DNA of 64,000 nucleotides from NCBI GenBank assembly GCA_964438505.1, contig CAYTKN010000001.1, forward strand, positions 181,509-245,508, in the 5' to 3' direction. Numbering within the stretch: the stretch's first letter is position 1; each line of letters opens with the position of its first letter. The DNA comes from an uncultured Burkholderiales bacterium. GTDB taxonomy: Bacteria > Actinomycetota > Acidimicrobiia > IMCC26256 > JACPCJ01. The position numbers and the translations under genes are program-made. This document shows, one piece after another, positions 1-64,000 of this stretch. The notes beneath the pieces are model-generated. The model was not told the origin of the DNA, did no database searches, and saw only the letters and a program-made list of their open reading frames with translations.

Positions 1-401
1 AGCGCCAGGATCCGCGCGGCGAGCCACGCGGCGTTCTGGGTCCCGTCGACGGCGACGGTCGCCACCGGCACGCCCTTGGGCATCTGGACGGTCGCCAGCA
101 GCGCGTCGAGGCCGTCGAGGGTGCCACCCGAGAGGGGGATGCCGATCACGGGCAACGGGCTCACGGCGGCGAGCACCCCGGCGAGGTGGTTCGCCATGCC
201 GGCCGCGCCCACGAGCACCTTGAGGCCCCGCTCGGCCGCGGACGTCGCGTACTCGTGGACGGCGTCGGGCGTGCGGTGCGCGGAGAGCACGCGGACCTCG
301 TGGGCGACGCCGAGGTCGTCGAGGACGGCGGTCGCCTTCTCGATCTTGGGCCAGTCGTTCGGGGAGCCCATGAGCAGGCCTACGAGCGGTCCTTCGGGCA
401 C
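1..401 (-). CDS. purE: N5-carboxyaminoimidazole ribonucleotide mutase PurE (3' end lies outside the window)
   Basis: Reverse-strand translation from GTG at 401 reads [54 protein letters not shown]..., a class I PurE pattern. It is absent from the ORF track because there is no stop inside the window. Confidence 0.8.
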
Positions 402-455
402 GGCAACTCCTCTCTCGGTTGTGTCCCTGGGAGCGCGTCACCCTACCGTGTGCCG

Positions 456-1190
456 ATGCGCCTCTCCCCGAATCCCCCGACGAATCCGCTGCGTTCCCGG
501 CAGCGTTCCCTGCTGTCGCGCTTCCGGGAACGACGCCTCGCGGCGGCGCTGGCCGCCTCGACGCTCGTCCTCGTGTCGCTGGCGTCCTGCGGGGACGACG
601 GCAGTGACGGCGGCAGTGACGCCGCGAGCGACGCGGATGGTGCCGCTGCGGTGGACGACGCCGAGGATGCCGACGCCGAGGATGCCGATGCTGACGACGC
701 CGGCGAGACCGTCACGGTCGGCAACCCCGACGACCCGTGCAGCCTGCTCTCCCCGTCCGACTTCGAGGAGGTGCTCGGCGCCACGTCGGTCTCGGACCCC
801 GAGGACGTGAGCGAGGCGTTCGGCTTCGCCAACGAGGGGCAGACGGGGATCGAGTCGTCGACCTGCCAGTGGCAGGTCGAGCGATCCGGGGACGACGTGG
901 CGTTCGAGTCGTTCTCGGTGCAGCTCCGGGTCGTCGCCGGAGCGGGAGCGCAGGAGGCCTACGAGGCCCAGATCGACTTCGTCGAGACCAGCGCGACCGA
1001 GCCGGCGGGCCGGCCCGAGCCGATCGAGGTGGGCGCACGCGAGGCCGTCTCCTACCGGGACTTCGGCGACCCCGTCGTCGTCGCCCTCGCCCCCGAGCTG
1101 GCGGTCAACCTGGACTCCAGCTCCGACGACCTCGACATCGGCTCCGTCGCCGAGCTGGTGGAGCGCGTCCTGGACGCCGCGGAGGGCTGA
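456..1190 (+). CDS. putative acidic lipoprotein, function unknown
   Basis: Internal ATG of track ORF 186..1190. The N-terminus ...RRLAAALAASTLVLVSLASCGDDG is a signal peptide plus lipobox (LASC). A D/A-rich linker follows. The upstream part of the track ORF is antisense to purE. Confidence 0.6.
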   Translation: MRLSPNPPTNPLRSRQRSLLSRFRERRLAAALAASTLVLVSLASCGDDGSDGGSDAASDADGAAAVDDAEDADAEDADADDAGETVTVGNPDDPCSLLSPSDFEEVLGATSVSDPEDVSEAFGFANEGQTGIESSTCQWQVERSGDDVAFESFSVQLRVVAGAGAQEAYEAQIDFVETSATEPAGRPEPIEVGAREAVSYRDFGDPVVVALAPELAVNLDSSSDDLDIGSVAELVERVLDAAEG

Positions 1191-1197
1191 TCGGCGG

Positions 1198-2751
1198 TCA
1201 CGGGCGCAGGCCGTGGCCACGCGGTCCCGGCTCGCGCAGGGGAGCGGCCAGCTCGGCGAACTCGCACAGCAGCGGGCGCGTGTCGCGGGGGTCGATGATC
1301 TCCTCGACCATGAACGCCTCGGCGGTGCGGAACGGGGAGCGCACCAGGTTCATGCGCTCCTCGATGTCCCGGCGCATCGCCTCGGGGTCCTCGGCCTCCT
1401 CGAGCTGGGCCTTGAACGCCGCCTCGATCCCGCCCTCGAGGGGGAGCGAGCCCCAGTCGCCCGACGGCCAGGCGTAGCGGTACCGGAGTCGGGAGGCGTC
1501 CTGGTGGGCGGCCCCGGCGACCCCGAAGACCTTGCGGAGGATCACCGAGCACCACGGGACCCGCGCCTGGTAGACGGCCGCCAGCGCGCGGGCGCCGTGG
1601 CGGATCGTGGCCTCGGCCTCGGCGGCCGTCCCGATCACGAACCCGGGGTTGTCGACCAGGTGCACCACCGGCAGGTGGAAGGTGTCGGCGAGGTCGACGA
1701 AGCGCTCGACCTTGCGAGCGGCGTTCGCCGTCCACCCGCCCCCGTACACGTAGGGGTCGTTGGCGAGCACGCCGACCGGCCAGCCGTCGAGGCGGGCCAG
1801 GCCCGTCACCGCGGAGCGTCCCCACCGCCGCCCGATCTCGAGGAACGAGCCCGCGTCCACCACCGACTCGACGACGGGGCGGATCTTGTAGACCCTGCGG
1901 CGGTCGCGGGGCACCGCGCCGATCAGCCACCCGTCCCGGCGCTGCGGGTCGTCGGAGGGCTCGGCCTTCGGCGGCACGTCGTGCACCGACGACGGCAGGT
2001 ACGAGAGGACGCGCCGCGCCCGCTCGAACGCCTCCTCTTCGGTGTCCACCTCGTCGTCGACCGCCCCGGTGCTCGCGTGGACGGCGCTGCCGCCGAGCTC
2101 CTCCTTGCCGACCTCCTCGCCGAGGCGGGCCACGACCGGCGGCCCGGCCACGAACATCTGGGCGCTGCCCCGCACCATGAGCGAGTAGTGGCTGCTCACC
2201 AGGCGGGCAGCGCCGAGGCCGGCCACCGGTCCCAGGCCGAGGGAGACGATCGGCACCGTCGCGAGGTTGTCGACCACCCACTCCCAGCCCGGGTTCCACG
2301 GCACGTAGGTGCGGCCCATCGTGTCGAGGGAGCGCACCGAACCGCCGCCGCCGGTGCCGTCGACGAGGCGGACGAGGGGGAGGCGTAGCTCGTTGGCCAT
2401 CTGCTCGGCCATGACCTGCTTGGCGAAGATCGACGCGTCGGCGGCGCCGCCGCGCACCGTGAAGTCGTCGCCGCCGGCCACCACGGTGCGCCCGTCGATC
2501 CGCCCGCGGCCGAACACGAAGTTGGCGGGCGTGAACCCCGAGAGCTCGGTGCCCTCGTACTCGGCGCGCCCGGCGAGCGCGCCGATCTCGTGGAAGGAGC
2601 CGTCGTCGAGGAGCGCGTCGAGGCGCTCGCGGACGGTGAGCCGGCCGGCCCGGTGCTGGCGCTCGACCTTCTCGGGCCCGCCCATGGCCCGGGCGAGCTC
2701 CTCGCGCCGCGCCAGCTCCTCGACCTCGGGTTCCCAGGACTCGTCGGCCAC
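1198..2751 (-). CDS. acyl-CoA carboxylase carboxyltransferase (beta) subunit, PccB/AccD family
   Basis: Track ORF 1198..2823. I moved the start to GTG 2751 (VADESWEPEVEEL...), which leaves a divergent promoter gap. Motifs: RLTVRERLDALLD, DFTVRGGA, PLVRLVDGTGGG, LANDPYVYGGGW, VVHLVDNPGF. Confidence 0.85.
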   Translation of the reverse strand: MADESWEPEVEELARREELARAMGGPEKVERQHRAGRLTVRERLDALLDDGSFHEIGALAGRAEYEGTELSGFTPANFVFGRGRIDGRTVVAGGDDFTVRGGAADASIFAKQVMAEQMANELRLPLVRLVDGTGGGGSVRSLDTMGRTYVPWNPGWEWVVDNLATVPIVSLGLGPVAGLGAARLVSSHYSLMVRGSAQMFVAGPPVVARLGEEVGKEELGGSAVHASTGAVDDEVDTEEEAFERARRVLSYLPSSVHDVPPKAEPSDDPQRRDGWLIGAVPRDRRRVYKIRPVVESVVDAGSFLEIGRRWGRSAVTGLARLDGWPVGVLANDPYVYGGGWTANAARKVERFVDLADTFHLPVVHLVDNPGFVIGTAAEAEATIRHGARALAAVYQARVPWCSVILRKVFGVAGAAHQDASRLRYRYAWPSGDWGSLPLEGGIEAAFKAQLEEAEDPEAMRRDIEERMNLVRSPFRTAEAFMVEEIIDPRDTRPLLCEFAELAAPLREPGPRGHGLRP

Positions 2752-2849
2752 GGCCGGCAGGCTACCCGGGTCGGCTGTGTGCGACGTCTGCGGGCGTCGT
2801 GTGCCAGACTCCGCGCCGCACATCCGGTGGATCTCAGGGGAGACCTCTC

Positions 2850-3218
2850 ATGCAGAACCGCACTGTCCTGCGCGCGCTCGCGCTCGCGTTCGTCCTCGTG
2901 TTCGTCGGCGCCGCGTGCGGTGACGACGACGGCGGCGACGCCGCGGACGACACCGAGCAGACCGAAGACGGCACCGGCACGGCCGACGGCGACGCCAACG
3001 GCGACGGCGAGGCCGCGGCCGGCGGTGACTCCGAGGTCTGCGACATCCTCTCGCAGCAGGAGGAGCCCTCCGAGGAGGACCTCCAGGCGCTGCGCGACGC
3101 CTCGCCCGAGATCGGCGAAGCGGTCGACGAGATCCTCGCGGCGGGTCAGAACGCCGGCGAGGAGGCCGCCGAGGCGATCCAGGTGGTCACCGACTACCTG
3201 ACGGAGAACTGCACCTGA
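2850..3218 (+). CDS. putative acidic lipoprotein, function unknown
   Basis: ATG at 2850 inside ORF 2799..3218, preceded by an AGGGGA RBS. The signal peptide MQNRTVLRALALAFVLVFVGAAC carries a lipobox Cys. The mature part is D/E/G-rich. Confidence 0.55.
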   Translation: MQNRTVLRALALAFVLVFVGAACGDDDGGDAADDTEQTEDGTGTADGDANGDGEAAAGGDSEVCDILSQQEEPSEEDLQALRDASPEIGEAVDEILAAGQNAGEEAAEAIQVVTDYLTENCT

Positions 3219-3307
3219 CCGGAACTGCCCGCGCCCGCGACCTCCCGGCTCGCTGGCGCGACGCGCTGCTCACCGGGAACCTGCCCGAGGCCGGCCACGT
3301 CGACCTC

Positions 3308-4228
3308 GTGACGAGGTGGCTGGTGCTCACCCGGGCGGCGGTGCTGCCGATGACGGTCACCTCGGGTGTCGTCGCGGCGTTGCTGGCCGTCGGCCACCCG
3401 GACCTCCACACCGGGTGGCTGGCGCTGGCGCTGGTGGGCGTGGTGCTCGCCCACGTCGCCAACAACCTGATGAACGACCTCTCGGACCTGCGCGCCGGGA
3501 CCGACACCGACGAGTACCCGCGGGCGCTCTACGCCCCGCACCCGGTGCTCTCGGGCTTGACGACCACCAGACGGCTCGCCGCCATCGCCCTGGCGGTGAA
3601 CCTGGCGGACCTCGCCATCATGGTCACGCTCTTCGTAGCGCGGGGCTGGCCGATCCTCGCCTTCGCGCTCGGCGGGTTCGTGCTCTCGGTCGCCTACACC
3701 TCGCCTCCGCTGCGGCTCAAGAAGCGGGGTCTGGGCGAGGCGACCGTGTTCGTGGTGTGGGGCCCGCTCATGGTGGCCGGCACGTTCTACGCGGCCGTCG
3801 GCGAGGTCACCTGGGAGGTGCTGGCCGCGTCGGTGCCGTACGCGCTGCTCTCCACGGCGGTGCTGATGGGCAAGCACGTCGACAAGCTCCCCTGGGACGC
3901 CGCGGACGGCACCGCCACCCTGCCGGTGCTCCTGGGCGAGGCGCGGGCGCGGCGCGCCACCCAGGCGATGATGGTCGCCTTCTACCCGGCGTTGGTGCTC
4001 CTCGTGGCGCTCGGCGCCCTGCCGGCGACCGTGCTGGTGGCGCTGGTCGGGATCACCGGCCTCGCCCGGGTGTGGTCCGCGTTCGACCGGCCCCGGCCCG
4101 AGGAGCCGCCGCGGCGCTGGCCGATCTGGCCGCTGTGGTTCGCGGCGCTGGCGTTCGTGCACACGCGACGCGCCGGGGCGCTGTTCGTGGCCGGCCTCGC
4201 CGGCGGCGCCGCCCTCGGCTGGACGTGA
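3308..4228 (+). CDS. UbiA-family aromatic prenyltransferase (MenA-like)
   Basis: Polytopic membrane ORF with the Asp-rich UbiA motif NNLMNDLSDLRAGTDTD. The true start may lie upstream. Confidence 0.75.
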   Translation: MTRWLVLTRAAVLPMTVTSGVVAALLAVGHPDLHTGWLALALVGVVLAHVANNLMNDLSDLRAGTDTDEYPRALYAPHPVLSGLTTTRRLAAIALAVNLADLAIMVTLFVARGWPILAFALGGFVLSVAYTSPPLRLKKRGLGEATVFVVWGPLMVAGTFYAAVGEVTWEVLAASVPYALLSTAVLMGKHVDKLPWDAADGTATLPVLLGEARARRATQAMMVAFYPALVLLVALGALPATVLVALVGITGLARVWSAFDRPRPEEPPRRWPIWPLWFAALAFVHTRRAGALFVAGLAGGAALGWT

Positions 4229-4280
4229 CCCCGGTCACCGGCCGGTTGCCCCGCCCGGGCGTCGCGGGCAGCCTGGGGCC

Positions 4281-5561
4281 ATGAGCGAGCGCGTGACCGG
4301 AGACGTGACGGGAGACGCCGCGCCGGTCGTCTTCAACCCGTTCGAGCCGGGGTTCTTCGAGGACCCCTACGAGCAGTACGCAGCGTTGCGCGAGCACGAC
4401 CCCGTGCACCACAGCGTGCTCGGCCCCTGGTTCCTGTGGCGCCACGAGGACGTCGAGCGCGTGGTGCGCGATCCCGACCTGTCGGTGGACATCGACAACG
4501 CCGCCCCGCTGGCGCGCATGCAGATGTTCGAGGAGGCCCTCGAGTCGCTCGACGCTGGCGACGAGGCGACCGCCGCGGCGGCGGCCCGTGAGCGGGGGTC
4601 GCGGGCCATCCTCAACATCGACCCGCCCGACCACACCCGGCTGCGCCGCCTCGTCTCGAAGGTGTTCACCCCGAAGGCGGTCGAGGCGCTCGCGCCCCGC
4701 GCCCGACAGATCGTCGACGAGCACCTCGATCGCGCCGCGGCGCGGGGCTCGATGGACGTGGTCGCGGACCTGGCGTTCCCGCTGCCGGTGCAGGTCATCT
4801 CCGACATGCTGGGCATGCCCGAGGGCGACCGCGACCTGCTGCGCGACTGGTCGCACCGCCTGGCGGGGACGCTCGACCCCGTCCTCCCGCCCGAGGAGAT
4901 CCGCGCCGCGCTCGAGGCGTCCGTGCGGATGGGCGAGTACATGCGCGAGGTGATCGCCGAGAAGCGCCGCCGGCCCGACGACGGCCTCCTCAGCGCCTTC
5001 GTCCACGCCGAGGACGACGGCGACGTGCTGAGCGAGGACGAGGTGCTCGACAACGTGATCCTCCTCTACATCGCCGGCCACGAGACGACCGTCAACCTGA
5101 TCGGCAACGGGGTCCTCGCGCTCCTCCAGCACCCCGACCAGCTCGAGGCGCTGCGGCGCGATCCGTCGCTAGTGTCCAACGCGGTGGAGGAGTGCCTCCG
5201 CTGGGACAGCCCCGTCCAGCTCACCCGCCGGGTCACCCTGGCCGAGCTCGAGGTGGACGGCCGGCGGATCGAGCCGGGTTCGGTGGTGCTCCCCGGCCTC
5301 GGCTCGGCCAACCGCGACCCGGCGTTCTGGGGCGAGACCGCGGGCGACTTCGACGTGGCCCGCGAGGACGCCCGCCGGCACCTGTCCTTCGGCGGCGGCG
5401 TGCACCACTGCCTCGGCGCCGCGCTCGCCCGCCTCGAGGCGCGGGTGGCGATCGGGTCGCTCGTGGAGCGGTTCCCCGGCCTCGCGCTCGCCGGCGAGGC
5501 GGTGCGCGACCGGCGGGTGGTGCTGCGCGGCCTCGAGGCGCTGCCCGTCGACCTGGCCTGA
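4281..5561 (+). CDS. cytochrome P450
   Basis: I-helix AGHETT, ExxR (EECLRW) and the heme-thiolate loop FGGGVHHCLGAALA. Confidence 0.9.
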   Translation: MSERVTGDVTGDAAPVVFNPFEPGFFEDPYEQYAALREHDPVHHSVLGPWFLWRHEDVERVVRDPDLSVDIDNAAPLARMQMFEEALESLDAGDEATAAAAARERGSRAILNIDPPDHTRLRRLVSKVFTPKAVEALAPRARQIVDEHLDRAAARGSMDVVADLAFPLPVQVISDMLGMPEGDRDLLRDWSHRLAGTLDPVLPPEEIRAALEASVRMGEYMREVIAEKRRRPDDGLLSAFVHAEDDGDVLSEDEVLDNVILLYIAGHETTVNLIGNGVLALLQHPDQLEALRRDPSLVSNAVEECLRWDSPVQLTRRVTLAELEVDGRRIEPGSVVLPGLGSANRDPAFWGETAGDFDVAREDARRHLSFGGGVHHCLGAALARLEARVAIGSLVERFPGLALAGEAVRDRRVVLRGLEALPVDLA

Positions 5562-5587
5562 CTGGGCCCGGGCCGTAGGATCGGGGT

Positions 5588-7306
5588 GTGGCCCGTACGA
5601 ACGAGACCGTGGCCGGGTTGCTCGCCGAGTACGCCGACCTGCTCTCGATCCGTGGCGACGACCGGTTCCGCATCCGCGCCTACGAGAACGCCGCCCGGTC
5701 GGTGCGCGGCTCCCAGCGGGACGTCGCGGACCTCTCGGTGCGGGAGCTGACCGACCTGGCCCACGTCGGCCGGTCGATCGCCGAGAAGATCCGCGAGTAC
5801 GTCGACACCGGGACGATCGGCAAGCTCGAGGAGCTGCGATCCGAGGTCGGCGGCGGCGTGCGCGACCTCCTCGACGTGCCGGGCCTCGGCCCGAAGCGAG
5901 CCGCCCGGCTCCACGACGAGCTCGGCGTCGCCACGGTCGACGACCTGCGCGCCGCGGCCCGGGAGGGGGCGCTGCGCGAGCTCGAGGGCTTCGGCGAGAC
6001 GATGGAGGCCAAGATCCTCGACGCGCTCGCCGCCCCGTCGGCCGCGCAGCGCGTCCACATCGGTGTCGCCCGCTCTCTCGCCTCGGCGGTGGTCGAGGAG
6101 CTCTCGGGGCTCTCGCAGGTGCGCCGCATCGAGCGCGCGGGGTCGCTGCGGCGCGTCCGCGAGACCATCGGCGACGTCGACGTGCTCGTCGCGAGCACCG
6201 AGCCCGAGCCGATCATGGACGCCTTCTGCGAGCTGGAACCGGTCCGCGAGGTCCTCGCCCACGGCACCACGAAGTCGTCGGTCGTCACGACCGAGGGGGT
6301 GCAGGTCGACCTGCGCGTCGTCGCCCCGGAGGTGTGGGGGGCGGCGCTCGTGTACTTCACCGGCTCGAAGGCCCACAACGTCAAGATCCGCGAGCGGGCG
6401 GTGCGGCGGGGCCTCAAGCTGTCCGAGTACGGACTGTTCCGGGCGGAGACCGACGAGCTCCTCGCCGCCGAGACCGAGGAGGACGTCTACGAGGCGCTCG
6501 ACCTGCCGTGGATCCCGCCGACGCTGCGCGAGGACCGCGGCGAGGTGGAGGCGGCCGAGCGCGGCGAGCTGCCGGAGCTCGTCGAGGTGGGCGACGTGCG
6601 CGGCGATCTGCACGGGCACACCACCCTCACCGACGGGGTCGCCACCCTCGAGGAGATGGTGGAGGCCGCCGAAGCCCGGGGTCTGGAGTACTACGCGATC
6701 ACCGACCACGCGCCGCTGCTGACCATGCAGCGGATGACCCGCGAGAAGGCGCTGGAGCAGCGCGAGCGGGTGCGGGAGCTGGACGCGAAGGTCGGGTTGG
6801 CGCTGCTGCACGGCTCGGAGCTCAACATCACCGAGGACGGGTCGCTCGACTGGGACGACGAGTTCCTCGCCGGCTTCGACGTGCTGGTCGCCTCGATCCA
6901 CTCGCACTTCGACCTGTCGAAGGAGCGTCAGACGAAGCGGCTGGTGCGGGCGATCGAGAACCCCCACGTCGCGGTGATCGGCCATCCGACGGCGCGGCGC
7001 TTCGCCAAGCGCGACTCGATCGACTTCGACGTGGACGCGGTGTGCGAGGCGGCCGCCCGCACCGGCACCGCGCTGGAGGTCAACGCCCAGCCGGAGCGCC
7101 TCGACCTGCCCGACGAGCTGGTGCGGGTCGCCCGGGACCGAGGGGTGAAGCTGGTGATCTCCACCGACAGCCATGCGGTGACCGAGCTCGACAACCTGCC
7201 CCTGGGTGTCGGCACCGCCCAGCGGGGATGGGCCACCCGCGACGACGTGGTCAACACGCGGTCGCTGGACGACTTCCGGGCGCACCTGTCGAAGGGGCGG
7301 GGCTAG
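5588..7306 (+). CDS. polX: DNA polymerase X family protein with C-terminal PHP phosphoesterase domain
   Basis: N-terminal Pol-beta-like HhH region plus nucleotidyltransferase motif (IGDVDVLV). C-terminal PHP motifs (GDLHGHTTLTDG, ITDHAP, HSH). Confidence 0.85.
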   Translation: MARTNETVAGLLAEYADLLSIRGDDRFRIRAYENAARSVRGSQRDVADLSVRELTDLAHVGRSIAEKIREYVDTGTIGKLEELRSEVGGGVRDLLDVPGLGPKRAARLHDELGVATVDDLRAAAREGALRELEGFGETMEAKILDALAAPSAAQRVHIGVARSLASAVVEELSGLSQVRRIERAGSLRRVRETIGDVDVLVASTEPEPIMDAFCELEPVREVLAHGTTKSSVVTTEGVQVDLRVVAPEVWGAALVYFTGSKAHNVKIRERAVRRGLKLSEYGLFRAETDELLAAETEEDVYEALDLPWIPPTLREDRGEVEAAERGELPELVEVGDVRGDLHGHTTLTDGVATLEEMVEAAEARGLEYYAITDHAPLLTMQRMTREKALEQRERVRELDAKVGLALLHGSELNITEDGSLDWDDEFLAGFDVLVASIHSHFDLSKERQTKRLVRAIENPHVAVIGHPTARRFAKRDSIDFDVDAVCEAAARTGTALEVNAQPERLDLPDELVRVARDRGVKLVISTDSHAVTELDNLPLGVGTAQRGWATRDDVVNTRSLDDFRAHLSKGRG

Positions 7307-7435
7307 CCGACGGTCCGGCGCGGGCGCTGCTCCGGTTCCTGCGCCGTACCCGGGGCCCGGTGGAGGCTCACCAACGGGGCCCGCGGGCACGGCACAGACG
7401 GTGGTCCGGTCGCGACGCCCGCGACGGACCGCGGA

Positions 7436-8569
7436 TCAGAGGCCCGGGGTGGTGCTGCTCGGGGCCGTGTTGCTGGAAGCGTCGTCGGGGAGCGTGGGGG
7501 CCTCGGGGTCGGGCACACCGTCGCCGTCGTCGTCGGCGCAGACGCCGATGCTCCCGTGGTCGGGGTTGCTGTCCTCGCCGGTCACGAACCGCCGGCACTC
7601 GTCGATCTCGGAGCCCAGCGAGATCCCGAGCTCGTCGATGGTGTCGCCGGGGTTGGCGCATACGACCGTGTCGGATCCGCTGTCGGGTCCCTCGTCGGCG
7701 CCGATGCAGAGGCCGTTGTCGGCCGAGCGGCCGTCGTCGGGCTCGTCGGACGGGTCCTCGCAGCCCTCCTCGTTGGAGGGGTGGTCGTTGCCGAGCGACA
7801 CGTACGGCCCCGGGGCCGGGTCGACGTCGTTCACGTCCGCCCAGATGTGCGCGCAGCTCTGGTCGGTGAGGTTCACGCAGGCCGCTCCGACGGGGGTCTG
7901 GACCGAGAACGCGTTGTCGGAGGGGTCGAGCTCGGCGGGCGGGCACTCGTTGCTGCCGGTGAGGCCGTCGTCGCCGTCGCCGTCGTCGTCGTCGTTGCCC
8001 TCCTGGCAGCGGGGGCGCTGTGCGTGCTCGCCGGCCTCGTCGGCGCCGCGGTCGCACTCGGGCGTCGCGGGCGGCGTCGTGGGCGGCGCCGAGCCGTTCC
8101 CGTTCCCGTCGCCGTCGTCCTTGCAGGGGGCGTTCTCGTCGTCGTGCCAGTTGCCGGCGATGCCGTCGCGCAGCTCGGGCGTCTCGCCGCCGCCGCAGCT
8201 CCACACGCCGAACCAGCCGTCGAAGAGGGCCTCGTTGTTGCCCTCGCCGCCGTCGGAGGCGACGTGGAAGTACAGGGTCTCGGTGTCGAGCGCCACCTCG
8301 TTGGTGCCCTCGTACACGTCGTTGTCGTCGAGGCAGACGCCCGCGGCGACGCGGTCGGAGCCGTCGTCGGGGTCGGAGGAGTTGGGGCCGGCGTAGACGA
8401 AGACGCCCTCGGCGCCCACGGCGGTGTTGCCGTCCTCCGAGGTGTAGGTGCAGTCGGCCTCGGGGCTGCCGGGCTCGGTCACGTGGTCGGCCAGAGCCGT
8501 GTCCATCCCGAGTGCCGTCATCCCCGTGAGCAGGGTCAGGGACGCGATCGACGCCACCAACGCTCGCAT
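7436..8569 (-). CDS. secreted Cys- and Asp-rich protein with a thrombospondin-type-3-like Ca-binding motif
   Basis: Signal peptide MRALVASIASLTLLTGMTALGMDTALA. Many Cys, runs of D/G (DDDDGDGDDG) and CADDDGDGVPDPE. GGAGGAG RBS before the ATG. Confidence 0.6.
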   Translation of the reverse strand: MRALVASIASLTLLTGMTALGMDTALADHVTEPGSPEADCTYTSEDGNTAVGAEGVFVYAGPNSSDPDDGSDRVAAGVCLDDNDVYEGTNEVALDTETLYFHVASDGGEGNNEALFDGWFGVWSCGGGETPELRDGIAGNWHDDENAPCKDDGDGNGNGSAPPTTPPATPECDRGADEAGEHAQRPRCQEGNDDDDGDGDDGLTGSNECPPAELDPSDNAFSVQTPVGAACVNLTDQSCAHIWADVNDVDPAPGPYVSLGNDHPSNEEGCEDPSDEPDDGRSADNGLCIGADEGPDSGSDTVVCANPGDTIDELGISLGSEIDECRRFVTGEDSNPDHGSIGVCADDDGDGVPDPEAPTLPDDASSNTAPSSTTPGL

Positions 8570-8696
8570 GTGTGCTCCTCCACCGGTCGAGCTTCGTCGG
8601 AAAGATCCAGACTTGCCGGATAGGAGAGTATACTCATTTCATCGGGCCGTCAACCGCCGCGACCCCGGTGCGTGACGGGGGAGGCCGGGGAGACTG

Positions 8697-9578
8697 CTAC
8701 TCGCCGGTGGCGTAGCGCGACTCGAGCTCGTAGTGGCGGTCGACCCCCACGATCTCGCCGAAGTCGTCGAAGCTCATGAGCCAGTCGAGGTCGTCGCGCA
8801 GCGTGCCGCGCTCGGCGAGCACGCCGTAGGCGTGGCGCATCGCCCGGGCCGCCGCGAGGAGGCCGGTGAGGGGCGAGACGATCAGGTCGTAGCCGAGCTC
8901 GTGGAGCTCGTCGGGGGTGCGCAGCGGCGTCTTGCCGGTCTCGATCATGTTGGCGACCCGCACGCACCCGGGGGTGGCCTCGGCGATCGCCTCCATCTCC
9001 TCGAGCGACTCGGGTGCCTCCACGAAGATCGCGTCGACGCCGAGGTCGGCCGCGGCGCGGGCGCGGTCGATGGCCTCGTCGAGGTCGACGGCCGCGCGGG
9101 CGTCGGTGCGGGCGACGACGAAGAGGCGGTGGCGGTGGTCGAGCGCGGCGGCGAGCTTGGCGAGCCACTCGTCGCGGGGGACGATCCGCTTGCCGGCCAT
9201 GTGGCCGCACTTCTTGGGCCACACCTGGTCCTCGAGGAAGATCCCGGCCGCTCCGGCGTCCTCGTAGAGCGCGACGGTGCGGATGGTGTTGAGGGCGTTG
9301 CCGTAGCCGGTGTCGCCGTCGACGACGACCTGCGCGCCGGGCACGACGTGGCAGACGCGGCGGGCCACCTCGGCCATCTCGCTCTGGGTGACGTAGCCGA
9401 AGTCGGGGAGGCCGAGGAGCGTGGCGGCGGTGGAGTAGCCGGAGACGAACAGCGTCTCGAACCCGGCCTCGTGGGCGAGCCGTGCCGAGAGGGCGTCGTA
9501 GACGCCCGCCATCAGCACGGTGTCGCCGCGCTCGAGCCGTGCCCGCAGCGCGTCTCCCGGCGTCGCTTCGTCCGACAC
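8697..9578 (-). CDS. isocitrate lyase / PEP mutase family enzyme (methylisocitrate-lyase-like)
   Basis: Only the last 293 codons of track ORF 8697..10490, with GTG start at 9578. Motifs: VSGYSTAA, DGDTGYGN, FLEDQVWPKKCGH, VARTDA, FVEAPES. Confidence 0.8.
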   Translation of the reverse strand: MSDEATPGDALRARLERGDTVLMAGVYDALSARLAHEAGFETLFVSGYSTAATLLGLPDFGYVTQSEMAEVARRVCHVVPGAQVVVDGDTGYGNALNTIRTVALYEDAGAAGIFLEDQVWPKKCGHMAGKRIVPRDEWLAKLAAALDHRHRLFVVARTDARAAVDLDEAIDRARAAADLGVDAIFVEAPESLEEMEAIAEATPGCVRVANMIETGKTPLRTPDELHELGYDLIVSPLTGLLAAARAMRHAYGVLAERGTLRDDLDWLMSFDDFGEIVGVDRHYELESRYATGE

Positions 9579-9756
9579 GGCGGTGAGGCTACGCCATCGG
9601 CGCGCGGCGTCGCCCGGAGCGGGCGCGGCAGCGCGGCTTGCGTGGCGGTGGGACTCGGCTTCGTGGTGGGATGCGTGCGCCGGGAGCCGGTGTGCGGGCA
9701 CAGCCGGCACCGACCGACGACCGGTACGTCGTCTCCGAGCGCCGCGGGCAGGAGCC

Positions 9757-10365
9757 ATGGAAGCCGTCGCCGTCGCCTTCGCCGTCGTCTTCGTCGCCGA
9801 GCTCGGCGACAAGACGCAGCTCGTCCTCGCGGGCCTCGCCGCGACCCGGCGCGCCGCGCCGGTGCTGGCCGCCGCGGCGGTGGCGTACGCGGTGACCCAG
9901 GGCCTGGCGGCGCTCGCCGGCGGGGCGTTGGGGGCGGCGCTCCCCGAGACGCCGATCCGGATCGTGGCGGGGGTGGTGTTCCTCGGCTTCGCGGCGTGGA
10001 CGTGGGCCGAGTCGCGCGCAGTCGACTCGGACGACGCCGACAACGCTGACGACGCTGACGATGCCGACGGCGGTGAGCTCGGCGAGGAGGTCGGGAGGGG
10101 CCGGTCGCTGGTCGCCGCGGTCACGGCGATGAGCGTCGCCGAGGTGGGCGACAAGTCGATGCTGGCGACGGCCACGCTCGCCGCCGACCAGGGGTTCCTG
10201 GGCACCTGGATCGGGGCGACCGCGGGCATGACCGCGGCCGGTGTGCTCGCCGTGGTGGTGGGTCGGGCGCTCGGCAGCCGCGTGTCGCAGCGGACGACCC
10301 GCCGGGTCGCCGCCGCGCTCTTCGCCGTCTTCGGTGTTCTGCTCCTCCTCGACGCGCTCCTCTGA
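9757..10365 (+). CDS. GDT1/TMEM165 (UPF0016) family cation transporter
   Basis: ATG 9757 inside ORF 9520..10365. Two E-x-G-D-K-(T/S) motifs (AELGDKTQ, AEVGDKSM) in a two-repeat membrane protein with an acidic loop. Confidence 0.8.
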   Translation: MEAVAVAFAVVFVAELGDKTQLVLAGLAATRRAAPVLAAAAVAYAVTQGLAALAGGALGAALPETPIRIVAGVVFLGFAAWTWAESRAVDSDDADNADDADDADGGELGEEVGRGRSLVAAVTAMSVAEVGDKSMLATATLAADQGFLGTWIGATAGMTAAGVLAVVVGRALGSRVSQRTTRRVAAALFAVFGVLLLLDALL

Positions 10366-10443
10366 GACTGTTGCCACATACTATGGAGTATATATAGTAT
10401 GTTATAAACATAGTATGTGTTCCAATAGTATTGGAGCGACCAC
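10366..10443. promoter_or_regulatory. AT-rich junction with two palindromes upstream of the ATPase gene
   Basis: Striking AT-rich 78 bp in a GC-rich window. Inverted repeat CACATACTATG (10375-10385) / CATAGTATGTG (10409-10419). Palindrome CCAATAGTATTGG (10422-10434). A GGAG RBS precedes ATG 10444. Confidence 0.45.
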
Positions 10444-11877
10444 ATGGGCGACTTCGAGGCGACCACGCTCGACGACTTCTTCGACAGCACCGCTGACCGT
10501 CCCGTCCTCGGGTTGCTCTACGGGCGCCGACGCATCGGGAAGTCGACCCTCCTCGTCCAGCAGGTGGAGTCCCGTGGCGGCTTCTACTTCGAGGCCACGC
10601 GCGTGGAGTCCGCGGTGCAGTTGGACCGGCTCGGGAAGGCGCTCGGGGCGCACCTGGGGGTCGGTACGATCGCCCTGGCCGACTGGGAGGAGGCGTTCGA
10701 GGCGTTGTTGCGTCTGGGCTCCGGTGCACCCGTCCCGATCGTGCTCGACGAGTTCGGCCACGTCCTCGAGGCCGACCGCTCCGTCGACTCGGTCCTCGCA
10801 TCCGCGCTCGGCCCCGGAGCTCGTGCCCGGTCTTCGAGTCGGGCTCGCCTGGTGCTGTGCGGCTCGGCGATCGCGCTGATGCGGGCCCTGACCGCGGGGG
10901 AGGCGCCGCTTCGAGGGCGTGCCGGCATCGAGCTGGTCATGCGTCCGGACGACTACCGGGTCGCCGCGACCCGCCTCCCCGAACCCGACGACCTCGAGAC
11001 CGCGGCGCGCGTCTTTGCCGTCATCGGGGGCGTGGTCGGGTACGCGACCGACATGGTGAACTTCGATCTCCCGTCGGGGCGCGACGACTTCGACCGCTGG
11101 GTGGCCCATCGGGTGCTCTCCCCGGCAGCGACCCTGCACCGCGAGGCCACCACGCTCCTAGCGGAGGACCCGACCCTCGCCGGGCGCGGTTCGATGTTGC
11201 ACCACAGCCTCCTCGGGGTCATCGCCAACGGCTCCGTGACCGCCGGAGCCATCGCCAACCGGCTCGGGAAGCAGGTGTCGAACCTGGCTCCGGCGCTGAA
11301 CCGCCTCGTCGAGGCGGGGTTCGTGACCCGACACGAGGATCCGGTCCGGCACCGACGGCCGCTGTACGCCCTCGCCGACCCGTTCCTCCAGTTCCACTAC
11401 GCGGTGCTCGAACCCCACGGCCCGGCGCTGCGGGATCGTGATCCGTCGGAGGTCTGGGAGCGACGCCTCGTCGACGTGTTCGGCTCGCAGGTGCGGGGAC
11501 CGGTGTTCGAGGAGCAGGCCCGCACCTGGGTTCGACGGTTCGCGAGTGCCGAGACCCTCCCGGTCCGTGAGCACGTCGGGCCCTCGCACGTGACCGTCGA
11601 GGGTGTCGATCACCAACTCGACGTGGTGGTCACCGGCTCCGACCCGGATCCGGCCGAACGCCCGATCGTGGCGATCGGTGAGGCGAAGGCGGGTGAGACC
11701 GTGGGCACCGGCCACCTGCGACGCCTCGAGCGCGCCCGCGCGGCGTTCGGCCCGAAGGCGGCGGGGGCGAAGCTGCTCGTGTTCGCGGTGGCGGCCGACC
11801 CGGAGGTGGTCGAGGACGCCGAGGCGCGTCCGGACGTGGAGATCGTCGATCTGCCGCGTCTGTACCGAGGCGGATGA
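10444..11877 (+). CDS. AAA-type ATPase, archaeal-ATPase/DUF234-like architecture
   Basis: P-loop GRRRIGKST and Walker B IVLDEF. A long C-terminal region ends in a nuclease-fold-like segment (IVAIGEAKAGE). Confidence 0.65.
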   Translation: MGDFEATTLDDFFDSTADRPVLGLLYGRRRIGKSTLLVQQVESRGGFYFEATRVESAVQLDRLGKALGAHLGVGTIALADWEEAFEALLRLGSGAPVPIVLDEFGHVLEADRSVDSVLASALGPGARARSSSRARLVLCGSAIALMRALTAGEAPLRGRAGIELVMRPDDYRVAATRLPEPDDLETAARVFAVIGGVVGYATDMVNFDLPSGRDDFDRWVAHRVLSPAATLHREATTLLAEDPTLAGRGSMLHHSLLGVIANGSVTAGAIANRLGKQVSNLAPALNRLVEAGFVTRHEDPVRHRRPLYALADPFLQFHYAVLEPHGPALRDRDPSEVWERRLVDVFGSQVRGPVFEEQARTWVRRFASAETLPVREHVGPSHVTVEGVDHQLDVVVTGSDPDPAERPIVAIGEAKAGETVGTGHLRRLERARAAFGPKAAGAKLLVFAVAADPEVVEDAEARPDVEIVDLPRLYRGG

Positions 11878-11899
11878 CCGGAAGACGCCGGCCGCCGCG

Positions 11900-12826
11900 T
11901 CATGGGTCGTGGTCGGGTGGGGGTCGGGTGGTGCGGCGTCCTTCGTGGTGGTGGGGGCATCGGAGTCGACCGTTGGTCTGTTCGGTGAACCCGCCGGCAG
12001 CGTGGGGGTGGGTGTGGTCGACGTCGCAGCGTTCCGCGGGTTCGTCGCAGTAGTCGTGGGTGCATTCGCGGTCGCGGACTTCGACGGCGCGGCGGGTGGC
12101 GCCGGTGAAGAGGCGTTGCTTGACGCCCACGTCGAGGACGCGGGAGGCCCCGTCGAAGACGACGCGTTCGATGTCGGCTTCGGTGAGCCACCCGGCGAGC
12201 GCGCCGGGGGTGACCACGGTGCCGTCCGCGAGCTCGCAGACCCGCCCCGCGAGGGTCGGGTAGTCGACCAGGACGGTGAACAGCGGCCGGGGCCGCTTCG
12301 CGTCGGCGGGGGTGCTGGCGGCGCGGGTGGCCATCTCGACGAGCGCGTCGAAGCGGCGCTGCGCCGGAGTGCGCGCCAGGTGCTCGACACGCGTGTCGTC
12401 GCCGTGTTGCGCTTTGGCTTGGGTCCAGTCGTCGGCGAAGAGCTCGTCGTCGATGCGGGCGAGCACCTCCGCGACGATCCCACCACGGATCGCGTCCGCC
12501 TGCCCATCGAGCACCCACGACCCGTCGAGGGTTTGGGAGACGTGCAGGCGGCGCTGCTCCTGGGCTGTGGCCGCGTCGGCTTCGACGCCGTCGGGATCGG
12601 CGAGCTGCTCCCAGTAGGCGACCGCGCGCTGCCACTGCGCGAACGTCAACTCACGGGCCTGGTCGACGAGCAACGCCTCGTCGCGGGCGAAGAGCTCCGC
12701 GCGCTCCGGGGTCGCGGCGCGCGCCAAACGCTCCACGTGCGCGACGGTGACCGCCCCCGCTGACAGCGCTTCGGCGGTGGCGGGCATCTCGCGGAGCCGT
12801 CGCGCGAGGCGCACCCGACGGCGGCC
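11900..12826 (-). repeat. inverted repeat arm A (927 bp) shared with 24111..25037
   Basis: The encoded 308 aa differ at 11 positions from copy B, and the last 168 aa are identical. The off-frame track ORFs 12060..12263 and 24674..24877 are identical. Confidence 0.85.
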
Positions 12827-13180
12827 CTCGGCTTTCGGCAACCGGCAGCGTCGCGCCAGCCACGCCCCCGCCGAGCGCGCCCGATCCACCAGCCACACCC
12901 GCCGCGCGTCCCAGCGGCCCACCACCCGAGCCTGCGCAGCCTCGAAACGGGCGCGCACCCCCTCCAACCCCACCACCAACTCCGACAGCTCGGAGGCCGA
13001 CAGCGCGTCCACATCCAACCCGGCGAGCGCATCCACCCCCGCCGACAACCCCTCCAGCACCGCCCCGGGCGCGTCGTCCGGCAGCGCCACCGGCGCCACC
13101 GGCCCGGCAGGGCGCGCGGACAGCACCGGTCGCGCCGGCGCCTCGGTTCCCTGGAGCTCGGCCTCGTCGATCACGAACAC
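11900..13180 (-). CDS. DUF222 / HNH endonuclease (REP13E12-like), full-length copy A
   Basis: GTG start. C-terminal HNH-like RDRECTHDYCDEPAERCDVDHTHPHAAGGFTEQTNGRLRCPHHH. Near-identical second copy at 24087..25037. Confidence 0.85.
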   Translation of the reverse strand: MFVIDEAELQGTEAPARPVLSARPAGPVAPVALPDDAPGAVLEGLSAGVDALAGLDVDALSASELSELVVGLEGVRARFEAAQARVVGRWDARRVWLVDRARSAGAWLARRCRLPKAEGRRRVRLARRLREMPATAEALSAGAVTVAHVERLARAATPERAELFARDEALLVDQARELTFAQWQRAVAYWEQLADPDGVEADAATAQEQRRLHVSQTLDGSWVLDGQADAIRGGIVAEVLARIDDELFADDWTQAKAQHGDDTRVEHLARTPAQRRFDALVEMATRAASTPADAKRPRPLFTVLVDYPTLAGRVCELADGTVVTPGALAGWLTEADIERVVFDGASRVLDVGVKQRLFTGATRRAVEVRDRECTHDYCDEPAERCDVDHTHPHAAGGFTEQTNGRLRCPHHHEGRRTTRPPPDHDP

Positions 13181-13402
13181 ATGTTCGCACCCGCCTGTGA
13201 CAAGAACACCGCCAAACCGGGCCCACCCGCCAGAACATCGAGATTCTTTGGATTCGGAGCGGGACCCGTTCAGAGCTGCTGGTGATGTGGCGGCGGGGTT
13301 CGAGGGAGACGAGCCAAGTGGCGCCGGCGACCGAGATCAGGGGGAGGAGTTGTCCGCGGCCTGACGGGAGCCGGCAATCGGTTCCGCGTCGGCCCGGGCG
13401 GG

Positions 13403-15214
13403 TCAGCGGTGGCGGGCGAGGCGGCGGGTGGCCTCCACGTAGAGCATGCGGGCGGCGAGGGCGAGGAAGAGGATCGCCACCAGGGCGGTGACGGTGGTCG
13501 CCGACCAGGGGGAGCCCGCTTCGTCGTCGGCGGAGGGGCGGTCGACCGCGAGGGGCTGGCGCGGCATCCCGGACGACCCATCCTCACCGTCGGTCGCCTG
13601 GGTGCCGCCGCTGTCGCCGCCTGCGGTCGACGCACCGCCTGGGGTGCCCGGCGTCGCCGTGCCTCCGGCGTTGCTCGTCGTGCCGCCGCCGGTGCTGCCG
13701 GTGCTGGTGTCGGTGGTGCCGCTGGTGTCGCTGCCGGTGACGAGCGAGAGGTCGCCGCCGTCGCCGCTGTCACCCCCGGAGTCGCCCGAGGTGGTCGGGT
13801 CCCAGAACGCGCCGCCGGAGGATCCGCCGGTGCTGCTGCCGGACCCGTCGCTGGTGCCGCTGTTGTCGCCGGTGCCGCCGCCACCGCTGGTCGTGTCGCT
13901 ACTCGTGCCGCCGCCGGTGCCGCTGGTGCCGCCGGTCGAGCCGCCGGAGCCACCGGTGGTCGACGAGCCGTCGTCGCCGGGTTCGGTCGAGGGCGAGGAG
14001 CCGGAGGTCGTGGTGGTCGACGACGACGAGGAGCCGGAGGTGGTCGTGGTCGTCGAGCTGGTCGAGCTCGACGAGGAGGGGCTGTCGGAGTCGGCGCGGC
14101 AGTCGGTCATGGCGCAGTAGACGTCGAGGACGCCGCCGGTGGCGACCTTGCCGTCGAGCGCGTCCACCGGGCGGACGTTGTCGAGGATGCGCGCCTTGAG
14201 CTCGCCGACCGACAGGCCGGGCTCGTGGGCGAGGATCAGCGCCGCCGCGCCGGAGACGAACGCCGTCGACAGCGATGAGCCATCCGCGATGCAGTCCTCG
14301 TTCTGGGGGGTTGTGCAGATGTTCTCGCCGGGAGCGGCGAGGTCGACCGACTTCGCGCCGTAGTTGGATCGGGTCCACAGCTCGTCGTCGTGGTCGGTGG
14401 CGGCCACACAAAGCTGGTTGGCCATTCCGAAGTTGCACGGGTATTGGGGGTCTGCGTCGTTGTTGTCGCCGGAGTTGCCCGCCCCGGTGACGACGAGGAT
14501 GCCGTGGTCGCCAGCCTTGGCGATCTTGTCCTCGAGGGTTTGGTTGTTGCTCACCCAAGCGCCCCAGGAGGCGTTGATGACGCGCACGTTCACCCCATCC
14601 TGCTTGGCGCGGATCACCCAGTCGAGCGCCTCGCTCACGGTTCCGATGTCCTTGGAGCTCCCATAGGTGACCCCCATGATCGCGGTGGTCCAATTCACCC
14701 CGGCGAGACCGGTCTCGTTGTGGCCCACGGCCCCCATCACGTGGGCCATATCGCTGCCGTGCCCGCCACCGTCGCGATTGGGCGCGCACTCCTGAGTGGG
14801 GACGTGGTAGCCGTGCGTGCCGGCGGGGCACTTGTTGACCTTTTCGGAGCTCTCCCACACGTTGGCGGCGAGGTCCTGGGCTTCGTAGTCGAGGTCCTGG
14901 TCGATGAGGCCGATCACCACCGATTTCGAGCCGGTGGTGAGCCCCCAGGCCTCCGTGGCGTTGATGTCGGCCCCGGGGGTGCCCTCGTCCCAGTCGGGGC
15001 CCATCTGGCCGGTGTTCTCGAGGGCCCACTGGTCGTCGTACATGCGGTCGTTCGGGCGGCGCTCGGAACCGGCCACCACCGCCACCGGCATCAACAGGGC
15101 GACCACAGCGGAAACCGCCAGCGTCGCAAGCCCGTGCTGGTTGCTCGGGCGCGGACCGCCACCCGACCCGCTCGGGGCCGGGTGGCGGTCGCGGGTGCCG
15201 CCTCGGCGGATCAT
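13403..15214 (-). CDS. secreted subtilisin-like S8 serine peptidase with Ser/Thr/Gly-rich stalk and C-terminal membrane anchor
   Basis: Catalytic motifs VVIGLIDQD (Asp), GGGHGSDMAHVMGA (His), INASWG (Asn), DGSSLSTAFVSGAAAL (Ser). About 190 aa of S/T/G low complexity. Terminal TM VTALVAILFLALAA. Starts 10 nt after the upstream gene stop. Confidence 0.85.
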   Translation of the reverse strand: MIRRGGTRDRHPAPSGSGGGPRPSNQHGLATLAVSAVVALLMPVAVVAGSERRPNDRMYDDQWALENTGQMGPDWDEGTPGADINATEAWGLTTGSKSVVIGLIDQDLDYEAQDLAANVWESSEKVNKCPAGTHGYHVPTQECAPNRDGGGHGSDMAHVMGAVGHNETGLAGVNWTTAIMGVTYGSSKDIGTVSEALDWVIRAKQDGVNVRVINASWGAWVSNNQTLEDKIAKAGDHGILVVTGAGNSGDNNDADPQYPCNFGMANQLCVAATDHDDELWTRSNYGAKSVDLAAPGENICTTPQNEDCIADGSSLSTAFVSGAAALILAHEPGLSVGELKARILDNVRPVDALDGKVATGGVLDVYCAMTDCRADSDSPSSSSSTSSTTTTTSGSSSSSTTTTSGSSPSTEPGDDGSSTTGGSGGSTGGTSGTGGGTSSDTTSGGGGTGDNSGTSDGSGSSTGGSSGGAFWDPTTSGDSGGDSGDGGDLSLVTGSDTSGTTDTSTGSTGGGTTSNAGGTATPGTPGGASTAGGDSGGTQATDGEDGSSGMPRQPLAVDRPSADDEAGSPWSATTVTALVAILFLALAARMLYVEATRRLARHR

Positions 15215-15224
15215 CGACGTCCGC

Positions 15225-16466
15225 TCATGCGTCGGGTGGTTCCTCGTCGGGGTGCCAGGCGATCACGGTGCCCAGCGACACGCTCGGGTTCGGTTCCTCG
15301 AAAGGTACGACCACCCGGGTGGCGGCCGAGTCGGCCTCGAGGCACAGCCACGCCTCCTGGCCGTTGGCGTAGGCGTCGACCATGTAGTCGACCGGGCCGA
15401 TCCCACCGTGGGCGATCGGGTGGTTGCCGGGCACCAGGTTGGGTGGGTCGCTCGTCGTCGTGCACGCCGTCGAGTCGCCGTCGGTCGACGGGGTCCCCAC
15501 GCCGCCGCCGGAGATCTCGGGATCGGCGCCGCTGGAGTCGATCACCAGCTTGCCGCCGTAGCCGTCGCCGCTGCCGGTGTCTTCCACGCGGGTGCACACC
15601 CACACCTCGTCGGAGGACGGCTGATGCGTGTAGAGCTTCGTGTACACCCCCTCGGTGGTGGAGTCCACGACGCGGGTCCCGCCGTTGAGTTCACAGTCCT
15701 GCGACGGCGTTCGGATGTCACTTGGTTCGAAGTCGATGAGCGGGTCGAGGTCAAGGAGCGGGTCGGTCGCGGGACTCGTCATGCTGAAGGTGCCCGTAAG
15801 TCGTTGAATGTTGGCAGCCGCCACTTCCGTCGCTTCACCAGTGAAGTCGAGGTCGACAGGAGCCACCGCCCACGCTTCATCGCAGGGAAGGTCACTCTTA
15901 TCGTCCCAGCAGACGCTCAGGTCGGTGACGACATCGAGCTCCCATGTGTCCTTACCGTCGAGGCCGACGCGCCGGTAGGTGCCCACCGCGTCAGGACCCA
16001 ACTTGGCTTCGGGGGTTAGATCACCACCGGCAAGGGATCCAGCGATGTCGTAAAAGAGGAATCGCTCGAAATTGATGCTGTCGATGGTGCCTTCCTCGGT
16101 GAGGCTTGTCCAGGATCCCGAGGTGGTGCTCCCGGTGAAACACGGAGCCTCCTCTTGAAAGCAGAGCAGTTCAATACCGAGCGGGCCACCATCACGTGTC
16201 CATACCCCGTGAACGTATTGGAATTCCTGCGCTTCCCAGGCTGTGGGCGTGCCCGTACGCTTCCAGTCACCGTCCCATTTCCCGGTAACGATCTCGGTCG
16301 TGGCCTTCACGTCGGTGGGGTCGGCCTGCGCGTCGCCGACGGGGGTCAGCGCCAGCATGGCCACCGCCAGCGTGACCGTGAGGAGTCGCCGCAGCGCATG
16401 TGACCGCCTCCTCCCCGTCGTGGTCTCCCGCCGTTCCCGCCGTGTGGTGCTTCTCGTCGTCTGCAC
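15225..16466 (-). CDS. secreted protein of unknown function, co-operonic with the S8 peptidase
   Basis: Track ORF 15225..16724 trimmed to GTG 16466. Arg-rich N-region plus hydrophobic core ...RRRSHALRRLLTVTLAVAMLALTPVGDAQA (possibly Tat-like). Mature part has 8 Cys. Visibly lower GC. Confidence 0.55.
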   Translation of the reverse strand: MQTTRSTTRRERRETTTGRRRSHALRRLLTVTLAVAMLALTPVGDAQADPTDVKATTEIVTGKWDGDWKRTGTPTAWEAQEFQYVHGVWTRDGGPLGIELLCFQEEAPCFTGSTTSGSWTSLTEEGTIDSINFERFLFYDIAGSLAGGDLTPEAKLGPDAVGTYRRVGLDGKDTWELDVVTDLSVCWDDKSDLPCDEAWAVAPVDLDFTGEATEVAAANIQRLTGTFSMTSPATDPLLDLDPLIDFEPSDIRTPSQDCELNGGTRVVDSTTEGVYTKLYTHQPSSDEVWVCTRVEDTGSGDGYGGKLVIDSSGADPEISGGGVGTPSTDGDSTACTTTSDPPNLVPGNHPIAHGGIGPVDYMVDAYANGQEAWLCLEADSAATRVVVPFEEPNPSVSLGTVIAWHPDEEPPDA

Positions 16467-16582
16467 GTGGATCCTCCCCGTGGTTCGGCGTGCTCGCCGA
16501 AGGCCCGTTCCGGCACCGCCCGGGGCCACCTGCCGTGGCGGCGGGTGCAGGTGGTGAGTGTGCAAGCACCGTTCGCAGCTTG

Positions 16583-16602
16583 CATCCCCCGATCGGGGGA
16601 TG
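16583..16602. promoter_or_regulatory. perfect 20-bp palindrome CATCCCCCGATCGGGGGATG (island motif, site a)
   Basis: 116 nt upstream of start 16466. Related copies at 18380, 20231, 21641 and 22833. Confidence 0.45.
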
Positions 16603-16736
16603 TGCCGGTGTCGGCGCGGTGGGGACACTGCTCGCGGTCCTCGCGTGGGTTCCCGAAAGCCGGATCGAGGTTCGGTTCGCACGCGATCGTCGTGTTGTTG
16701 TCGCCGGTGCGACGGTACAGACACGTCAAGGAGTTT

Positions 16737-16793
16737 TGAACCGGTTCATTTGCGCGTGTTGGGGGGTCCAACACGCGCTCTGAGCGCGTGTTG
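16737..16793. promoter_or_regulatory. palindrome TGAACCGGTTCA plus three alternating GCGCGTGTTG(G) arms (alternative hairpins or a multi-site operator)
   Basis: GCGCGTGTTGG 16752-16762, CCAACACGCGC 16768-16778, GCGCGTGTTG 16784-16793, with 5-nt spacers. Confidence 0.4.
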
Positions 16794-16848
16794 ACACCAC
16801 GAATTCGGGACGCACCATGACGGTCTCCTCGAACGCCGCGTCGGCCGG

Positions 16849-18270
16849 TCATCGGTTCTCCCGGTCCGACGCGGCCCGCTCCGCTCGCCTGGCACGCCCC
16901 CACGCCGGGTCACCCGGTGGGGGGAGCGAGTCGGGGTCGGCCCAGTAGAGGGAGAGCGCCCAGCCGAGGCTGGCGACGTCCACCGGGTTGGCGAGATCGA
17001 GGCCGCAGCGCGATTCGATCTGGCGGAGCTTGCGGCGCACCTCCTTGGTCCCCACCCCGAGCCGCCGCGCCGTGGCGGCCCAGTTCCCGCGGGTGTCGCG
17101 CAGCGCGGTGAGCGCCTCGAGGTCGCGCCGCGCCCGGTCGTGGCGGCGGGCCAGCGCGGGACCGACGACCGCGTCGACGTCGAGGACGCGGGCGTCGTCG
17201 TCGGGTTGGCTCGCCGCCCACACCAGCGCGAGGTCGAAGGCGCGGAGCACCCGGCCGCGCGGCCGGAACCGCTCCAGGACGCCGAGACGCCGGCGTAGGC
17301 CCCGGTAGACGCCGGCGAGCTCCTCGAGCGCCGCGACCGGCTCGGCGACCGCCACCAGCCCTGCCTCCTCCAGGCGCGGCGTCAGCGTCGCGACCACCTC
17401 GTCCCAGGTGCGCTCCCGCAGCGGCACCACCGCCACCACGTGCGGGTGCGGGTCCGCCACGGTCGGGGCGACCAGGCCGAGAGCGACCACCGGGGTGAGC
17501 GTCACGACCCGAGCGCGCAGGTCCCGTTCCCCCACGACGCCGCCGTCGTCTCGGGCGGCTGGGTCGGCCGGGTCACGTCCGAGCGGGGCGACGACCAGCA
17601 GGGCCGCCGGCGCCTCGAGCGTCGAGGCGCACCGCCGTGCGGCGACGGCCACCTGCTCGTCGCTGTCGAAGTCGCCGGCGAGCAGCGAGGCGAGGAAGTC
17701 GCGGCGGGCCTCGGCGGCGCGCACCGCGTCCGGCCGGTGGTAGCCGCGCTCGAACGCCGCCCACTGGGCGGTGCGGAACTCCTGGGCGTGCAACGCCAGA
17801 TGCCGGGACGCCGCCCACACGTCCACCCGCCGCGGCGACCACTCCTCGGTCAGCACCGCCAGCTCGTCGTAGAGGTACTCGAACCCCGCGGCGTTGGCGG
17901 CGCTCGTCGCCGCGTGCAACCCCTCCAGGGGCACCCCCTGGTGCGCCCGCTGCTCACCCACCGCCTCGAGCACCTCCACCTCACCGGCGGAGAGCCCGCG
18001 GCCCTCACGCAACGTCCGCAACAGCAGGCTCGCCGTGCGGGTCACCCCGAAGCGCACCGCCTCGAGCGCGTCACCCGAGAGGTTCCGGTAGCCGGGTGCC
18101 GCGTCGCGCACCGCGGCGAGGATCGCCTCGACCAACCCGTCGAGGTCACCCTCGACGCGCTCGGCCAACATCCGGCAGCACTCCGCCGGGCTCACGTGCA
18201 GCGGCACCGCCTCGCTGCCCGACGAGCGCCCCGCCGCACCCGAATCGTCGTCGTGCTTCGCCATCGCCAC
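16849..18270 (-). CDS. PucR/CdaR-like transcriptional regulator (paralog 1)
   Basis: Large N-terminal sensor-like region. C-terminal HTH WAATARRLGVGTKEVRRKLRQIESRCGLDL. The tail ...YWADPDSLPPPGDPAWG is shared with 20276..21625. Confidence 0.6.
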   Translation of the reverse strand: MAMAKHDDDSGAAGRSSGSEAVPLHVSPAECCRMLAERVEGDLDGLVEAILAAVRDAAPGYRNLSGDALEAVRFGVTRTASLLLRTLREGRGLSAGEVEVLEAVGEQRAHQGVPLEGLHAATSAANAAGFEYLYDELAVLTEEWSPRRVDVWAASRHLALHAQEFRTAQWAAFERGYHRPDAVRAAEARRDFLASLLAGDFDSDEQVAVAARRCASTLEAPAALLVVAPLGRDPADPAARDDGGVVGERDLRARVVTLTPVVALGLVAPTVADPHPHVVAVVPLRERTWDEVVATLTPRLEEAGLVAVAEPVAALEELAGVYRGLRRRLGVLERFRPRGRVLRAFDLALVWAASQPDDDARVLDVDAVVGPALARRHDRARRDLEALTALRDTRGNWAATARRLGVGTKEVRRKLRQIESRCGLDLANPVDVASLGWALSLYWADPDSLPPPGDPAWGRARRAERAASDRENR

Positions 18271-18379
18271 CTCCCCGACGTCGATGGCCCTCTACTGAGG
18301 GACACGCAGACGAGCCGAAAAAGTGTCGGTGTGAACGCGGAAACGTGCGCCGCCGTCGTTCCCGGATCGCGGAATCTGA

Positions 18380-18395
18380 GGGGAATCGGGGGACG
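18380..18395. promoter_or_regulatory. half-site of the island palindrome (minus-strand reading CGTCCCCCGATTCCCC, site e)
   Basis: About 112 nt upstream of the regulator start at 18270, inside a lower-GC divergent promoter region with A6/T7 runs. Confidence 0.3.
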
Positions 18396-18564
18396 CGAGC
18401 CGGCGGCGCGGGGGCGCAGCGGGCAAAAAATCGGCCTCCGAGCAAATTTTTTTCGTTTCGACCGTCACATTTTCGGGACTTCTGCGTGTACCCGAGGGGA
18501 GGAACCGCGCGGAGGCGGAAAATTCCGCGCGCAACGTGGTGGGTCGACCACCGCACGTAATGAC

Positions 18565-19848
18565 ATGCCGGGGATGCCGGGGGAGCACACGATGAGGGGT
18601 CAGCACAGACGAGACGAGGTCGCGGCCCGCCGCGACGGCGAAGGCGACAGCAGCCACGAGCACGGTGCTGCCGGTGCTGCCGGCGCGGTCGGCGCGCGCG
18701 CCGTGACCGTCGAGGAGCTCTGGCGCCGCCACGGACGGGAGCTGGAGCGACTGGCATCACGGGTGCTCGACGACACCCGGGCGGTCGACGCTGCCTGCTA
18801 CGGGGTCATGCTCCGCGCCGGCGAGTGGCTCGAGACGAGCCGCCGCGCCGTTCCGCGTGAGACCGCGCGGTGGTGGCTGCGGGATCTCTGCGCGGACGTG
18901 TGCGGGGAGATCCTCGCCGATGGCGTCCCTTCCGCCTGGCTGACCGACGACCCGCTCCCCGAAGCCCTGCCCACCCGGGTGCGCTCCGCGCTGGGCTTCC
19001 AGGCGGCCCGGCGGCGCCTCGATCGCGTCGAGGCCATGGCCCCCACGGAGGGGCCGGTCGCCCGCGCCCGGCAGCGCCAGCGGGCACGGTGGCGCGAGGC
19101 GCTGGAGGAACAGCTCCGGGGGCTTCGCACCCTGGTGCCCCTCGCCCTGCTCGCCCAGCTCGCCCGGAAGGCCTGGGACGGCGCCGAGCGCGCCGGGCGC
19201 GACGTCTGGCGGCGGGTGGAGGTCGCCGCCTCGACGGCGATGCCTCCCGGACAGCGGGTCGCCGGGCTGCTCAGCGCCGGCCCCGGATTCCCCGAGGCCG
19301 CGGCGGTGGTCACCGCGTTCGTCGCCGTCGGCGTGGCAGCACCCGAGCCGCCGCCGCGGGCCACGCCGATCGACGGCCGGGAGGTCGCCTCGACGCTCGT
19401 GGAGCGCCGTGAGGAGCGGACGGCCGCCTCGGACGCGGCCTCGTCGGAGGCCCTGACACACCCCGACGGTGACGAGCTCGCGGCCTCGACACCGTCACCT
19501 CGACCGGAGGCGGACGGGGACGCGTCGCCCGAGCCGGATCCTGGACCCGGGCTCCCGACGCCGGGACCGGACGCGGAGGTGGACGCTGATCCGGGCGGGG
19601 CGGCGGATGAACCCGTAGAGAAGAAGCACAGAAGCCACGGGACCAAATACCAGATTGCGAGTCACCGCGCGGGTGTCGATGTCGACGGCGACGGCGAGGA
19701 CGAGGTGTGGGTGAAGGGTTCAGTCTTCAATTTCCACTGCCGCGCTGATCCCAGTCGGCGCGGGCCGGTCAGCAGTCAGGTCTGCCCGGTGCTGGCGGAC
19801 TCCGAGGTCGTCGAAGAGTCCGAGCTCATCACTGAGGAGGAGGGCTGA
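18565..19848 (+). CDS. membrane protein with a sigma-70 region-2-like N-terminus, function unknown
   Basis: ATG 18565 inside track ORF 17440..19848. The segment VEELWRRHGRELERLASRVLDDTRAVDAACYGVMLRAGEWL...ARWWLRDLCADV resembles ECF sigma region 2. I see no region-4 HTH. One TM (AAAVVTAFVAVGVAA), then a P/D/E-rich extracytoplasmic tail. Confidence 0.5.
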   Translation: MPGMPGEHTMRGQHRRDEVAARRDGEGDSSHEHGAAGAAGAVGARAVTVEELWRRHGRELERLASRVLDDTRAVDAACYGVMLRAGEWLETSRRAVPRETARWWLRDLCADVCGEILADGVPSAWLTDDPLPEALPTRVRSALGFQAARRRLDRVEAMAPTEGPVARARQRQRARWREALEEQLRGLRTLVPLALLAQLARKAWDGAERAGRDVWRRVEVAASTAMPPGQRVAGLLSAGPGFPEAAAVVTAFVAVGVAAPEPPPRATPIDGREVASTLVERREERTAASDAASSEALTHPDGDELAASTPSPRPEADGDASPEPDPGPGLPTPGPDAEVDADPGGAADEPVEKKHRSHGTKYQIASHRAGVDVDGDGEDEVWVKGSVFNFHCRADPSRRGPVSSQVCPVLADSEVVEESELITEEEG

Positions 19849-19893
19849 CCGATGGGCTCCTCATGCCACGGGGTGGCGACGACAGGGGGCTGC

Positions 19894-20169
19894 TCAGATA
19901 TCGACCGTGCAGACGAAGATCTCCCACGAGATGCCGAACGCCTCGCCGGATTTCGGCCCGTAGCTCTCGGCGCTGCAGTCCCAGTCGTCGCAGTAGTCGC
20001 GGATGGTCTCGGTGGTCGTCGAGCCGTCCTTGCCGAGCTCGACGTACCCACAGTTGGTCGGATGGTGATTGGTGGCGTCCGCCGGCGAGCCCGAAAAGCC
20101 AATGCCGAGGGCTGTGGCCACCGCGATCAGCGCCACCAGGGCGCGCGCCCATATCTTCCGAATCTCCAT
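19894..20169 (-). CDS. small secreted Cys-rich protein (about 60-aa mature peptide)
   Basis: ATG 20169 inside ORF 19894..20223, preceded by GAAGGAGG. Signal peptide MEIRKIWARALVALIAVATALGIGFSGSPADA. Mature part has 4 Cys. Clearly lower GC. Confidence 0.5.
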   Translation of the reverse strand: MEIRKIWARALVALIAVATALGIGFSGSPADATNHHPTNCGYVELGKDGSTTTETIRDYCDDWDCSAESYGPKSGEAFGISWEIFVCTVDI

Positions 20170-20230
20170 ACCGAGCCTGCCTCCTTCGACGAAGTGCGAA
20201 GACATGTTAGGAGAACATTGCACTCATCTA

Positions 20231-20249
20231 CATCCCCCAATCGGGTGAA
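20231..20249. promoter_or_regulatory. island motif site b (CATCCCCCAATCGGGTGAA, i.e. the reverse complement of TTCACCCGATTGGGGGATG)
   Basis: Lies between the divergent starts 20169 (-) and 20276 (+). Confidence 0.4.
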
Positions 20250-20275
20250 CAACACAAAAAATCTCGGGAGCGACC

Positions 20276-21625
20276 GTGAGTAGGGGCCGGGACACATCCG
20301 AAGAGCGGCTCGGCTGGATCGGCGTCGCGACGATGATCGTCCTCCGGGAAGAGGTCGACGACGTCGTCGCCGGCGTGGTCAAACGGGTCCGCTCGGCGTC
20401 CCCCGAACCGCGACGAGCCGTCTCCGTGGTCGTCGAGAGCCCCGCGTACACCGCCTTCGTCCGCCGCGTCGCCTCCATCGCCGGCAACGCGCTCGCCGGC
20501 CGGTCCGAACGGGTCGCCGAGGAGATCGTCACCGCGTGCGACGAGGCCATCGACCTCGTGACCGACGGCGCGTCGACCGACCTCGTCCGCCGCAGCATCC
20601 ACGCCACCACCGCCGTCGCGCTCGACCGAGTGCTCAAGCACGTCGACTCCGAGCGCGACCACCCGACCGGCGCCCGGGTGCGATCGGCCGTCGGCGCGCT
20701 CAACGACTGCGAGTTCGAGCTGCTCGCAGCCTTCGAGCGCGCCGTGCGCGCCGTCGAGGACGACGAGGGCACCCGAGCGCAGCGCCTCCGCGAGTCGTTC
20801 CTGCGCGCCGTGCTCGAAGGGCCCGTGCGCGACCCCCTCGCCACCACACGCCGCGGAGAGCGCCTCGACCTCGACCTCACCCCACCCCTCGGCCTCGTGC
20901 TGCTCGTCGACGCGGCCTCCCGCAACTCCCGCAACTCCCGCAAGTCCCGCGACCCGTCCACACCCGAGTCGTTCGAGGAGCGCGTCCAGCGATGCGCGCG
21001 CCGCCCCGACCACCGCCTCCTGCCACCCGTGCTCGTCGACCCCGACCCCGGCGAACCGCTCTGCGCGGTGCTCGCCGTCCCCGCCTACCGCCCTCCGCTG
21101 GCCGCCGAGGTCGACGAGCAGCTCACCGCCGCCTGTGACGAGCTCGGGCTGCTGGCCGTGCGCGCCTCCGCCGCCGACCTCGCGGAGGCCCCCGTGCTCC
21201 ACCATCGCCTCCGCCTCCACGGCCCCCTCCTCGAGCGCTGCGCACGACACGTCGGTGCCTTCACCACCCTCGACTCGCTCTTCCCCTACCGCCTCGTCCA
21301 GGAGCTCACCAGCGCCGAGACCGACGAGCTGCTCCGTGAGCAGGTCGGCCCGCTCGTGACGACCGTCCGCCACGCACGCGAGCGGGTGGCGACCTGGAAG
21401 CTCCTCGTGCGCGAGCGCCTCACCGACCCCGAAGCCGCCGAACGCCTCGGCATCGGGATCAGCGCCATCTCCAAGCGCCGGCGGGTCATCGAGGCGATCC
21501 GCGGCGACCTGAGCACCGGCCTGTTCCGCTCCCAGACGGCCTCCTACGCCTACGAGCTCTGGGAGGACGACCTCCCGCCCCCCGGCGACCCGTGGTGGCG
21601 CGGCGAGGAATCCACCGGGGGGTGA
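20276..21625 (+). CDS. PucR-like transcriptional regulator (paralog 2)
   Basis: C-terminal HTH PEAAERLGIGISAISKRRRVIEAIRGDL. The tail ...YELWEDDLPPPGDPWWRG matches the tail of 16849..18270. Internal SRNSRNSRKSR arises from a 9-bp tandem repeat. Confidence 0.55.
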   Translation: MSRGRDTSEERLGWIGVATMIVLREEVDDVVAGVVKRVRSASPEPRRAVSVVVESPAYTAFVRRVASIAGNALAGRSERVAEEIVTACDEAIDLVTDGASTDLVRRSIHATTAVALDRVLKHVDSERDHPTGARVRSAVGALNDCEFELLAAFERAVRAVEDDEGTRAQRLRESFLRAVLEGPVRDPLATTRRGERLDLDLTPPLGLVLLVDAASRNSRNSRKSRDPSTPESFEERVQRCARRPDHRLLPPVLVDPDPGEPLCAVLAVPAYRPPLAAEVDEQLTAACDELGLLAVRASAADLAEAPVLHHRLRLHGPLLERCARHVGAFTTLDSLFPYRLVQELTSAETDELLREQVGPLVTTVRHARERVATWKLLVRERLTDPEAAERLGIGISAISKRRRVIEAIRGDLSTGLFRSQTASYAYELWEDDLPPPGDPWWRGEESTGG

Positions 21626-21640
21626 GAAGACCTCGACTTC

Positions 21641-21659
21641 TTCACCCGATTGGGGGAAG
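21641..21659 (+). promoter_or_regulatory. island motif site c (TTCACCCGATTGGGGGAAG)
   Basis: 109 nt upstream of start 21769. The following bases GCAACGCGCGGGGC resemble those after site d. Confidence 0.4.
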
Positions 21660-21768
21660 CAACGCGCGGGGCTTCTCGAAAACACTGTGAAAGTGACGAG
21701 TTCCGGCAATTCCCCGGCGCGAGAACGGCGATCTCCACCCCTCGACCGCGCCGCGACCGCTCCGTAGC

Positions 21769-22725
21769 GTGCCCGCCATGGACGACGACATGACACCCCG
21801 AGACCCTCACCCGGACCCTCCGATGGACGCGGTTCCGGCCCGCAACGGCCACCGCTTCGTGAGGACGCGGGAACGCCCCTCGGTCGACGAGCGGATCACC
21901 GACGCGCAGCGGCTCTGCACGCAGGTCTACGACCGCGGCGGGTCGCTCCACGACCTCGACCCGATCGACTCGCTCGACACGCTGGCGACCATGGGCGACG
22001 CCGAGGGGGCGATCGAGGCGATCGAGCGCATGCGCGCCGCCGGGCTGACCGTCGATCCCGACGACCACCTCATGGTGCTCGTCAGCTACCACGTCCACGC
22101 CCGCGGCGAGGACGCCGAGCGCTACCTGCGAGGCCTCCCACCGGACGAGCTGACCACCGCGCACCTCGCCCTCGTCCTCTCCGCGTACGCCATCACCGGC
22201 CGCGCGGACGAGGCCGAGGCGCTCTACCTCGACTACGAGGACTGGCCCATGGCCGACGGCGAGGACTGCCACGTCGCCCTGCTCTACGCGTTCAGCTTCG
22301 TCGGCGAGCCCCGGCGCGCCCGCGAGTGGTTCCGGACCGTCACCGAGCGTGACGAGCAGCTCGCGACCCCCCGGATGCTGGTCGCCCTCGTGCAGGCCCA
22401 CTCCAGCCCCGAATCCCTCGACGAGCTCCGCGCCCTGCGCGACGAGCTCGACGAGGAGACCCGCCGTGACCCCGAGGTGGCGGGCTCGCTCGTCAGAGGG
22501 TTCGCCTGGGCCGGCGACCCCGAGCGCGCCGAGGAGCACCTCCCCGACGCCCTCGCCGGCCTCGGCCCCGACGACGAAGAGGACGGCCGGCACCTCGTCG
22601 TCTGCTGCATCGGCGCATACCGGTCGTCCGCCGACGAGGACATCGACCGGCTGCTCGCCATCGCCGAGGACGCGGGGGTCGGGCTCAGGGACCCCAGGCT
22701 CACACCCGGGTTCCGAGAGCCCTGA
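21769..22725 (+). CDS. acidic helical-repeat protein (TPR/PPR-like, about 35-aa repeats), paralog 1
   Basis: Repeating helix-pair units, e.g. HLMVLVSYHVHARGEDAERYLRGLPPDELTTA / HLALVLSAYAITGRADEAEALYLDY / HVALLYAFSFVGEPRRAREWFRTV / MLVALVQAHSS.... No signal peptide. Confidence 0.5.
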   Translation: MPAMDDDMTPRDPHPDPPMDAVPARNGHRFVRTRERPSVDERITDAQRLCTQVYDRGGSLHDLDPIDSLDTLATMGDAEGAIEAIERMRAAGLTVDPDDHLMVLVSYHVHARGEDAERYLRGLPPDELTTAHLALVLSAYAITGRADEAEALYLDYEDWPMADGEDCHVALLYAFSFVGEPRRAREWFRTVTERDEQLATPRMLVALVQAHSSPESLDELRALRDELDEETRRDPEVAGSLVRGFAWAGDPERAEEHLPDALAGLGPDDEEDGRHLVVCCIGAYRSSADEDIDRLLAIAEDAGVGLRDPRLTPGFREP

Positions 22726-22832
22726 CCTCGCCGCGAGATCCCACCCCCTCGCGTTCCGCTGTGAGCCGAGCCTGTCGACGAGCGGCGGGGCGCGGGGGGT
22801 GGGAACCAGGGGTCGGAATGTCGTCGATCTCG

Positions 22833-22851
22833 TTCACCCGATCGGGGGATG
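22833..22851 (+). promoter_or_regulatory. island motif site d (TTCACCCGATCGGGGGATG)
   Basis: 119 nt upstream of GTG 22971. Confidence 0.4.
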
Positions 22852-22970
22852 CAGCGCGCAGGACCCCGTGATCCGGCCCCGAGAAGGGCGGATTCGCGCA
22901 CCCGGCCCGACCGACAAGTGGTGGTCTCCCCCCTCGAACGAGCCCGCTCGCCTGCGTAGGGTCCCCGTAC

Positions 22971-23873
22971 GTGACAGCGTCGCAGCGTGAAGCCCGCCAG
23001 GCAACCGGGCACCGTGAGCACCGCGAGAGGACGAGCGAGATGGCGGGCGACGAAGCCGACGAGCACGAAGAGCCACCTCGCCGGCCGCGCCTCAGCGACG
23101 GGCGAGCCAAAGAGCGGACCCTGCGGGCCCGCCTCCGCACCTGCGCGGTGGTCGGCGACGTCGACGGCGCGCGCGCCGCCGTCATCTGGATGGAGCGCTT
23201 GGAGTACCCGGTCGGCGACGAGGAGCACCTGCTGGTGCTGATCGCCCACCAGGCGAGCGACCGCGCCGTGGAGGCCGAGGAGTACTTCCGCTCCATCCCC
23301 GAGGACCAGCGGACCATGGCCCACTTCCGCTCGGTGATGGCCACCTACACCTTCAAGCGCCGCCCCCACGACGTCGAACGCCTCTACCTCGAGCTCGAGT
23401 CGACCCCCGACGCCCTTGACGACGACTGCCGCAGCCTGCTCCTCTCGGCGCTCGCCTTCGAGCACGAGGACGCCCGGGCGCGGGTGTGGTTCCAACGCTT
23501 CGAGCAGCAGTCCGACGAGCCGCCCGGCCCGGGGCTCGTCGCGCACCTGATCAACGCCCACGCCTACCCCGGAGCGCACGACCAGCTCGTGGCGATCCAC
23601 GACAGGCTGGACGAGGAGCTGCTGCACGAGCCCGAGGTGGCATCCACGATGGTGCGCGCCCTCGTCGCGGCGGGTGACCCCGAGCGCGCCGAACGCTGTC
23701 TCCGCGACGCCCTCGCCGTCGTCGAGGAAGACGAGGAGCGCGAGCGGCTCGTCGGCGACTGCATCCGGGGTCGCCGGCGCGACCGTGAGGCCGTCCGCCG
23801 GCTGCTCGCCACCGCCGAGGAAGCCGGTGTCGACGTCGAACACCTGGGGTCAGGCTTCGGCATCCTGCCCTGA
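22971..23873 (+). CDS. acidic helical-repeat protein (TPR/PPR-like), paralog 2
   Basis: Same repeat architecture and colinear similarity to 21769..22725 (HLLVLIAHQASDRAVEAEEYF..., GDPERAERCLRDALA vs GDPERAEEHLPDALA). The start is uncertain; ATG 23040 is the alternative. Confidence 0.5.
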   Translation: MTASQREARQATGHREHRERTSEMAGDEADEHEEPPRRPRLSDGRAKERTLRARLRTCAVVGDVDGARAAVIWMERLEYPVGDEEHLLVLIAHQASDRAVEAEEYFRSIPEDQRTMAHFRSVMATYTFKRRPHDVERLYLELESTPDALDDDCRSLLLSALAFEHEDARARVWFQRFEQQSDEPPGPGLVAHLINAHAYPGAHDQLVAIHDRLDEELLHEPEVASTMVRALVAAGDPERAERCLRDALAVVEEDEERERLVGDCIRGRRRDREAVRRLLATAEEAGVDVEHLGSGFGILP

Positions 23874-23918
23874 CCCGAGCGCGGGGGACGAGCGCGGGGG
23901 AGGGCGGACGACGGCGGC

Positions 23919-24069
23919 TCACACCTCGATCACGTCGAGGCCTGCCACCGAGACGTGATCACGGTCCTGGGTCACGATCGGGACCTCCAGGGCGAGCGCG
24001 GTGGCCGCGATCCACGAGTCGTTGATTGGCACGCGCTCGCCGGCATCTCGGAGGAGGACGTTGTTGTCA
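23919..24069 (-). pseudogene. C-terminal remnant of a PIN-domain (VapC) toxin gene
   Basis: The minus strand reads ...SDNNVLLRDAGERVPINDSWIAATALALEVPIVTQDRDHVSVAGLDVIEV*, a typical VapC C-terminus. The N-terminal two-thirds are missing. The break coincides with the 5' end of HNH copy B. Confidence 0.6.
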
Positions 24070-24086
24070 GAGGCGGGTGCGAACAT

Positions 24087-25037
24087 GTGTTCGTGATCGA
24101 CGAGGCCGAGGGCCGCCGTCGGGTGCGCCTGGCGCGGCGCTTGCGTGAGATGCCCGCCACCGCCGAAGCACTGGCGGACGGTGCGATCACGGTGGCGCAC
24201 GTGGAGCGTTTGGCGCGCGCCGCGACCCCGGAGCGCGGGGAGCTCTTCGCCCGCGACGAGGCGCTGCTCGTCGACCAGGCCCGTGAGTTGACGTTCGCGC
24301 AGTGGCAGCGCGCGGTTGCCTACTGGGAGCAGCTCGCCGATCCCGACGGCGTCGAAGCCAATTCGGCCGCAGCCGAGGAGCAGCGCCGCCTGCACGTCTC
24401 CCAGACCCTCGACGGGTCGTGGGTGCTCGACGGGCAGGCGGATGCGATCCGCGGTGGGATCGTCGCCGATGTGCTCGCCCGCATCGACGACGAGCTCTTC
24501 GCCGACGACTGGGCCCAAGCCAAGGCCCTCCACGGCGACGACACGCGTGTCGAGCATCTGGCGCGCACCCCCGCGCAGCGCCGCTTCGACGCGCTCGTCG
24601 AGATGGCCACCCGCGCCGCCAGCACCCCCGCCGACGCGAAGCGGCCCCGGCCGCTGTTCACCGTCCTGGTCGACTACCCGACCCTCGCGGGGCGGGTCTG
24701 CGAGCTCGCGGACGGCACCGTGGTCACCCCCGGCGCGCTCGCCGGGTGGCTCACCGAAGCCGACATCGAACGCGTCGTCTTCGACGGGGCCTCCCGCGTC
24801 CTCGACGTGGGCGTCAAGCAACGCCTCTTCACCGGCGCCACCCGCCGCGCCGTCGAAGTCCGCGACCGCGAATGCACCCACGACTACTGCGACGAACCCG
24901 CGGAACGCTGCGACGTCGACCACACCCACCCCCACGCTGCCGGCGGGTTCACCGAACAGACCAACGGTCGACTCCGATGCCCCCACCACCACGAAGGACG
25001 CCGCACCACCCGACCCCCACCCGACCACGACCCATGA
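24087..25037 (+). CDS. DUF222 / HNH endonuclease (REP13E12-like), copy B with a 330-bp in-frame internal deletion
   Basis: VFVIDEAE|GRRRVRLARRL... joins codon 8 to codon 119 of copy A. The HNH C-terminus is identical to copy A. The upstream extension of the track ORF (23955..) is antisense to the VapC remnant. Confidence 0.75.
   Translation: MFVIDEAEGRRRVRLARRLREMPATAEALADGAITVAHVERLARAATPERGELFARDEALLVDQARELTFAQWQRAVAYWEQLADPDGVEANSAAAEEQRRLHVSQTLDGSWVLDGQADAIRGGIVADVLARIDDELFADDWAQAKALHGDDTRVEHLARTPAQRRFDALVEMATRAASTPADAKRPRPLFTVLVDYPTLAGRVCELADGTVVTPGALAGWLTEADIERVVFDGASRVLDVGVKQRLFTGATRRAVEVRDRECTHDYCDEPAERCDVDHTHPHAAGGFTEQTNGRLRCPHHHEGRRTTRPPPDHDP
24111..25037 (+). repeat. inverted repeat arm B (927 bp) shared with 11900..12826
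   Basis: See arm A. The short 5' segment 24064-24110 also matches about 13157-13196. Confidence 0.85.
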
Positions 25038-25066
25038 GGCGGCGTCGGGAGGACTCGGCACCTTGT

Positions 25067-25273
25067 ATGCTGATCTGCATGCAATCCACGAGCGTGCGGA
25101 TCGACGCCGCGACGCACGAGGAGCTCAAGCGACTCGCGGACGAGTTGGGAACGACCGTCGGTCAGGCCGTCGCGGCCGCCGTGCGGTGCATGCGTCAGGA
25201 CCGCGTCGGTCAGGAGCTCGCCGCACCCTTGCGCGATGACGAGTCCGCGTGGCTCGATGCTGACCTCGGGTGA
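25067..25273 (+). CDS. ribbon-helix-helix antitoxin (MazE-like) of TA pair 1
   Basis: The tail of track ORF 24302..25273 reads M(LIC)MQSTSVRIDAATHEELKRLADELGTTVGQAVAAAV.... It overlaps the downstream toxin start. Confidence 0.7.
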   Translation: MLICMQSTSVRIDAATHEELKRLADELGTTVGQAVAAAVRCMRQDRVGQELAAPLRDDESAWLDADLG

Positions 25274-25601
25274 CGTCCTCGATCTCGATCTCGGTGTGCC
25301 CGAGGGGCGGGAAGCCGGCTTCAGGCATCCCGCGGTGGTGGTGACGGCTCAGCGTGTCCTGGACGCCTCTCCGTCGGTCGTGCAGGTCGTCCCACTCACC
25401 ACGACGGTGCGGCGGTTCGGGTCGGAGGTGACGATCGAACCCGACCGGCAGAACGGTCTCGCCGAGCGCTCGGCCGCGCAGTGCCAACACGTCCGGGCCA
25501 TCTCCCGCCACCGCGCTCGGTCGGTTCGCGGCAACGTCGGAGCCGTGGCGCTGAACCAGATCCGCGAGACGATCGGGTTGATCCTCGACGTGGGCCCCTG
25601 A
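25257..25601 (+). CDS. MazF/PemK family toxin (TA pair 1)
   Basis: MLTSGDVLDLDLGVPEGREAGFRHPAVVVT...VVPLTTT...QCQHVRAIS is the typical MazF pattern. The track start at 25236 is the alternative. Confidence 0.75.
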   Translation: MLTSGDVLDLDLGVPEGREAGFRHPAVVVTAQRVLDASPSVVQVVPLTTTVRRFGSEVTIEPDRQNGLAERSAAQCQHVRAISRHRARSVRGNVGAVALNQIRETIGLILDVGP

Positions 25602-25611
25602 TCGACGGTGT

Positions 25612-25959
25612 CTACAACGCCAGGTGGAGCCGGAGCGCTTCGTCGAGCGCGTGCAGGAGCTCGCCTCGAACGGCGCCGGCGGTCCCGCCGACGCGTTCCA
25701 CGGCGACGGAGCGCACCTGTTCGGCCTGAGCCTTGGAGTCACGGTCGAGCCCCGTCTCGGCGGCCGGGAGCAGCACCTGGAACGGGTAGACCCGGGCGAC
25801 GTTCGAGGTGACCGGAACGACCGTCACGACTCCCCGGCCGAGGCGCTCGCTCGTCGTGTTGGCGGCATCGTTGCTCACCACGACCGCCGGACGACGCTTG
25901 TCGGCCTCGGCGCCGCGAACCGGACCGAGGTCGACGAGGCGGATCTCGCCGCGGCGCAT
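25612..25959 (-). CDS. MazF/PemK family toxin (TA pair 2)
   Basis: [31 protein letters not shown]...VVPVTSN...AEQVRSVAVERV. The track ORF 25612..26190 is trimmed to ATG 25959. Confidence 0.8.
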   Translation of the reverse strand: MRRGEIRLVDLGPVRGAEADKRRPAVVVSNDAANTTSERLGRGVVTVVPVTSNVARVYPFQVLLPAAETGLDRDSKAQAEQVRSVAVERVGGTAGAVRGELLHALDEALRLHLAL

Positions 25960-26174
25960 CAGGACCGACCGTCGGCCGCGGTGACCTCCCACGCCTGCTC
26001 GTCGTCGCCCGCCCATTCTTCCCAGGCGTCCTCGTACGCGGGGCCGAGTTGCGACGCCCGGAGAAGTCGCACGGCCCGGTGCACGACCGCCGAGCGCGAG
26101 GCGACCCCCTGCGCCTGGGCGTAGGCATCCAGGAACTCGACGTCTTCCTCGGGCAGGCTGACGCTCAGCTTCAT
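25959..26174 (-). CDS. ribbon-helix-helix (CopG/MazE-like) antitoxin (TA pair 2)
   Basis: [38 protein letters not shown]. Its stop overlaps the toxin start by 1 nt. Confidence 0.8.
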
Positions 26175-26180
26175 ACTTCG

Positions 26181-26202
26181 ATACTACCAAGAGTAGTAGT
26201 AT
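26181..26202. promoter_or_regulatory. palindromic operator candidate ATACTAC-N8-GTAGTAT between divergent TA operons
   Basis: Lies in the AT-richer 83-bp gap between starts 26174 (-) and 26258 (+). Confidence 0.4.
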
Positions 26203-26257
26203 TTGGCTACCGGGACATCGGCCATCGTTCGTAGCACAATCATGGTATTCTCATGCC

Positions 26258-26494
26258 ATGACTCGGACCCGTGTCAGCACGACGGTCGACGAAGCGCTCC
26301 TCGCCGAAGCGCGCCGTGTTCGTGGGGACTCCACAGACGCCGCGCTTCTCGACGCTGCGCTCGAAGCGCTCCTCGCGCGCGAGCGGGCGGCGGAGCTCGA
26401 TGCCTCCTACAGCGCGTACGACGAGCGCCCCATCGACACCGAGGACGACTGGGGTGACCTCGCGTCGTTCCGCGAGGCCGCTGCGACATCGTGA
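26258..26494 (+). CDS. antitoxin (MazE-like) of TA pair 3
   Basis: [21 protein letters not shown].... It has an acidic C-terminus and a 4-nt overlap with the toxin gene. Confidence 0.7.
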
Positions 26495-26814
26495 GCACCC
26501 CTGCCAGAGGTGAGGTGTGGTGGTGCGAGCTCCCCGAGATCGGCCGACGACCCATCGTGGTGCTGTCGCGGGACGCTGCGATCCCGCGGCTGCGCAGAGC
26601 GCTGGTCGCGCCCTGCACCACCACGATCCGCGGCCTGGCGAGCGAGGTCGCACTCGAGCCCGGTGAGGACCCGGTCCCCCGAGCGTGCGTGGCGAATCTC
26701 GACTCGGTCGAGAGCGTCTCGACCACCGTTCTCGTCGAGCGACTCGGACGGCTGGCTGACACCAAGATGAGAGAGCTGTGCGCCGCCCTGGAGGTCGCTG
26801 TCGACTGCCGGTGA
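26491..26814 (+). CDS. MazF/PemK family toxin (TA pair 3)
   Basis: [24 protein letters not shown]...VAPCTTT...[12 protein letters not shown]. Confidence 0.75.
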
Positions 26815-26821
26815 CGCCCCG

Positions 26822-27011
26822 CCGGCGGGTGTTGCAGGGGAGTGGTAGCGGGAGGAGAGGGGAAGTGCCCGCAGCAGGATTCGAACCTGCGCACCCGGCT
26901 CCTCGGAGGATGCTGCCCGGTGCGGAGAGCACCGGCGGGTGTTGCAGGGGAGTGGTAGGGGAGGAGAGGGGAAGTGCCCGCAGCAGGATTCGAACCTGCG
27001 CACCCGGCTCC
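26822..27011. repeat. direct duplication (81 and 80 bp, period about 109 bp) covering the 3' half of tRNA-Arg plus 43 nt downstream
   Basis: Unit 1 at 26822-26902 and unit 2 at 26932-27011 are identical except for one 1-nt indel. Unit 2 runs into the intact tRNA. Confidence 0.85.
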
Positions 27012-27046
27012 GGAGGCCGGTGCTCTATCCCCTGAGCTATGCGGGC
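26975..27046 (-). tRNA. tRNA-Arg (anticodon CCG)
   Basis: Reverse complement is GCCCGCA TA GCTC AGGGGATA GAGC A CCGGC CTCCGGA GCCGG GTGC GCAGG TTCGAAT CCTGC TGCGGGC A. This is a full cloverleaf of 72 nt, and CCA is not encoded. Confidence 0.9.
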
Positions 27047-27087
27047 GGGAACGAGGCGATCGTACCAGCGGGCCTGTGAGGGGCCGG

Positions 27088-28095
27088 TCAGTCGACCCGC
27101 ACGGTGCGACCCGACAGCTCGTCGTCGAGGTACTGGACGTCGGCGTCGACCATGATCCCCACCAGCTCGGCGAAGCTCGTCCTCGGCTTCCACCCCAGCT
27201 CGCGCTCCGCCTTCGAGGCGTCGCCGCGCAGCACGTCGACCTCCGCGGGCCGCTCGTAGCGCGGGTCGGTGCGCACGTAGCGCTCCCAGTCGAGGTCCAC
27301 GTGCTCGAACGCGAGCTGCGCGAACTCCCGCACGCTGTGCGTCTCGCCCGTCGCGAGCACGAAGTCGCCCGGCTCGTCGTGCTGCATGATCTGCCACATC
27401 CCCTCGACGTACTCCGGCGCGTACCCCCAGTCGCGCTTGGCCTCCAGGTTGCCGAGGTACAGCGAGTCCTGGATCCCCGCCCGGATGCGCGCCACCGCCC
27501 GGGTGATCTTGCGGGTCACGAAGTTCTCGCCCCGCCGCGGGCTCTCGTGGTTCATCAGGATCCCGTTGGCGGCGAACATCCCGTACGCCTCCCGGTAGTT
27601 GACCGCCGAGTGGAAGGCGTAGACCTTCGCGCACGCGTACGGGCTGCGCGGGTGGAACGGCGTCGACTCGTCCTGCGGCGCCGGCGCCGAGCCGAACATC
27701 TCCGAGGACGACGCCTGGTAGAAGCGGGTGTCGACCCCCGAAGCGTGGATCGCCTCGAGCAGCCGCACCGTGCCCAGGCCGGTGACCAGGCCCGTGTAGT
27801 CGGGGATCTCGAAGCTGACCGCCACGTGGCTCTGCGCCCCGAGGTGGTACACCTCGTCGGGGACGATCTCCCGCACCAGGTTCACGAGCCCCACCGCGTC
27901 GGACAGGTCGCCGTAGTGGAGGAACAGCCGGCAGTCGCCGTCGCGGGTGTCGTGCGACAGGTGGTCGATCCGGTGGCGGTTGAAGCTCGACGCCCGGCGC
28001 ACCAGCCCGTGCACCTCGTAGCCCTTGTCGAGGAGGAGCTCTGCCAGGTACGAGCCGTCCTGCCCGGTGATCCCGGTGATCAGCGCTCGCCTCAT
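27088..28095 (-). CDS. gmd: GDP-mannose 4,6-dehydratase
   Basis: ATG 28095 inside track ORF 27088..28308. Motifs: [45 protein letters not shown]. Confidence 0.92.
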
Positions 28096-28169
28096 GGGGT
28101 GCCAGCTTGTCATGGGCGCTCCAGCACCGTCCGCATCGGGCGGACCGGCTTCCCCCGAGTCTCGTTCCC

Positions 28170-28676
28170 CTACGACGCCTCGTCCAGGCTGCGCGGCTCG
28201 GTCGCCTGCGCCGCCTGGGCCGCCTGCACGGGCAGGCGATCCTCCAGGGCGGCGAGGCGCCGCTCCATGCGGCTCGTCGCCTCCGCCAGGCGCTCCACGG
28301 TCGCGCACAGGTTCGCCACCCGCTCGCTCGCCACCGTGTCGACCCCGACGAGGGTGTCCACGCTCTGCACGAGCGCGCGGAGCTGGAGCTCGAGGCCCTC
28401 GGTCTCGATCGGCCGGCGGCGCTCCGCGAGGCTCGCGACGTCGTCGGCCACCCGCCGGTAGAGGTCACCGAAGCGGGCCAGCACGTCGCGGAGCTCGCCG
28501 TCGCGCTCGGTGAGCTCCGTGCCGAGATCCTGCACGGCGTGGAGCAACCGCAGCTCGGCCCGGCTGCGCCGCGCGCCGGTCTCCGGCGCCGGCTCCGGCG
28601 CGGCCTCCGCTCCGGGATGCTCGGGATACCCCTGCGCCATCGGTTCCATCGGTTGCTGAGCCATCGGTTGGGCCAT
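28170..28676 (-). CDS. coiled-coil protein of unknown function
   Basis: Track ORF 28170..28730 trimmed to [16 protein letters not shown].... Heptad-like, E/R/L-rich sequence. Confidence 0.45.
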
Positions 28677-28765
28677 GGACACGAGCGTACGGTCCCCGCG
28701 GCCGCCTGCGGTGGACCGCAAGACGAGCAAAGCGACACGAAGGGCCGCCCGGGTGGGCGTGTACG

Positions 28766-29158
28766 ATGCGTCCGATGCCCGGCAAGCGGATCCTCGTCGC
28801 CGACGACGACCCCGTCATCCTCGGTCTCCTCGAGGTCAACTTCGAGATGGAGGGCTTCGAGGTCCTCACCGCCGAGGACGGAGAGGTCGCGCTCGAGCAG
28901 GCGCGCTCGGGCGCTCCCGACCTCATCGTGCTCGACATCATGATGCCGAAGCTGACCGGCCACGAGGTGGCCGAGGCGCTGCGGGCGGACGAGGCGCTCG
29001 CCGAGATCCCCGTCGTCTTCGTCTCCGCGAAGGCGCAGAGCGCGGACGTCACCCGCGGGATGGAGCTGGGCGCCGCCGACTACGTGACCAAGCCGTTCGA
29101 CCCCATCGAGCTGGTGGAGCGGGTCACGGCAGTGCTCGACCAGTCCCGAACCCGCTGA
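28766..29158 (+). CDS. single-domain response regulator (receiver only)
   Basis: KRILVADDD...DLIVLDIMMP...VVFVSAK...ADYVTKPF. Confidence 0.85.
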   Translation: MRPMPGKRILVADDDPVILGLLEVNFEMEGFEVLTAEDGEVALEQARSGAPDLIVLDIMMPKLTGHEVAEALRADEALAEIPVVFVSAKAQSADVTRGMELGAADYVTKPFDPIELVERVTAVLDQSRTR

Positions 29159-29180
29159 CCACACGGAAGCGACCGGGCGC

Positions 29181-30893
29181 ATGAGGGCGATTCGCGACGT
29201 GCTCACCGACGCGGTCCGCGCCGCGCTGCGCGACGCCGGCCTCCCCGAACCCGACGCCGGCGTCGAGCTCGAGACCCCGCGCCACAAGGAGCACGGCGAC
29301 TGGGCCACCAACGTCGCCATGCAGGTCGCCAAGCCCGCCGGACGCAACCCCCGCGACGTCGCCGGCGAGCTCGCCGAGCACGTCCGCGCGGCGGCCGTCG
29401 ACCACCTCGAGGCCGTCGAGGTGGCGGGGCCCGGCTTCCTCAACTTCCGCCTGCGTCCCTCGTGGCTGCACGACGTCCTCGTCCGGGTCGTCGAGGAAGG
29501 CGACGCCTACGGGCGCAGCGACACCCTCACCGGCGAGCGCATCGACCTCGAGTTCGTCTCCGCCAACCCCACCGGGCCGCTGCACGCCGGCGGCGGGCGC
29601 TGGGCCGCGTTCGGCGACGCCCTCGCCCGGCTCTGGGAGGCCCAGGGCGCGGAGGTGCACCGCGAGTACCTGCTCAACGACGCCGGCAACCAGCTCGACG
29701 CCTTCGGCGCCTCGCTCGTCGCCCGCCTGCGCGGCGAGGAGCCCCCCGAGGGCGGCTACCACGGCGCCTACGTCACCGAGATGGCGGCCGAGCTGCGCGA
29801 CGACCTCGGCGACGCCGCCGACGCCGCTGCCGATGCCGCCGCCGAGGTCACCCTCGAGGAGGCCCGCGAGTGGGGCTACCGGCGGGTCGTCGAGGAGGTG
29901 CGCGCAGACCTCGAGCGCATCGGCGTCCACTTCGACACCTGGTTCTCCGAGCGGACCCTCCACGAGCGCGGGGACGTGGAGGCGACCGTCGAGGCGCTGC
30001 GCGAGCGCGGCGCCGTCACCGAGCGCGACGGAGCCGTGTGGTTCACCGCCACCGAGCACGGCGACGACCGCGACCGCGTCCTCATCAAGAGCGACGGCGA
30101 CCCCACCTACCTCGCCGCCGACCTCGCGTACCACTGCGACAAGCTCCGGCGCGGCTGGACGCACCTCGTCGACATCTGGGGCGCCGACCACCACGGCCAG
30201 GTCCGCTCCGTCCAGGCGGGCCTCCGGGCGCTCGGCGTCGACCCGCACCCCGTCCACGGCGCCGAGCCGGAGGTCATCCTCGGCCAGCTCGTCACCCTCG
30301 TGCGCGACGGCAAGCCGGTGCGGCTCTCCAAGCGGACCGGCGAGATCGTCACGCTCGCCGAGGTCCTCGACGAGGTCGACGCCGACGCGTGCCGCCTGAC
30401 CTTCCTGCTCCAGGGGATCGACAGCGCCCAGACCTTCGACGTCGACGTCGTCACCTCCCGGTCGATGGACAACCCCGTCTACTACGTCCAGTACGCGCAC
30501 GCCCGGATCGCCTCCATCGAGCGGATGGCCGCCGAGCGGGGCTTCGAGCGCCGGCCGTTGGCGAGCACCGACCTCGACGTGCTCGAGGACGAGCGCGAGC
30601 TCGACCTGCTCCGCTCGCTCGCCGCCTACCCCGACGTCGTCGCCGAGGCCGCCGCGGCGCGCGCTCCCCACCGCGTCACCACCTGGGTCCGCGAGCTCGC
30701 CGGCCGGTTCCACGGCTTCTACCACGACTGCCGCGTGCTGCCCGGCGAGACCACCGAGGTCCCCGAAGCGCTCACCCACGCCCGCCTGTGGCTCGTGGAG
30801 GCCTGCCGGGTCGGCCTCGCCGGCGCGCTGGCGATCCTCGGCGCGGAGGCCCCCGAGGAGATGACCCGTCTCGACGCGGACGCCGCCACGTGA
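29181..30893 (+). CDS. argS: arginine--tRNA ligase
   Basis: 570-aa ORF. N-terminal Arg-tRNA-binding pattern, class I HIGH-like ANPTGPLHAGG and a C-terminal DALR anticodon-binding domain. Confidence 0.93.
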   Translation: MRAIRDVLTDAVRAALRDAGLPEPDAGVELETPRHKEHGDWATNVAMQVAKPAGRNPRDVAGELAEHVRAAAVDHLEAVEVAGPGFLNFRLRPSWLHDVLVRVVEEGDAYGRSDTLTGERIDLEFVSANPTGPLHAGGGRWAAFGDALARLWEAQGAEVHREYLLNDAGNQLDAFGASLVARLRGEEPPEGGYHGAYVTEMAAELRDDLGDAADAAADAAAEVTLEEAREWGYRRVVEEVRADLERIGVHFDTWFSERTLHERGDVEATVEALRERGAVTERDGAVWFTATEHGDDRDRVLIKSDGDPTYLAADLAYHCDKLRRGWTHLVDIWGADHHGQVRSVQAGLRALGVDPHPVHGAEPEVILGQLVTLVRDGKPVRLSKRTGEIVTLAEVLDEVDADACRLTFLLQGIDSAQTFDVDVVTSRSMDNPVYYVQYAHARIASIERMAAERGFERRPLASTDLDVLEDERELDLLRSLAAYPDVVAEAAAARAPHRVTTWVRELAGRFHGFYHDCRVLPGETTEVPEALTHARLWLVEACRVGLAGALAILGAEAPEEMTRLDADAAT

Positions 30894-32284
30894 GCTCCCA
30901 GAGCGCCCAGGGCTCCTCGGGTGCGCCGCTCGACCCGTCGCTGTTGCCCCGCACCGCCGCGCTCGACGCCGCGGGGCGCCTCTCGATCGGCGGGTGCGAC
31001 CTGGGCGCCCTCGCCGAGCGGTACGGCACCCCGCTGTTCGTCTACGACGAGACCGAGCTGCGCGAGCGCTGCCGCGAGTACGCGGCGCTGTTCGGAGCCG
31101 CCAACGTCGCCTACGCCTCGAAGGCGTTCCTCTGCCGCGCCGTCGTCCGCCTCGTCGCCGACGAGGGGATGCTCCTCGACGTCTCGACCGGCGGGGAGCT
31201 CCACGTCGCCCTCGCCGCCGGCTTCCCACCCGAGCGCCTCGTCTTCCACGGCAACAACAAGAGCGGCGACGAGCTCGCCCGCGCCCTCGAGGTCGGCGTC
31301 GGCAGGATCGTCGTCGACTCGTTCGACGAGATCGACCGCCTCGAAGCGCTCGTCGCCGACGGCGCCCCGGCGCCCACCGTCCTCATCCGCGTCACCCCCG
31401 GCGTCGAGGCGCGGACCCACGCGCACGTCGAGACCGGCGTCGAGGACTCCAAGTTCGGGTTCTCCGTGCGCGCGGAGACCGCCCTGGCGGCCGCACGGCG
31501 CTGCGTGGCGAGCGACGCCCTCCACCTCGCCGGCGTCCACGCCCACATCGGCTCACAGGTCTTCGCCCTCGACTCCTACACCCGAGCCGCCGGAGTCGTC
31601 GCCGGCCTCCTCGCCGAGATCGAGGCGACGACCGGCGCCACCCTCGAGGAGCTCAACCTCGGCGGCGGCCTCGGCGTCCGCTACCGCTCCGACGAGGCGC
31701 CGCCCTCGATCTCCGAGTACGCGGCCAGCCTGCGCGCGGCCGTGACCGACGCGTGCCACGCCGCGGGCTTCGCCTCGCAGCCGCGCCTCGTCGTCGAGCC
31801 CGGACGCTCCATCGCCGGGCCCTCGGCGGTCACCCTCTACCGGATCGGCACCGTCAAGGAGGTGCCCGGCATCCGCACCTACGTGGCCGTCGACGGGGGC
31901 ATGAGCGACAACCCGCGCCCCGCCGTCTACGGCGCCCGCTACGAGGCGTTCCTGCCCGAGCGCGCCACCGCGCAGCGCCCCCGCTCCGCGACGGTCGCCG
32001 GCAAGCACTGCGAGCAGGGCGACGTGCTCGTGCACGACGCGCGCCTCCCCGCCGAGGTGTCGGTGGGCGACCTCCTCTGCACCCCCGCCACCGGCGCCTA
32101 CGGCTACGCCATGGCGTCCAACTACAACGCCGTGCCCCGCCCCGCGGTGGTCTTCGTCCGCGACGGCGCGGCCCGCGAGGTGCTCGCCCGCGAGAGCCTC
32201 GACGACCTCCTCCGCCTCGACGTCGACGCCCGCGCCGAACCGCTGAACGCTCCCGCGGCCAGGCGCGAGACTGAGGAGCCATGA
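30890..32284 (+). CDS. lysA: diaminopimelate decarboxylase
   Basis: GTG 30890 overlaps the argS stop. Motifs: YASKAF, HIGSQ, GGGLGV, EPGRS, CESGD-like CEQGD. Confidence 0.92.
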
Positions 32285-33579
32285 CCGACGGGACCGTTCG
32301 CGTCGCCGTCCTCGGCTGCGGCACCGTCGGAGCCGAGGTCGTCACCCTCATCGGCGACCACGCCGACCTCATCGCCTCGCGCGCCGGGCGCAAGGTCGAG
32401 ATCGGCGGCATCGCCGTGCGCGACGTCGCCAAGGAGCGGCCCGAGCTGGCCGTCGACCCCGGCCTGTTCACCGACGACGCCGAGGCGCTCGTCCGCCGCG
32501 ACGACATCGACCTCGTGATCGAGGTGATCGGCGGCGTGGAGCCCGCCCGCACGCTCGTGACCGCCGCCCTCGAAGCCGGCAAGCCCGTCGTCTCCGCCAA
32601 CAAGGAGATGCTCGCCAACGCCGGCAAGGAGCTCATCGAGACCGCCGAGACCGCCGGGGTCGACCTCCTCTTCGAAGCCGCCGTCGCCGGCGGCATCCCG
32701 CTCATCCGGCCGCTGCGCGAGTCGCTGGCGGGGGAGCGCATCACCCGCCTCCTCGGCATCGTCAACGGCACCACCAACTACGTGCTCACCCGGATGACCG
32801 AGGACGGCTGGAGCTTCGAGGAGGCGCTCGTCGAGGCCCAGCGCCACGGCTACGCCGAGGCCAACCCCGTCGCCGACATCGAGGGCCACGACGCCGCGCA
32901 GAAGGCGGCGATCATCGCCTCGATCGCCTTCGGCGCCCACGTCACCGAGGCCGACGTGTACCGCGAGGGCATCACCGGCGTCAGCAGCGAGGACATCGCG
33001 GCGGCCACCGACCTCGGCTACGTCGTGAAGCTCCTCGCCATCGCCGAGACCGTCGACGGTTCGGTCTCCGCCCGCGTCCACCCCGCCTTCGTGCCCGCCG
33101 CGCATCCCCTCGCGGCGGTGCGCGACTCGTTCAACGCCGTCTTCATCGAGGGCGACGCCGTCGGCGAGCTGATGCTCTACGGGCCCGGCGCCGGAGGCGG
33201 GCCGACCGCCTCGGCCGTGCTCGGAGACCTCGTCGACGCCGTGCGCAACCTCGCCGGCGGCGGCAAGGGCGGCATCGTCGGCCGCTGGGAGCGCAAGCCG
33301 ATCCTGCCGCTCTCCGAGGTCGTCGCCCAGTTCTACGTGCACCTCGAGGTGGCCGACGAGCCCGGCGTCCTCGCCACCATCGCCGGCGTGTTCGGCACCC
33401 ACGGCGTCTCCATCATGTCGGTGCAGCAGCGAGGCCAGGCCGAGGAGGCCGAGCTGGTGTTCGTCACCCACACCGCCCGCACCGGCGACCTCGACGCGAC
33501 GGTGCGGGCCGTGAGCAACCTGGAGGTCGTCCGCCGCGTCGGCTCGGTGCTGCGCGTCATCGGGGGAGAGCCGTCGTGA
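32281..33579 (+). CDS. hom: homoserine dehydrogenase
   Basis: [13 protein letters not shown] motif, [15 protein letters not shown] and a C-terminal ACT domain. 4-nt overlap with lysA. Confidence 0.92.
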
Positions 33580-34643
33580 CCGACCGCTACCCGGCCTGGC
33601 CGGGCGTCGTCGCGGCCTACCGCGACCGCCTCCCCGTCTCCGCGGGCACACCCGTGGTGACCCTGCTCGAGGGCGGTACCCCGCTGCTCGCCTTCGACGC
33701 GCTCTCCGAGGAGCTCGGCGTGGAGGTCCACCTCAAGTACGAGGGGGTGAACCCCACCGGCTCGTTCAAGGACCGGGGCATGACCGTCGCCATCTCCAAG
33801 GCGCTCGAGGAGGGCTCCAAGGCGGTGATCTGCGCCTCCACCGGCAACACCTCCGCCTCCGCCGCTGCGTACGCGTCGCGCGCGGATCTCGTGTGCGCCG
33901 TGCTGATCCCCGACGGCCAGATCGCCCTCGGCAAGCTCGCCCAGGCCATCATCCACGGCGCCAAGGTCCTCCCGATCCGGGGCAACTTCGACCAGGCGCT
34001 CGAGATCGTCCGCGAGCTCGGCGAGCGCGAGCCGGTCACGGTCGTCAACTCCATCAACCCCTACCGCCTCGAGGGGCAGAAGACCGCGGCGTTCGAGATC
34101 GTCGACGTGCTCGGCGACGCGCCGGACGTGCACTGCATCCCGGTCGGCAACGCCGGCAACATCACCGCCTACTGGCGCGGCTACCACGAGGACGCCGAGG
34201 CGGGCCGTGCGACCCGGCGGCCCCGGATGCTGGGATGGCAGGCCGCCGGCGCCGCGCCGATCGTGATCGGCGAGCCGGTCCGCCACCCCGAGACGCTCGC
34301 CACCGCCATCCAGATCGGCAACCCGGCCTCCTGGGACGAGGCGCTCGCCGCGCGCGACGAGTCGGGAGGCCACATCGGCCCGGTCTCCGACCGCGAGATC
34401 CTCGACGCCTACAAGCTGCTCGCCGCCAAGGCCGGGGTGTTCGTCGAGCCGGCCTCCGCGGCGTCGGTGGCGGGGCTGCGCAAGGCCGTCGACGAGGGCC
34501 TCGTCGAGTCCGGCGAGACGGTGGTGTGCACCCTCACCGGCCACGGCCTCAAGGACCCCGACCGGGCCATCTCCGAGACGTCGCGCCTCGGCGCCGCCGT
34601 CGAGGCGGACGTGGCCTCCGTCTCCGCCGAGCTCGGCCTCTGA
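33576..34643 (+). CDS. thrC: threonine synthase
   Basis: PLP-lysine motif [10 protein letters not shown], plus ASTGNTSAS and [10 protein letters not shown]. Confidence 0.92.
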
Positions 34644-34647
34644 GCCC

Positions 34648-35913
34648 TCACCCGGGCTCGAGTCGGAACAGGCCGTCGGAGAGCGACAGCACGTAGAGCT
34701 CGCCCGACGCGTCCTCCGCGACCGACGAGATCTGGTCGACGTGCAGGCCGAGGTCGCCGACCTCGGCCGAGGCCTCACCCGTGCGCCGGAGTCCCTTGAG
34801 GTCGCCCCGGCAGAAGTCAGCGAACACGTAGACGCCGGCCAGCTCGGGGATCGCCTGGCCGCGGTAGACGTAGCCGCCGGTCACCGCGCAGTTGCCGCCG
34901 GTGAGCGGGTACTCGTGGACGGGCGGCACGTGGCCGGGCGGCGGCTCGCCGGCGAACTGCCGGGTGCCCTCCATCAGGTTCCAGCCGTAGTTGCGCCCGC
35001 CCCCGGAGCCGGCCGGCTCGAAGTCGACCTCCTCGATCTCGTTCTGGCCGACGTCGCCGATCCAGAGGTCGCCGGTCTCCCGGTCGAACGAGAACCGCCA
35101 GGGGTTCCGCAGGCCGTAGGCCCAGATCTCGTCGCGGCGCTCCGGATCGCCGACGAACGGGTTGTCCGGAGGGATCCCGTAGGGCTCGTCGCCCGAGGGG
35201 CTCGGGTCGAGGCGCAGGATCGAGCCGAGCAGCGTGCCCGGGTCCTGGCCGTTGCCCTCCGGGTCGCCGCCGGAGCCGCCGTCGCCGAGCGACACGTAGA
35301 GGTGGCCGTCGGGGCCGAACGCCAGGTGCCCGGCGTTGTGGTTCGAGAACGGCTGGGCGACGGTGAGCAGCTCGCGGCGCGAGTCCGGGTCGGGGCCGTC
35401 GTCGTCCATCTCGTACTCGACCACGTGGGTGTCGCCCGCCCGGTCGGTGAAGTCGAGGTACATGCGCTCGCCGTCCGGCGAGAACGCGAGGCCGAGCAGA
35501 CCCTGCTCGTTGCCGGTCGACACCTCGTCGCCGAGGTCGAGGACCGTGACGGCTCGGCCACCCGGCGGCATGCGCTTCACCGCGCCGCGCTGCTCGATCA
35601 CGTAGAGGGCGTCGTCTCCCGGCCGGGGCCGCGCCATGACCGGCATGGTGAAGTCGCCCACCCTCGTGACCGCGAGCGCCACGTCGGGGATGCCCGCCTC
35701 GGGCTCGGCGTCGGCGCCCGGCGCGGTGCTCGTCACCGGCCGGCTGCCGGGGACGCCGATGGGCTCGGTGGTCGTGGTGGTGGCCGCGGTGGTCGGCGTC
35801 GTGGTCTCGTCGCCGTCCGAGACCAGCTCCACCACCGCGAACGCCCCCGCGGCGAGGGCGGACGCGGCGACCACGACGAGGGCCCAGCGCGTTCCCGGTC
35901 TCACAGAAGCCAC
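34648..35913 (-). CDS. PQQ-dependent sugar (glucose/sorbosone) dehydrogenase family protein, exported
   Basis: N-terminal TM/signal. Motifs: NHNAGHLAFGPDGHLYVSLGDGG, YGLRNPWRFSFD, GDVGQNEIEEV, NYGWN. Confidence 0.8.
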   Translation of the reverse strand: MASVRPGTRWALVVVAASALAAGAFAVVELVSDGDETTTPTTAATTTTTEPIGVPGSRPVTSTAPGADAEPEAGIPDVALAVTRVGDFTMPVMARPRPGDDALYVIEQRGAVKRMPPGGRAVTVLDLGDEVSTGNEQGLLGLAFSPDGERMYLDFTDRAGDTHVVEYEMDDDGPDPDSRRELLTVAQPFSNHNAGHLAFGPDGHLYVSLGDGGSGGDPEGNGQDPGTLLGSILRLDPSPSGDEPYGIPPDNPFVGDPERRDEIWAYGLRNPWRFSFDRETGDLWIGDVGQNEIEEVDFEPAGSGGGRNYGWNLMEGTRQFAGEPPPGHVPPVHEYPLTGGNCAVTGGYVYRGQAIPELAGVYVFADFCRGDLKGLRRTGEASAEVGDLGLHVDQISSVAEDASGELYVLSLSDGLFRLEPG

Positions 35914-35962
35914 ACGTTAGAGGTCCGGGCCGGGGGAGTGGTGGGCGCTACGCTCCGCCACC

Positions 35963-37114
35963 GTGAAGTACGTGGTCCTCGTCCCCGACGGCGCCGCCGA
36001 CGAGCCGATCGAGCAGCTCGGCGACCGCACGCCCCTCGAAGCCGCCGCCATGCCCAACCTCGCCGCGCTCGCCGCGCGCGGGGAGGTCGGCCGTGCCGCC
36101 ACCATCCCCGAGGGGTTCCCGCCGGGCAGCGACGTCGGCAACATGTCGATCCTCGGCTACGACCCGGCCCGCTACCACACCGGCCGCGCCCCGCTCGAGG
36201 CCGCCGCGATGGGCATCGAGCTCGGCGACGACGAGGTGGCGTTCCGCTGCAACCTCGTCACGGTCTCCGACGACGGCGTCATGGTCGACTTCTCGGCCGG
36301 CCACGTCGCCAGCGAGGTGAGCCACCCCATCATCGAGGCGGTCGACGCCGAGCTCGGCGTCGACGGCATCCGCTTCCACCCCGGCGTCGGGTACCGCCAC
36401 GTGATGGTCGCCCCCCGCGAGCTCGGCGACGTCGAGTGCGTCCCGCCCCACGACCTCTCCGACGAGGCGGTGGTGCTGCCCAGCGGCCCGGGGGCGGAGC
36501 GGATCACCGACCTGATGGAGCGCTCCCGGGCGATCGTCTCGGAGCGGGCCGCGCAGCTCGGGGCGGAGGCGACCCAGATCTGGCTGTGGGGTCAGGGCAC
36601 CCGCCCGCAGATGCCGTCGTTCCTCGAGCGCTTCGGGGTGGAGGGTCGGCTGGTGACCGCCGTCGACCTCATCCGCGGCCTCGGGGTCCTCAGCGGCGTC
36701 GAGGTCGTCGAGGTCGAGGGCGCCACCGGCTACTACGACACGAACTACGAGGGCAAGCGCGACGCCTGCCTCGACTCGCTCGCCGACCGCGACCTCTTCC
36801 TCCTCCACGTCGAGGCGAGCGACGAGGCCGGGCACAACGGCGACGTCGACGCGAAGGTCGAGGCGCTCGAGCACTGGGACCGCCGGATCATCGGACCCCT
36901 CGTCGAGGGGCTCGAGTCGCTCGGGCCGCACCGCATCCTGCTGCTGCCCGACCACCCCACCCCGACGCGGCTCAAGACCCACACCACCGACGCCGTGCCC
37001 TACCTCCTCTACGACTCCACGGGGGACGGGCCCGGAGGGGAGTACTCGGAGCGCGCCACCGCCGGCGCCACCCCCGTGGTCGGCCACGAGCTGATGCCCC
37101 GCCTCGTCGGATAG
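35963..37114 (+). CDS. cofactor-independent phosphoglycerate mutase (ApgM) family protein in the thrB position; candidate homoserine kinase
   Basis: MKYVVLVPDGAADEP...PGSDVGNMSILGYDP...AFRCNLVT...EASDEAGH...LLLPDHPTP is an alkaline-phosphatase-superfamily ApgM pattern. It lies between thrC and rho, where thrB normally sits. Confidence 0.75.
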   Translation: MKYVVLVPDGAADEPIEQLGDRTPLEAAAMPNLAALAARGEVGRAATIPEGFPPGSDVGNMSILGYDPARYHTGRAPLEAAAMGIELGDDEVAFRCNLVTVSDDGVMVDFSAGHVASEVSHPIIEAVDAELGVDGIRFHPGVGYRHVMVAPRELGDVECVPPHDLSDEAVVLPSGPGAERITDLMERSRAIVSERAAQLGAEATQIWLWGQGTRPQMPSFLERFGVEGRLVTAVDLIRGLGVLSGVEVVEVEGATGYYDTNYEGKRDACLDSLADRDLFLLHVEASDEAGHNGDVDAKVEALEHWDRRIIGPLVEGLESLGPHRILLLPDHPTPTRLKTHTTDAVPYLLYDSTGDGPGGEYSERATAGATPVVGHELMPRLVG

Positions 37115-37162
37115 CGGCGCCGGTCGCGCGCCTCATCCCGGACCGGCCGGCCCGGCGGTCTG

Positions 37163-37191
37163 TTGCCGGGCGGTGCGGTGGTGGCTACACT
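37163..37191 (+). promoter_or_regulatory. candidate rho promoter (TTGCCG-17 nt-TACACT)
   Basis: Hexamers at 37163-37168 and 37186-37191. This would give a leader of about 240 nt before ATG 37438. Confidence 0.3.
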
Positions 37192-37437
37192 GACCGCACA
37201 GTCGCCGATCACGGCGACGAAGGCTCTCGAGGATCGTCACCGGGAGCCGGTTCCAGGGGCGTCCGTCGCACCTCCCAACGTTGGTTCGCGTGCCCTCGAA
37301 CCGATCTTCCCGGCCTTCGGTCTTCATTCGCCGGCACGGCTCCTCGAGAGCCTGCCCCTGTCACGGCGGAGCACCTCCACGCACCCCGGACAGGAACGTC
37401 CGTCGGCCGGAGCCGAGTCGCGTACAAGGAGCAGCCC

Positions 37438-39069
37438 ATGACCCCCGACCAGACGACCGAGCGGTCGGCGCTCGAGAGCAAGGAGCGCAACGAGCTCCAG
37501 GAGATCGCCGACGCCGTCGGTGCCAAGGTCACCTCGAGGATGAAGAAGTCCGAGATCGTCGACGCCATCCTGGAGACCGCCGACGGCGGCACCGGCGGCA
37601 CCGGGGGCACCGGTGGCTCTGGCGGCTCTGGCGACGGTGGCGACGGGGGCGACGGCGGGGGCTCGTCGAACGGCGCCCGCTCCACCGACGCGGGCGACAC
37701 CGGCGGCAACGGCGAATCCGGCGGTTCCGGTGACGACGGTTCCGGTGACGGCGGTTCCGGTGACGGCGGTTCCGGAGGCGACGGCTCCGACCAGGGCGGC
37801 TCCGGCAACAAGCCCAAGCAGAGGGAGGGCGACGACCGCGGCCAGGGTGGCGGCGGCGGTGGTGGTGGTGGAAAGCGCAAGCGCCGGCGCCGCGGTCGAG
37901 GCGGCGGTGGTGGTGGTGGCGGCGGCGACGAGCCGCAGGGCGACCCCATCGACACCGAGGGGATCCTCGAGGTCCGCGACGAGGGGTACGGGTTCCTCCG
38001 CACCACCGGTCTGCTGCCGGGCAAGAAGGACGTCTACGTGTCCGCCTCGCAGGTCCGGAAGTTCGGCCTGCGCAAGGGCGACAAGATCAAGGGCGCCCAC
38101 CGGCCGCCGACCAACAGCGAGAAGTACCCGGCGTTGATGCGCATCGACGCCATCAACGACGGCCCTCCCGAGGAGGCCAAGGAGCGGGCGAGGTTCGGCG
38201 ACCGGACGCCCCTGTTCCCCGACCAGAAGCTCCGGATGGAGCTGCCCGACCAGCCCGACGAGATCACCGGCCGGATCATCGACCTCATCTCGCCGATCGG
38301 CAAGGGCCAGCGAGGCATGATCGTGTCGCCGCCCAAGGCGGGCAAGACCACGGTCATGAAGCACATGGTCGAGGCGATCGAGGCCAACAACCCCGAGGTC
38401 GAGCTGATCGTCCTCCTCGTTGACGAGCGCCCGGAGGAGGTCACGGACTTCCGCCGGCACGTCAAGGACGGCACGGTCTACGCCTCGACGTTCGACCGCC
38501 CTCCCGACGAGCACACGGCGGTGGCCGAGCTCACCCTCGAGCGGGCCAAGCGCCTCGTCGAGATGGGCCACGACGTCGTGATCCTGCTCGACGGCATCAC
38601 CCGCCTCGCGCGCGCCTACAACCTGGCGGCGCCTGCCTCGGGACGGATCCTCTCCGGCGGTGTCGACTCCCAGGCGCTGTACCCGCCGAAGTACTTCTTC
38701 GGAGCCGCCCGCAACATCGAGGAGGGGGGCTCGCTCACGATCATCGCCACCGCCCTGGTCGAGACCGGGAGCCGCATGGACGAGGTGATCTTCGAGGAGT
38801 TCAAGGGCACCGGCAACATGGAGCTGCGCCTCGACCGCCACCTCGCCGACCGGCGCATCTACCCGGCGATCGACGTCGACCAGTCCAGCACCCGCCACGA
38901 GGAGCTCCTCTTCGACCGCAAGCAGCTCAGCCAGGTGTGGAAGCTCCGCCGGGTGCTCGGCGCCCTCGAGGACGGAGCCGGCCTCGAGCTGCTCATGGAC
39001 AAGATCAAGACCACCAAGGCCAACGACGACTTCCTGGAGGAGATCGCCAACGCGCCGACCGCCGTGTGA
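37438..39069 (+). CDS. rho: transcription termination factor Rho with a large Gly/Asp/Arg-rich N-terminal insertion
   Basis: AAGGAG RBS. N-terminal Rho_N helix pair, about 120 aa of low complexity (GGTGGTGG..., [27 protein letters not shown]), a CSD-like RNA-binding domain, P-loop PPKAGKT and the RecA-type core. Confidence 0.93.
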
Positions 39070-39181
39070 GCGGGACGCCGCAGCGTCCCTACACTGATCC
39101 GGCACGAGGATCCCGGCCGTGCCGGCCGACCGGCACCAGCCCGCAGCCAGCCCCGCAGCCAGCCCGCGCAGAGGAGCAGCC

Positions 39182-39640
39182 GTGAAGACCGAACTCCACC
39201 CCGACTACGTCGACTGCCACGTCACCTGCTCGTGTGGCAACCAGTTCACCACCAGGGCGACGGTGTCGGAGCTGCACGTCGACCTGTGCTCGGCCTGCCA
39301 CCCCTTCTATACCGGGAAGCAGAAGCTGGTGGACACCGGCGGGCGGGTCGAGCGCTTCCAGAAGCGCTACGAGCGGGCCCGCGAGGAGGCCGAGCGGACG
39401 GGCGAGGGTAAGGAGGACAAGAAGGAGAAGAAGCGGCGCAAGCGGACCGCCCAGGCGCCGCGCCGCAAGCCGCCCGTCGCCACCAAGGGCGGGCCCCGCC
39501 CGAAGTTCGAGCCCAAGGGCAAGGGCGACAAGGCCGAGCAGAGCGAGAAGGACGACAAGGACGCGCAGGCAGAGAAGCCTGACCAGGCCGAGCAGGCAGA
39601 GCAGGCAGAGAAGCCGGACAAGGACGAGCAGGACTCGTAA
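39182..39640 (+). CDS. rpmE: 50S ribosomal protein L31 (Zn-ribbon type) with a roughly 88-aa Lys/Glu-rich C-terminal extension
   Basis: GTG 39182 inside ORF 39119..39640. [22 protein letters not shown]...[14 protein letters not shown]..., then a KE-rich tail. Confidence 0.85.
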
Positions 39641-39721
39641 GGGGTGTGGACGGCAGGTTCCGTTCCGTACACCCATCCGCGTGACAGCATGACGCCGGGT
39701 TGAGCGACAGCCTGAGGGTGC

Positions 39722-40114
39722 ATGGCTGGTGAGCAGATCCTCGTCATCGAGGACGAGGCCCACATCCAGGAGCTCCTGCGCTTCTACCTCGAGGGCGAGG
39801 GCTTCGCCGTCAGCACCGCCTCCACGGGCGCCGAGGCGGTCGAGGCGCTCGCGGCGCCGGCTCCCGACCTGGTGATCCTCGACGTGATGCTGCCCCACAC
39901 CGACGGGTTCGAGATCCTCCAGCGGATCCGCGCCGCGCAGGGGTGGGGGCCGGTGCCCGTCCTCATGCTCACCGCCAAGTCCGGCGAGGACAGCGTCGTG
40001 GCCGCCTTCGAAGCGGGCGCCGACGACTACGTCACGAAGCCGTTCCAGCTCGAGTCGCTCCTCGCCCGAGTCAAGCGCCTGCTGCGCGCCGGTGGGCGGG
40101 CCGGAGACGGTTGA
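39722..40114 (+). CDS. single-domain response regulator (receiver only)
   Basis: QILVIEDE...DLVILDVMLP...VLMLTAK...DDYVTKPF. Confidence 0.85.
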   Translation: MAGEQILVIEDEAHIQELLRFYLEGEGFAVSTASTGAEAVEALAAPAPDLVILDVMLPHTDGFEILQRIRAAQGWGPVPVLMLTAKSGEDSVVAAFEAGADDYVTKPFQLESLLARVKRLLRAGGRAGDG

Positions 40115-40130
40115 CCCGGTCCCGCGCGTC

Positions 40131-41243
40131 GTGAGCACCGCGCCACCGCCCCTCGCAGCGTCGTTCGTGGCCGAGTCGTCGTTCGTGGCCGAGTCAGTGA
40201 TCGTCGAGGCGTCGATCGTGGGCGGGATCGCGGCCCTCGCGTGCACCGCGCTCTTCATGCTCGCCGCCACGACCGTGCGGGGGAGCGTGGCGCTCCGGGC
40301 GCGGCGGGGCGCGGACGTCGAGGCCGAGTGGACGCCGGTCTTCGTCGGTGCCGTCCGCGCGGTGCCCGACGAGGCCCCCCGGATCGGCCGCCGGGACCGC
40401 GCCCACGTCCTCGAGCTCTGGAACCGCTTCTGCACGACCGTCGAGGGCAGAGCCCGCGACCGCCTCGACCGCACCGCCCGCGCGTTCGGAATCGACCGCG
40501 CGGCCCTCGAGCTCGTCGAGCGGGGCAGAGGGGCCGAGCGGCTCCTCGCAGCCACCACGCTCGGGCGGCTCCGCGACGCCCGCGCCGTGGGCACCCTGCT
40601 CGACCTCGCGGCGCGCCACCCGCTGGTGCTGCGGGCCGAGTCGGCCCGGGCGGTCGTGCGGATCGACCCCGAGGCGGGCACGCGGGCCGTCGTCCCCCTC
40701 GTGGCCTCCTGGCGGGACTGCCACCCCGCGACCGCCGTCGCCGTCCTCGACGAGGCGCCATCCGAGGTGGTCTCGGCAGCGCTCGCCGACGAGGTGCTCG
40801 AGGCGCCCGACGTGCAGCTCCACATCCGGCTCGTCGAGATGCTCGGGCGGATCCGCGGGTCGAGCGGCCTGCACGTCGTGCACCACATCCTCGAGACGAC
40901 CGACGAGCCCGAGGTGACGGCTCGCTGCCTCGAGGTGATCCGCGAGCACCGTCGGCCCGGCGACGCCGCGCTCATCCGGCCGTACCTCGACCATCCGGTC
41001 TCGTTCGTCCGCGTGCAGGCCGTCTCGGCGCTCGGACGCCTGCGGGTGCCGGGGGACGAGTGGCGGATCGTCGCGCGCCTCGACGATCCCGAGTGGTGGG
41101 TCCGCTACCGCGCCGCCCACGCGCTGGTCGCGATGCCGAGCATGAGCCGCACCGTGCTCGCGCTCCTCGCGCGCACCCATCCCGACCGCTACGCGCGCGG
41201 GGCGCTCGCGCAGGTCCTCTCCGAGACGGCGGCCCTCTCGTGA
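40131..41243 (+). CDS. membrane-anchored HEAT-repeat protein
   Basis: Track ORF 40092..41243, with GTG 40131 preferred. N-terminal TM IVGGIAALACTALFMLAATTV. HEAT/PBS-lyase-like repeats (AATTLGRLRDARAVGTLLDL, FVRVQAVSALGRL, WWVRYRAAHAL). Confidence 0.65.
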   Translation: MSTAPPPLAASFVAESSFVAESVIVEASIVGGIAALACTALFMLAATTVRGSVALRARRGADVEAEWTPVFVGAVRAVPDEAPRIGRRDRAHVLELWNRFCTTVEGRARDRLDRTARAFGIDRAALELVERGRGAERLLAATTLGRLRDARAVGTLLDLAARHPLVLRAESARAVVRIDPEAGTRAVVPLVASWRDCHPATAVAVLDEAPSEVVSAALADEVLEAPDVQLHIRLVEMLGRIRGSSGLHVVHHILETTDEPEVTARCLEVIREHRRPGDAALIRPYLDHPVSFVRVQAVSALGRLRVPGDEWRIVARLDDPEWWVRYRAAHALVAMPSMSRTVLALLARTHPDRYARGALAQVLSETAALS

Positions 41244-42676
41244 GCGTCACCGTCGCCGTCGGCCAGTGGCTGGTGCTCGGGTACTTCCTCGTCGTCCACG
41301 TCACCTACATCGGGTTGAACGTGCTGGCGTTCTTCAGCATCACCCGCTCCCACCTCCGCCGGTTCGGTGCCAGCCCACCCGTGGATCCGGCGCTGATGCC
41401 GCCGGTCACCGTGGTCATCCCGGCCTACGACGAGGAGGCCACGATCGTCGGCTCGGTCCAGTCGGTGCTCCAGCTCACCTACCCCACCTTCGAGGTCGTC
41501 GTGGTGAACGACGGCTCGAACGACCGGACCCTCGAGGTGCTGCGCGAGGCCTTCGACCTCAGGGCGTACGGCGAGGCATACCGCGACCGGATCGCCACCG
41601 CGCCGGTACGGGCCTTCTACCTGTCCGGGCGCTACCGGAACCTCCGGGTGATCGACAAGGAGAACGGAGGCAAGGCCGACGCGGTGAACGTCGCGGTCAA
41701 CGCGGCCCGCTACCCGCTGTTCTGCACCATCGACTCCGACTCGATCCTCCAGCGCGACAGCCTCCAGCGCGTCGCCCGCCCGTTCCTCGACGACGCCCGG
41801 GTGGTCGCGTCGGGCGGGACCATCCGGATCGCCAACGGCTGCACGGTCCGGGAGGGCTTCCTCGAGGAGCTGGGGCTCCCCGACAACCGCCTCGTGCTGT
41901 TCCAGGTGATGGAGTACCTGCGGGCCTTCCTCTTCGGTCGGATGGGGTGGGCGAGCTTCAACGGCCTCCTCGTGCTCTCGGGGGCGTTCGCGATGTTCCG
42001 CAAGGAGGTCGTCATCGGCGCCGGGGGCTTCCGGACCGACACCCTCGGCGAGGACATGGAGCTGGTCACCCGCCTCCATCGGGTGATGCGGCAGCAGAAG
42101 CGGCCCTACCGGATCGCCTACGTGCCCGACCCGATCTGCTTCACCGAGGCCCCCTCGGCGGTCCGGGGACTCGCCACCCAGCGGATCCGTTGGCAGCGCG
42201 GGCTGGCCGAGACCCTCCAGATGAACCGGGGCCTCGCCTTCCGGGGTGCGGTGGGGTGGGTCTCCTATCCCTTCCACCTCCTCTTCGAGCTGCTCGGGTC
42301 GTTCGTCGAGGTGTTCGGGTACCTCCTCGGGGTGGTGGCGTTCACCACCGGCACCATCTCGGCGCAGGCGTTCGTCGCCTTCCTCCTCGTCGCGTTCGGT
42401 CTCGGCGTGGCGTTCTCCGCGAGCGCGTTGGTGCTCGAGGAGCTCTCGTTCCACGTCTACCCGCGCGCTCGCGACCTCGGCCGGCTGATGTGGGCGGCGT
42501 TCGTCGAGAACTTCGGCTACCGGCAGCTCAACGCCTGGTGGCGGTTGGTGGGGCTCGTGCGTCACCTGCGCCGCACGGCGGCGAGTTGGGGCGAGCTGGA
42601 GCGCTCCGGGTCGTGGCAGTCGGCGAGCCCGACCGCGACCGACACCGCCGGGAGCGGGCGAGGGGCGCCGCGGTGA
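41240..42676 (+). CDS. processive family-2 glycosyltransferase (PgaC/BcsA/NodC-like polysaccharide synthase)
   Basis: GTG 41240 overlaps the upstream stop. Motifs: VVIPAYDEE, NDGSND, IDSDS, GEDMEL, QRIRWQRG. TM helices at the N-terminus and the C-terminus. Confidence 0.85.
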   Translation: MSVTVAVGQWLVLGYFLVVHVTYIGLNVLAFFSITRSHLRRFGASPPVDPALMPPVTVVIPAYDEEATIVGSVQSVLQLTYPTFEVVVVNDGSNDRTLEVLREAFDLRAYGEAYRDRIATAPVRAFYLSGRYRNLRVIDKENGGKADAVNVAVNAARYPLFCTIDSDSILQRDSLQRVARPFLDDARVVASGGTIRIANGCTVREGFLEELGLPDNRLVLFQVMEYLRAFLFGRMGWASFNGLLVLSGAFAMFRKEVVIGAGGFRTDTLGEDMELVTRLHRVMRQQKRPYRIAYVPDPICFTEAPSAVRGLATQRIRWQRGLAETLQMNRGLAFRGAVGWVSYPFHLLFELLGSFVEVFGYLLGVVAFTTGTISAQAFVAFLLVAFGLGVAFSASALVLEELSFHVYPRARDLGRLMWAAFVENFGYRQLNAWWRLVGLVRHLRRTAASWGELERSGSWQSASPTATDTAGSGRGAPR

Positions 42677-43764
42677 CGGCCCCCGACGCCAGCCTGGTCG
42701 CGGCGAAGCTCCGGGCGTTGGTCCGCGACGGCGAGGGCGTGGAGCCCGCCGGTGTCGACGCGCGCCTCGCCCCGGGATCCGCGGCGGTGGCAGCCGGCGA
42801 GCGGACGTGGGTGCTGCTCGAGCACGACCCGCTCGGCGGTCTGGGGCCGGCGCTGCTGTGGCTGGAGCGGAGCGGCCGGTGGCGCGGCGCCACGGTGGTG
42901 GCGGGCCGCGACGAGCTCGAGGTCGTGCGCCTCCGTCTGGCGGCCTTCGCGGACCCACCCGCGGTGGCGGGCGTCGAGGGGAGGGAGCTGCGCCCCGTCG
43001 AGGTGCCGACCCTCGATGAGGCGCTCGAGGCGGCCGGCGAGGCGCGCCGCGCCGATCCCGACGCGCTGCTCGCCGGCGTCGACGCCGCTGCCCGTCGCGC
43101 CGCCGTGGAGCTGCTCGACGAGGCGATCCGGCGCCATCCCGACCTGGCCGTGGAGCCGGCCGGCGACGCCCTCGTGCTGTCGCTCGACGGCCTGGAGGTG
43201 GCGCGGCTCGTCGCGGGGGAGGAGCCGGAGTTCGAGGTGGGCGTCGGCGAGCACGACCAGGACGCGCGCCGCCGGGTCGTCGGCCACCGGGTTGTGGGCG
43301 CGGACAGCCTGGAGGTCGACCTCGCCGACCTGGCCCACGCCGTGGAGGTGGTGGCGCGGCACCGAGGCGGAGCGGCTCCCCACCCGCTGCGCAGGCTCGG
43401 CACGTCCCGACGTCTCCGCGCGCGGGTGATCGACGACCCCTCGCTGGCGGGCCTGGGGGCGGACGCCGACCTCGAGGCGGTCGCCGACCCCGTCCCCGCG
43501 GCGGGGCTCCGTGACGAGCGTCCCGGCGTCGCCGTGGGCGCGGGAGCGGTCGTGGTGTGCTCGGTGGGGATCGACCTCGACGCCGTGCCCACCGCCGGGC
43601 ACGCCTGGCTCCAGGCCTGCGGCTCGGCCGACGCGCCGGCACGGGTCACGCTCGTGGTGCCGGAGCGGGACGCGCACCCGGCCACGCGGGAGCTCCTCGC
43701 TCGCCTGCGCCCGGAGGCGAATGCCCGGTTGGTGACGGTTCGCGGTGACTGGGAGGCCCGTTGA
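42673..43764 (+). CDS. hypothetical protein, last gene of the GT2 operon
   Basis: GTG 42673 overlaps the GT2 stop. 363 aa, A/R/E-rich, with no motif I recognise. Confidence 0.45.
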   Translation: MTAPDASLVAAKLRALVRDGEGVEPAGVDARLAPGSAAVAAGERTWVLLEHDPLGGLGPALLWLERSGRWRGATVVAGRDELEVVRLRLAAFADPPAVAGVEGRELRPVEVPTLDEALEAAGEARRADPDALLAGVDAAARRAAVELLDEAIRRHPDLAVEPAGDALVLSLDGLEVARLVAGEEPEFEVGVGEHDQDARRRVVGHRVVGADSLEVDLADLAHAVEVVARHRGGAAPHPLRRLGTSRRLRARVIDDPSLAGLGADADLEAVADPVPAAGLRDERPGVAVGAGAVVVCSVGIDLDAVPTAGHAWLQACGSADAPARVTLVVPERDAHPATRELLARLRPEANARLVTVRGDWEAR

Positions 43765-43786
43765 GTCGGCCGCTCCCGGTGCTAGC

Positions 43787-43826
43787 CAACAACTGTTGTT
43801 GACAAACAAACGCAACCTGTTAGGAT
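43787..43826 (+). promoter_or_regulatory. promoter (TTGACA-16 nt-TAGGAT) overlapped by palindrome CAACAACTGTTGTTG; probable Fur-family autoregulatory box
   Basis: Palindrome at 43787-43801, -35 at 43799-43804, -10 at 43821-43826. GTG start at 43834, so the mRNA is near-leaderless. Confidence 0.55.
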
Positions 43827-43833
43827 CACGGGT

Positions 43834-44289
43834 GTGCGAAGTCCGACCGAGCTCAGCGAGATGTTCCGCGAACGGGGTCTCAAGGTGACCCCCCAGCGGG
43901 AACGCATCTTCCGGGTGCTCCACAGCAACGAGGCGCACCCGACGGCGGAAGCCGTCCACGCTGCCGTGGTCGACGAGCTGCCGATGGTCTCGCTCCGAAC
44001 CGTCTACCAGACCCTCAAGGAGCTGGCGGACATGGGCGAGATCCAGCAGCTCGACCTCGGGACCGGCTCCGCCCGGTTCGATCCCAACGTCGGCACGCAC
44101 CACCACCTCGTCTGCGCCGAGTGCGGGAGAGTCCGTGACCTGGAGGCGGAGTTCCCCTCCGTCAGGGTCCCGGAGGGCTCCGATCGGGGCTTCGAGGTGT
44201 CCAGCGTCGAGATCGTCTTCCGGGGCCGCTGCGAGCAGTGCGCGGCGGCGGGTCCGGTGGACGGTCCGATCACGTCCGAGAGTCCCTAG
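43834..44289 (+). CDS. Fur family transcriptional regulator (PerR/Fur-like)
   Basis: KVTPQRERIFRVL winged helix, HHHLVCAECG and CEQC Zn-site cysteines. Confidence 0.85.
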   Translation: MRSPTELSEMFRERGLKVTPQRERIFRVLHSNEAHPTAEAVHAAVVDELPMVSLRTVYQTLKELADMGEIQQLDLGTGSARFDPNVGTHHHLVCAECGRVRDLEAEFPSVRVPEGSDRGFEVSSVEIVFRGRCEQCAAAGPVDGPITSESP

Positions 44290-44333
44290 ACAGGGACGAC
44301 AGGGGTCAGCATCGTCACCAAGGAGGACGCGTC

Positions 44334-44753
<420 letters not shown>

Positions 44754-44770
44754 GCGAGGTCGTGTTCAGC

Positions 44771-44807
44771 GGAGCAGCCGCCCGGGCGCCCCTCGGGCGG
44801 CTGCTCC
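44771..44807 (+). terminator. GC-rich hairpin after the rubrerythrin gene (14-bp perfect stem)
   Basis: GGAGCAGCCGCCCG - 9-nt loop - CGGGCGGCTGCTCC. There is no U-tract. Confidence 0.5.
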
Positions 44808-44826
44808 CGTTCACGTCCCCATCTGC

Positions 44827-44873
44827 ATGTGTGAGTGTGGTGCAGCGGATACGAATGCACAGCACTCACACAT
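44827..44873. promoter_or_regulatory. 47-bp nested palindrome upstream of the Fe-S oxidoreductase gene
   Basis: ATGTGTGAGTG ... CACTCACACAT (11-bp arms) enclosing GTGCA...TGCAC. Lower GC. Ends 34 nt before ATG 44908. Confidence 0.4.
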
Positions 44874-44907
44874 CGGGAATCCGAACGGCAGCGAACCGGG
44901 GATCACG

Positions 44908-46248
44908 ATGACCACCACCTACGACCCGACGCACCCCCAGTACTTCGACGAGGCGGACCTGCGCGAGGAGCTCACCCGCGTCTACGACCTCTGCCACGGG
45001 TGCCGGCTGTGCTTCAACCTGTGCCCCGCCTTCCCCACCCTCTTCGACTACGTCGACTCCTACGACGGCGACGTGGAGCAGATGACCGAGGCGGAGCAGG
45101 ACCACGTCGTCGACGAGTGCTACCAGTGCAAGCTCTGCTACGTGAAGTGCCCCTACGTCCCGCCCCACGAGTGGATGCTCGACTTCCCCCGGCTCATGCT
45201 CCGCGCGGACGCCGTGCACAAGGAGCGCCACGCGGGCCTCAAGGAGAAGGTCTCCGACCAGGTCCTCAACCGCACCGACCTGGTGGGCAAGCTCAACTCC
45301 GCGGTGGCGCCCCTCGCCAACAAGGCGATCGGCACGCCGGGCTCGTTCCCCCGCACGATGATGTCGAAGACGCTCGGCGTGGCGTCCCGGCGGCTCCTCC
45401 CGCCGTACGTCCGCGAGCGCTTCACCACCTGGTTCCGGAAGCGCCGGGCTCCGCGCATCGACGAGCCCCAGGGGCACGCCGCCGTGTTCCCCACCTGCCT
45501 CGTCGAGTACCAGAGCGCCGACGTCGGGCGCGACCTCGTGCGCGTCTACGAGCGCAACCGCGTCGAGTGCTCGCTCGCGGAGGGCGCCGGCTGCTGCGGG
45601 GCGCCGTGGCTGCACTCCGGCGACGTCGACCACTTCCGCGCGCAGGCCGAGAAGAACGTCGCCGCGCTCGCCGAGACCGTCCGGGAGGGCAAGGACGTCG
45701 TGGTTCCCCAACCCACCTGCGGCTACGTGCTCAAGCGCGACTACCCGATCTACGTGCAGGGCGAGGACGCCGACCTCGTCGCCGAGCACACCTACGACGC
45801 CGCCGAGTACCTCATGGCGCTCCACACCGACGACGACAAGGAGCTCGACACCGAGTTCCCCGGCGAGGTGCACGAGACCATCACCTACCACGTCCCCTGC
45901 CACCTCCAGGCCCAGAACATCGGTCTCAAGAGCCGGGACCTGATGAAGCTGACCGGCGCCAAGGTGAAGCCGGTGAACCAGTGCTCGGGCGTCGACGGCA
46001 TGTGGGGCTACCGCGAGGAGCACTACGAGCTCTCCAAGAAGGTGGGCGCCAAGCTCGGTCGGGCGATCGAGAAGGCCGAGGGCGACGTCGTCGCCGGTGA
46101 TTGCCACCTGGCCAACGGCGGTATCGAGGAGGAGACGGGCACGCGTCCGCAGCACCCCCTCCAGGTGCTGGCACGCGCCTACGGCATCGCCGACGACAGC
46201 GCCGACGACAGCGCCGACGAGGAAGAGCAGGAAGAGGAGGCCTCATGA
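44908..46248 (+). CDS. (Fe-S)-binding oxidoreductase, HdrD/GlpC-like with CCG domains
   Basis: ATG 44908 inside ORF 44827..46248. Two ferredoxin motifs, [12 protein letters not shown] and [15 protein letters not shown] motif (GAGCCGAPW). Acidic tail. Confidence 0.8.
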
Positions 46249-46847
46249 GCAAGCTCACGCTCTCCGACATCGCCGACCTCAGGGAGTACGAGCGCGAGCG
46301 CGTCGAGTTCCGCGAGCGCGTGATGGCGGTGAAGCGCAAGCGCCGCATCACGGTCGGGCCGTTCATCACCTTCGTGTTCGAGAACCGCGACACCATCCGG
46401 TTCCAGATCCAGGAGATGGCCCGCGTCGAGCGCATGCTCTCCGACGAGCAGATCCAGGACGAGCTCGACACCTACAACCCGCTCATCCCCGAGCCGGGCC
46501 ACCTCTCGGCGACCATGTTCGTGGAGCTCACCACCGAGGCGGAGCTGCGCGAGTGGCTGCCCAAGCTCGTCGGCATCGAGCGCGCGGCCGTGCTCCGCAT
46601 CGGCGAGGGCGACGACGCGACGGTCGTCGAGTGCGTCCCCGACGAGTCCCACGAGGAGCAGCTCACCCGCGAGGAGGTCACCGCGTCGGTGCACTACGTC
46701 CGCTTCGACCTCACCGACGAGCAGATCGACGCCTTCGAGCGGGGACCGGTCACCCTCGCACTCGCCCACGAGCAGTACTCCTACGAGGCCCAGCTCGGAC
46801 CCGAGACGGTGGAGGAGCTCACGAACGACCTCCGCAAGGGGGGCTGA
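46245..46847 (+). CDS. DUF3501-like protein (conserved partner of the rubrerythrin/HdrD-like genes)
   Basis: ATG 46245 overlaps the upstream stop. [58 protein letters not shown].... The family assignment is from memory. Confidence 0.6.
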   Translation: MSKLTLSDIADLREYERERVEFRERVMAVKRKRRITVGPFITFVFENRDTIRFQIQEMARVERMLSDEQIQDELDTYNPLIPEPGHLSATMFVELTTEAELREWLPKLVGIERAAVLRIGEGDDATVVECVPDESHEEQLTREEVTASVHYVRFDLTDEQIDAFERGPVTLALAHEQYSYEAQLGPETVEELTNDLRKGG

Positions 46848-46902
46848 GCTCGATCGGGGCGTCCGCACCGGGTTCGGCGGGTCCGGCAGTACGCTGGAAC
46901 GC

Positions 46903-47966
<1,064 letters not shown>

Positions 47967-47970
<4 letters not shown>

Positions 47971-48914
47971 GCGAACGCCTGCGCGGTGGACGCGGTGGAG
48001 CGGCGTTCCTGGCTCCGGGGACGTACCGCTGGGGCGAGCTCCGGGCGCACGCCGAGGCGGTCCTCGGCGAGACCGGCGTCGACAACCCGCTCACCGAGGC
48101 CCGCTGGATGGTCGAGCGAGCCGCCGGCGAAGAGCCACCCCGCGACGACGACCTCGCCCCGGCCCGAGCCGTCGGCCACGTGGTCGACATGCTCGAGCAG
48201 CGCGTCGCCGGGAACCCGCTCCAGCACGTCCTCGGGCGGTGGGCGTTCCGCCGCCTCGAGCTGGTCGTCGACCACCGGGCGCTCATCCCCCGCGTCGAGA
48301 CCGAGATCGTCGCGGACGCCGCGCTCGAGGAGGCGGTCCGCCACGGCGCAGCGCGGGGGCCCACCACCGACCAGGTGCACGAGACCGACGTGGTGGTCGC
48401 GGACCTGGGGACGGGCAGCGGGGTCCTCGCGCTGGCGCTGGTCGACGAGCTGCCCACCGTCGAGGTGTGGGCCACCGACATCAGCGGCGACGCCCTCGCC
48501 GTCGCCCGCGCCAACCTCGCCTCGGTCGGCCTGGCCGCCGCGCGGGTGCGACTCGCCCACGGCTCCTGGTTCGAGGCGCTCCCCGGCGAGCTGCGCGGTG
48601 GCGTCCACGTGATCGTCTCCAACCCGCCCTACGTGTCGGAGTCCGAGCACGCGCAGCTCCCCCCCGAGGTCAAGGACCACGAGCCCGCCGAGGCGCTCGT
48701 CAGCGGGCCGACCGGTCTCGAGGCGATCCGCGAGATCGCCGAAGGAGCACCCGAGTGGCTCGCGCCGGGCGGCTCGCTCGTCCTGGAGCTGGCACCCCAC
48801 CGGGCCGACGACGCCCGCGCGGCGGTCGCCGAGGCCGGCTTCGAGGACGTCGAGGTGCGGCCCGACCTCGTGGGCCGCGAGCGGGTGCTCGTGGCGCGCC
48901 TGGGACGCCGGTGA
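47967..48914 (+). CDS. prmC: release-factor glutamine N5-methyltransferase
   Basis: 4-nt overlap with prfA. SAM motif VADLGTGSG and catalytic NPPY. Confidence 0.88.
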
Positions 48915-48947
48915 CCGGTAGGGACTCGAGCAAGGAGGTGTGCTGAC

Positions 48948-49175
48948 ATGGCCGAGGAGGAGTTCGACGTCGACGCGCTGATCCGGCGGTTCCGGGAGCG
49001 CGCGGAGCGCGTGCGGGAGCGGCCGATCCCCCCGGTGGCGGGGTCCGAGCGCCAGCGGTACGTGGAGCAGGCCGAGTTCGACTACATGGACTTCGCCGTC
49101 ATCGGCGACGCCGAGGGCTCCCTCGACGACGGGGTCCTGACCCTGCGCGTCGACCTCAGGCCTCCCGACGACTGA
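48948..49175 (+). CDS. small acidic hypothetical protein
   Basis: 75-aa ORF with an upstream GGAGG RBS. No recognisable motif. Confidence 0.45.
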   Translation: MAEEEFDVDALIRRFRERAERVRERPIPPVAGSERQRYVEQAEFDYMDFAVIGDAEGSLDDGVLTLRVDLRPPDD

Positions 49176-49183
49176 TACCGACG

Positions 49184-49230
49184 AATTTGGCTTCTTTGCT
49201 GTCGTGACACGACAGCAAAGAAGCCAAATT
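49184..49230. terminator. bidirectional terminator hairpin (21-bp perfect AT-rich stem, 5-nt loop)
   Basis: AATTTGGCTTCTTTGCTGTCG TGACA CGACAGCAAAGAAGCCAAATT, lying between convergent genes. Confidence 0.7.
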
Positions 49231-49232
49231 TG

Positions 49233-50024
49233 TCATCCGTGGTCGGGTTCCGAGGGCTCGTCGAGGGACGCGTCCACGCAGATCGACCGGTACTCGCACC
49301 GGCCGCACACCGGCGCCTTCGCCACCCCGGCGAACTCCCGCTCGCGCCGCATCTCCTCGACGGCGGTCCGCAGCTCCTCGTCGATCGCCGCGAGCGTCTC
49401 GGGGTCCGGATCCCACGGCGGGGGATCCTCGGGTGTCTCCGGGGCGAGGAACTCGTAGCGGAGCCGCAGTCGCAGGCCCTTGTCGGCCGCCAGCGGTGCG
49501 AGCATCCACGCCTGGACGCGGGCGCGCACGTCGCCGGCGAGGTCGTCGACGCCCCCGGCGCCGGTCTTGTAGTCGCGCGCGTCGAGGAAGCCGTCGTGGA
49601 TCCACACCGCGTCGATCTTCCCCGACGCGGTGAACAGCGGCGCCGGCTCGCGGTGGAAGCGCGCCAGCGGGTACTCGCCCCCGAGGTACGTGGCTCCCCT
49701 CGGGCACCGCGCGGCGTGACGTTCCAGGAAGCCGCGGAGGCGCTCGTCGTCGCCGGTCGCGTAGGCCGCCACGGTGTCCTCGACGACCTCGTGGTCGTGG
49801 CACGAGCCCTCGCGGTGGAGGTGCTGGAGCACGGCGTGGATGCGCAGACCTTCGTCGGCCCACGGCCCGGAGTCGGCCGCGGGGAGCTGCACCAGGTTGC
49901 GCAGCAGGTACAGGCGCCGGCACCGCTGCCACCGCCACACCGTCGTCGGGCTCAGCGGCACGATCGAGCCGTGCAGCTTCGACGGCAGCGCCCCCGACGT
50001 CCCCGACGTGCCCGTCGCGCTCAT
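49233..50024 (-). CDS. PD-(D/E)XK nuclease with Cas4/AddB-type 4Fe-4S cysteines
   Basis: Track ORF trimmed to ATG 50024. N-terminal Cys (WQRCRRLY), nuclease motif KIDAVW...LDARDYKTG and C-terminal CGRCEYRSIC (C-x2-C-x5-C). Confidence 0.7.
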   Translation of the reverse strand: MSATGTSGTSGALPSKLHGSIVPLSPTTVWRWQRCRRLYLLRNLVQLPAADSGPWADEGLRIHAVLQHLHREGSCHDHEVVEDTVAAYATGDDERLRGFLERHAARCPRGATYLGGEYPLARFHREPAPLFTASGKIDAVWIHDGFLDARDYKTGAGGVDDLAGDVRARVQAWMLAPLAADKGLRLRLRYEFLAPETPEDPPPWDPDPETLAAIDEELRTAVEEMRREREFAGVAKAPVCGRCEYRSICVDASLDEPSEPDHG

Positions 50025-50728
50025 CGGAACGCCGGGCAGCCCGGCACGTAGGGACACGCGGTGCAGTGGTCGCCCGGCTCCGCGCGGGCGTCCTGGATCC
50101 TCAAGGTGATCCGGGCGATGCGCTGCTCGTAGCGCGCCACCAGTCGGCTGCGCGCCTCGCCCAGGTCGACGGTCGTCTCGGCGAGCGCGCCACCGACCAG
50201 ATCCGCGACGCGCACCCGCAACGGCTGCTCCCCGGCCCAGCGGGAGAGGCGCAGCACCGCCAGGAGCACCGTCGCGTTCTCGAGGGGCTCGGCCTCGATC
50301 CGCCGGCCCCACAGCTCGAACTGTCGCAGCTCGGGTTCGCCTCGCGGGCCCTCGCAGACCAGGTCGATCCACCCGCCGACGAGCACGCCGCGGCGCTCCA
50401 CCGGTCGGTCGTACTCGTCGTGGTCGACGGCGCGGACCGGCTCGTCGGCGAACAGCTCCAGGTAGTGGTCGATGGCCCGGCGCTGCACCGCCTGCTCCTC
50501 GGGCAGGAGCTCGGGGCGGACGAAGAACGAGTCGGGGTTCGGCGTGCCCAGCTCCGCGTGGGCGGCCCGGGCGTCCCCGACCAGCGCGTCGCGCACCCGC
50601 CCCCGCAGGAAGGCGCCCTGGTCGCCCCGCTGGTTCTGGTACGCCAACCGCAACCGGCGCCCGCAGAGGTCCGGCGCGCGGTCGAGGAGGTACGGCGTGA
50701 CCTTCGGCAGCGAGGCGCCGTCGGTCAC
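50021..50728 (-). CDS. PD-(D/E)XK/Cas4-like protein, paralogous partner (nuclease motif degenerate)
   Basis: N-terminal Cys (DLCGRR), GWIDLV...ELRQFELW in place of DYK, and C-terminal CTACPYVPGC. 4-nt overlap with the downstream gene. Confidence 0.55.
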   Translation of the reverse strand: MTDGASLPKVTPYLLDRAPDLCGRRLRLAYQNQRGDQGAFLRGRVRDALVGDARAAHAELGTPNPDSFFVRPELLPEEQAVQRRAIDHYLELFADEPVRAVDHDEYDRPVERRGVLVGGWIDLVCEGPRGEPELRQFELWGRRIEAEPLENATVLLAVLRLSRWAGEQPLRVRVADLVGGALAETTVDLGEARSRLVARYEQRIARITLRIQDARAEPGDHCTACPYVPGCPAFR

Positions 50729-51105
50729 GCGCGCTCGAGCACCGCGCGGGCCTGCGCGCCGGCGGCGGTGGCCCCGACGGCGGCGAGCAGCGCGATCGCC
50801 CGGACGAAGCGCGGCAGGCGCCGGTAGGCGAGCAGCGTCGCCGTGGCGTCGACCGCGTCGACGAGGACGTTGAGCTCGACGACCCGCGGGGGCAGGACGT
50901 CGCGCGCGAGCGCGTCGAGCGTGAGCGCCCCCACCGCGACCTCCCGGCCGCCCATGCTGCGGGCGAGGACCTTGGCGTTGCGGGTCGCCTCGAGTCCGAG
51001 GAACCAGCGCAGCAGGAGGCCCGGGAGCAGCAGGATCGCGACGCCCAAGGCGATCCTGGCGACGCTGAGGGAATGGATCATGGTGCGTGCATCGGAGATG
51101 GTCAT
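50725..51105 (-). CDS. small membrane protein, function unknown
   Basis: The last 126 codons of track ORF 50725..51609, with ATG at 51105. 3-4 hydrophobic helices. Confidence 0.45.
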
Positions 51106-51189
51106 GCCCCGATTGTGTCGCGAAACGGCGTCGGGGGCCGACGGGAGCGTGTGGTTACACTCGCTGCGGCCGCGGACGTTCGAGGACTC

Positions 51190-51648
51190 GTGAACATCGC
51201 CATCGGTTCGGACCACGCCGGATACGCGCTCAAGGAGCACCTGACCCTCGTGCTGCGCGGCGGGGGACACCGGATCCGGGACCTCGGCACCGACGACGGC
51301 GACGAGCCCGTCGACTACCCGCACATCTGCGCCGCCGTCGGCCGAGCCGTCGCCGCCGGCGAGGCGGAGCGCGGCATCGTGCTCGGCGGCAGCGGGCAGG
51401 GGGAGCAGATCGCCGCCAACAAGGTGCGAGGGGTCCGCGCCTCCCTGTGCAACGATCTGTACACGGCGCGCATGGCGCGCCGGCACAACGACGCCAACGT
51501 CCTCTCCATCGGGGCGCGCGTCGTCGCCGCCGGGCTGGCCGAGGAGATCGTCGCCCTGTGGCTGGAGACCCCCTTCGACGGTGGCCGCCACCAGCGGAGG
51601 GTCGAGCACATCACCGAGATCGAGGACGAGGAGCTGAAGCGCACATGA
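51190..51648 (+). CDS. rpiB: ribose-5-phosphate isomerase B
   Basis: GTG 51190. [45 protein letters not shown]. Confidence 0.9.
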
Positions 51649-52901
51649 CCGATCCCCTCGAGACGCTGCGGGCCGTCGACCCCGAGGTCGCCGGCATCGT
51701 GGACCGCGAGACCGAGCGCCAGAACACCACGATCCAGCTCATCGCCTCCGAGAACTTCACCTCCCCCGCGGTGCTCGCCGCGACGGGCACGGTGCTCACC
51801 AACAAGTACTCGGAGGGGTACCCGCGCAAGCGCTACTACGGCGGCAACGCCGTGGTCGACGAGGTCGAGGAGCTGGCGCGGGAGCGCTGCCTCGCCCTCT
51901 TCGGCGGGGACCACGCCAACGTGCAGCCCCACGCGGGGGCCAACGCCAACATGGCCGCCTACCAGGCGATCCTCGAGCCCGGCGACAAGGTCATGGGGAT
52001 GAAGCTCGACCAGGGGGGCCACCTCACCCACGGCGCCCCGGTGAACGCGAGCGGCAAGCTGTACGACTTCGTCGCGTACGGCGTCGACGACGACAGCGAG
52101 GTGCTCGACCACGACGCGGTCCGCGACGCCGCGAAGCGCGAGCGGCCGAAGGCCATCGTGTGCGGCTACACGGCGTACCCGCGGGTGATCGACTTCGAGG
52201 CGTTCCGCTCGATCGCCGACGAGGTCGGCGCGGTCCTCGTGGCCGACATCGCGCACATCGCCGGGTTGGTCGCCGGCGGCGCGCACCCCTCGCCCGTCGG
52301 CCTCGCCGACGTCATCACCTTCACCACCCACAAGACGCTCCGCGGGCCCCGCGGGGCGGCGATCATCACGAGCGAGGAGCTCGCCACGCCGATCGACAAG
52401 GCCGTCTTCCCCGGCCTCCAGGGCGGTCCGCTCATGCACGTGATCGCCGCCAAGGCGGTGGCGTTCGAGCTGGCCCGCAGCGAGGAGTTCGCCGGCTACG
52501 CGCGCCAGGTCGTCGCCAACGCGGTCGCCCTCGCCGACGCGCTCGCGGGGGAGGGCTTCCGGGTGGTCTCGGGTGGAACGGACAACCACCTGATGCTGGT
52601 CGACCTGCGCCCCTTCGGGATCACCGGCAAGGTGGCGCAGGACGCGCTCGACGCGGCGGGGATCACGCTCAACAAGAACACCATCCCCAACGATCCCGAG
52701 TCCCCGTTCGTCACCAGCGGGCTCCGCATCGGCACGGCGGCGGTGACCTCGGCGGGGATGCGCGAGCAGGAGATGGCCGAGATCGGCTCGCTGATCGGCC
52801 GCGTCGTCCGGCACCCCGACGACGAGGCGGTGCGCGCCGAGGTGCGGGAGGCCGCCGCCACCCTCTGCTCGAAGTTCACGCCCTACCCCGACCTGGTCTG
52901 A
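51645..52901 (+). CDS. glyA: serine hydroxymethyltransferase
   Basis: ATG overlaps the rpiB stop. [22 protein letters not shown] and the PLP site [11 protein letters not shown]. Confidence 0.94.
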
Positions 52902-53006
52902 CCGACGTCGCCCGGTGCTCGCCCGGCGCCGGGGCCGGAGAGTGGGGTTCGCCGGGATGGGGGCCACGATGGGGGCCGCGATGGGGCAGGAGAGACCGAC
53001 CACGGC

Positions 53007-54218
53007 ATGAAGGGCTACGCGATCGTCGCTGCCGTCGCGGCCGGCACCACCTGGCTCGCCACCCCCGTGGTGCGCCGCCTGGCCATCCGCCTCGGCGCTG
53101 TCACGAAGCCCGACCCACGTCACGTCCACGACCGGCCGACCCCCACCCTCGGGGGCGCCGCGATGTTCCTCGGCTTCCTCGCCGCCATGGCCGCCGCCTG
53201 GCGGATGCCGCAGTTCGACGAGATGTTCGAGGGGTCGAGCGAACCCCTCGGCGTCGTACTCGCGGGTGCCGTGATCTTCGTCGTGGGCGCCCTCGACGAC
53301 CTCCGGGACGTCTCGCCGCCCGCGAAGGTGTCGGGCCAGGTGCTCGCCGCCAGCCTCCTCTACCTCATGGGCGTCACGATGTTCTTCTTCCGGGTGCCCT
53401 TCGCCGACTTCGTCGTCCTCTCGCCGGACTGGGCGCCGCTGGTCACCGTGGCCTGGGTGGCGATCATGGTGAACGCCGTCAACCTCATCGACGGCCTCGA
53501 CGGCCTCGCCGCCGGCATCGTCGCGATCGCCGGGGTCTCCTTCTTCGTCTACGCCGACCGGCTCTTCGACGCCGGCCTGCTCACCGGGTCGAACATCGGG
53601 CCGCTCGTGGCGATCATCGCGGCGGCGGTCGCCGTGGGCTTCCTCCCCTACAACTTCCACCCGGCGAAGATCTTCATGGGCGACGCGGGGGCGATGCTCC
53701 TCGGCCTCCTCATGGCCGCCACGACGATCGTCATCGGCGGCCGCACCGCCGACCAGTTCTCCGGCCAGACCTACTTCTTCTTCGCGCCGCTGTTCATCCC
53801 GTTCCTGATCCTCGGGGTGCCGATTCTCGACACGGCGCTGGCGCTGCTGCGTCGCGCGGTGCGCGGCCAGTCGTTCGCCGTGGCCGACAAGGACCACCTC
53901 CACCACCGCCTCATGCGCCTCGGCCACGGGCACGCTCGCTCGGTGGTGATCCTGTGGGGCTGGACGATGGTGCTCTCCGGCGTCGTCCTCGCCCCGACCT
54001 TCGCCGGCGAGGGCAACGCCCTCGTCCTCCCGGTCATCGCGGCCCTCGGCCTCGGCCTCTACGTGGTCTTCCATCCCGGTGTGCGCCAGGTCCGCAACGG
54101 CGACGCCGGGGCGTCACCGGAGCGTGCCGAGGACCCGGAGCGCCCGGAGCCCCCGGAAGACGCGGAGCCCCCCGAGCCCCCGGAGATCGCGGAGCCGCTG
54201 CGCGACCCCAGAAATTGA
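53007..54218 (+). CDS. wecA: UDP-GlcNAc:polyprenyl-phosphate GlcNAc-1-phosphate transferase (WecA/Rfe, GT4 MraY-like)
   Basis: Polytopic membrane protein. NAVNLIDGLDGLA and FMGDAGA motifs. P/E-rich tail. Confidence 0.88.
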   Translation: MKGYAIVAAVAAGTTWLATPVVRRLAIRLGAVTKPDPRHVHDRPTPTLGGAAMFLGFLAAMAAAWRMPQFDEMFEGSSEPLGVVLAGAVIFVVGALDDLRDVSPPAKVSGQVLAASLLYLMGVTMFFFRVPFADFVVLSPDWAPLVTVAWVAIMVNAVNLIDGLDGLAAGIVAIAGVSFFVYADRLFDAGLLTGSNIGPLVAIIAAAVAVGFLPYNFHPAKIFMGDAGAMLLGLLMAATTIVIGGRTADQFSGQTYFFFAPLFIPFLILGVPILDTALALLRRAVRGQSFAVADKDHLHHRLMRLGHGHARSVVILWGWTMVLSGVVLAPTFAGEGNALVLPVIAALGLGLYVVFHPGVRQVRNGDAGASPERAEDPERPEPPEDAEPPEPPEIAEPLRDPRN

Positions 54219-54274
54219 CGCTGCCGAAACGTGCTGCATACCTTGTGCGCCGATTCACGAGCGGGCGGAGGCGC

Positions 54275-54532
54275 ATGGATCGTTCAGACCGGCGGGCCAG
54301 CTGGCAGGGCTTCAGCGACGGGTTCTCACAGGCCGTGGAGATGGCCGTGACCCCCGTGCTGTTCGCGCTGCTCGGGCACTGGCTCGATGGCCACCTCGGA
54401 ACAGGACCGCTGCTGACCGTCTCGCTGGCGGTCTTCGCGATGGTGGGCTCCTTCCTGCGCGCCTACTACCACTACCTCGCCCGGTGCGAGGCCCTCGAGC
54501 GCGACAAGGCCTGGTCGAGGAGCTCGGCATGA
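54275..54532 (+). CDS. AtpZ/AtpI-type small membrane protein preceding the atp operon
   Basis: ATG 54275. 85 aa, two TM helices (AVEMAVTPVLFALLGHWLD, LLTVSLAVFAMVGSF). Confidence 0.6.
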   Translation: MDRSDRRASWQGFSDGFSQAVEMAVTPVLFALLGHWLDGHLGTGPLLTVSLAVFAMVGSFLRAYYHYLARCEALERDKAWSRSSA

Positions 54533-55026
54533 CCGACGTCGCCTCCACGGGGACCGCGGCTCCCGCGCCCGGCGCATCGCTCCCGGCCCCCGGCGCGGAG
54601 ACCGAGCAGTCGATCGCGGCCGACCTCGCCCGCCGCGGGCTGTTCGTCGCCCCCGCCGTGGTGGTCGTCGCCGGGCTCGTCGCCGGCACCGCCGGAGCGG
54701 CGAGCGCGGCCTTCGCCCTCGCGCTCGTCGTCGCCAACTTCCTCGCCGCCGCGCGCAGCCTGACCTGGGCGGCCCGCATCTCTCCGGGCGCCTACCTCGG
54801 GACCGCGCTCGGCGGCTACTTCGTGCGGCTCGGTGTCATCACCGCCGCCGTGATCGTCGTGCGCGGCCTCGCCTGGGTCGACCTGCCGACCCTGGGGGTC
54901 ACGCTGGTGGTCACCCACCTGGGCCTGCTCGTGTGGGAGCTGCGCCACGTCAGCCTCACGCTCGCCGCGCCCGGCCTCAAGTCCGACCGTCCCGCCCCGG
55001 TCCGTGGAGGAGTGGCATCCCGATGA
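54529..55026 (+). CDS. atpI: ATP synthase protein I-like membrane protein
   Basis: ATG overlaps the upstream stop. Four hydrophobic segments. Immediately precedes atpB with a 4-nt overlap. Confidence 0.55.
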   Translation: MTDVASTGTAAPAPGASLPAPGAETEQSIAADLARRGLFVAPAVVVVAGLVAGTAGAASAAFALALVVANFLAAARSLTWAARISPGAYLGTALGGYFVRLGVITAAVIVVRGLAWVDLPTLGVTLVVTHLGLLVWELRHVSLTLAAPGLKSDRPAPVRGGVASR

Positions 55027-55793
55027 GCTCCCTGCTCGCCTTCGAGTTCCCGCCGGTCTCCCACCTCTTCGAGTGGCCGGAGCTGTTCTTCGAGGACTCG
55101 CTGTTCGCCGTGAACAAGACCGTCCTGCTGATGTGGGTTACGGTGCTGCTCGTCGGCGTGATCTTCATCGCCGTGGGCCGCAACTTCCACCGGGTCCCGG
55201 GGAAGTTCCAGGCGCTGATCGAGGCCACCGTGCAGTTCGTCGACGAGGGGATCGTCGGCGAGGTGATCGGCCCGAAGGGCAAGCGGTGGACGCCCTTCCT
55301 GCTCACCCTCTTCCTGTTCGTCCTCTTCCTCAACATCTTCGAGGTCGTCCCCATCGTCAACTTCCCCTCGACCGGGCGCTTCGCGGTGCCCTTCTACCTG
55401 GCGATCCAGAGCTGGGTGATCTTCATCGTCGTCGGCATCGTCCACCAGGGCTTCTCCTACTTCGGCCACGCCCTGTTCCCGCCCGGCGTCCCCAAGCCCC
55501 TCTACGTGCTGATCACGCCCATCGAGCTGGTCTCCACCTTCATCGTCCGGCCCTTCTCGCTGGCGGTCCGGCTCTTCGCCAACATGTTCGCCGGCCACCT
55601 GCTCCTCACCGTCTTCTTCCTGCTCACCGCTGCCGTGTGGGCGGCCAGCCCGAGCGTCGTGATCCTGCCGGTGACCTTCGCCGGGGCGGTGGCCCTCACC
55701 GCCTTCGAGATCCTCGTCAGCTTGCTCCAGGCGTACATCTTCACGATCCTGACCGCCGTCTACATCGGCGACTCCATGGAGGCGGCCCACTAG
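55023..55793 (+). CDS. atpB: F0F1 ATP synthase subunit a
   Basis: Conserved FSLAVRLFANMFAGH with the essential Arg, plus the QAYIFTILT helix. Confidence 0.93.
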   Translation: MSSLLAFEFPPVSHLFEWPELFFEDSLFAVNKTVLLMWVTVLLVGVIFIAVGRNFHRVPGKFQALIEATVQFVDEGIVGEVIGPKGKRWTPFLLTLFLFVLFLNIFEVVPIVNFPSTGRFAVPFYLAIQSWVIFIVVGIVHQGFSYFGHALFPPGVPKPLYVLITPIELVSTFIVRPFSLAVRLFANMFAGHLLLTVFFLLTAAVWAASPSVVILPVTFAGAVALTAFEILVSLLQAYIFTILTAVYIGDSMEAAH

Positions 55794-56144
<351 letters not shown>

Positions 56145-56162
56145 ACGCTCCGAGGAGGACCC

Positions 56163-56957
56163 ATGCGGTTCCGTGTGACCATCGCCGCGATCGCGGCCGT
56201 GATCTTGGGGGTGGCCGTCCCCGCGTCGTCCGCCCACGCCCAGGAGGCGGACGAGGGCGGCGGAGGCGCCCACCTGCACGAGGAGCTCGAGGAGAGCCTC
56301 AGCGAGGAGCAGCTCGAGGAGCTCGAGGGAGGCCTCGGCGAGGAGGAGTTCGAGTGCCTCCTCGAGCAGGTCGAGACCGTCGAAGGGGCGCTCGCCGGCG
56401 ACGTCTCCGCCATCGAGAGCTGCGAGGAGGCGCCCAACCCGATCCTGCCGGCCACCAACGAGATCATCTGGGCGGTCATCAGCTTCGCGGTGCTCTTCGT
56501 GCTCCTGGCGCGCTTCGCCTGGCCGGCGATCCAGCGCGGCCTCGAGGGCCGGGAGGCCACCGTCCGGGAGGACCTCGAAGCGGCCGAGCAGGCGCGCCGC
56601 GACGGCGAGCAGGCCCTGTCGCAGTACCAGCAGCAGCTCGCCGAGGCCCGCAACGAGGCGGCGCAGATCATCGAGGAGGCCCGCGAGGCGGCCGACGGGA
56701 TGCGGCGCGAGGTGCAGGAGAACGCCGAGGCCGAGGTCCAGGCGGCCCGGGAGCGCGCCGAGTCGGAGATCGAGCAGAACGTCGCTCGCGCGCGCTCCGA
56801 CCTCCAGCGGGAGATGGCGGACTTCGCCGTGAGCCTCGCGGAGCGGATCGTCGAGCGGAACCTCGACCGCGACGCCCAGATGGCGCTGATCGACCAGTAC
56901 ATCGAGGAGGTCGGCGGCATGCAGGGCGGCGGCGGAGGCGACGCCCGTGACAACTGA
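56163..56957 (+). CDS. atpF: F0F1 ATP synthase subunit b with an unusual ~95-aa N-terminal extension (signal peptide plus acidic domain)
   Basis: GAGGAGG RBS. The canonical part starts at NPILPATNEIIWAVISFAVLFVLLARFAWP, followed by a coiled coil. It is preceded by MRFRVTIAAIAAVILGVAVPASSAHA and an E/G/L-rich segment with 2 Cys. Confidence 0.88.
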   Translation: MRFRVTIAAIAAVILGVAVPASSAHAQEADEGGGGAHLHEELEESLSEEQLEELEGGLGEEEFECLLEQVETVEGALAGDVSAIESCEEAPNPILPATNEIIWAVISFAVLFVLLARFAWPAIQRGLEGREATVREDLEAAEQARRDGEQALSQYQQQLAEARNEAAQIIEEAREAADGMRREVQENAEAEVQAARERAESEIEQNVARARSDLQREMADFAVSLAERIVERNLDRDAQMALIDQYIEEVGGMQGGGGGDARDN

Positions 56958-57489
56958 CCCCACCCGCGACGTCGTCGAGGACTACGCGCTCGCGCTGCTG
57001 GCGGTGGCCCGCGGCGAGGGCGTCCTCGGGCTGGTCGAGGACGAGCTCTTCGGCGTGTCCCGCTCCTTCGAGGACTCCGACGAGCTGCGCTCGCGCCTGG
57101 CGGACACCAACGTCCCGCTGGCGACGCGCCTGGCCGTCGTCGACGACCTCCTCGGACCGAGCGGCGCGAGCACCGTGACGCGCGCGCTCGTCGCCTTCGT
57201 CGTCACCGTGGAGCGCGCCAGCCAGCTCCCGAGGATCGTCGACGCCTTCCTCGACGCCGCCGCGGCGGCCCGCGAGCACGTCGTCGCCGAGGTGCGCAGC
57301 GCCGTGCCCCTCGACGACGAGCGCCGGGCCGAGCTGGCCCGGTCGCTCAGCCGGGCCACCGGCAAGCAGGTCGAGGTGCGCGTCGTGGTCGACGAGTCCG
57401 TCGTCGGCGGTATCGTCGCCCACGTGGGCGACCAGGTCATCGACGGCTCGGTCCGTTCCCGCCTCGAGCACCTGCGCGAGACCCTGTAG
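56947..57489 (+). CDS. atpH: F0F1 ATP synthase subunit delta (OSCP)
   Basis: 180 aa with the C-terminal pattern VDESVVGGIVAHVGDQVIDGSVRSRL. Confidence 0.9.
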   Translation: MTTDPTRDVVEDYALALLAVARGEGVLGLVEDELFGVSRSFEDSDELRSRLADTNVPLATRLAVVDDLLGPSGASTVTRALVAFVVTVERASQLPRIVDAFLDAAAAAREHVVAEVRSAVPLDDERRAELARSLSRATGKQVEVRVVVDESVVGGIVAHVGDQVIDGSVRSRLEHLRETL

Positions 57490-57504
57490 GAGGATCCACA
57501 CACC

Positions 57505-59082
<1,578 letters not shown>

Positions 59083-59085
59083 CCC

Positions 59086-61474
<2,389 letters not shown>

Positions 61475-61529
61475 GCGACGGTGTGAGCGACGGCGCGGGT
61501 ACGGCCGTGCCGGGACGGGCGGGCTAGCC

Positions 61530-61913
61530 GTGCAGGTCGAGCTCGTCAGCCCCGAGCGCGTGCTCTACTCGGGCGAGGCCGCGATGGTCATCGCGCGCAC
61601 CACCGAGGGGGACGTCGCGTTCCTCCCGGGCCACGCGCCGTTCCTCGGCGCGCTCGGCGTCGCGCAGCTCCGGATCCTCCAGGAGGCCGGCGGCGAGGAG
61701 GTCGCGGCCGTCCACGGCGGCTTCGTGGAGGTCCGCGGGGACCGGGTGACGGTCCTCTCGGACGTCGCCGAGATGAGGAGCCAGATCGACCTCGAGCGCG
61801 CGCGGGAAGCCCGACAGCGAGCCGAGGAGCGCGTGCGCGCCGAGCACGACGCGGAGGCCGAGGCGGCGCTGGCGCGTGCCCTGCTCCGCATCGACGTCGC
61901 AGAGCAGACCTGA
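61530..61913 (+). CDS. atpC: F0F1 ATP synthase subunit epsilon
   Basis: GTG start. VELVSPERVLYSGEA...GDVAFLPGHAP, then a C-terminal helical hairpin. Confidence 0.9.
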   Translation: MQVELVSPERVLYSGEAAMVIARTTEGDVAFLPGHAPFLGALGVAQLRILQEAGGEEVAAVHGGFVEVRGDRVTVLSDVAEMRSQIDLERAREARQRAEERVRAEHDAEAEAALARALLRIDVAEQT

Positions 61914-61919
61914 GGTCGC

Positions 61920-63485
61920 TCACTCGGCGAGCGCGAACACCTCGGTGGGTCGGCTCCGCCCCCGGAGCTGCTCGGTGCCGCGGTGGACGAGCCCGTCGCG
62001 GGCCCCGACCGCCTCGACCGTGCGGCCGGAGACGAGCACGCCGACGCCCCGCTCCCTCGCGGCCTCCTGGAGGCGTGCCGCCTCGTTGACCGCGTCACCC
62101 ACCACCGTGTACTCGTAGCGTTCCTCCGACCCGACGTTGCCGGCGATGACCGGACCGGTCGAGACGCCGATCCCGAAGCGGAACCCCTCGGCGGCCAGGC
62201 GCCCCGCGATGGCGCCCGCCGCGTCGAGCGCGTGGGACGCGTGGTCCGGATCGGCGAGCGGGGCGCCGAACACGGCCAGGACCGCGTCGCCCATGAACTT
62301 GTTCACGAGGCCCTCGCGCTCGGACACCTCGCCGACGACGACCTCGAACACGCGGTTGAGGAGGTCGACGACCTCCTCGGGGGCGAGCTCCTCGCCGATG
62401 TGGCTGAAGCCGGCGAGGTCGATGAACAGCACCGTCGCTCTCCGCCGCTCGCCGCCGAGGTCGACGCCGGCCTCCAACGCACGACGGGCCACGCTCTCGC
62501 CGACCTGCCGGCCGAAGAGGTCCTCGAGGCGCCGGCGCTCCCGCAGGCCCTCGACCATGGCGTTGAACGCCACGGCGACCTGCCCGAACTCGTCGGGCGA
62601 CTCGACCGGCACCGAGACCGCCAACTCCCCCTCGCGGACCCGGTTCGCGGCCCAGCGGATCTGGTCGAGGGGCCGGATGATGCTCTGGCGCACCGACAGC
62701 ATCACCGTCAGCCCGGTGAGCACACCGACCCCGACGAGGAACCACACGATGCCCTCGAGCTGGCCGACGCCCTCGGGGTGGGCGAGCCGCTCGCTCACGA
62801 CCGCTCCCGTCAGCGCCAGGGGCACCGCGGTGCCGAGCAGGAATGCCACGATCAGGCGTCGGCGCACCCGCGTGGACGGCACGGCGTGCCGGGTCGGGTC
62901 CTCCCCGGCGAAGAAGCGCTCGTACCACGGGCCGAGCACCCGTTGGTCGGCGAGGAACGACAGCGTCGAGACCACGACCCCCGCGGTGGCGACACCCAGC
63001 GTCGTGGTCACGAGCTCCCGCACCGGCTCCTCGCTGCCGGCGACCACGTCGACGACGCCGAGCGCCACCGCGGTGGCCAGCCAGAGCGCCAGCAGGATCG
63101 TCGCCTGGAGCGCGGGATGGGCGAGGACGAGGCGCTGCACGTCGTCCGGCGCCGGCCTGCCGGCCACGCCGCTGCGGAGCCAGGCGACGAGCGGGCGCAC
63201 CAGGCGGTTCGACGCCCACACCCCCGCCGTGATCGCCGGGAGCACCAGGAGGAGCGACCACGCGGCGCCCGACGCCGGTCCGGCTCCCTCCCGGGCCGGC
63301 GGGTCGAAGAGGACCGCACCCAGGACGAGCACCAGCGCGCCGAGCGCGTTGGTGAGGCCGACCTCGACGCGCAGCCGCGTCACCAGGTGCCGGATCTCGG
63401 CGTCGCTGGCGGGAGCGCCGGGACCTTCGGAACCGTCGGGAGCGCCTGGAGCGCCTGGAGCGCCTGGAGCGGGCATGTCCCTCAT
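61920..63485 (-). CDS. membrane adenylate/guanylate cyclase with HAMP domain
   Basis: Several TM helices. HAMP (IRPLDQIRWAANRVREGEL...AFNAMVEGL). Class III cyclase core (ATVLFIDLAGFS, KFMGDAVLAVFGAP, GIGVSTGPVIAGNVGS). Confidence 0.88.
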   Translation of the reverse strand: MRDMPAPGAPGAPGAPDGSEGPGAPASDAEIRHLVTRLRVEVGLTNALGALVLVLGAVLFDPPAREGAGPASGAAWSLLLVLPAITAGVWASNRLVRPLVAWLRSGVAGRPAPDDVQRLVLAHPALQATILLALWLATAVALGVVDVVAGSEEPVRELVTTTLGVATAGVVVSTLSFLADQRVLGPWYERFFAGEDPTRHAVPSTRVRRRLIVAFLLGTAVPLALTGAVVSERLAHPEGVGQLEGIVWFLVGVGVLTGLTVMLSVRQSIIRPLDQIRWAANRVREGELAVSVPVESPDEFGQVAVAFNAMVEGLRERRRLEDLFGRQVGESVARRALEAGVDLGGERRRATVLFIDLAGFSHIGEELAPEEVVDLLNRVFEVVVGEVSEREGLVNKFMGDAVLAVFGAPLADPDHASHALDAAGAIAGRLAAEGFRFGIGVSTGPVIAGNVGSEERYEYTVVGDAVNEAARLQEAARERGVGVLVSGRTVEAVGARDGLVHRGTEQLRGRSRPTEVFALAE

Positions 63486-63562
63486 TGTCGCCGCGACGGG
63501 CGCTCCGGGATGGGTTCGGGCGCGTCCGCTCGCGGCCTCGCGCTGTCTACGCTGAGAGAGCG

Positions 63563-64000
63563 ATGGACCGACTCCTGCTCGGGGTGCTCATCGTCTTCAA
63601 TCTGGTCGGTGCCGGCTACCTGGTGAACGACCGGATGGCCGCCGACGACCGGGCGGCAGCGTCCGCGCCCACCGCGACGAGCGCGCCGCTCCCGACGACG
63701 AGCGCGGACCCGACCACCACGACCAGCACGAGCACGACGACGCAGCCACCGCCGACCACCGCGCCGGAGGCTTCCCCGGCCGCGCGCCGAGCGGCGGTGT
63801 TTCGAGGGCTCGGGGCCTGGATCGACGTGTACGACTTCAGCCCGGCCTACATGCAGGAGGGAGAGGAGCGACCGGTCGTGAAGCCCGCCGACGTCGACTT
63901 CCTCGCCGACGTCGGTGTGCGGACCATCTACATCCAGGCCGCCCGCGACGACGAGCGCACACCCGGCGACGTCGAGTCGCCCGCCCTGGTCGGCCGATTC
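63563..64000 (+). CDS. membrane-anchored protein, N-terminal part only (continues beyond the window)
   Basis: ATG 63563. MDRLLLGVLIVFNLVGAGYLV is a TM helix, followed by a T/P/S-rich linker and then a globular start (FRGLGAWIDVYDF...). Function not assignable. Confidence 0.5.
   Translation, partial: MDRLLLGVLIVFNLVGAGYLVNDRMAADDRAAASAPTATSAPLPTTSADPTTTTSTSTTTQPPPTTAPEASPAARRAAVFRGLGAWIDVYDFSPAYMQEGEERPVVKPADVDFLADVGVRTIYIQAARDDERTPGDVESPALVGRF

Follow-up and report, generated by a model that had tools for sequence, protein, structure and literature searches.

A lineage-specific accessory region adjoining tRNA-Arg(CCG) in an Acidimicrobiia-like genome

What kind of region separates a GDT1-family gene from tRNA-Arg(CCG) in this genome, and by which events was it assembled? 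The window, meaning the whole 64-kb stretch of DNA analysed, belongs to an Acidimicrobiia-like host genome of ~73% GC, and an initial annotation had regarded positions 10366-27046 as a decayed integrative element or an accreted island at a tRNA hotspot. All items listed there are present in the sequence. The flagged 16.7 kb is a genuine lineage-specific accessory region adjoining a conserved tRNA-Arg gene, and it is a patchwork of cassettes with separate evolution, not the wreck of a single integrated element. Probably, the whole interval from PolX to the 3' side of tRNA-Arg(CCG) constitutes a lineage-specific plasticity zone, a mosaic of several steps and not one element, of which the 16.7-kb span is the larger part.

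Content, boundaries and composition

The features of the interval and its flanks are as follows:

5588-7306, plus strand: PolX-type DNA polymerase (Pfam), last gene of the left flank syntenic in the relative L169 (UbiA-P450-PolX)
7436-10365, mixed strands: three genes of high GC3 inside the variable interval defined by L169, namely the following three
within 7436-10365, minus strand: 377-aa protein, no family given
8697-~9500, minus strand: PEP-mutase/ICL-like protein
about 9757-10365, plus strand: GDT1 (Pfam PF01169, E 9.5e-36), common to the close relative L163
10366-10443, plus strand: promoter/operator-like AT-rich patch, judged by composition and heptamer repeats
10444-11877, plus strand: ATPase_2/AAA protein with MarR-type wHTH domain (Pfam)
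11888-13207, minus strand: DUF222/HNH repeat unit copy A, ORF 11900-13180 (PF02720, E 8.7e-23)
13403-15214, minus strand: membrane-anchored, mycosin-like S8 subtilase (Pfam S8 at 5e-36; TIGR03921 below cutoff)
15225-16500, minus strand: secreted partner protein without assigned family, with signal-peptide-like segment, forming a two-gene cassette with S8
16849-18270, minus strand: PucR-type HTH regulator
18565-19848, plus strand: unassigned ~428-aa protein, start uncertain, frame backed by GC3 phase from ~18700
19894-20223, minus strand: small Cys-containing protein with signal-peptide-like N-terminus
20276-23873, plus strand: 449-aa protein with C-terminal HTH-like segment (by eye) and two paralogous TPR proteins (repeat family D14; 21769-22725 and 22971-23873)
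23919-24059, minus strand: VapC (PIN) C-terminal remnant, stopping where DUF222 copy B starts
24060-25049, plus strand: DUF222/HNH repeat unit copy B, ORF 24093-25037 (PF02720, E 1.5e-17)
25067-25601, plus strand: MazEF pair 1 (antitoxin ~25067-25273, MazF 25236-25601)
25612-26174, minus strand: MazEF pair 2 (MazF 25612-25962, antitoxin 25959-26174)
26258-26814, plus strand: MazEF pair 3 (VapB-like antitoxin 26258-26494, MazF 26491-26814)
26822-26973, minus strand: tRNA-fragment unit, comprising a 38-nt 3'-half copy (26865-26902) and rearranged anticodon-arm pieces
26974-27046, minus strand: intact tRNA-Arg(CCG) (ARAGORN; Rfam 69.5 bits), a conserved anchor upstream of gmd-RR-argS-lysA-hom-thrC

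The end of GDT1 at 10365 agrees with the initial annotation, as does the 78-bp AT-rich patch directly behind it (36% GC), which coincides in part with the 78 nt of lowest GC in the entire window (10358-10435, 33% GC). The heptamer ATAGTAT/ATACTAT recurs in this patch at 10378, 10394, 10410 and 10425, i.e., at spacings of 16, 16 and 15 nt, and is absent elsewhere in the 64 kb. In L163, blastn identity amounts to 91% from GDT1 to window position 10401, and MAFFT alignment extends a weaker similarity to ~10460, with heptamer motifs 1-3 preserved as well as the start codon and first five codons of the gene that follows. Behind this junction, the slot of the ATPase cassette is occupied in L163 by two TA pairs, DUF433/PIN_10 and VapBC, until homology returns at 11887 with the flank and 3' end of DUF222-A.

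That core genes end at GDT1 holds at the species level; at the family level, however, the conserved flank already stops at PolX (7306). L169, a member of the same family-level clade, features conserved flanks with an unrelated filling in the order argS-RR-unk-gmd-tRNA-(6.7 kb of unrelated genes)-PolX-P450-UbiA. Its flank proteins are 72-78% identical (PolX 73%, P450 73%, UbiA 78%) and are arranged with respect to gmd/argS as in the window, in both order and orientation, while the distance from PolX to the tRNA is 19.7 kb in the window as against 6.7 kb of filling in L169. No homologs of the interval genes of L169, L164, L168 and L171 occur in window positions 7307-26973, and block 10366-26973 is absent or replaced at the locus in these four, its ends being present in relatives of 91-97% identity. 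On the right-hand side, L166 and L167 retain 95-97% identity through gmd, the tRNA and MazF3, with MazEF pair 3 adjoining the tRNA at 97% nucleotide identity. These close-relative comparisons cover the ends of the block, to either side of the interior at 13-25 kb. The alignment with relatives proposed in the initial annotation thus yields a filling that differs in L169, between flanks that persist, and GDT1 and tRNA ends that are shared with closer relatives; the block does not combine universal synteny with flank-like composition, and its accessory character stands.

With regard to composition, the median GC3 of the 16 island genes is 0.88, compared with 0.955 for 40 outside genes (Mann-Whitney p = 8e-6), and all 16 are low. 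Native genes of low expression, with little selection on their codons, can also account for this lowering. The three less GC-rich patches noticed by eye were recovered at 15.5-16.5 kb (0.64), 18.3-18.6 kb (0.63-0.66) and 20.15-20.3 kb (0.53-0.59). A divergent intergenic region of 53-59% GC comes after the 19894-20223 gene. In a module-wise tetranucleotide test, S8 and its partner were the sole outlier (z 5.6-7.0; reached by 0 of 300 null samples), every other module, including the 449-aa and TPR segment with its flank-like usage, falling inside the flank range. Tetranucleotide deviation, suggested initially for checking, is limited to the S8-partner pair, which is the sole compositionally foreign cassette of the block.

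The tRNA gene and its fragments

Of 80 related loci, 58 have tRNA-Arg(CCG) upstream of argS on the minus strand, and the downstream synteny argS-lysA-hom-thrC is conserved. The duplication of its 3' half, reported initially, is exact over 38 nt (26865-26902); in addition, 41 nt of downstream flank, overlooked at that time, are duplicated at 26822-26863 and 26934-26973, which is not what a simple attL/attR model would lead one to expect. Besides 26865-26902, no further 3'-half copy was found over the 64 kb (up to 3 mismatches; blastn-short). Since the copy is situated 109 bp from the tRNA and not distally, it does not delimit an island. The unit is absent from L166 and L167, and the duplicated half marks a local event without counterpart in the closest relatives instead of an island end.

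The claim that no recombinase is left withstood a Pfam scan of all six frames: among 134 stop-to-stop segments, each 70 aa or longer, there was no integrase, transposase, resolvase, Rep or Tra domain at E <= 0.01 (shorter remnants are missed). Likewise, neither excisionase, FtsK/SpoIIIE-like transfer nor phage structural genes were found in six frames (at least 70 aa) or among the called genes. On the other hand, a hotspot marked by frequent integrases was not seen: at most one of 92 ORFs adjoining the tRNA in 43 relatives is possibly an integrase. As integrases are uncommon at this place, we infer past integration from the tRNA fragments only. Such fragment units also occur in L013, L164 and L169. 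In L008, 45 nt of the tRNA 3' part recur in direct orientation 5.9 kb away, and the two copies enclose a glycosyltransferase/sulfotransferase/ABC cassette, whose four tested ORFs carry no Pfam integrase domain, and in the viral contigs L180 and L181 the same tRNA part lies beside a tyrosine integrase.

Repeats and cassettes within the block

The two HNH copies listed initially are DUF222 genes, each with a C-terminal HNH-like motif (CDVDHTHPH...N...CPHHH) that was read in translation, there being no Pfam HNH match at E <= 0.01. Both copies form an inverted repeat, previously unnoticed, that flanks 10.85 kb and comprises 945 nt at 96% identity and a further 51 nt; copy B differs from copy A by an in-frame deletion of 324 bp, and a tract of ~470 bp at the 3' end is 100% identical between them. 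A predicted LexA-type SOS pattern, CGAACNNNNGTTCG, matches twice in the 64 kb, with 0.13 matches expected by chance, and both matches lie at DUF222 start codons: CGAACACATGTTCG at 13174-13187, overlapping the start codon of copy A, and CGAACATGTGTTCG at 24080-24093 in copy B. Judging from these sequence features, gene conversion and inversion between the copies may have taken place. The VapC remnant was likewise recovered as a C-terminal PIN piece (E 2e-4), which copy B abuts and has probably truncated.

The supposed DUF234-type ATPase is indeed an ATPase_2/AAA protein with wHTH, but without a match to Pfam DUF234. It matches PADLOC PDC-S27 (E 1.7e-13, profile positions 21-330 of 474), an unvalidated candidate and the only PADLOC match in the region, and relatives of it occur in 141 plasmid records. 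At the opposite end, the three MazEF pairs proved to be PemK/MazF toxins of predicted activity (PF02452 at 7e-15, 5.7e-25 and 2e-15), each with a small antitoxin ORF upstream that overlaps or adjoins the toxin gene, the antitoxins matching RHH_1 and VapB_antitoxin. The mutual identity of the three MazF proteins is only 32-34%.

By translation, the S8 subtilase contains a hydrophobic segment at the N-terminus and an anchor at the C-terminus, together with a linker rich in Ser, Thr and Gly. Its gene extends to 13403 on the minus strand, and the plus-strand ORF 13446-14120 is its shadow, which had escaped the initial annotation. At 0.80, the GC3 of the partner gene is below that of every other large island gene, and the closest homologous pair to this two-gene cassette resides in L172, a 58%-GC organism, where it is likewise found among TA genes.

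Origin of the region and known counterparts

Of the two options initially offered, the accreted island fits, since the modules differ in composition, the MazF proteins are so divergent and a cassette has been swapped in a close relative, while a single decayed unit is unsupported, as a distal tRNA fragment is missing and both ends as well as DUF222-A are common to relatives at 91-97% nucleotide identity. An integrative element (prophage, AICE or integrative island) that entered tRNA-Arg and whose integrase and distal att site eroded would explain the adjacency to the tRNA 3' end, the 3'-half copy and the lowered GC3 of all island genes, and elements pairing this tRNA part with a tyrosine integrase do exist in the two viral contigs. 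This reading is nevertheless disfavoured and distinctly unlikely in view of the proximity and singularity of the tRNA copy, the negative six-frame scan for integrase, Xis, Rep, FtsK-like Tra and phage structural domains (at least 70 aa), the compositional heterogeneity among modules, the one internal cassette that differs between close relatives with both ends in common, and the three MazF toxins as unrelated paralogs. Vertical inheritance of an ordinary region with weakly expressed genes, in which the synteny break merely reflects the evolutionary distance of the relatives, is unlikely too: the ends common to close relatives, the native tetranucleotide range of most modules and the rarity of integrases at tRNA-Arg agree with it, but L169 keeps its flanks at the same identity around a wholly different filling, the cassette swap in L163 occurs at 91% nucleotide identity, S8 and partner deviate strongly in composition and have their nearest relatives in an organism of 58% GC, and TA modules and repeats crowd the region, along with a gene remnant.

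It is highly improbable that the 10.85 kb between the inverted DUF222/HNH copies moved together as a composite-transposon-like unit mobilised by DUF222. The 96% inverted repeats (~1-1.3 kb) that bound the segment on either side, the copy abutting a truncated vapC and the earlier naming of 13E12 repeats as insertion elements (PMC3381160) speak for such a unit; yet DUF222/HNH is no known transposase, the six-frame scan (at least 70 aa) returned no transposase domain, alignment revealed neither target-site duplication nor terminal inverted repeats at the outer ends, the inner segment is compositionally heterogeneous, and copy A is in place in L163 beside a different cassette. The L008 cassette, with no integrase domain match in its four tested ORFs, and the fragment units, which number one to three in tandem in L013, L164, L169 and the window, further prompted the doubtful reading that the 3' flank of tRNA-Arg(CCG) may serve as a capture site in this Acidimicrobiia clade, where integrases encoded elsewhere and acting in trans would insert and stack integrase-less cassettes and leave arrays of rearranged anticodon-arm and 3'-half pieces of the tRNA. 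If true, the 16.7-kb block would be the product of a trans-mobilised cassette system and not of islands that lost their integrase.

For the preferred multi-step mosaic, the following course may be envisaged. Elements with tyrosine integrases would have recombined in the tRNA anticodon loop and left 3' fragments behind, their integrases and most of their DNA being lost subsequently. Gain, loss and swapping of cargo would now rely on homologous recombination at flanks that are conserved, presumably with the junction of GDT1 and operator on one side and the DUF222-A 3' end on the other as one example. The three MazEF pairs and the VapC remnant may have accumulated because TA modules resist loss, whereas the SOS-box-bearing, 13E12-like DUF222/HNH copies would undergo gene conversion and could invert the intervening 10.85 kb, one of them having probably truncated the vapC gene it abuts.

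Counterparts of these components are known. 13E12-family genes of Mycobacterium tuberculosis are LexA-regulated and drive inversions (PMC3381160, PMC13157036), with a LexA SOS box at the promoter (PMC3381160). The present copies resemble REP13E12 in the DUF222 domain, a putative HNH-like C-terminal motif, multiple copies with near-identical tracts, the LexA-type SOS box at the promoter and an inverted arrangement permitting inversion (PMC3381160, PMC13157036). They differ in their Acidimicrobiia-like host, in two visible copies and in the absence of an inserted phage, and LexA binding and inversion are predicted from sequence.

Islander tRNA islands are tyrosine-integrase islands with a regenerated tDNA at one boundary and its displaced fragment at the other (PMC4383910). 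Shared with them are the location on a tRNA gene's 3' side, the intact tRNA at one end, accessory cargo including TA modules, and a displaced 3' tDNA fragment in direct orientation that begins in the anticodon loop. Unlike in such islands, the fragment lies 109 bp from the tRNA instead of at the far end, the 16.7 kb lack bounding att repeats and an integrase, and 41 nt of flank are repeated in the unit.

AICEs such as pSAM2 and SLP1 inhabit high-GC actinobacterial hosts and target the 3' part of tRNA genes with identity segments of ~40-60 nt. The actinobacterial-type, high-GC genome and the tRNA 3' target, with an identity segment as in L008, are alike, whereas no int, xis, rep, FtsK-like tra or Nudix genes were detected here.

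Compared with TA-rich defence islands, the cargo consists largely of secreted proteins and regulators, with one PADLOC candidate match. On the other hand, both possess several unrelated type II TA pairs and a turnover of cassettes between conserved flanks; two TA pairs take the place of the PDC-S27-like ATPase in a close relative, and in L164 the corresponding position beyond the tRNA is occupied by ParE/Phd pairs. Overall, the region is probably a plasticity zone that grew by accretion and lacks an integrase, which makes it an ordinary, already known kind of genomic island.

A variable interval between conserved flanks

The block between the end of the GDT1 gene and tRNA-Arg(CCG) lies in a window of about 73% GC. 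Genes were called from third-position GC and Pfam; the block's borders and main features are as follows (window coordinates).

1-390 (-): purE, within which the window begins
Left flank: UbiA, P450, PolX, a 377-aa gene of no assigned function, a PEP-mutase-like gene, GDT1
10366-26973: the block
10378-10431: array of four ATAGTAT/ATACTAT heptamers, operator-like, with a PDC-S27-like ATPase cassette behind it
11888-13207 (-): DUF222/HNH gene, copy A
13403-15214 (-): S8 subtilase
15225-16500 (-): secreted partner of the subtilase
21769-22725 and 22971-23873: TPR proteins
24060-25049 (+): DUF222/HNH gene, copy B
26822-26973: tRNA-fragment unit
26974-27046 (-): tRNA-Arg(CCG)
Right flank: tRNA-Arg(CCG) (-), gmd (-), a small gene of no assigned function, response regulator, argS, lysA, hom, thrC; a conserved actinobacterial block

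The initial annotation read the block as a decayed integrative element or an accreted island, and every feature it listed was found in the sequence, including three MazF toxins, a PIN remnant of vapC and the AT-rich 78-bp patch (36% GC), which overlaps the lowest-GC 78-mer in the window. An Rfam scan returned the tRNA, one antisense artefact and nothing else. Short-read Logan contigs of the source sample (L081 and L162, the latter corresponding to window ~10389-11929) end within the AT-rich patch, at the DUF222 repeat and close to where gmd starts, so that the 64-kb window spans places that short reads left unresolved.

The position of tRNA-Arg(CCG) upstream of argS is kept in 58 of 80 related loci, Kitasatospora included, and the DNA past the tRNA shows no conservation among them. 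Against representative genomes the window ArgS reaches at most 73% identity, with best matches nearly all in Acidimicrobiia metagenome-assembled genomes, and the Acidimicrobiia relatives found are almost all such genomes or short assembly contigs. In the GTDB species set, none of 80 loci carries left-flank genes of the window within 10 kb, the best ArgS match (73%) being a 2.8-kb contig. In addition, a GDT1 scan of JGI metagenomes gave a best match of 54% with no neighbours in common, and exact-protein look-ups with window genes matched only short Logan contigs of a single run, SRR9010616.

The decisive locus for the variable interval is L169 (GCA_964615175.1), in which argS, response regulator, a gene of no assigned function, gmd and the tRNA are followed by 6.7 kb and then by PolX, P450 and UbiA (73%, 73% and 78% identical to those of the window) in the same order and orientation. 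Its 6.7-kb filling comprises a gene of no assigned function, CSD, methyltransferase, luciferase-like and acyltransferase genes, while PolX and the tRNA lie 19.7 kb apart in the window. Past the tRNA, locus L164 (gmd 87%) carries unrelated genes after two ParE/Phd pairs, L168 a transpeptidase and L171 another gene; no homolog of these four fillings was found within window 7307-26973. Hence, the interval is variable at the family level. The expectation of a variable interval beside the tRNA was thus borne out, except that at the distance of L169 its left edge is PolX and not GDT1. In the distant relative L032 (ArgS 52%), purE (5685-6203) lies 2.5 kb past tRNA-Arg, which gmd adjoins there too; owing to that distance, the position of purE was dropped as a boundary marker.

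Close relatives are represented by short contigs only. One of them, L163, is 91% identical to the window (blastn) from GDT1 to 10401, and in a MAFFT alignment weaker similarity, which takes in the operator motifs as well as the ATPase gene's start codon and first five codons, extends to about 10460. In place of the ATPase, L163 holds a DUF433/PIN_10 pair and a VapBC pair, and homology resumes at 11887, the 3' flank of DUF222 copy A; between conserved flanks, one cassette has been swapped for another. At the other end, contigs L166 and L167 are 95-97% identical to the window across gmd, the tRNA and MazF3, which marks the third MazEF pair as resident, and they lack the tRNA-fragment unit as well as most of its 41-nt flank. 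A blastn identity of 86% past the tRNA in L167, at first read as a jump in divergence, is an artefact of a 40-nt gap, the true value being 97%.

Composition and cargo of the block

Third-position GC is low throughout the block, with all 16 genes at 0.80-0.94 (median 0.88) against a median of 0.955 for 40 genes outside (Mann-Whitney p = 8e-6), and five of the window's eight lowest-GC patches lie inside it. When tetranucleotides were tested module by module against size-matched flank samples, the S8 subtilase with its partner was the sole outlier (z 5.6, rising to 7.0 once the low-complexity linker is masked; reached by 0 of 300 null samples), while the remaining modules gave z 0.3-2.1. Deviating composition holds for GC3 across the block, and for tetranucleotides in this pair alone. 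The pair is a foreign cassette; the regulators, small secreted proteins and TPR paralogs look native in composition.

The closest relative of the S8 cassette is found in L172 (123-2781), from a 58%-GC organism, with the same gene order: a 372-aa partner (50% identical over 160 aa, E 2e-45; no Pfam family) and the protease (58% identical), then Phd, HicB-like and PIN toxin-antitoxin genes. The S8 search missed the window's own S8 protein, so that its failure to find close homologs in relatives is uninformative. An ORF at 13446-14120 (+) with coding-like GC3 (0.94) was rejected as a gene, being an antisense shadow of the protease's Ser/Thr/Gly-rich linker.

The heptamers, one inverted and three direct at spacings of 16, 16 and 15 nt, lie in the window's lowest-GC stretch directly upstream of the wHTH-ATPase gene, and three of the four are conserved in L163 despite the replaced downstream gene. 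PADLOC detected no system beyond PDC-S27, and a plasmid search with the block's 449-aa protein found nothing. The toxin-antitoxin cluster consists of unrelated MazEF pairs of predicted activity, and the two TPR proteins are paralogous, their C-terminal ends sharing a 46-nt stretch at 83% identity.

Fragments of tRNA-Arg and the formation of the block

Within the tRNA-fragment unit, rearranged pieces of the anticodon arm come before an exact 38-nt copy of the tRNA (26865-26902, anticodon to 3' end), with the 41-nt flank on both sides; no further tRNA copies were found in the 64-kb window. As the copy lies 109 bp from the tRNA, it cannot bound 16.7 kb, and the duplicated half does not mark the island's end. 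Annotators are thereby warned that finding half of a tRNA repeated next to the gene is not enough to set the limits of an island.

Such fragment units, one to three in tandem, lie directly downstream of tRNA-Arg in four divergent lineages, namely the window, L013 (one, 7965-8036), L164 (one plus two 13-nt repeats, 11116-11230) and L169 (three, 3931-4196). Except for the degenerate third unit of L169, the copies are identical to the tRNA of the genome that carries them over the terminal 25-38 nt or more, and units of all four lineages have a common 7-8 nt insertion in the anticodon-stem region. A hairpin whose arms covary between lineages was rejected as a selected structure, since the arms appear derived from each genome's own anticodon stem. 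L169 also contains a 100-N scaffold gap within the tRNA-Arg gene (3816-3915) and a second contig, L170, stops right after the tRNA, probably because the tandem units hampered assembly.

In locus L008, a 45-nt direct repeat of the tRNA's 3' part (2173-2217 and 8071-8147, 5.9 kb apart) encloses two glycosyltransferases, a sulfotransferase and an ABC exporter, with no Pfam integrase domain in four ORFs tested. In two viral contigs, this part of the tRNA lies immediately beside a tyrosine integrase, which shows how an intact element at this site looks. Integrases beside this tRNA are rare, at most one of 92 ORFs (≤1.3 kb, 43 loci) being a possible one.

From the tRNA fragments we infer that integrases may have acted at tRNA-Arg in the past. 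A single element that has since decayed is less well supported as the source of the whole block, the fragment copy leaving the 16.7 kb unbounded. A composite transposon is likewise less well supported; two DUF222/HNH copies enclose 10.85 kb, and a six-frame Pfam search (134 segments between stop codons, each 70 aa or longer) agreed with the initial annotation in detecting no domain of an integrase or transposase, nor any of the resolvase, Rep or Tra kind. Purely vertical inheritance, with which native-looking modules would accord, is also less well supported, the filling of L169 and one cassette of L163 being different. The block is best read as a plasticity zone that grew by accretion and has no integrase, so that of the two original proposals the accreted island is retained. 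Its present turnover appears to proceed by homologous exchange, with the flanks shared. The locus documents genome plasticity in the poorly sampled class Acidimicrobiia: beyond the tRNA-Arg-argS anchor, which is deeply conserved, lies lineage-specific cargo in which cassettes are exchanged even between relatives at 91% nucleotide identity.

DUF222/HNH repeats with SOS boxes

The two DUF222/HNH genes form an inverted repeat, whose arms 11888-12832 and 24105-25049 are 96% complementary, plus 51 nt more. Copy B lacks 324 bp through an in-frame deletion, the two copies are 100% identical over their last ~470 bp, and the vapC remnant is cut off exactly where copy B starts. Gene conversion between these 13E12-like repeats is probable, and they could bring about inversion of the segment that they enclose (PMC3381160, PMC13157036). 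Another Actinomycetota metagenome-assembled genome, L033, also carries a DUF222 homolog (7453-8457, 33% identity), ~1.4 kb from tRNA-Arg(CCG).

Both start codons are overlapped by a perfect actinobacterial LexA-type SOS box, CGAAC-N4-GTTCG (13174-13187 and 24080-24093), the only two matches to this pattern in 64 kb against 0.13 expected; the predicted LexA site reads CGAACATGTGTTCG. The arrangement matches that of the 13E12-family genes of M. tuberculosis, which are LexA-controlled, as is predicted here. DUF222/HNH repeats like the mycobacterial 13E12 family thus bear SOS boxes outside Mycobacterium too, with the same promoter logic, which supports an old link of this repeat family to the DNA-damage response.

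Follow-up and report, generated by a model that had tools for sequence, protein, structure and literature searches.

Two DUF222-HNH genes, copy A and copy B, lie as an inverted pair in the window (the whole stretch of 64,000 nucleotides that was analysed). With a probability of about 80%, they represent an old paralogous pair with damage-type promoters, in which copy B was shortened by a deletion and the 3' halves were homogenised by gene conversion. DUF222-HNH genes are the coding part of the 13E12/REP13E12 repeats of M. tuberculosis, whose members include Rv0094c, Rv0336, Rv0515, Rv1148c, Rv1588c, Rv1702c, Rv1945 and Rv3466. The genome that holds the present pair has a G+C content of about 72% and is Acidimicrobiia-like, with an AtpD that is 83-88% identical to proteins of Acidimicrobiia MAGs.

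Layout of the inverted gene pair

A tblastn search revealed only two DUF222 copies within the 64-kb window, both transcribed outward from an intervening segment of 10.85 kb:

11900..13180, minus strand: copy A, full-length DUF222/HNH gene from the ORF list (426 aa from the first GTG)
13174, minus strand: second GTG of copy A, where the start may lie instead
24087..25037, plus strand: copy B, DUF222/HNH gene without codons 9-118 of copy A (316 aa)
13163..13207, minus strand: shared 5' block of copy A, with the putative promoter/operator and the first 6-8 codons
24060..24104, plus strand: shared 5' block of copy B, obtained from repeat finder and alignment

The boundaries of the blocks were taken from a gapped local pairwise nucleotide alignment of A and B, which established that the inverted repeat proposed in the initial annotation is real in the DNA and not a matter of protein-level similarity alone. 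The repeat comprises a 5' block of 45 nt with two internal mismatches (A13207..13163 = B24060..24104) and a 3' block of 947 nt (A12832..11886 = B24105..25051). With a repeat finder, inverted arms of 945 nt (11888-12832 / 24105-25049) and 51 nt (13157-13207 / 24060-24110) were obtained, each with 96% identity. The string TTGTCA(C/G)AGGCGGGTGCGAACATGTG, described earlier as common to the two 5' ends, was found in both copies. Past the stop codon, the homology between A and B fades within about 12 nt, and the repeat unit is only the gene together with about 27 nt of upstream DNA.

Logan short-read contigs (run SRR9010616), which represent an independent read set, are interrupted at the repeat in the places expected of a k=31 graph. 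The last position of contig L082 is 11929, 30 nt inside the identical 3' tract described below, and contig L001 spans 13174..24088 with two mismatches; these contigs prove the boundary of the repeat only and not the identity of the whole 465-nt tract. The inverted repeat explains the breaks in short-read assemblies of this organism at this locus.

Both open reading frames had been assigned to the DUF222-HNH proteins of the REP13E12 type, which is supported by the DUF222 profile and by an invariant HNH motif. Copy A matched DUF222 (PF02720) with E=8.7e-23 (81.5 bits, cutoff 24.4) over profile positions 6-306 of 306, and copy B with E=1.4e-17 over profile positions 49-306. The C..C..DH..N..C..H motif is kept in both copies, and its residues C373, C378, D388, H389, N403, C408 and H411 show no variation among 30 homologs. 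The Pfam profile HNH (PF01844) gave a sub-threshold match on the C-terminal 71 aa (E=0.013, 16 bits vs. a cutoff of 21.4); many homologs carry a precomputed PF01844 match, and the modelled HNH region has a low pLDDT. The closest relatives in a protein search were 60-66% identical and none exceeded 66%, all of them from Acidimicrobiia MAGs, and the proteins encoded at the Acidimicrobiia MAG loci L002-L081 are 52-66% identical to those of the window. Among these 80 listed loci, at least four DUF222-HNH copies each belong to the MAGs YX3bin29 and MFD01828.bin.2.21. The 316-aa product of copy B, which is P0001 in an NCBI-derived protein set, is 95.5% identical to copy A residues 114-426 (tblastn); the GC3 of copy A is 0.89.

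Deletion in copy B and identity of the 3' halves

The 5' and 3' blocks are separated in copy A by a segment that copy B lacks:

12833..13162, minus strand: segment found only in copy A (330 nt, codons 9-118), with direct GCCGAG repeats at its borders
24099..24104, plus strand: deletion junction of copy B, one GCCGAG with GGCCGCC immediately after it

It had been stated that copy B joins codon 8 to codon 119 of copy A in frame and that both edges in copy A end in GCCGAG, and the edge sequences bear this out. One GCCGAG of copy A (13163-13168) lies just outside the 330-nt segment and the other (12833-12838) forms its last 6 nt. The two edges read GACGAGGCCGAG followed by CTCCAGG and CCGAAAGCCGAG followed by GGCCGCC, and at the junction of copy B GACGAGGCCGAG is followed by GGCCGCC. 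The microhomology amounts to 6 nt, and the missing 330 nt correspond to 110 codons, which keeps the frame. When deletions within the gene were simulated, a microhomology of at least 6 nt was obtained for about 0.4% of those of 100-600 nt and for 3% of those of exactly 330 nt.

The N-terminal region absent from copy B is kept in 28 of 28 other aligned homologs, and because all homologs keep the segment that it lacks, copy B is a deletion derivative. The nearly invariant residues L45, D56, L72, R78, D91, W96, A101 and W107 lie in the missing region. In the AlphaFold model, the segment harbors helices 37-53, 62-92, 95-99 and 104-111, with pLDDT values above 90 from about residue 41, and copy B is thereby predicted to lack four helices that are modelled with confidence. 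Replication slippage or microhomology-mediated end joining between the two GCCGAG hexamers would account for the loss of the 330 bp, which would have taken 110 codons of the conserved N-terminal helical region and left promoter, start and frame intact. For annotation, copy B appears as an N-terminally deleted variant that is probably still expressed.

Downstream of the deletion, the 3' block falls into two parts of different divergence:

12365..12832, minus strand: divergent part of the 3' block of copy A, with 37 mismatches, 15 of them within 12743-12806
24105..24572, plus strand: divergent part of the 3' block of copy B, from the alignment
11900..12364, minus strand: identical 3' tract of copy A, 465 nt without mismatch, ending at the stop codon
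24573..25037, plus strand: identical 3' tract of copy B, 465 nt, from the alignment

All 37 coding mismatches of the 3' block are located between A12806 and A12365, within its first 468 nt. In the one assembly analysed, tract A12364..11900 is identical to B24573..25037 and its end coincides exactly with the stop codon; it encodes the C-terminal part of DUF222 and the HNH motif. Earlier counts of 11 amino acid substitutions, 168 identical residues at the C-terminus and about 0.5 kb of identical DNA were confirmed, with the substitutions falling at copy A residues 140-258 and the exact length of the tract being 465 nt. The 37 changes comprise 24 synonymous and 13 non-synonymous ones, corresponding to a dS of 0.23, a dN of 0.038 and a dN/dS of 0.16 in the divergent part, and the copies are therefore old, selected paralogs. 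No synonymous change was found in the last 155 codons. If the sites diverged at the rate seen in the 5' part, a mismatch-free tail of 465 nt has a probability of 2e-17, and with the overall rate one of 7e-9; it was obtained in 0 of 200,000 permutations. The divergent half is itself mosaic, with 23% divergence over 64 nt near the deletion vs. 5.8% over the next 378 nt (Fisher p = 4e-5).

As the gradient is far beyond chance (P ~1e-17 otherwise) and synonymous sites are affected, recent gene conversion, which the initial annotation had suggested, is the right reading; homogenisation of the 3' half by this process, which we infer from the pattern, is strongly supported. The paralogs would have diverged long ago under purifying selection, as reflected by their 5' halves, and one or more non-reciprocal recombination events (gene conversion) would then have made the outer 465 bp identical, precisely as far as the stop codon, where the homology ends.

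Two other origins of the identical tract were considered. Strong purifying selection on the HNH domain would be in line with the tract encoding the most conserved part of the protein, yet from the dS of 0.23 in the neighbouring 468 nt about 24 synonymous differences are expected in 465 nt and none was seen; since selection at the protein level does not remove synonymous differences, this reading is refuted and has next to no probability. An artefact of assembly or polishing, in which multi-mapped reads homogenised two different copies, is quite improbable, even though both copies are present in only one assembly and short-read assemblers cannot resolve the repeat, where the Logan contigs break. 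The 5' halves keep 37 differences and the 330-nt indel, and therefore the assembler did resolve the copies. Furthermore, the end of L082 shortly inside the tract is expected if the sequence truly occurs in two read contexts, and such an abrupt drop from 8% to 0% divergence is what conversion tracts typically show.

Putative DNA-damage promoters

Judged by its motifs, the 5' block shared by the two copies looks like a DNA-damage promoter, which is new here, with a LexA-type SOS box and a RecA-NDp-like element:

13174..13187, minus strand: putative LexA-type SOS box CGAACATGTGTTCG of copy A, overlapping the GTG start
24080..24093, plus strand: putative LexA-type SOS box CGAACATGTGTTCG of copy B, overlapping the GTG start
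13181..13203, minus strand: RecA-NDp-like element of copy A, TTGTCA CAG, 8 nt, GAACAT
24064..24086, plus strand: RecA-NDp-like element of copy B, TTGTCA GAG, 8 nt, GAACAT

The perfect palindrome CGAAC-N4-GTTCG occurs at only two sites in the 64 kb, both on the start codons, while 0.13 are expected. The boxes match 10 of the 12 specified positions of TCGAAC(N4)GTTCGA, which is the LexA consensus of M. tuberculosis (PMC3381160). GAAC-N4-GTTC was 113-fold enriched upstream of 75 homologs, being present in the approximately 300 nt upstream of 26 of these 75 loci (from at least 19 MAGs) vs. 13 matches per 1.28 Mb of flanking sequence. Such a box was also found upstream of ruvC in one Acidimicrobiaceae MAG. 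A third GAAC-N4-GTTC of the window sits on prfA, probably by chance, and was discarded as a real operator.

The published RecA-NDp motif is tTGTCRgtg-8nt-TannnT (PMC5656591), to which TTGTCA-N11-GAACAT is a partial match, as the first T of the -10 is a G. The -10-like hexamer GAACAT is at the same time the left half of the SOS box. Upstream of the homologs, TGTCR-N11-TAnnnT was 90-fold enriched, and the closest homolog (L003) has the same spacing between TTGTCA and -10. The Acidimicrobiia DUF222-HNH families likewise carry an SOS box or a RecA-NDp-like motif upstream. In most of the box-bearing homologs, the box sits between a classical, TTGACA-like -35 and a TAnnnT -10, followed by a leader of 60-120 nt with a C-rich motif, whereas in the window copies and in L003 it is fused to the start codon. 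A consensus promoter/terminator scan detected neither a sigma-70 promoter nor a terminator at either copy, and no canonical SOS gene (recA, lexA) was found within the 64-kb window.

A LexA operator at CGAACATGTGTTCG would cover both the -10-like hexamer and the GTG start, and the TTGTCA 11 nt upstream resembles the PafBC-dependent RecA-NDp motif. With these two elements at their starts, both genes would be under LexA repression and induced by DNA damage.

Likeness to REP13E12 and the intervening segment

The pattern of a deleted copy, identical outer 465 bp and an inverted pair is already documented for this gene family in M. tuberculosis. There, REP13E12 is a hotspot of gene conversion (PMC13061034), inverted copies of 13E12 genes are located at inversion breakpoints (PMC13157036), and LexA ChIP peaks were described at six 13E12 genes, with RecA_NDp at others (PMC3381160). 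The window copies resemble REP13E12 in combining DUF222 with an apparent C-terminal HNH motif, a likeness tested at the level of the protein family only, in being multi-copy (96% identity over 945 nt between the two), in starting with both a LexA box and a damage promoter of the RecA-NDp type, here at the level of motifs, and in being inversely placed paralogs with a gene-conversion pattern. They differ from it in that the host belongs to another, Acidimicrobiia-like actinobacterial class, the operator overlaps the start codon, and no role as prophage or attachment site was seen; moreover, the pair is only 10.9 kb apart, so that any inversion would be local and not genome-scale as in M. tuberculosis. 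Damage-response promoters, frequent conversion and an inverted placement able to flip segments, the three hallmarks of 13E12 in M. tuberculosis, all appear to recur in this distant actinobacterial class, which argues that they are ancestral properties of DUF222-HNH genes and not a peculiarity of the tubercle bacillus.

It is conceivable, albeit unlikely, that the HNH nuclease itself drives recombination by cutting at or near its own paralogs after damage, which would lead to homing-like conversion and sometimes to inversion. In favour of this, the identical tract begins precisely where homology ends on the outer (3') side, and the divergence climbs in steps toward the inside (0%, 5.8%, 23%), as from a fixed outer site; a nuclease motif is encoded by the genes, damage-response promoter motifs recur upstream of them across the family, and conversion and inversion are frequent at the 13E12 loci of M. 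tuberculosis (PMC13061034, PMC13157036). However, ordinary RecA-mediated conversion between 96% identical repeats suffices, the gradient rests on a single pair, and good conservation extends to the 5' block and to the 26 nt beside the deletion junction, which makes the identity mosaic and not a clean gradient. Furthermore, there is no solved structure for a DUF222-HNH protein and, to our knowledge, neither a cleavage site nor an activity has been described for any of them. If nuclease action were involved, conversion from the 3' end inward and inversion would be catalysed by the element itself instead of being passive by-products, and the polarised tract of identity that ends exactly at the stop codon would be what such an event left behind. 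The broader view of DUF222-HNH genes as damage-induced self-propagating recombination modules conserved across Actinomycetota, in which SOS/PafBC induction would lead the nuclease to cut at the borders of its paralogs, is likewise unlikely.

Under the favoured reading of old paralogs that recombine by the general pathway, the following region lies between the two crossover partners:

13208..24059: intervening segment (10.85 kb), which would be inverted by recombination of A with B
13403-15214, minus strand: S8 peptidase
15225-16724, minus strand: hypothetical protein
16849-18270, minus strand: PucR-like regulator
about 18.6-19.85 kb, plus strand: ORF of no assigned function
19894-20223, minus strand: small ORF
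20276-21625, plus strand: distant PucR-like paralog
21769-22725 and 22971-23873, plus strand: two TPR paralogs

Inversion of this 10.9-kb segment is plausible. The inverted repeat (465 bp perfect, 945 bp at 96%) would be an adequate substrate for RecA-dependent recombination, and general homologous recombination between the copies would flip the segment, with a crossover inside the identical tract altering neither gene. The short-read graph is the same for both orientations. Clustering of 15 billion proteins at 90% identity left every window protein tested, including five housekeeping proteins, as a singleton; therefore, no related assembly exists in which the orientation could be compared, and the central PucR-like protein gave no match when genome contigs were scanned for a related locus. 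Neither GC skew nor the strand pattern of the genes pointed to a past inversion, with the skew being uninformative since it follows the coding strand. The locus is a compact one of 13 kb in which damage-induced conversion or inversion could be measured.

The initial annotation had treated the intervening segment as a cassette, and the two copies might accordingly delimit a transposon-like composite element with these 10.85 kb as its mobile cargo. The geometry fits, with inverted copies whose outermost ends are identical, and accessory-flavoured genes are found nearby (MazF toxins, a PADLOC candidate gene and a tRNA-Arg with an att-like repeat). Nevertheless, the domain search yielded no transposase or integrase in or beside the unit, and neither a direct repeat at its outer edges nor target-site duplications were found at either copy. 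The homologs of the central PucR-like regulator all have unrelated genomic surroundings that lack DUF222 genes. Of the 80 homolog loci, only 1 had another DUF222 gene within 10 kb, where it belongs to a direct 6.5-kb segmental duplication, and closely spaced inverted pairs occur at none of them. The DUF222 family had no match in 50,697 phage records and only two weak ones in 72,556 plasmids; the protein itself had no PHROG, PADLOC or NCBIfam matches, and no prophage or integrase was detected in or beside either copy. With no target-site duplication, an unconserved cassette and pairs absent from 79 of 80 loci, the composite element is very improbable and was dropped; the segment shows no sign of being a mobile unit.

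As in IS composite transposons, Hin/Gin switches and shufflons, inverted repeats bracket a flippable segment; in contrast to these, no transposase, invertase, integrase or short recombinase sites are present, and no invertase, integrase or recombinase gene was found in 10-27 kb. Unlike in Hin/Gin switches and shufflons, the repeats are whole 0.95-kb genes and a flip would neither connect nor disconnect a promoter. A site-specific invertible switch was rejected on these grounds and because a crossover in the identical tract leaves the genes unchanged; any inversion would instead proceed by general homologous recombination. The tRNA was the only match to Rfam.

Anatomy of the inverted DUF222/HNH pair

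The initial annotation had described two inverted DUF222/HNH genes with 11 protein substitutions between them, an identical end of 168 residues, and an in-frame 330-bp deletion in one copy with GCCGAG at both corresponding edges of the other. Every element of this description was correct. At the nucleotide level the inverted repeat was recovered by a repeat finder and by gapped local alignment of copy B to the reverse strand of copy A, which resolved three parts.

Features of the repeat pair
11900-13180, minus: copy A, full-length DUF222/HNH gene
24087-25037, plus: copy B, inverted DUF222/HNH gene
11888-12832 / 24105-25049: inverted arm pair 1, 945 nt, 96% (repeat finder)
13157-13207 / 24060-24110: inverted arm pair 2, 51 nt, 96% (repeat finder)
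A13207..13163 = B24060..24104: 5' block, two internal mismatches (gapped local alignment)
A13162..12833: A-only segment, 330 nt, no B counterpart (gapped local alignment)
A12832..11886 = B24105..25051: 3' block (gapped local alignment)

The 37 coding mismatches of the 3' block all lie within A12806-A12365. They are followed by an identical tract of 465 nt (A12364..11900 = B24573..25037), the last base of which is the end of the TGA; beyond the stop codons similarity fades in ~12 nt. Protein comparison gave the same 11 substitutions and identical final 168 residues. The deletion edges of copy A read GACGAGGCCGAG/CTCCAGG and CCGAAAGCCGAG/GGCCGCC and the junction of copy B reads GACGAGGCCGAG/GGCCGCC, sharing GCCGAG as a 6-nt microhomology; copy B has lost exactly 110 codons. 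The window has ~72% G+C. Microhomology of at least 6 nt was obtained in ~0.4% of simulated 100-600-nt deletions in the same gene and in 3% of those of exactly 330 nt. No third DUF222 copy was found within the 64-kb window.

Copy A matched the whole Pfam DUF222 profile (E=8.7e-23), and the match of copy B (E=1.4e-17) begins at profile position 49. A search of 5.8 billion proteins returned 1638 relatives (E<=1e-20). Apart from self matches, the closest (60-64% identity) came from Acidimicrobiia MAGs and metagenome contigs. Many relatives also match HNH (PF01844), and C373, C378, D388-H389, N403-G404, C408 and H411 are invariant in a 30-sequence alignment, a set that appears to form an HNH/zinc-finger signature; against Pfam HNH, however, the window protein itself scores below threshold (E=0.013). 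Every homolog aligned keeps the N-terminal region absent from copy B, in which eight residues are nearly invariant; this argues that copy B is a deletion derivative. In the AlphaFold2 model of copy A (mean pLDDT 76; >90 at residues ~41-180) the deleted segment comprises four helices (37-53, 62-92, 95-99, 104-111) together with the beginning of another, and structure comparison found no solved structure resembling the DUF222 domain. Host AtpD shares 83-88% identity with proteins of Acidimicrobiia MAGs, indicating an Acidimicrobiia-like actinobacterium. Judged from five test proteins it has no sequenced close relative, because all five were singletons at 90% identity.

Probable gene conversion and possible inversion

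The repeat pair and its identity gradient are real and well beyond chance. A mismatch-free 465-nt tail has a probability of 2e-17 when mismatches are taken to be as dense as in the divergent 468 nt and of 7e-9 at the overall density, and was obtained in 0 of 200,000 permutations. The divergent 468 nt hold 24 synonymous and 13 non-synonymous changes (Nei-Gojobori counts; dS = 0.23, dN = 0.038, dN/dS = 0.16), which points to old paralogs whose divergence took place while they were functional coding sequences. Divergence is uneven, with 15 mismatches in 64 nt (12743-12806; dS 0.53) vs 22 in the next 378 nt (Fisher p = 4e-5), suggesting that exchanges occurred at several different times or that another genomic locus served as a third donor.

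The identical half also lacks synonymous differences, which rules out protein-level selection as its cause. It is also unlikely that the tract is an assembly artefact, since 37 differences and the indel stay separate in the same assembly and independent Logan short-read contigs (SRR9010616) break off at the positions required by a k=31 graph: one (L082) reaches 30 nt into the identical tract, to 11929, and the other (L001) extends over 13174..24088. Non-reciprocal recombination (gene conversion), as the initial annotation had proposed, is the best explanation for the identical 3' half, supported by both the improbable tail and the identical synonymous sites. The polarity of this tract would also fit exchanges started in a homing-like manner by the DUF222-HNH nuclease itself, a reading that we consider improbable.

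Taken together, we favor, with a probability of about 0.8, a joint reading of old, selected REP13E12-type DUF222-HNH paralogs with DNA-damage promoter motifs, of which one would have suffered a microhomology-mediated in-frame deletion, together with recent gene conversion between the 3' halves, the pair retaining a latent capacity for RecA-mediated inversion. All parts have direct precedent in M. tuberculosis, where REP13E12 loci are among the most frequently converted (PMC13061034) and DUF222 genes are >400-fold over-represented at heterogeneous inversion breakpoints (PMC13157036).

Both copies are transcribed outward, and the identical 465 bp therefore form the outermost ends of a 13.1-kb unit. 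This inverted repeat is a good RecA substrate. A crossover within the identical tract would flip 12365-24572 and leave both genes and all promoter-gene junctions unchanged; rather than acting as a switch, such an inversion would be a structural polymorphism without effect. Either orientation yields the same de Bruijn graph.

A putative damage-response promoter in the 5' block

A point absent from the initial annotation is that the shared 5' block may be a damage-response promoter. Both copies have the string TTGTCA(C/G)AG-GCGGGTGC-GAACAT-GTGTTC-GTG, which includes CGAACATGTGTTCG, a perfect Cheo-type LexA box matching the M. tuberculosis consensus TCGAAC(N4)GTTCGA (PMC3381160) at 10/12 specified positions. 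Perfect CGAAC-N4-GTTCG sites occur in the 64 kb only at these two blocks (expected 0.13). In a survey of 80 homolog loci from a scan of genome contigs, 75 with usable upstream sequence, GAAC-N4-GTTC was present within ~300 nt upstream in 26/75, from at least 19 MAGs (1.14 per kb vs 0.010 per kb in 1.28 Mb of flanks, 113-fold), mostly between a TTGACA-like -35 and a TAnnnT -10. Of the SOS genes, ruvC is a classical one, and TAGCAT-C-GAACGCATGTTC lies ahead of ruvC-ruvA in an Acidimicrobiaceae MAG (L059 7655-7680), which supports GAAC-N4-GTTC as a candidate LexA operator in Acidimicrobiia. A third perfect GAAC-N4-GTTC of the window (GAACGCATGTTC, 46897-46908), with TACGCT ahead, overlies the prfA ATG (46903-47970) and more likely reflects chance at a leaderless start than an SOS site.

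Ahead of the box, TTGTCA-N3-N8-GAACAT has the spacing of the mycobacterial RecA-independent (PafBC) motif tTGTCRgtg-8nt-TannnT (PMC5656591), and the first -10 base differs. The closest homolog (L003) has the same TTGTCA/-10-like arrangement, and strict TGTCR-N11-TAnnnT was found upstream of 8 homologs (90-fold over background), mostly as TGTCACACCCC-N6-TAnnnT. The -10-like hexamer ends 6 nt from the second GTG, a spacing compatible with a leaderless transcript. A simple sigma-70 promoter scan gave no match at either 5' block. Because its promoter block is intact, copy B probably continues to be expressed and to yield a protein with an N-terminal deletion.

LexA ChIP in M. tuberculosis gave six peaks at 13E12 genes, and other members have RecA_NDp (PMC3381160); regulation of this kind was therefore already known for the family and is extended here at the motif level to another class. 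Mildly new are this reach into Acidimicrobiia, where the family as a whole shows strong enrichment of SOS and RecA-NDp-like motifs, and the compact promoter, in which LexA box, -10-like hexamer and start codon coincide.

Many Acidimicrobiia DUF222 genes have 60-120-nt leaders with a conserved C-rich motif, CTTCCCC(C)TTGG, ~25 nt past the -10 (for example L011 9940-9975, L034 9936-9970, L060 9959-9990; 20/76 homolog loci vs ~5 expected), which might function as leader RNA or anti-SD element. Copies A and B lack it.

Intervening segment and neighborhood

The 10.85 kb between the copies (13208-24059) encode an S8 peptidase, a hypothetical protein, two PucR-like and two TPR proteins and ORFs without family matches.

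Paralogs within the segment and ORFs beside it
16849-18270 and 20276-21625, opposite orientation: PucR-like, 28% identity, shared C-terminal LPPPGDP-W motif
21769-22725 and 22971-23873, tandem: TPR, 39% identity
25236-25601, plus: MazF/PemK-like toxin ORF, E=7e-15
25612-26190, minus: MazF/PemK-like toxin ORF, E=3e-24

The segment has its own old duplications, which therefore give 11.9-25.0 kb a mirror-like gene order. It was considered as a mobile unit, and no sign of mobility was seen among the features checked: it holds no transposase or integrase, no target-site duplication flanks the 13.1-kb unit, and the three detectable homologs of the central regulator all lie in unrelated contexts without DUF222 genes. 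No DUF222 family member occurs in phage records, and plasmids have almost none. Among 80 homolog loci only one has another DUF222 gene less than 10 kb away, through a 6.5-kb direct duplication. This locus (L002, a MAG contig labelled Burkholderiales with an Acidimicrobiia-like DUF222 gene) repeats 1-6473 at 9861-16333 (direct, 6473 nt, 99.3%), and the DUF222 tblastn match stops at 6456, 17 nt short of the right end.

The S8 peptidase gene has 9-nt-periodic direct repeats (13665-13953) encoding a Gly/Ser/Thr-rich low-complexity stretch. At 17187 and 17324, in a PucR-like gene, the window has G/A and the Logan assembly T/T on the reverse strand; the Logan reads therefore come from a culture or strain that is very close to, though not the same as, that of the window, or one of the two assemblies contains errors.

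The MazF/PemK-like ORFs lie immediately right of copy B and suggest an accessory, toxin-antitoxin-rich neighborhood. The left neighbor of copy A (10444-11877) encodes an ATPase and MarR-type wHTH protein matching PDC-S27, a candidate defence family of PADLOC (E=1.7e-13). The 3' 38 nt of a tRNA-Arg(CCG) gene (26974-27046, minus) and 42 nt downstream have a second copy 110 nt away (26822-26902 vs 26932-27011, 98.8%), a pattern resembling the att-site remnant that an integrated element, since lost or reduced, would leave. Self-BLAST of the window further revealed a 55-nt near-perfect palindrome (49180-49234, 94.5% self-complementary).

Follow-up and report, generated by a model that had tools for sequence, protein, structure and literature searches.

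A GC-rich palindrome at two fixed distances from predicted promoters in an actinobacterial gene cluster, a candidate operator for a PucR/MabR-type regulator

Introduction

Target sites are known for just a handful of PucR/MabR-type regulators, and for AdeR, PrcR, MabR and GabR alike they are inverted repeats (PMC13599513). The repeats of GabR directly precede the -35 of an operon that is transcribed divergently (PMC7652997), and MabR forms a dimer or tetramer, which suits a palindromic site whose halves are one helical turn apart (PMC11617747).

Here we describe a GC-rich palindrome of 16 bases that is present in four copies within one small cluster of accessory genes in an actinobacterium. 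It appears to be a new example of this known kind of gene switch and leaves the general concepts of gene regulation unchanged. Its arm centers are ~10 bp apart within an element of 16-20 bp. From comparative sequence alone we obtain a sharply defined candidate operator, two exactly spaced predicted promoter architectures and a short list of putative target genes in a rare, uncharacterised actinobacterial module, making the function of this module and of its globin-GGDEF-like-helix-turn-helix regulator directly testable.

Results

The consensus of the palindrome is TCCCCCG-NN-CGGGGGA, and the copies in the genome that holds the window, the 64-kb stretch of DNA that was analysed, mostly read (G)TTCACCCGATYGGGGGATG. 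The first site, W1, is a perfect palindrome, TCCCCCGATCGGGGGA, at 16585-16600, which reaches 20 bp when its flanks are included and scores 30.0 bits. W4 (site A; TCCCCCAATCGGGTGA, 20233-20248, reading TCACCCGATTGGGGGA on the minus strand) occupies the gap between the regulator gene reg2 and a divergent gene for a small secreted protein. W2 (site B; TCACCCGATTGGGGGA, 21642-21657, plus strand) lies 16 nt past the reg2 stop codon, and W3, of the site B type (TCACCCGATCGGGGGA, 22834-22849, plus strand), is found upstream of PPR/TPR-like gene 2. When the window was scanned with a weight matrix built from 16 sites, W1-W4 scored 29-32 bits and the next best match, at 16910 within a coding region, reached 14.9 bits. 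A pattern search allowing up to 2 mismatches returned four matches in the 64-kb window against 0.17 expected, a number reached in 0 of 100 shuffles; all four are intergenic and together span 6.3 kb. The coordinates and sequences that an earlier note gave for these sites are correct. The note had not noticed the motif in the core parts of the window, and the weight-matrix scan likewise found no further site in the remaining ~58 kb. The note had counted a fifth site at 18380-18395; this sequence is present as written, but only a single arm matches, it scores below 9 bits and the orthologous region of locus L122 does not keep it, and we therefore rejected it.

The sites fall into two classes according to their distance from a -10 box (TANNNT), which is 22-23 nt in class A and 107-108 nt in class B; all -10 boxes and transcription start sites are predictions. 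The intervening sequence is scrambled, the spacers being only 33-49% identical among loci, and other distances around the sites vary (27-60 nt and 4-28 nt). In class A, TANNNT is located exactly 23 nt away in 5/5 orthologues (W4 and four other loci) and 22 nt away in L091, L050a and L050c, so that the site center is predicted near -43.5 (or -42.5), abutting the -35 position of a promoter with no conserved -35. The box belonging to W4, TAACAT (20204-20209, minus strand), faces the gene for the small secreted Cys-containing protein (19894-20169, minus strand, 91 aa). In class B, TANNNT at 107 or 108 nt accompanies 6/6 sites and is the sole such hexamer within 200 nt. A -35-like TCGACC is found exactly 17 nt upstream of it, and this places the site center near -127.5, upstream of a predicted canonical TCGACC-17-TASSGT promoter. 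Whereas class A sites would sit beside the -35 position, a location near -127.5 has no precedent in the PucR-type literature cited here.

In the window, W2 lies 107 nt before TAGCGT (21765-21770, plus strand) in the predicted promoter of PPR/TPR-like gene 1 (promoter 21742-21770, plus strand, -35 TCGACC at 21742-21747, 17-nt spacer), and W3 lies 107 nt before TAGGGT (22957-22962, plus strand) in that of gene 2 (promoter 22934-22962, plus strand, -35 TCGAAC, 17-nt spacer). The ATG of gene 1 (21778-22725, plus strand) is 7 nt past its -10 box, making a leaderless mRNA probable, and the GTG of gene 2 (22971-23873, plus strand) is 8 nt past its own. For W1, no TANNNT is present within 200 nt on either strand; a candidate -10, CACACT (16557-16562, minus strand), weaker than TANNNT, lies 22 nt past the site, which probably belongs to class A. 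W1 lies upstream of its presumed target unit (13403-16466, minus strand), which comprises a secreted-protein gene without a family match (15225-16466, minus strand) followed by a subtilase S8 gene (13403-15214, minus strand).

These distances revise the spacing argument of the earlier note, which had pointed to a shared 109-119 nt between site and start codon at four units with unrelated coding sequences. Its arithmetic was correct, but the true constant is the 107 nt to the -10 box at W2 and W3, and the genes behind these two sites are paralogues with 39% identity. W4 belongs to the other class, with 23 nt between it and a -10 box that is oriented towards the small gene, and W1 does not have the 107-nt geometry, so its similar 116 nt is a coincidence. 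The underlying proposal of a shared cis-regulatory operator for a dimeric DNA-binding protein, marking a small local regulon, nevertheless gains support from conservation, from the fixed promoter geometry and from asymmetric variants in which the hairpin is weaker but the promoter-proximal arm is preserved.

Five further loci with reg2 homologues of only 40-59% identity keep the palindrome at two orthologous positions around this gene. The site A position, which separates reg2 from the small gene, retains it in L122, L124, L126 and L127, and the site B position, 4-28 nt past the reg2 stop codon, in L124, L126, L127 and L128; L128 has no site A. In four genomes the two sites bracketing reg2 are 1409-1418 bp apart. 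Site and reg2 co-occur in the window, L122, L124/L125, L126, L127 and L128, and orthologues of the small gene (90-94 aa) stand at the equivalent place in L122, L124, L126 and L128. On a further Acidimicrobiia contig of just 3 kb (L091), where no reg2 is visible, a class A site is followed after 22 nt by TACCGT and 7 nt later by the GTG of a homologue of p418, another gene of the cluster. Since it recurs, stands at fixed distances from predicted promoters and occupies equivalent positions in distant relatives, the palindrome is, as far as such comparison can tell, a real control site.

The most likely binder of this site is predicted to be reg2 (20276-21625, plus strand), a PucR/MabR-type regulator flanked by W4 and W2. 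The protein has a globin-like N-terminal domain, a GGDEF-like middle and a C-terminal helix-turn-helix, and ends in a conserved tail, LPPPGDPWW. Pfam did not detect HTH_30 in reg2, the sequence similarity being too low, but hhalign showed full-length homology to the family of the HTH_30-bearing reg1 (97.8%, 392 columns). A model of reg2 (moderate confidence, pLDDT 73; N-terminus globin-like) had as its top Foldseek matches two solved PucR-type structures, 3ONQ and 9F80/Rv2242 (prob 0.99, E-values 0.02-0.03). The earlier note had favored a PucR-like pair as the binder, but of the two only reg2 co-occurs with the sites. Its paralogue reg1 (16849-18270, minus strand; PucR-type, RsbRD_N plus HTH_30, the latter with E 5.9e-9) is probably not a binder: reg1 homologues are missing from the islands L124 and L126, where both sites are kept, and three loci with reg1 homologues of 56-67% identity (L001-L003) have no site. 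This distribution suggests that reg2 probably binds alone, although its co-localisation with the sites could simply mean that the genes next to reg2 are targets of another factor.

Such a factor could be encoded elsewhere in the genome, with the palindrome a genuine operator for, e.g., the NarL/LuxR-type response regulator in a two-component system of the cell envelope and the island genes (secreted proteins, proteases) part of its regulon. We consider this explanation unlikely. A metagenome scan for the palindrome followed after 22-23 nt by TASSST gave at least 120 loci, in 17 of which the site precedes a near-leaderless operon of a HisKA_3-type kinase and a NarL-type regulator, and in 8 an ABC-2 ATPase gene; ~35 hold a NarL-type regulator and none a homologue of reg2 or p418. 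Peptidase genes (M23, S8, HtrA-like) recur downstream of such sites, and the island targets are likewise secreted or envelope proteins. The number of loci is, by our estimate, of roughly the order expected by chance for such a pattern, leaving the recurring gene families as the sole informative part, and since the search pattern itself imposed the 22-23 nt spacing, independent support for it comes only from a genome scan without the -10 constraint, where TANNNT fell at offset 22/23 in 6 of 97 oriented sites and in at most 2 at any other offset. The remote factor is further disfavored by tblastn searches of the 64-kb window, L124, L126 and L050 with a NarL-type regulator as query, which found no NarL-type regulator with a DNA-binding domain; the window yielded a receiver-only protein alone (39722-40114). 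Moreover, the sites cluster tightly around reg2 in every genome that carries it, the remaining 58 kb of the window being free of them, and a site directly before a regulator gene, the usual sign of autoregulation, here precedes reg2 itself. Because palindrome and spacing also occur before NarL-type and ABC operons in loci without reg2, the sequence is evidently read by other proteins elsewhere; the motif class is not peculiar to this module, and a regulator encoded at a distance is still a competing explanation.

It is very unlikely that a different protein of the module binds the sites, either the membrane-anchored p418 or reg1 acting at W1. The conserved module member p418 (18592-19848, plus strand) combines an N-terminal domain resembling sigma region 2 with a transmembrane helix and an extracytoplasmic domain, and the class A site directly before its homologue on L091 resembles autoregulation. 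Its three-helix domain (aa 40-120) is modeled very confidently (pLDDT 94-98) with ECF sigma factors as best PDB matches (SigL, sigmaE region 2, SigW, SigK and AlgU), and a 4-sequence profile matches SigL with E 0.16. These matches are weak, however (E 0.1-2), and are lost with a 19-sequence profile, and Pfam detects nothing in p418. In addition, sigma region 2 domains recognise -10 elements as opposed to a 16-bp palindrome, 22-23 nt exceeds the spacer between the -35 and -10 of a sigma factor, and the region upstream of p418 has no site in the window, L122, L124 or L126. For reg1, W1 lies 249 nt downstream of its gene and is confined to the genome carrying it, but loci with reg1 homologues and no site, and islands with sites and no reg1, speak against this role.

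We regard it as highly improbable that the element acts as a nucleic-acid hairpin, that is, a terminator or an RNA-stabilising stem-loop after reg1, reg2 and PPR/TPR-like gene 1. Perfect copies do fold into GC stems of 6-8 bp (-12 to -18 kcal/mol), W1, W2, W3 and all class B orthologues are found shortly past a stop codon (4-28 nt after reg2), the T/G change in L128 would still pair in RNA, and many unrelated genomic matches of the 19-mer are the tips of longer terminator-like hairpins. Site A, however, sits between divergently transcribed genes in five genomes, and a conserved A/G mismatch leaves the hairpins of three of the four window sites (W2-W4) no more stable than shuffled sequences; these mismatched variants still keep the promoter-proximal GGGGGA arm, and the central 4 nt of the palindrome are variable among loci. 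None of the sites is followed by a T-run, a terminator scan of 16000-24000 found none, no compensatory changes were seen, and the class B spacer has no conserved RNA fold. A terminator would not be expected to stand at exactly 23 nt or 107 nt from the -10 box that follows it, and this fixed spacing across scrambled sequence points to a protein operator instead of an RNA hairpin. Class B sites may have a dual role as hairpin and operator. The covariance models of Rfam 15, run at gathering threshold on the window and 18 motif-bearing loci, returned tRNAs only. An ECF sigma promoter using the motif as its -35 would need 16-17 nt to the -10 in place of 22-23 or 107 nt, and the -10 follows the TANNNT pattern of housekeeping-type sigma factors; for a CsoR/RcnR-type operator, which the palindrome resembles in its C-tract/G-tract, a CsoR-family repressor gene would be expected next to the sites, and 0 of 10 island proteins match such a family (Pfam, NCBIfam).

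Discussion

With confidence that we would put at about even, we propose that the palindrome is an operator at which a transcription factor, most likely reg2, binds as a dimer or tetramer and controls the module in two promoter classes. The module under this operator would consist of p418, the small secreted protein, reg2 and the PPR/TPR-like gene(s), extended in this genome by the secreted-protein/S8 protease unit. In class A (W4 and probably W1), where the operator ends 22-23 nt before the TANNNT box, the factor is most likely an activator that touches RNA polymerase directly, and at W4 it would simultaneously cover the beginning of the divergent gene that encodes it and thereby be autoregulated. 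In class B (W2 and W3), the operator stands exactly 107 nt before the -10 of a predicted self-sufficient promoter, its center eight helical turns (84 bp) farther from the promoter than that of a class A site. This promoter is most likely modulated from its phase-locked distance via an oligomer or an intermediate factor, although any role assigned to a site as distant as -127.5 is speculative.

A broader idea, which we think decidedly doubtful, is that p418, the small secreted protein, reg2 and the PPR/TPR-like proteins form an undescribed envelope-signalling unit in which a tetrameric factor uses one operator in two phase-locked registers and acts in part by looping. If true, a tetrameric PucR/MabR-type factor would activate promoters that have no -35 and control a canonical promoter remotely by looping, possibly bridging both sites that bracket the reg2 gene. 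The 107-nt phase-locked site offers a clean natural case in which to study action at a distance in the PucR/MabR family.

Among described systems, GabR of C. glutamicum and PutR/PrcR and AdeR of B. subtilis share with reg2 the C-terminal PucR-type helix-turn-helix, and their operators are, like the palindrome, inverted repeats (17-24 bp). The GabR repeats also overlap the promoter of the regulator itself, an arrangement predicted here for W4. The operator sequence of this locus is unrelated to theirs, having C5-N4-G5 arms, and each promoter has one repeat in place of two adjacent ones. A phase-locked 107-nt class is unreported for those regulators (PMC7652997, PMC13599513), and the putative targets here are secreted or repeat proteins as opposed to a catabolic operon. 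Closest in structure to the reg2 model are M. tuberculosis MabR (Rv2242, 9F80) and B. adolescentis BAD_0249 (3ONQ). MabR has the same three-part architecture of a non-haem globin-like N-terminal domain, a GGDEF-like domain and a helix-turn-helix, and its described half-site geometry matches that of the palindrome (PMC11617747). The operator through which MabR controls the FAS-II operon is AT-rich (GTTTTGT...ACAAAA), whereas the palindrome is GC-rich, and reg2 differs from both proteins in its conserved LPPPGDPWW tail.

The metagenome promoters of NarL-type two-component and ABC-2 operons have the identical TCCCCCG-NN-CGGGGGA at 22-23 nt from a TASSGT -10 box, often with leaderless genes, and with the site before the operon of the regulator itself. 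The NarL-type modules differ in that their regulator combines a receiver with a GerE-type helix-turn-helix and that homologues of the island proteins are absent. In class II (-41.5) activator sites, such as those of CRP/FNR, a palindromic dimer site is located at -35 in promoters without a conserved -35 hexamer. Class A resembles these sites in abutting or overlapping the -35 position of promoters without a -35 hexamer, and is distinguished by its predicted center near -43.5/-42.5 and by the different protein family of its putative regulator.

Four palindromes define a small local regulon

The palindrome described by TCCCCCGATCGGGGGA is a real, conserved cis-regulatory element that defines a small local regulon, and sequence comparison makes it most likely the operator of reg2, a PucR/MabR-type regulator, used in two phase-locked promoter registers. 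Allowing up to two mismatches, we found four matches to TCCCCCGATCGGGGGA in the window (72% G+C), where dinucleotide-preserving shuffles predict 0.17; in 100 shuffles that number was never reached. These sites, W1 (16585-16600), W4 (20233-20248), W2 (21642-21657) and W3 (22834-22849), are all intergenic, are confined to 16585-22849 and lie exactly where the earlier note had placed them, with the same sequences. A symmetrised weight matrix built from 16 sites scored them at 29-32 bits, and the runner-up in the 64 kb window was intragenic and reached just 14.9 bits, confirming the impression that the core parts are free of the motif. The half-site at 18380-18395, formerly counted as a fifth copy, matches in one arm only, is missing from the orthologous region of the related locus L122 and falls short of 9 bits, so the total is four sites rather than five. 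A literature search with the motif string returned no relevant paper.

We mapped the surrounding genes by third-position G+C analysis and Pfam. The cluster comprises an S8 subtilase (13403-15214, minus strand), a secreted protein with no family match (15225-16466, minus), reg1 (16849-18270, minus; RsbRD_N and PucR HTH_30), p418, again with no family match (18592-19848, plus), a small secreted protein (19894-20169, minus), reg2 (20276-21625, plus) and two PPR/TPR-like genes (21778-22725 and 22971-23873, both plus). The regulators reg1 and reg2 are paralogues (28% identity), and because the PPR/TPR-like genes are also paralogues (39% identity), the earlier description of the targets as unrelated does not apply to all of them. 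Elsewhere the window carries core actinobacterial genes (argS, hom, rpmE, prfA and the atp operon). The cluster is framed by two oppositely oriented DUF222 genes (11900-13180, minus; 23955-25037, plus) and a tRNA gene (26975-27046, minus) lies 2 kb past it, an arrangement that would suit an accessory or mobile region; a DUF222 gene also adjoins the related module in locus L126. PADLOC (defence) and NCBIfam searches with the island proteins gave nothing save a sub-threshold mycosin-like match of the S8 protease.

The palindrome is retained with the reg2 module

Homologues of the island proteins are very scarce. For reg1 there are four among 5.8 billion protein clusters, and protein-cluster searches returned two for p418 and five for reg2. 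The window's reg1 itself has no database record with the start codon adopted here. Homologues of reg1 (56-67% identical; L001-L003) sit in other gene contexts that lack the site. Homologues of reg2 and p418 (40-59% identical) belong to a conserved module in L122, L124 (the same as L125), L126, L127 and L128, ordered p418-like (plus), a gene of about 90 codons (minus), reg2 (plus) and PPR-TPR-like (plus); L124 and L126 have no reg1. The palindrome recurs in the gap that separates the small gene from reg2 (L122, L124, L126 and L127), and again 4-28 nt past the stop codon of reg2 (L124, L126, L127 and L128). Retention at these two orthologous places upholds the mini-regulon proposed earlier. The C5/G5 arms are conserved, and the central four bases differ (GATC, GGTC, GAAC, GACC, AATC).

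Two further loci extend this set. L091, on an Acidimicrobiia contig, carries GTTCACCCGATCGGGGGATG immediately before a p418 homologue. L050 shares contig CAZTOV010000001.1 with L124 and has three sites (17-32, 207-222 and 1947-1962), all upstream of the reg2 homologue by 12-14 kb. Two of them front an M23 peptidase gene, one at the short spacing described below and one in its leader, while the third stands at the short spacing before a mutator-type transposase-like gene. This contig is labelled as an uncultured Burkholderiales MAG, and its gene content looks actinobacterial.

A 19-mer scan of species genomes returned at least 117 single matches in very diverse taxa, mostly unrelated to the island. 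Those listed include the tips of terminator-like hairpins as well as conserved loci of cyanobacteria, with only L091 and L050 island-related, and taken as a group they have no regulator family adjoining them. The asymmetric 19-mer TTCACCCGATYGGGGGA(A/T)G is kept with conserved flanks at orthologous, island-unrelated loci of Nostoc (L031, L032, L048, L053, L060, L063, L082, L085, L089, L095, L099) and Synechococcus/Cyanobium (L012, L025, L029, L030, L036, L054, L081, L086, L101, L103).

Two fixed promoter registers

Measuring from the palindrome end to the nearest TANNNT, a predicted -10 box, separated the sites into two classes. In class A the distance is exactly 23 nt, in every case facing the small gene, at W4 (TAACAT), L122, L124, L126 and L127, and 22 nt at L091 (with a GTG start 7 nt further) and two L050 sites. 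In class B it is 107 nt at W2, W3, L124, L127 and L128 and 108 nt at L126, with no second TANNNT within 200 nt at any of the six sites and with TCGACC or a near variant exactly 17 nt before the box. Neighbouring distances serve as an internal control and differ among genomes (site A to reg2 start, 27-60 nt; reg2 stop to site B, 4-28 nt), and the class B spacers are just 33-49% identical. The strictly conserved 107-nt register stands out as the unusual feature. With the predicted -10 at -12 to -7, class A centres near -43.5, abutting a -35 position without a conserved hexamer, and class B centres eight helical turns (84 bp) upstream of that point, near -127.5. Start codons follow the predicted box by 7 nt at W2 and 8 nt at W3, which suggests leaderless mRNAs downstream of both. 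At W1 the sole candidate box is CACACT, 22 nt away.

Other elements accompany the sites. The class B spacer (window 21698-21726; L124 11410-11440; alignment A2) holds two more blocks whose positions are fixed: GAnTTC, some 41-46 nt past the palindrome, and GAA(A/G)(C), some 20 nt further on. In L124 the pair makes up the inverted repeat GTTTC-N18-GAAAC, and a second factor could bind there, between distal operator and promoter. On its reg2 side, site A is often followed at a variable 12-27 nt by a degenerate C-tract/G-tract palindrome, such as GGGGGAATCTCCCCC or TCCCCCGGATCGAAGGGGA (window 20262-20270; L122 1841-1855; L124 9981-9992; L126 8613-8631; L091 922-932), that could act as an auxiliary operator over the reg2 promoter. 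Upstream of p418 orthologues the block TCTCAYTCGTG(T)ACCCTG is kept in all four loci (window, L122, L124, L126), and in the window and L122 the palindrome GGTGGGKCGACCACC lies immediately 5' of the p418 ribosome-binding site (window 18470-18500 and 18540-18560; L122 130-170 and 195-215; L124 about 8290-8330; L126 about 6990-7030). GTGTACC also precedes the M23 peptidase gene in L050. These conserved features may represent a further regulatory element in the module. In four genomes (window 20240 and 21650; L124 9950 and 11362; L126 8577 and 9987; L127 90 and 1508) the centres of the two operators on either side of reg2 are separated by 1409-1418 bp, a near-constancy that may simply come from conserved gene length.

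The palindrome probably acts as DNA

Perfect copies fold well as RNA. W2-W4, however, carry a conserved A/G mismatch, invariably in the promoter-distal arm, and fold no better than shuffled sequence; site A sits between divergent genes; a terminator scan and Rfam found no T-run, terminator-like site or RNA family at the palindromes, and RNAalifold detected no conserved structure in the class B spacer beyond the palindrome itself. For these reasons we read the palindrome as a probable DNA operator rather than a hairpin, one that may have a secondary terminator role after reg2.

Reg2 is the most likely binder

Of the regulators, reg2 alone accompanies the sites, which stand on both sides of its gene; it is the most likely predicted binder. 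A serious rival is a remote NarL-type regulator that would read the palindrome in the window. Scanning metagenomes for the palindrome followed after 22-23 nt by TASSST gave at least 120 loci (L129-L248), none with island homologues; by rough estimate this is of the order of chance, and recurring gene families stand out nonetheless. Among the loci listed, the site precedes a near-leaderless operon of a HisKA_3-type sensor kinase and NarL-type regulator in 17 and ABC-2 ATPase/transporter genes in eight. The detailed pattern is TCCCCCG-NN-CGGGGGA, 22-23 nt, TASSGT, 6-13 nt and a start codon (for example L131 3933-3977, L228 4350, L210 4727 and L156 447), and looks like an autoregulated two-component/ABC regulon with the same palindrome. 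A genome scan without the -10 constraint was also enriched for TANNNT at offsets of 22/23 nt. This enrichment and the recurring NarL and ABC families indicate that other regulators elsewhere use the same palindrome and register, which keeps the rival serious, although no NarL-type regulator is encoded in the window or the related contigs examined.

A minor rival is p418 as a sigma-like binder: its confidently modelled N-terminal three-helix domain has ECF sigma factors (SigL, sigmaE region 2) as best fold matches, but the fold scores are weak and the sequence evidence insignificant, so that fold resemblance is all that is left and we rejected p418 as a sigma factor. Beyond this domain p418 continues with long helices, a single transmembrane helix and, at its C terminus, a beta domain carrying two invariant cysteines, and it may be a membrane-tethered sigma-like protein; its small family (with relatives P0006 and P0012-P0029) matches nothing in Pfam and amounts to about 20 clusters out of 1.84 billion representatives. 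The earlier proposal of an operator for a PucR-like pair may hold for reg2; reg1 was rejected as the binder, its only homologues lying at loci without the motif, and it is absent from L124 and L126.

Full-length homology links the preferred binder, reg2, to the reg1 family (hhalign 97.8%). The best matches of the reg2 AlphaFold model (pLDDT 73) are the two PucR-type structures solved so far, 3ONQ and 9F80 (Rv2242/MabR), and those of its N-terminal domain are globin-like sensors, which corresponds to the architecture of MabR (PMC11617747). MabR assembles into dimers and tetramers and suits a palindrome whose half-sites lie one helical turn apart (PMC11617747). The PucR-type regulator GabR recognises inverted repeats lying directly upstream of the -35 of a divergently transcribed operon (PMC7652997), and inverted repeats serve AdeR, PrcR, MabR and GabR alike (PMC13599513). 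This literature fits a palindromic operator of the kind proposed here.
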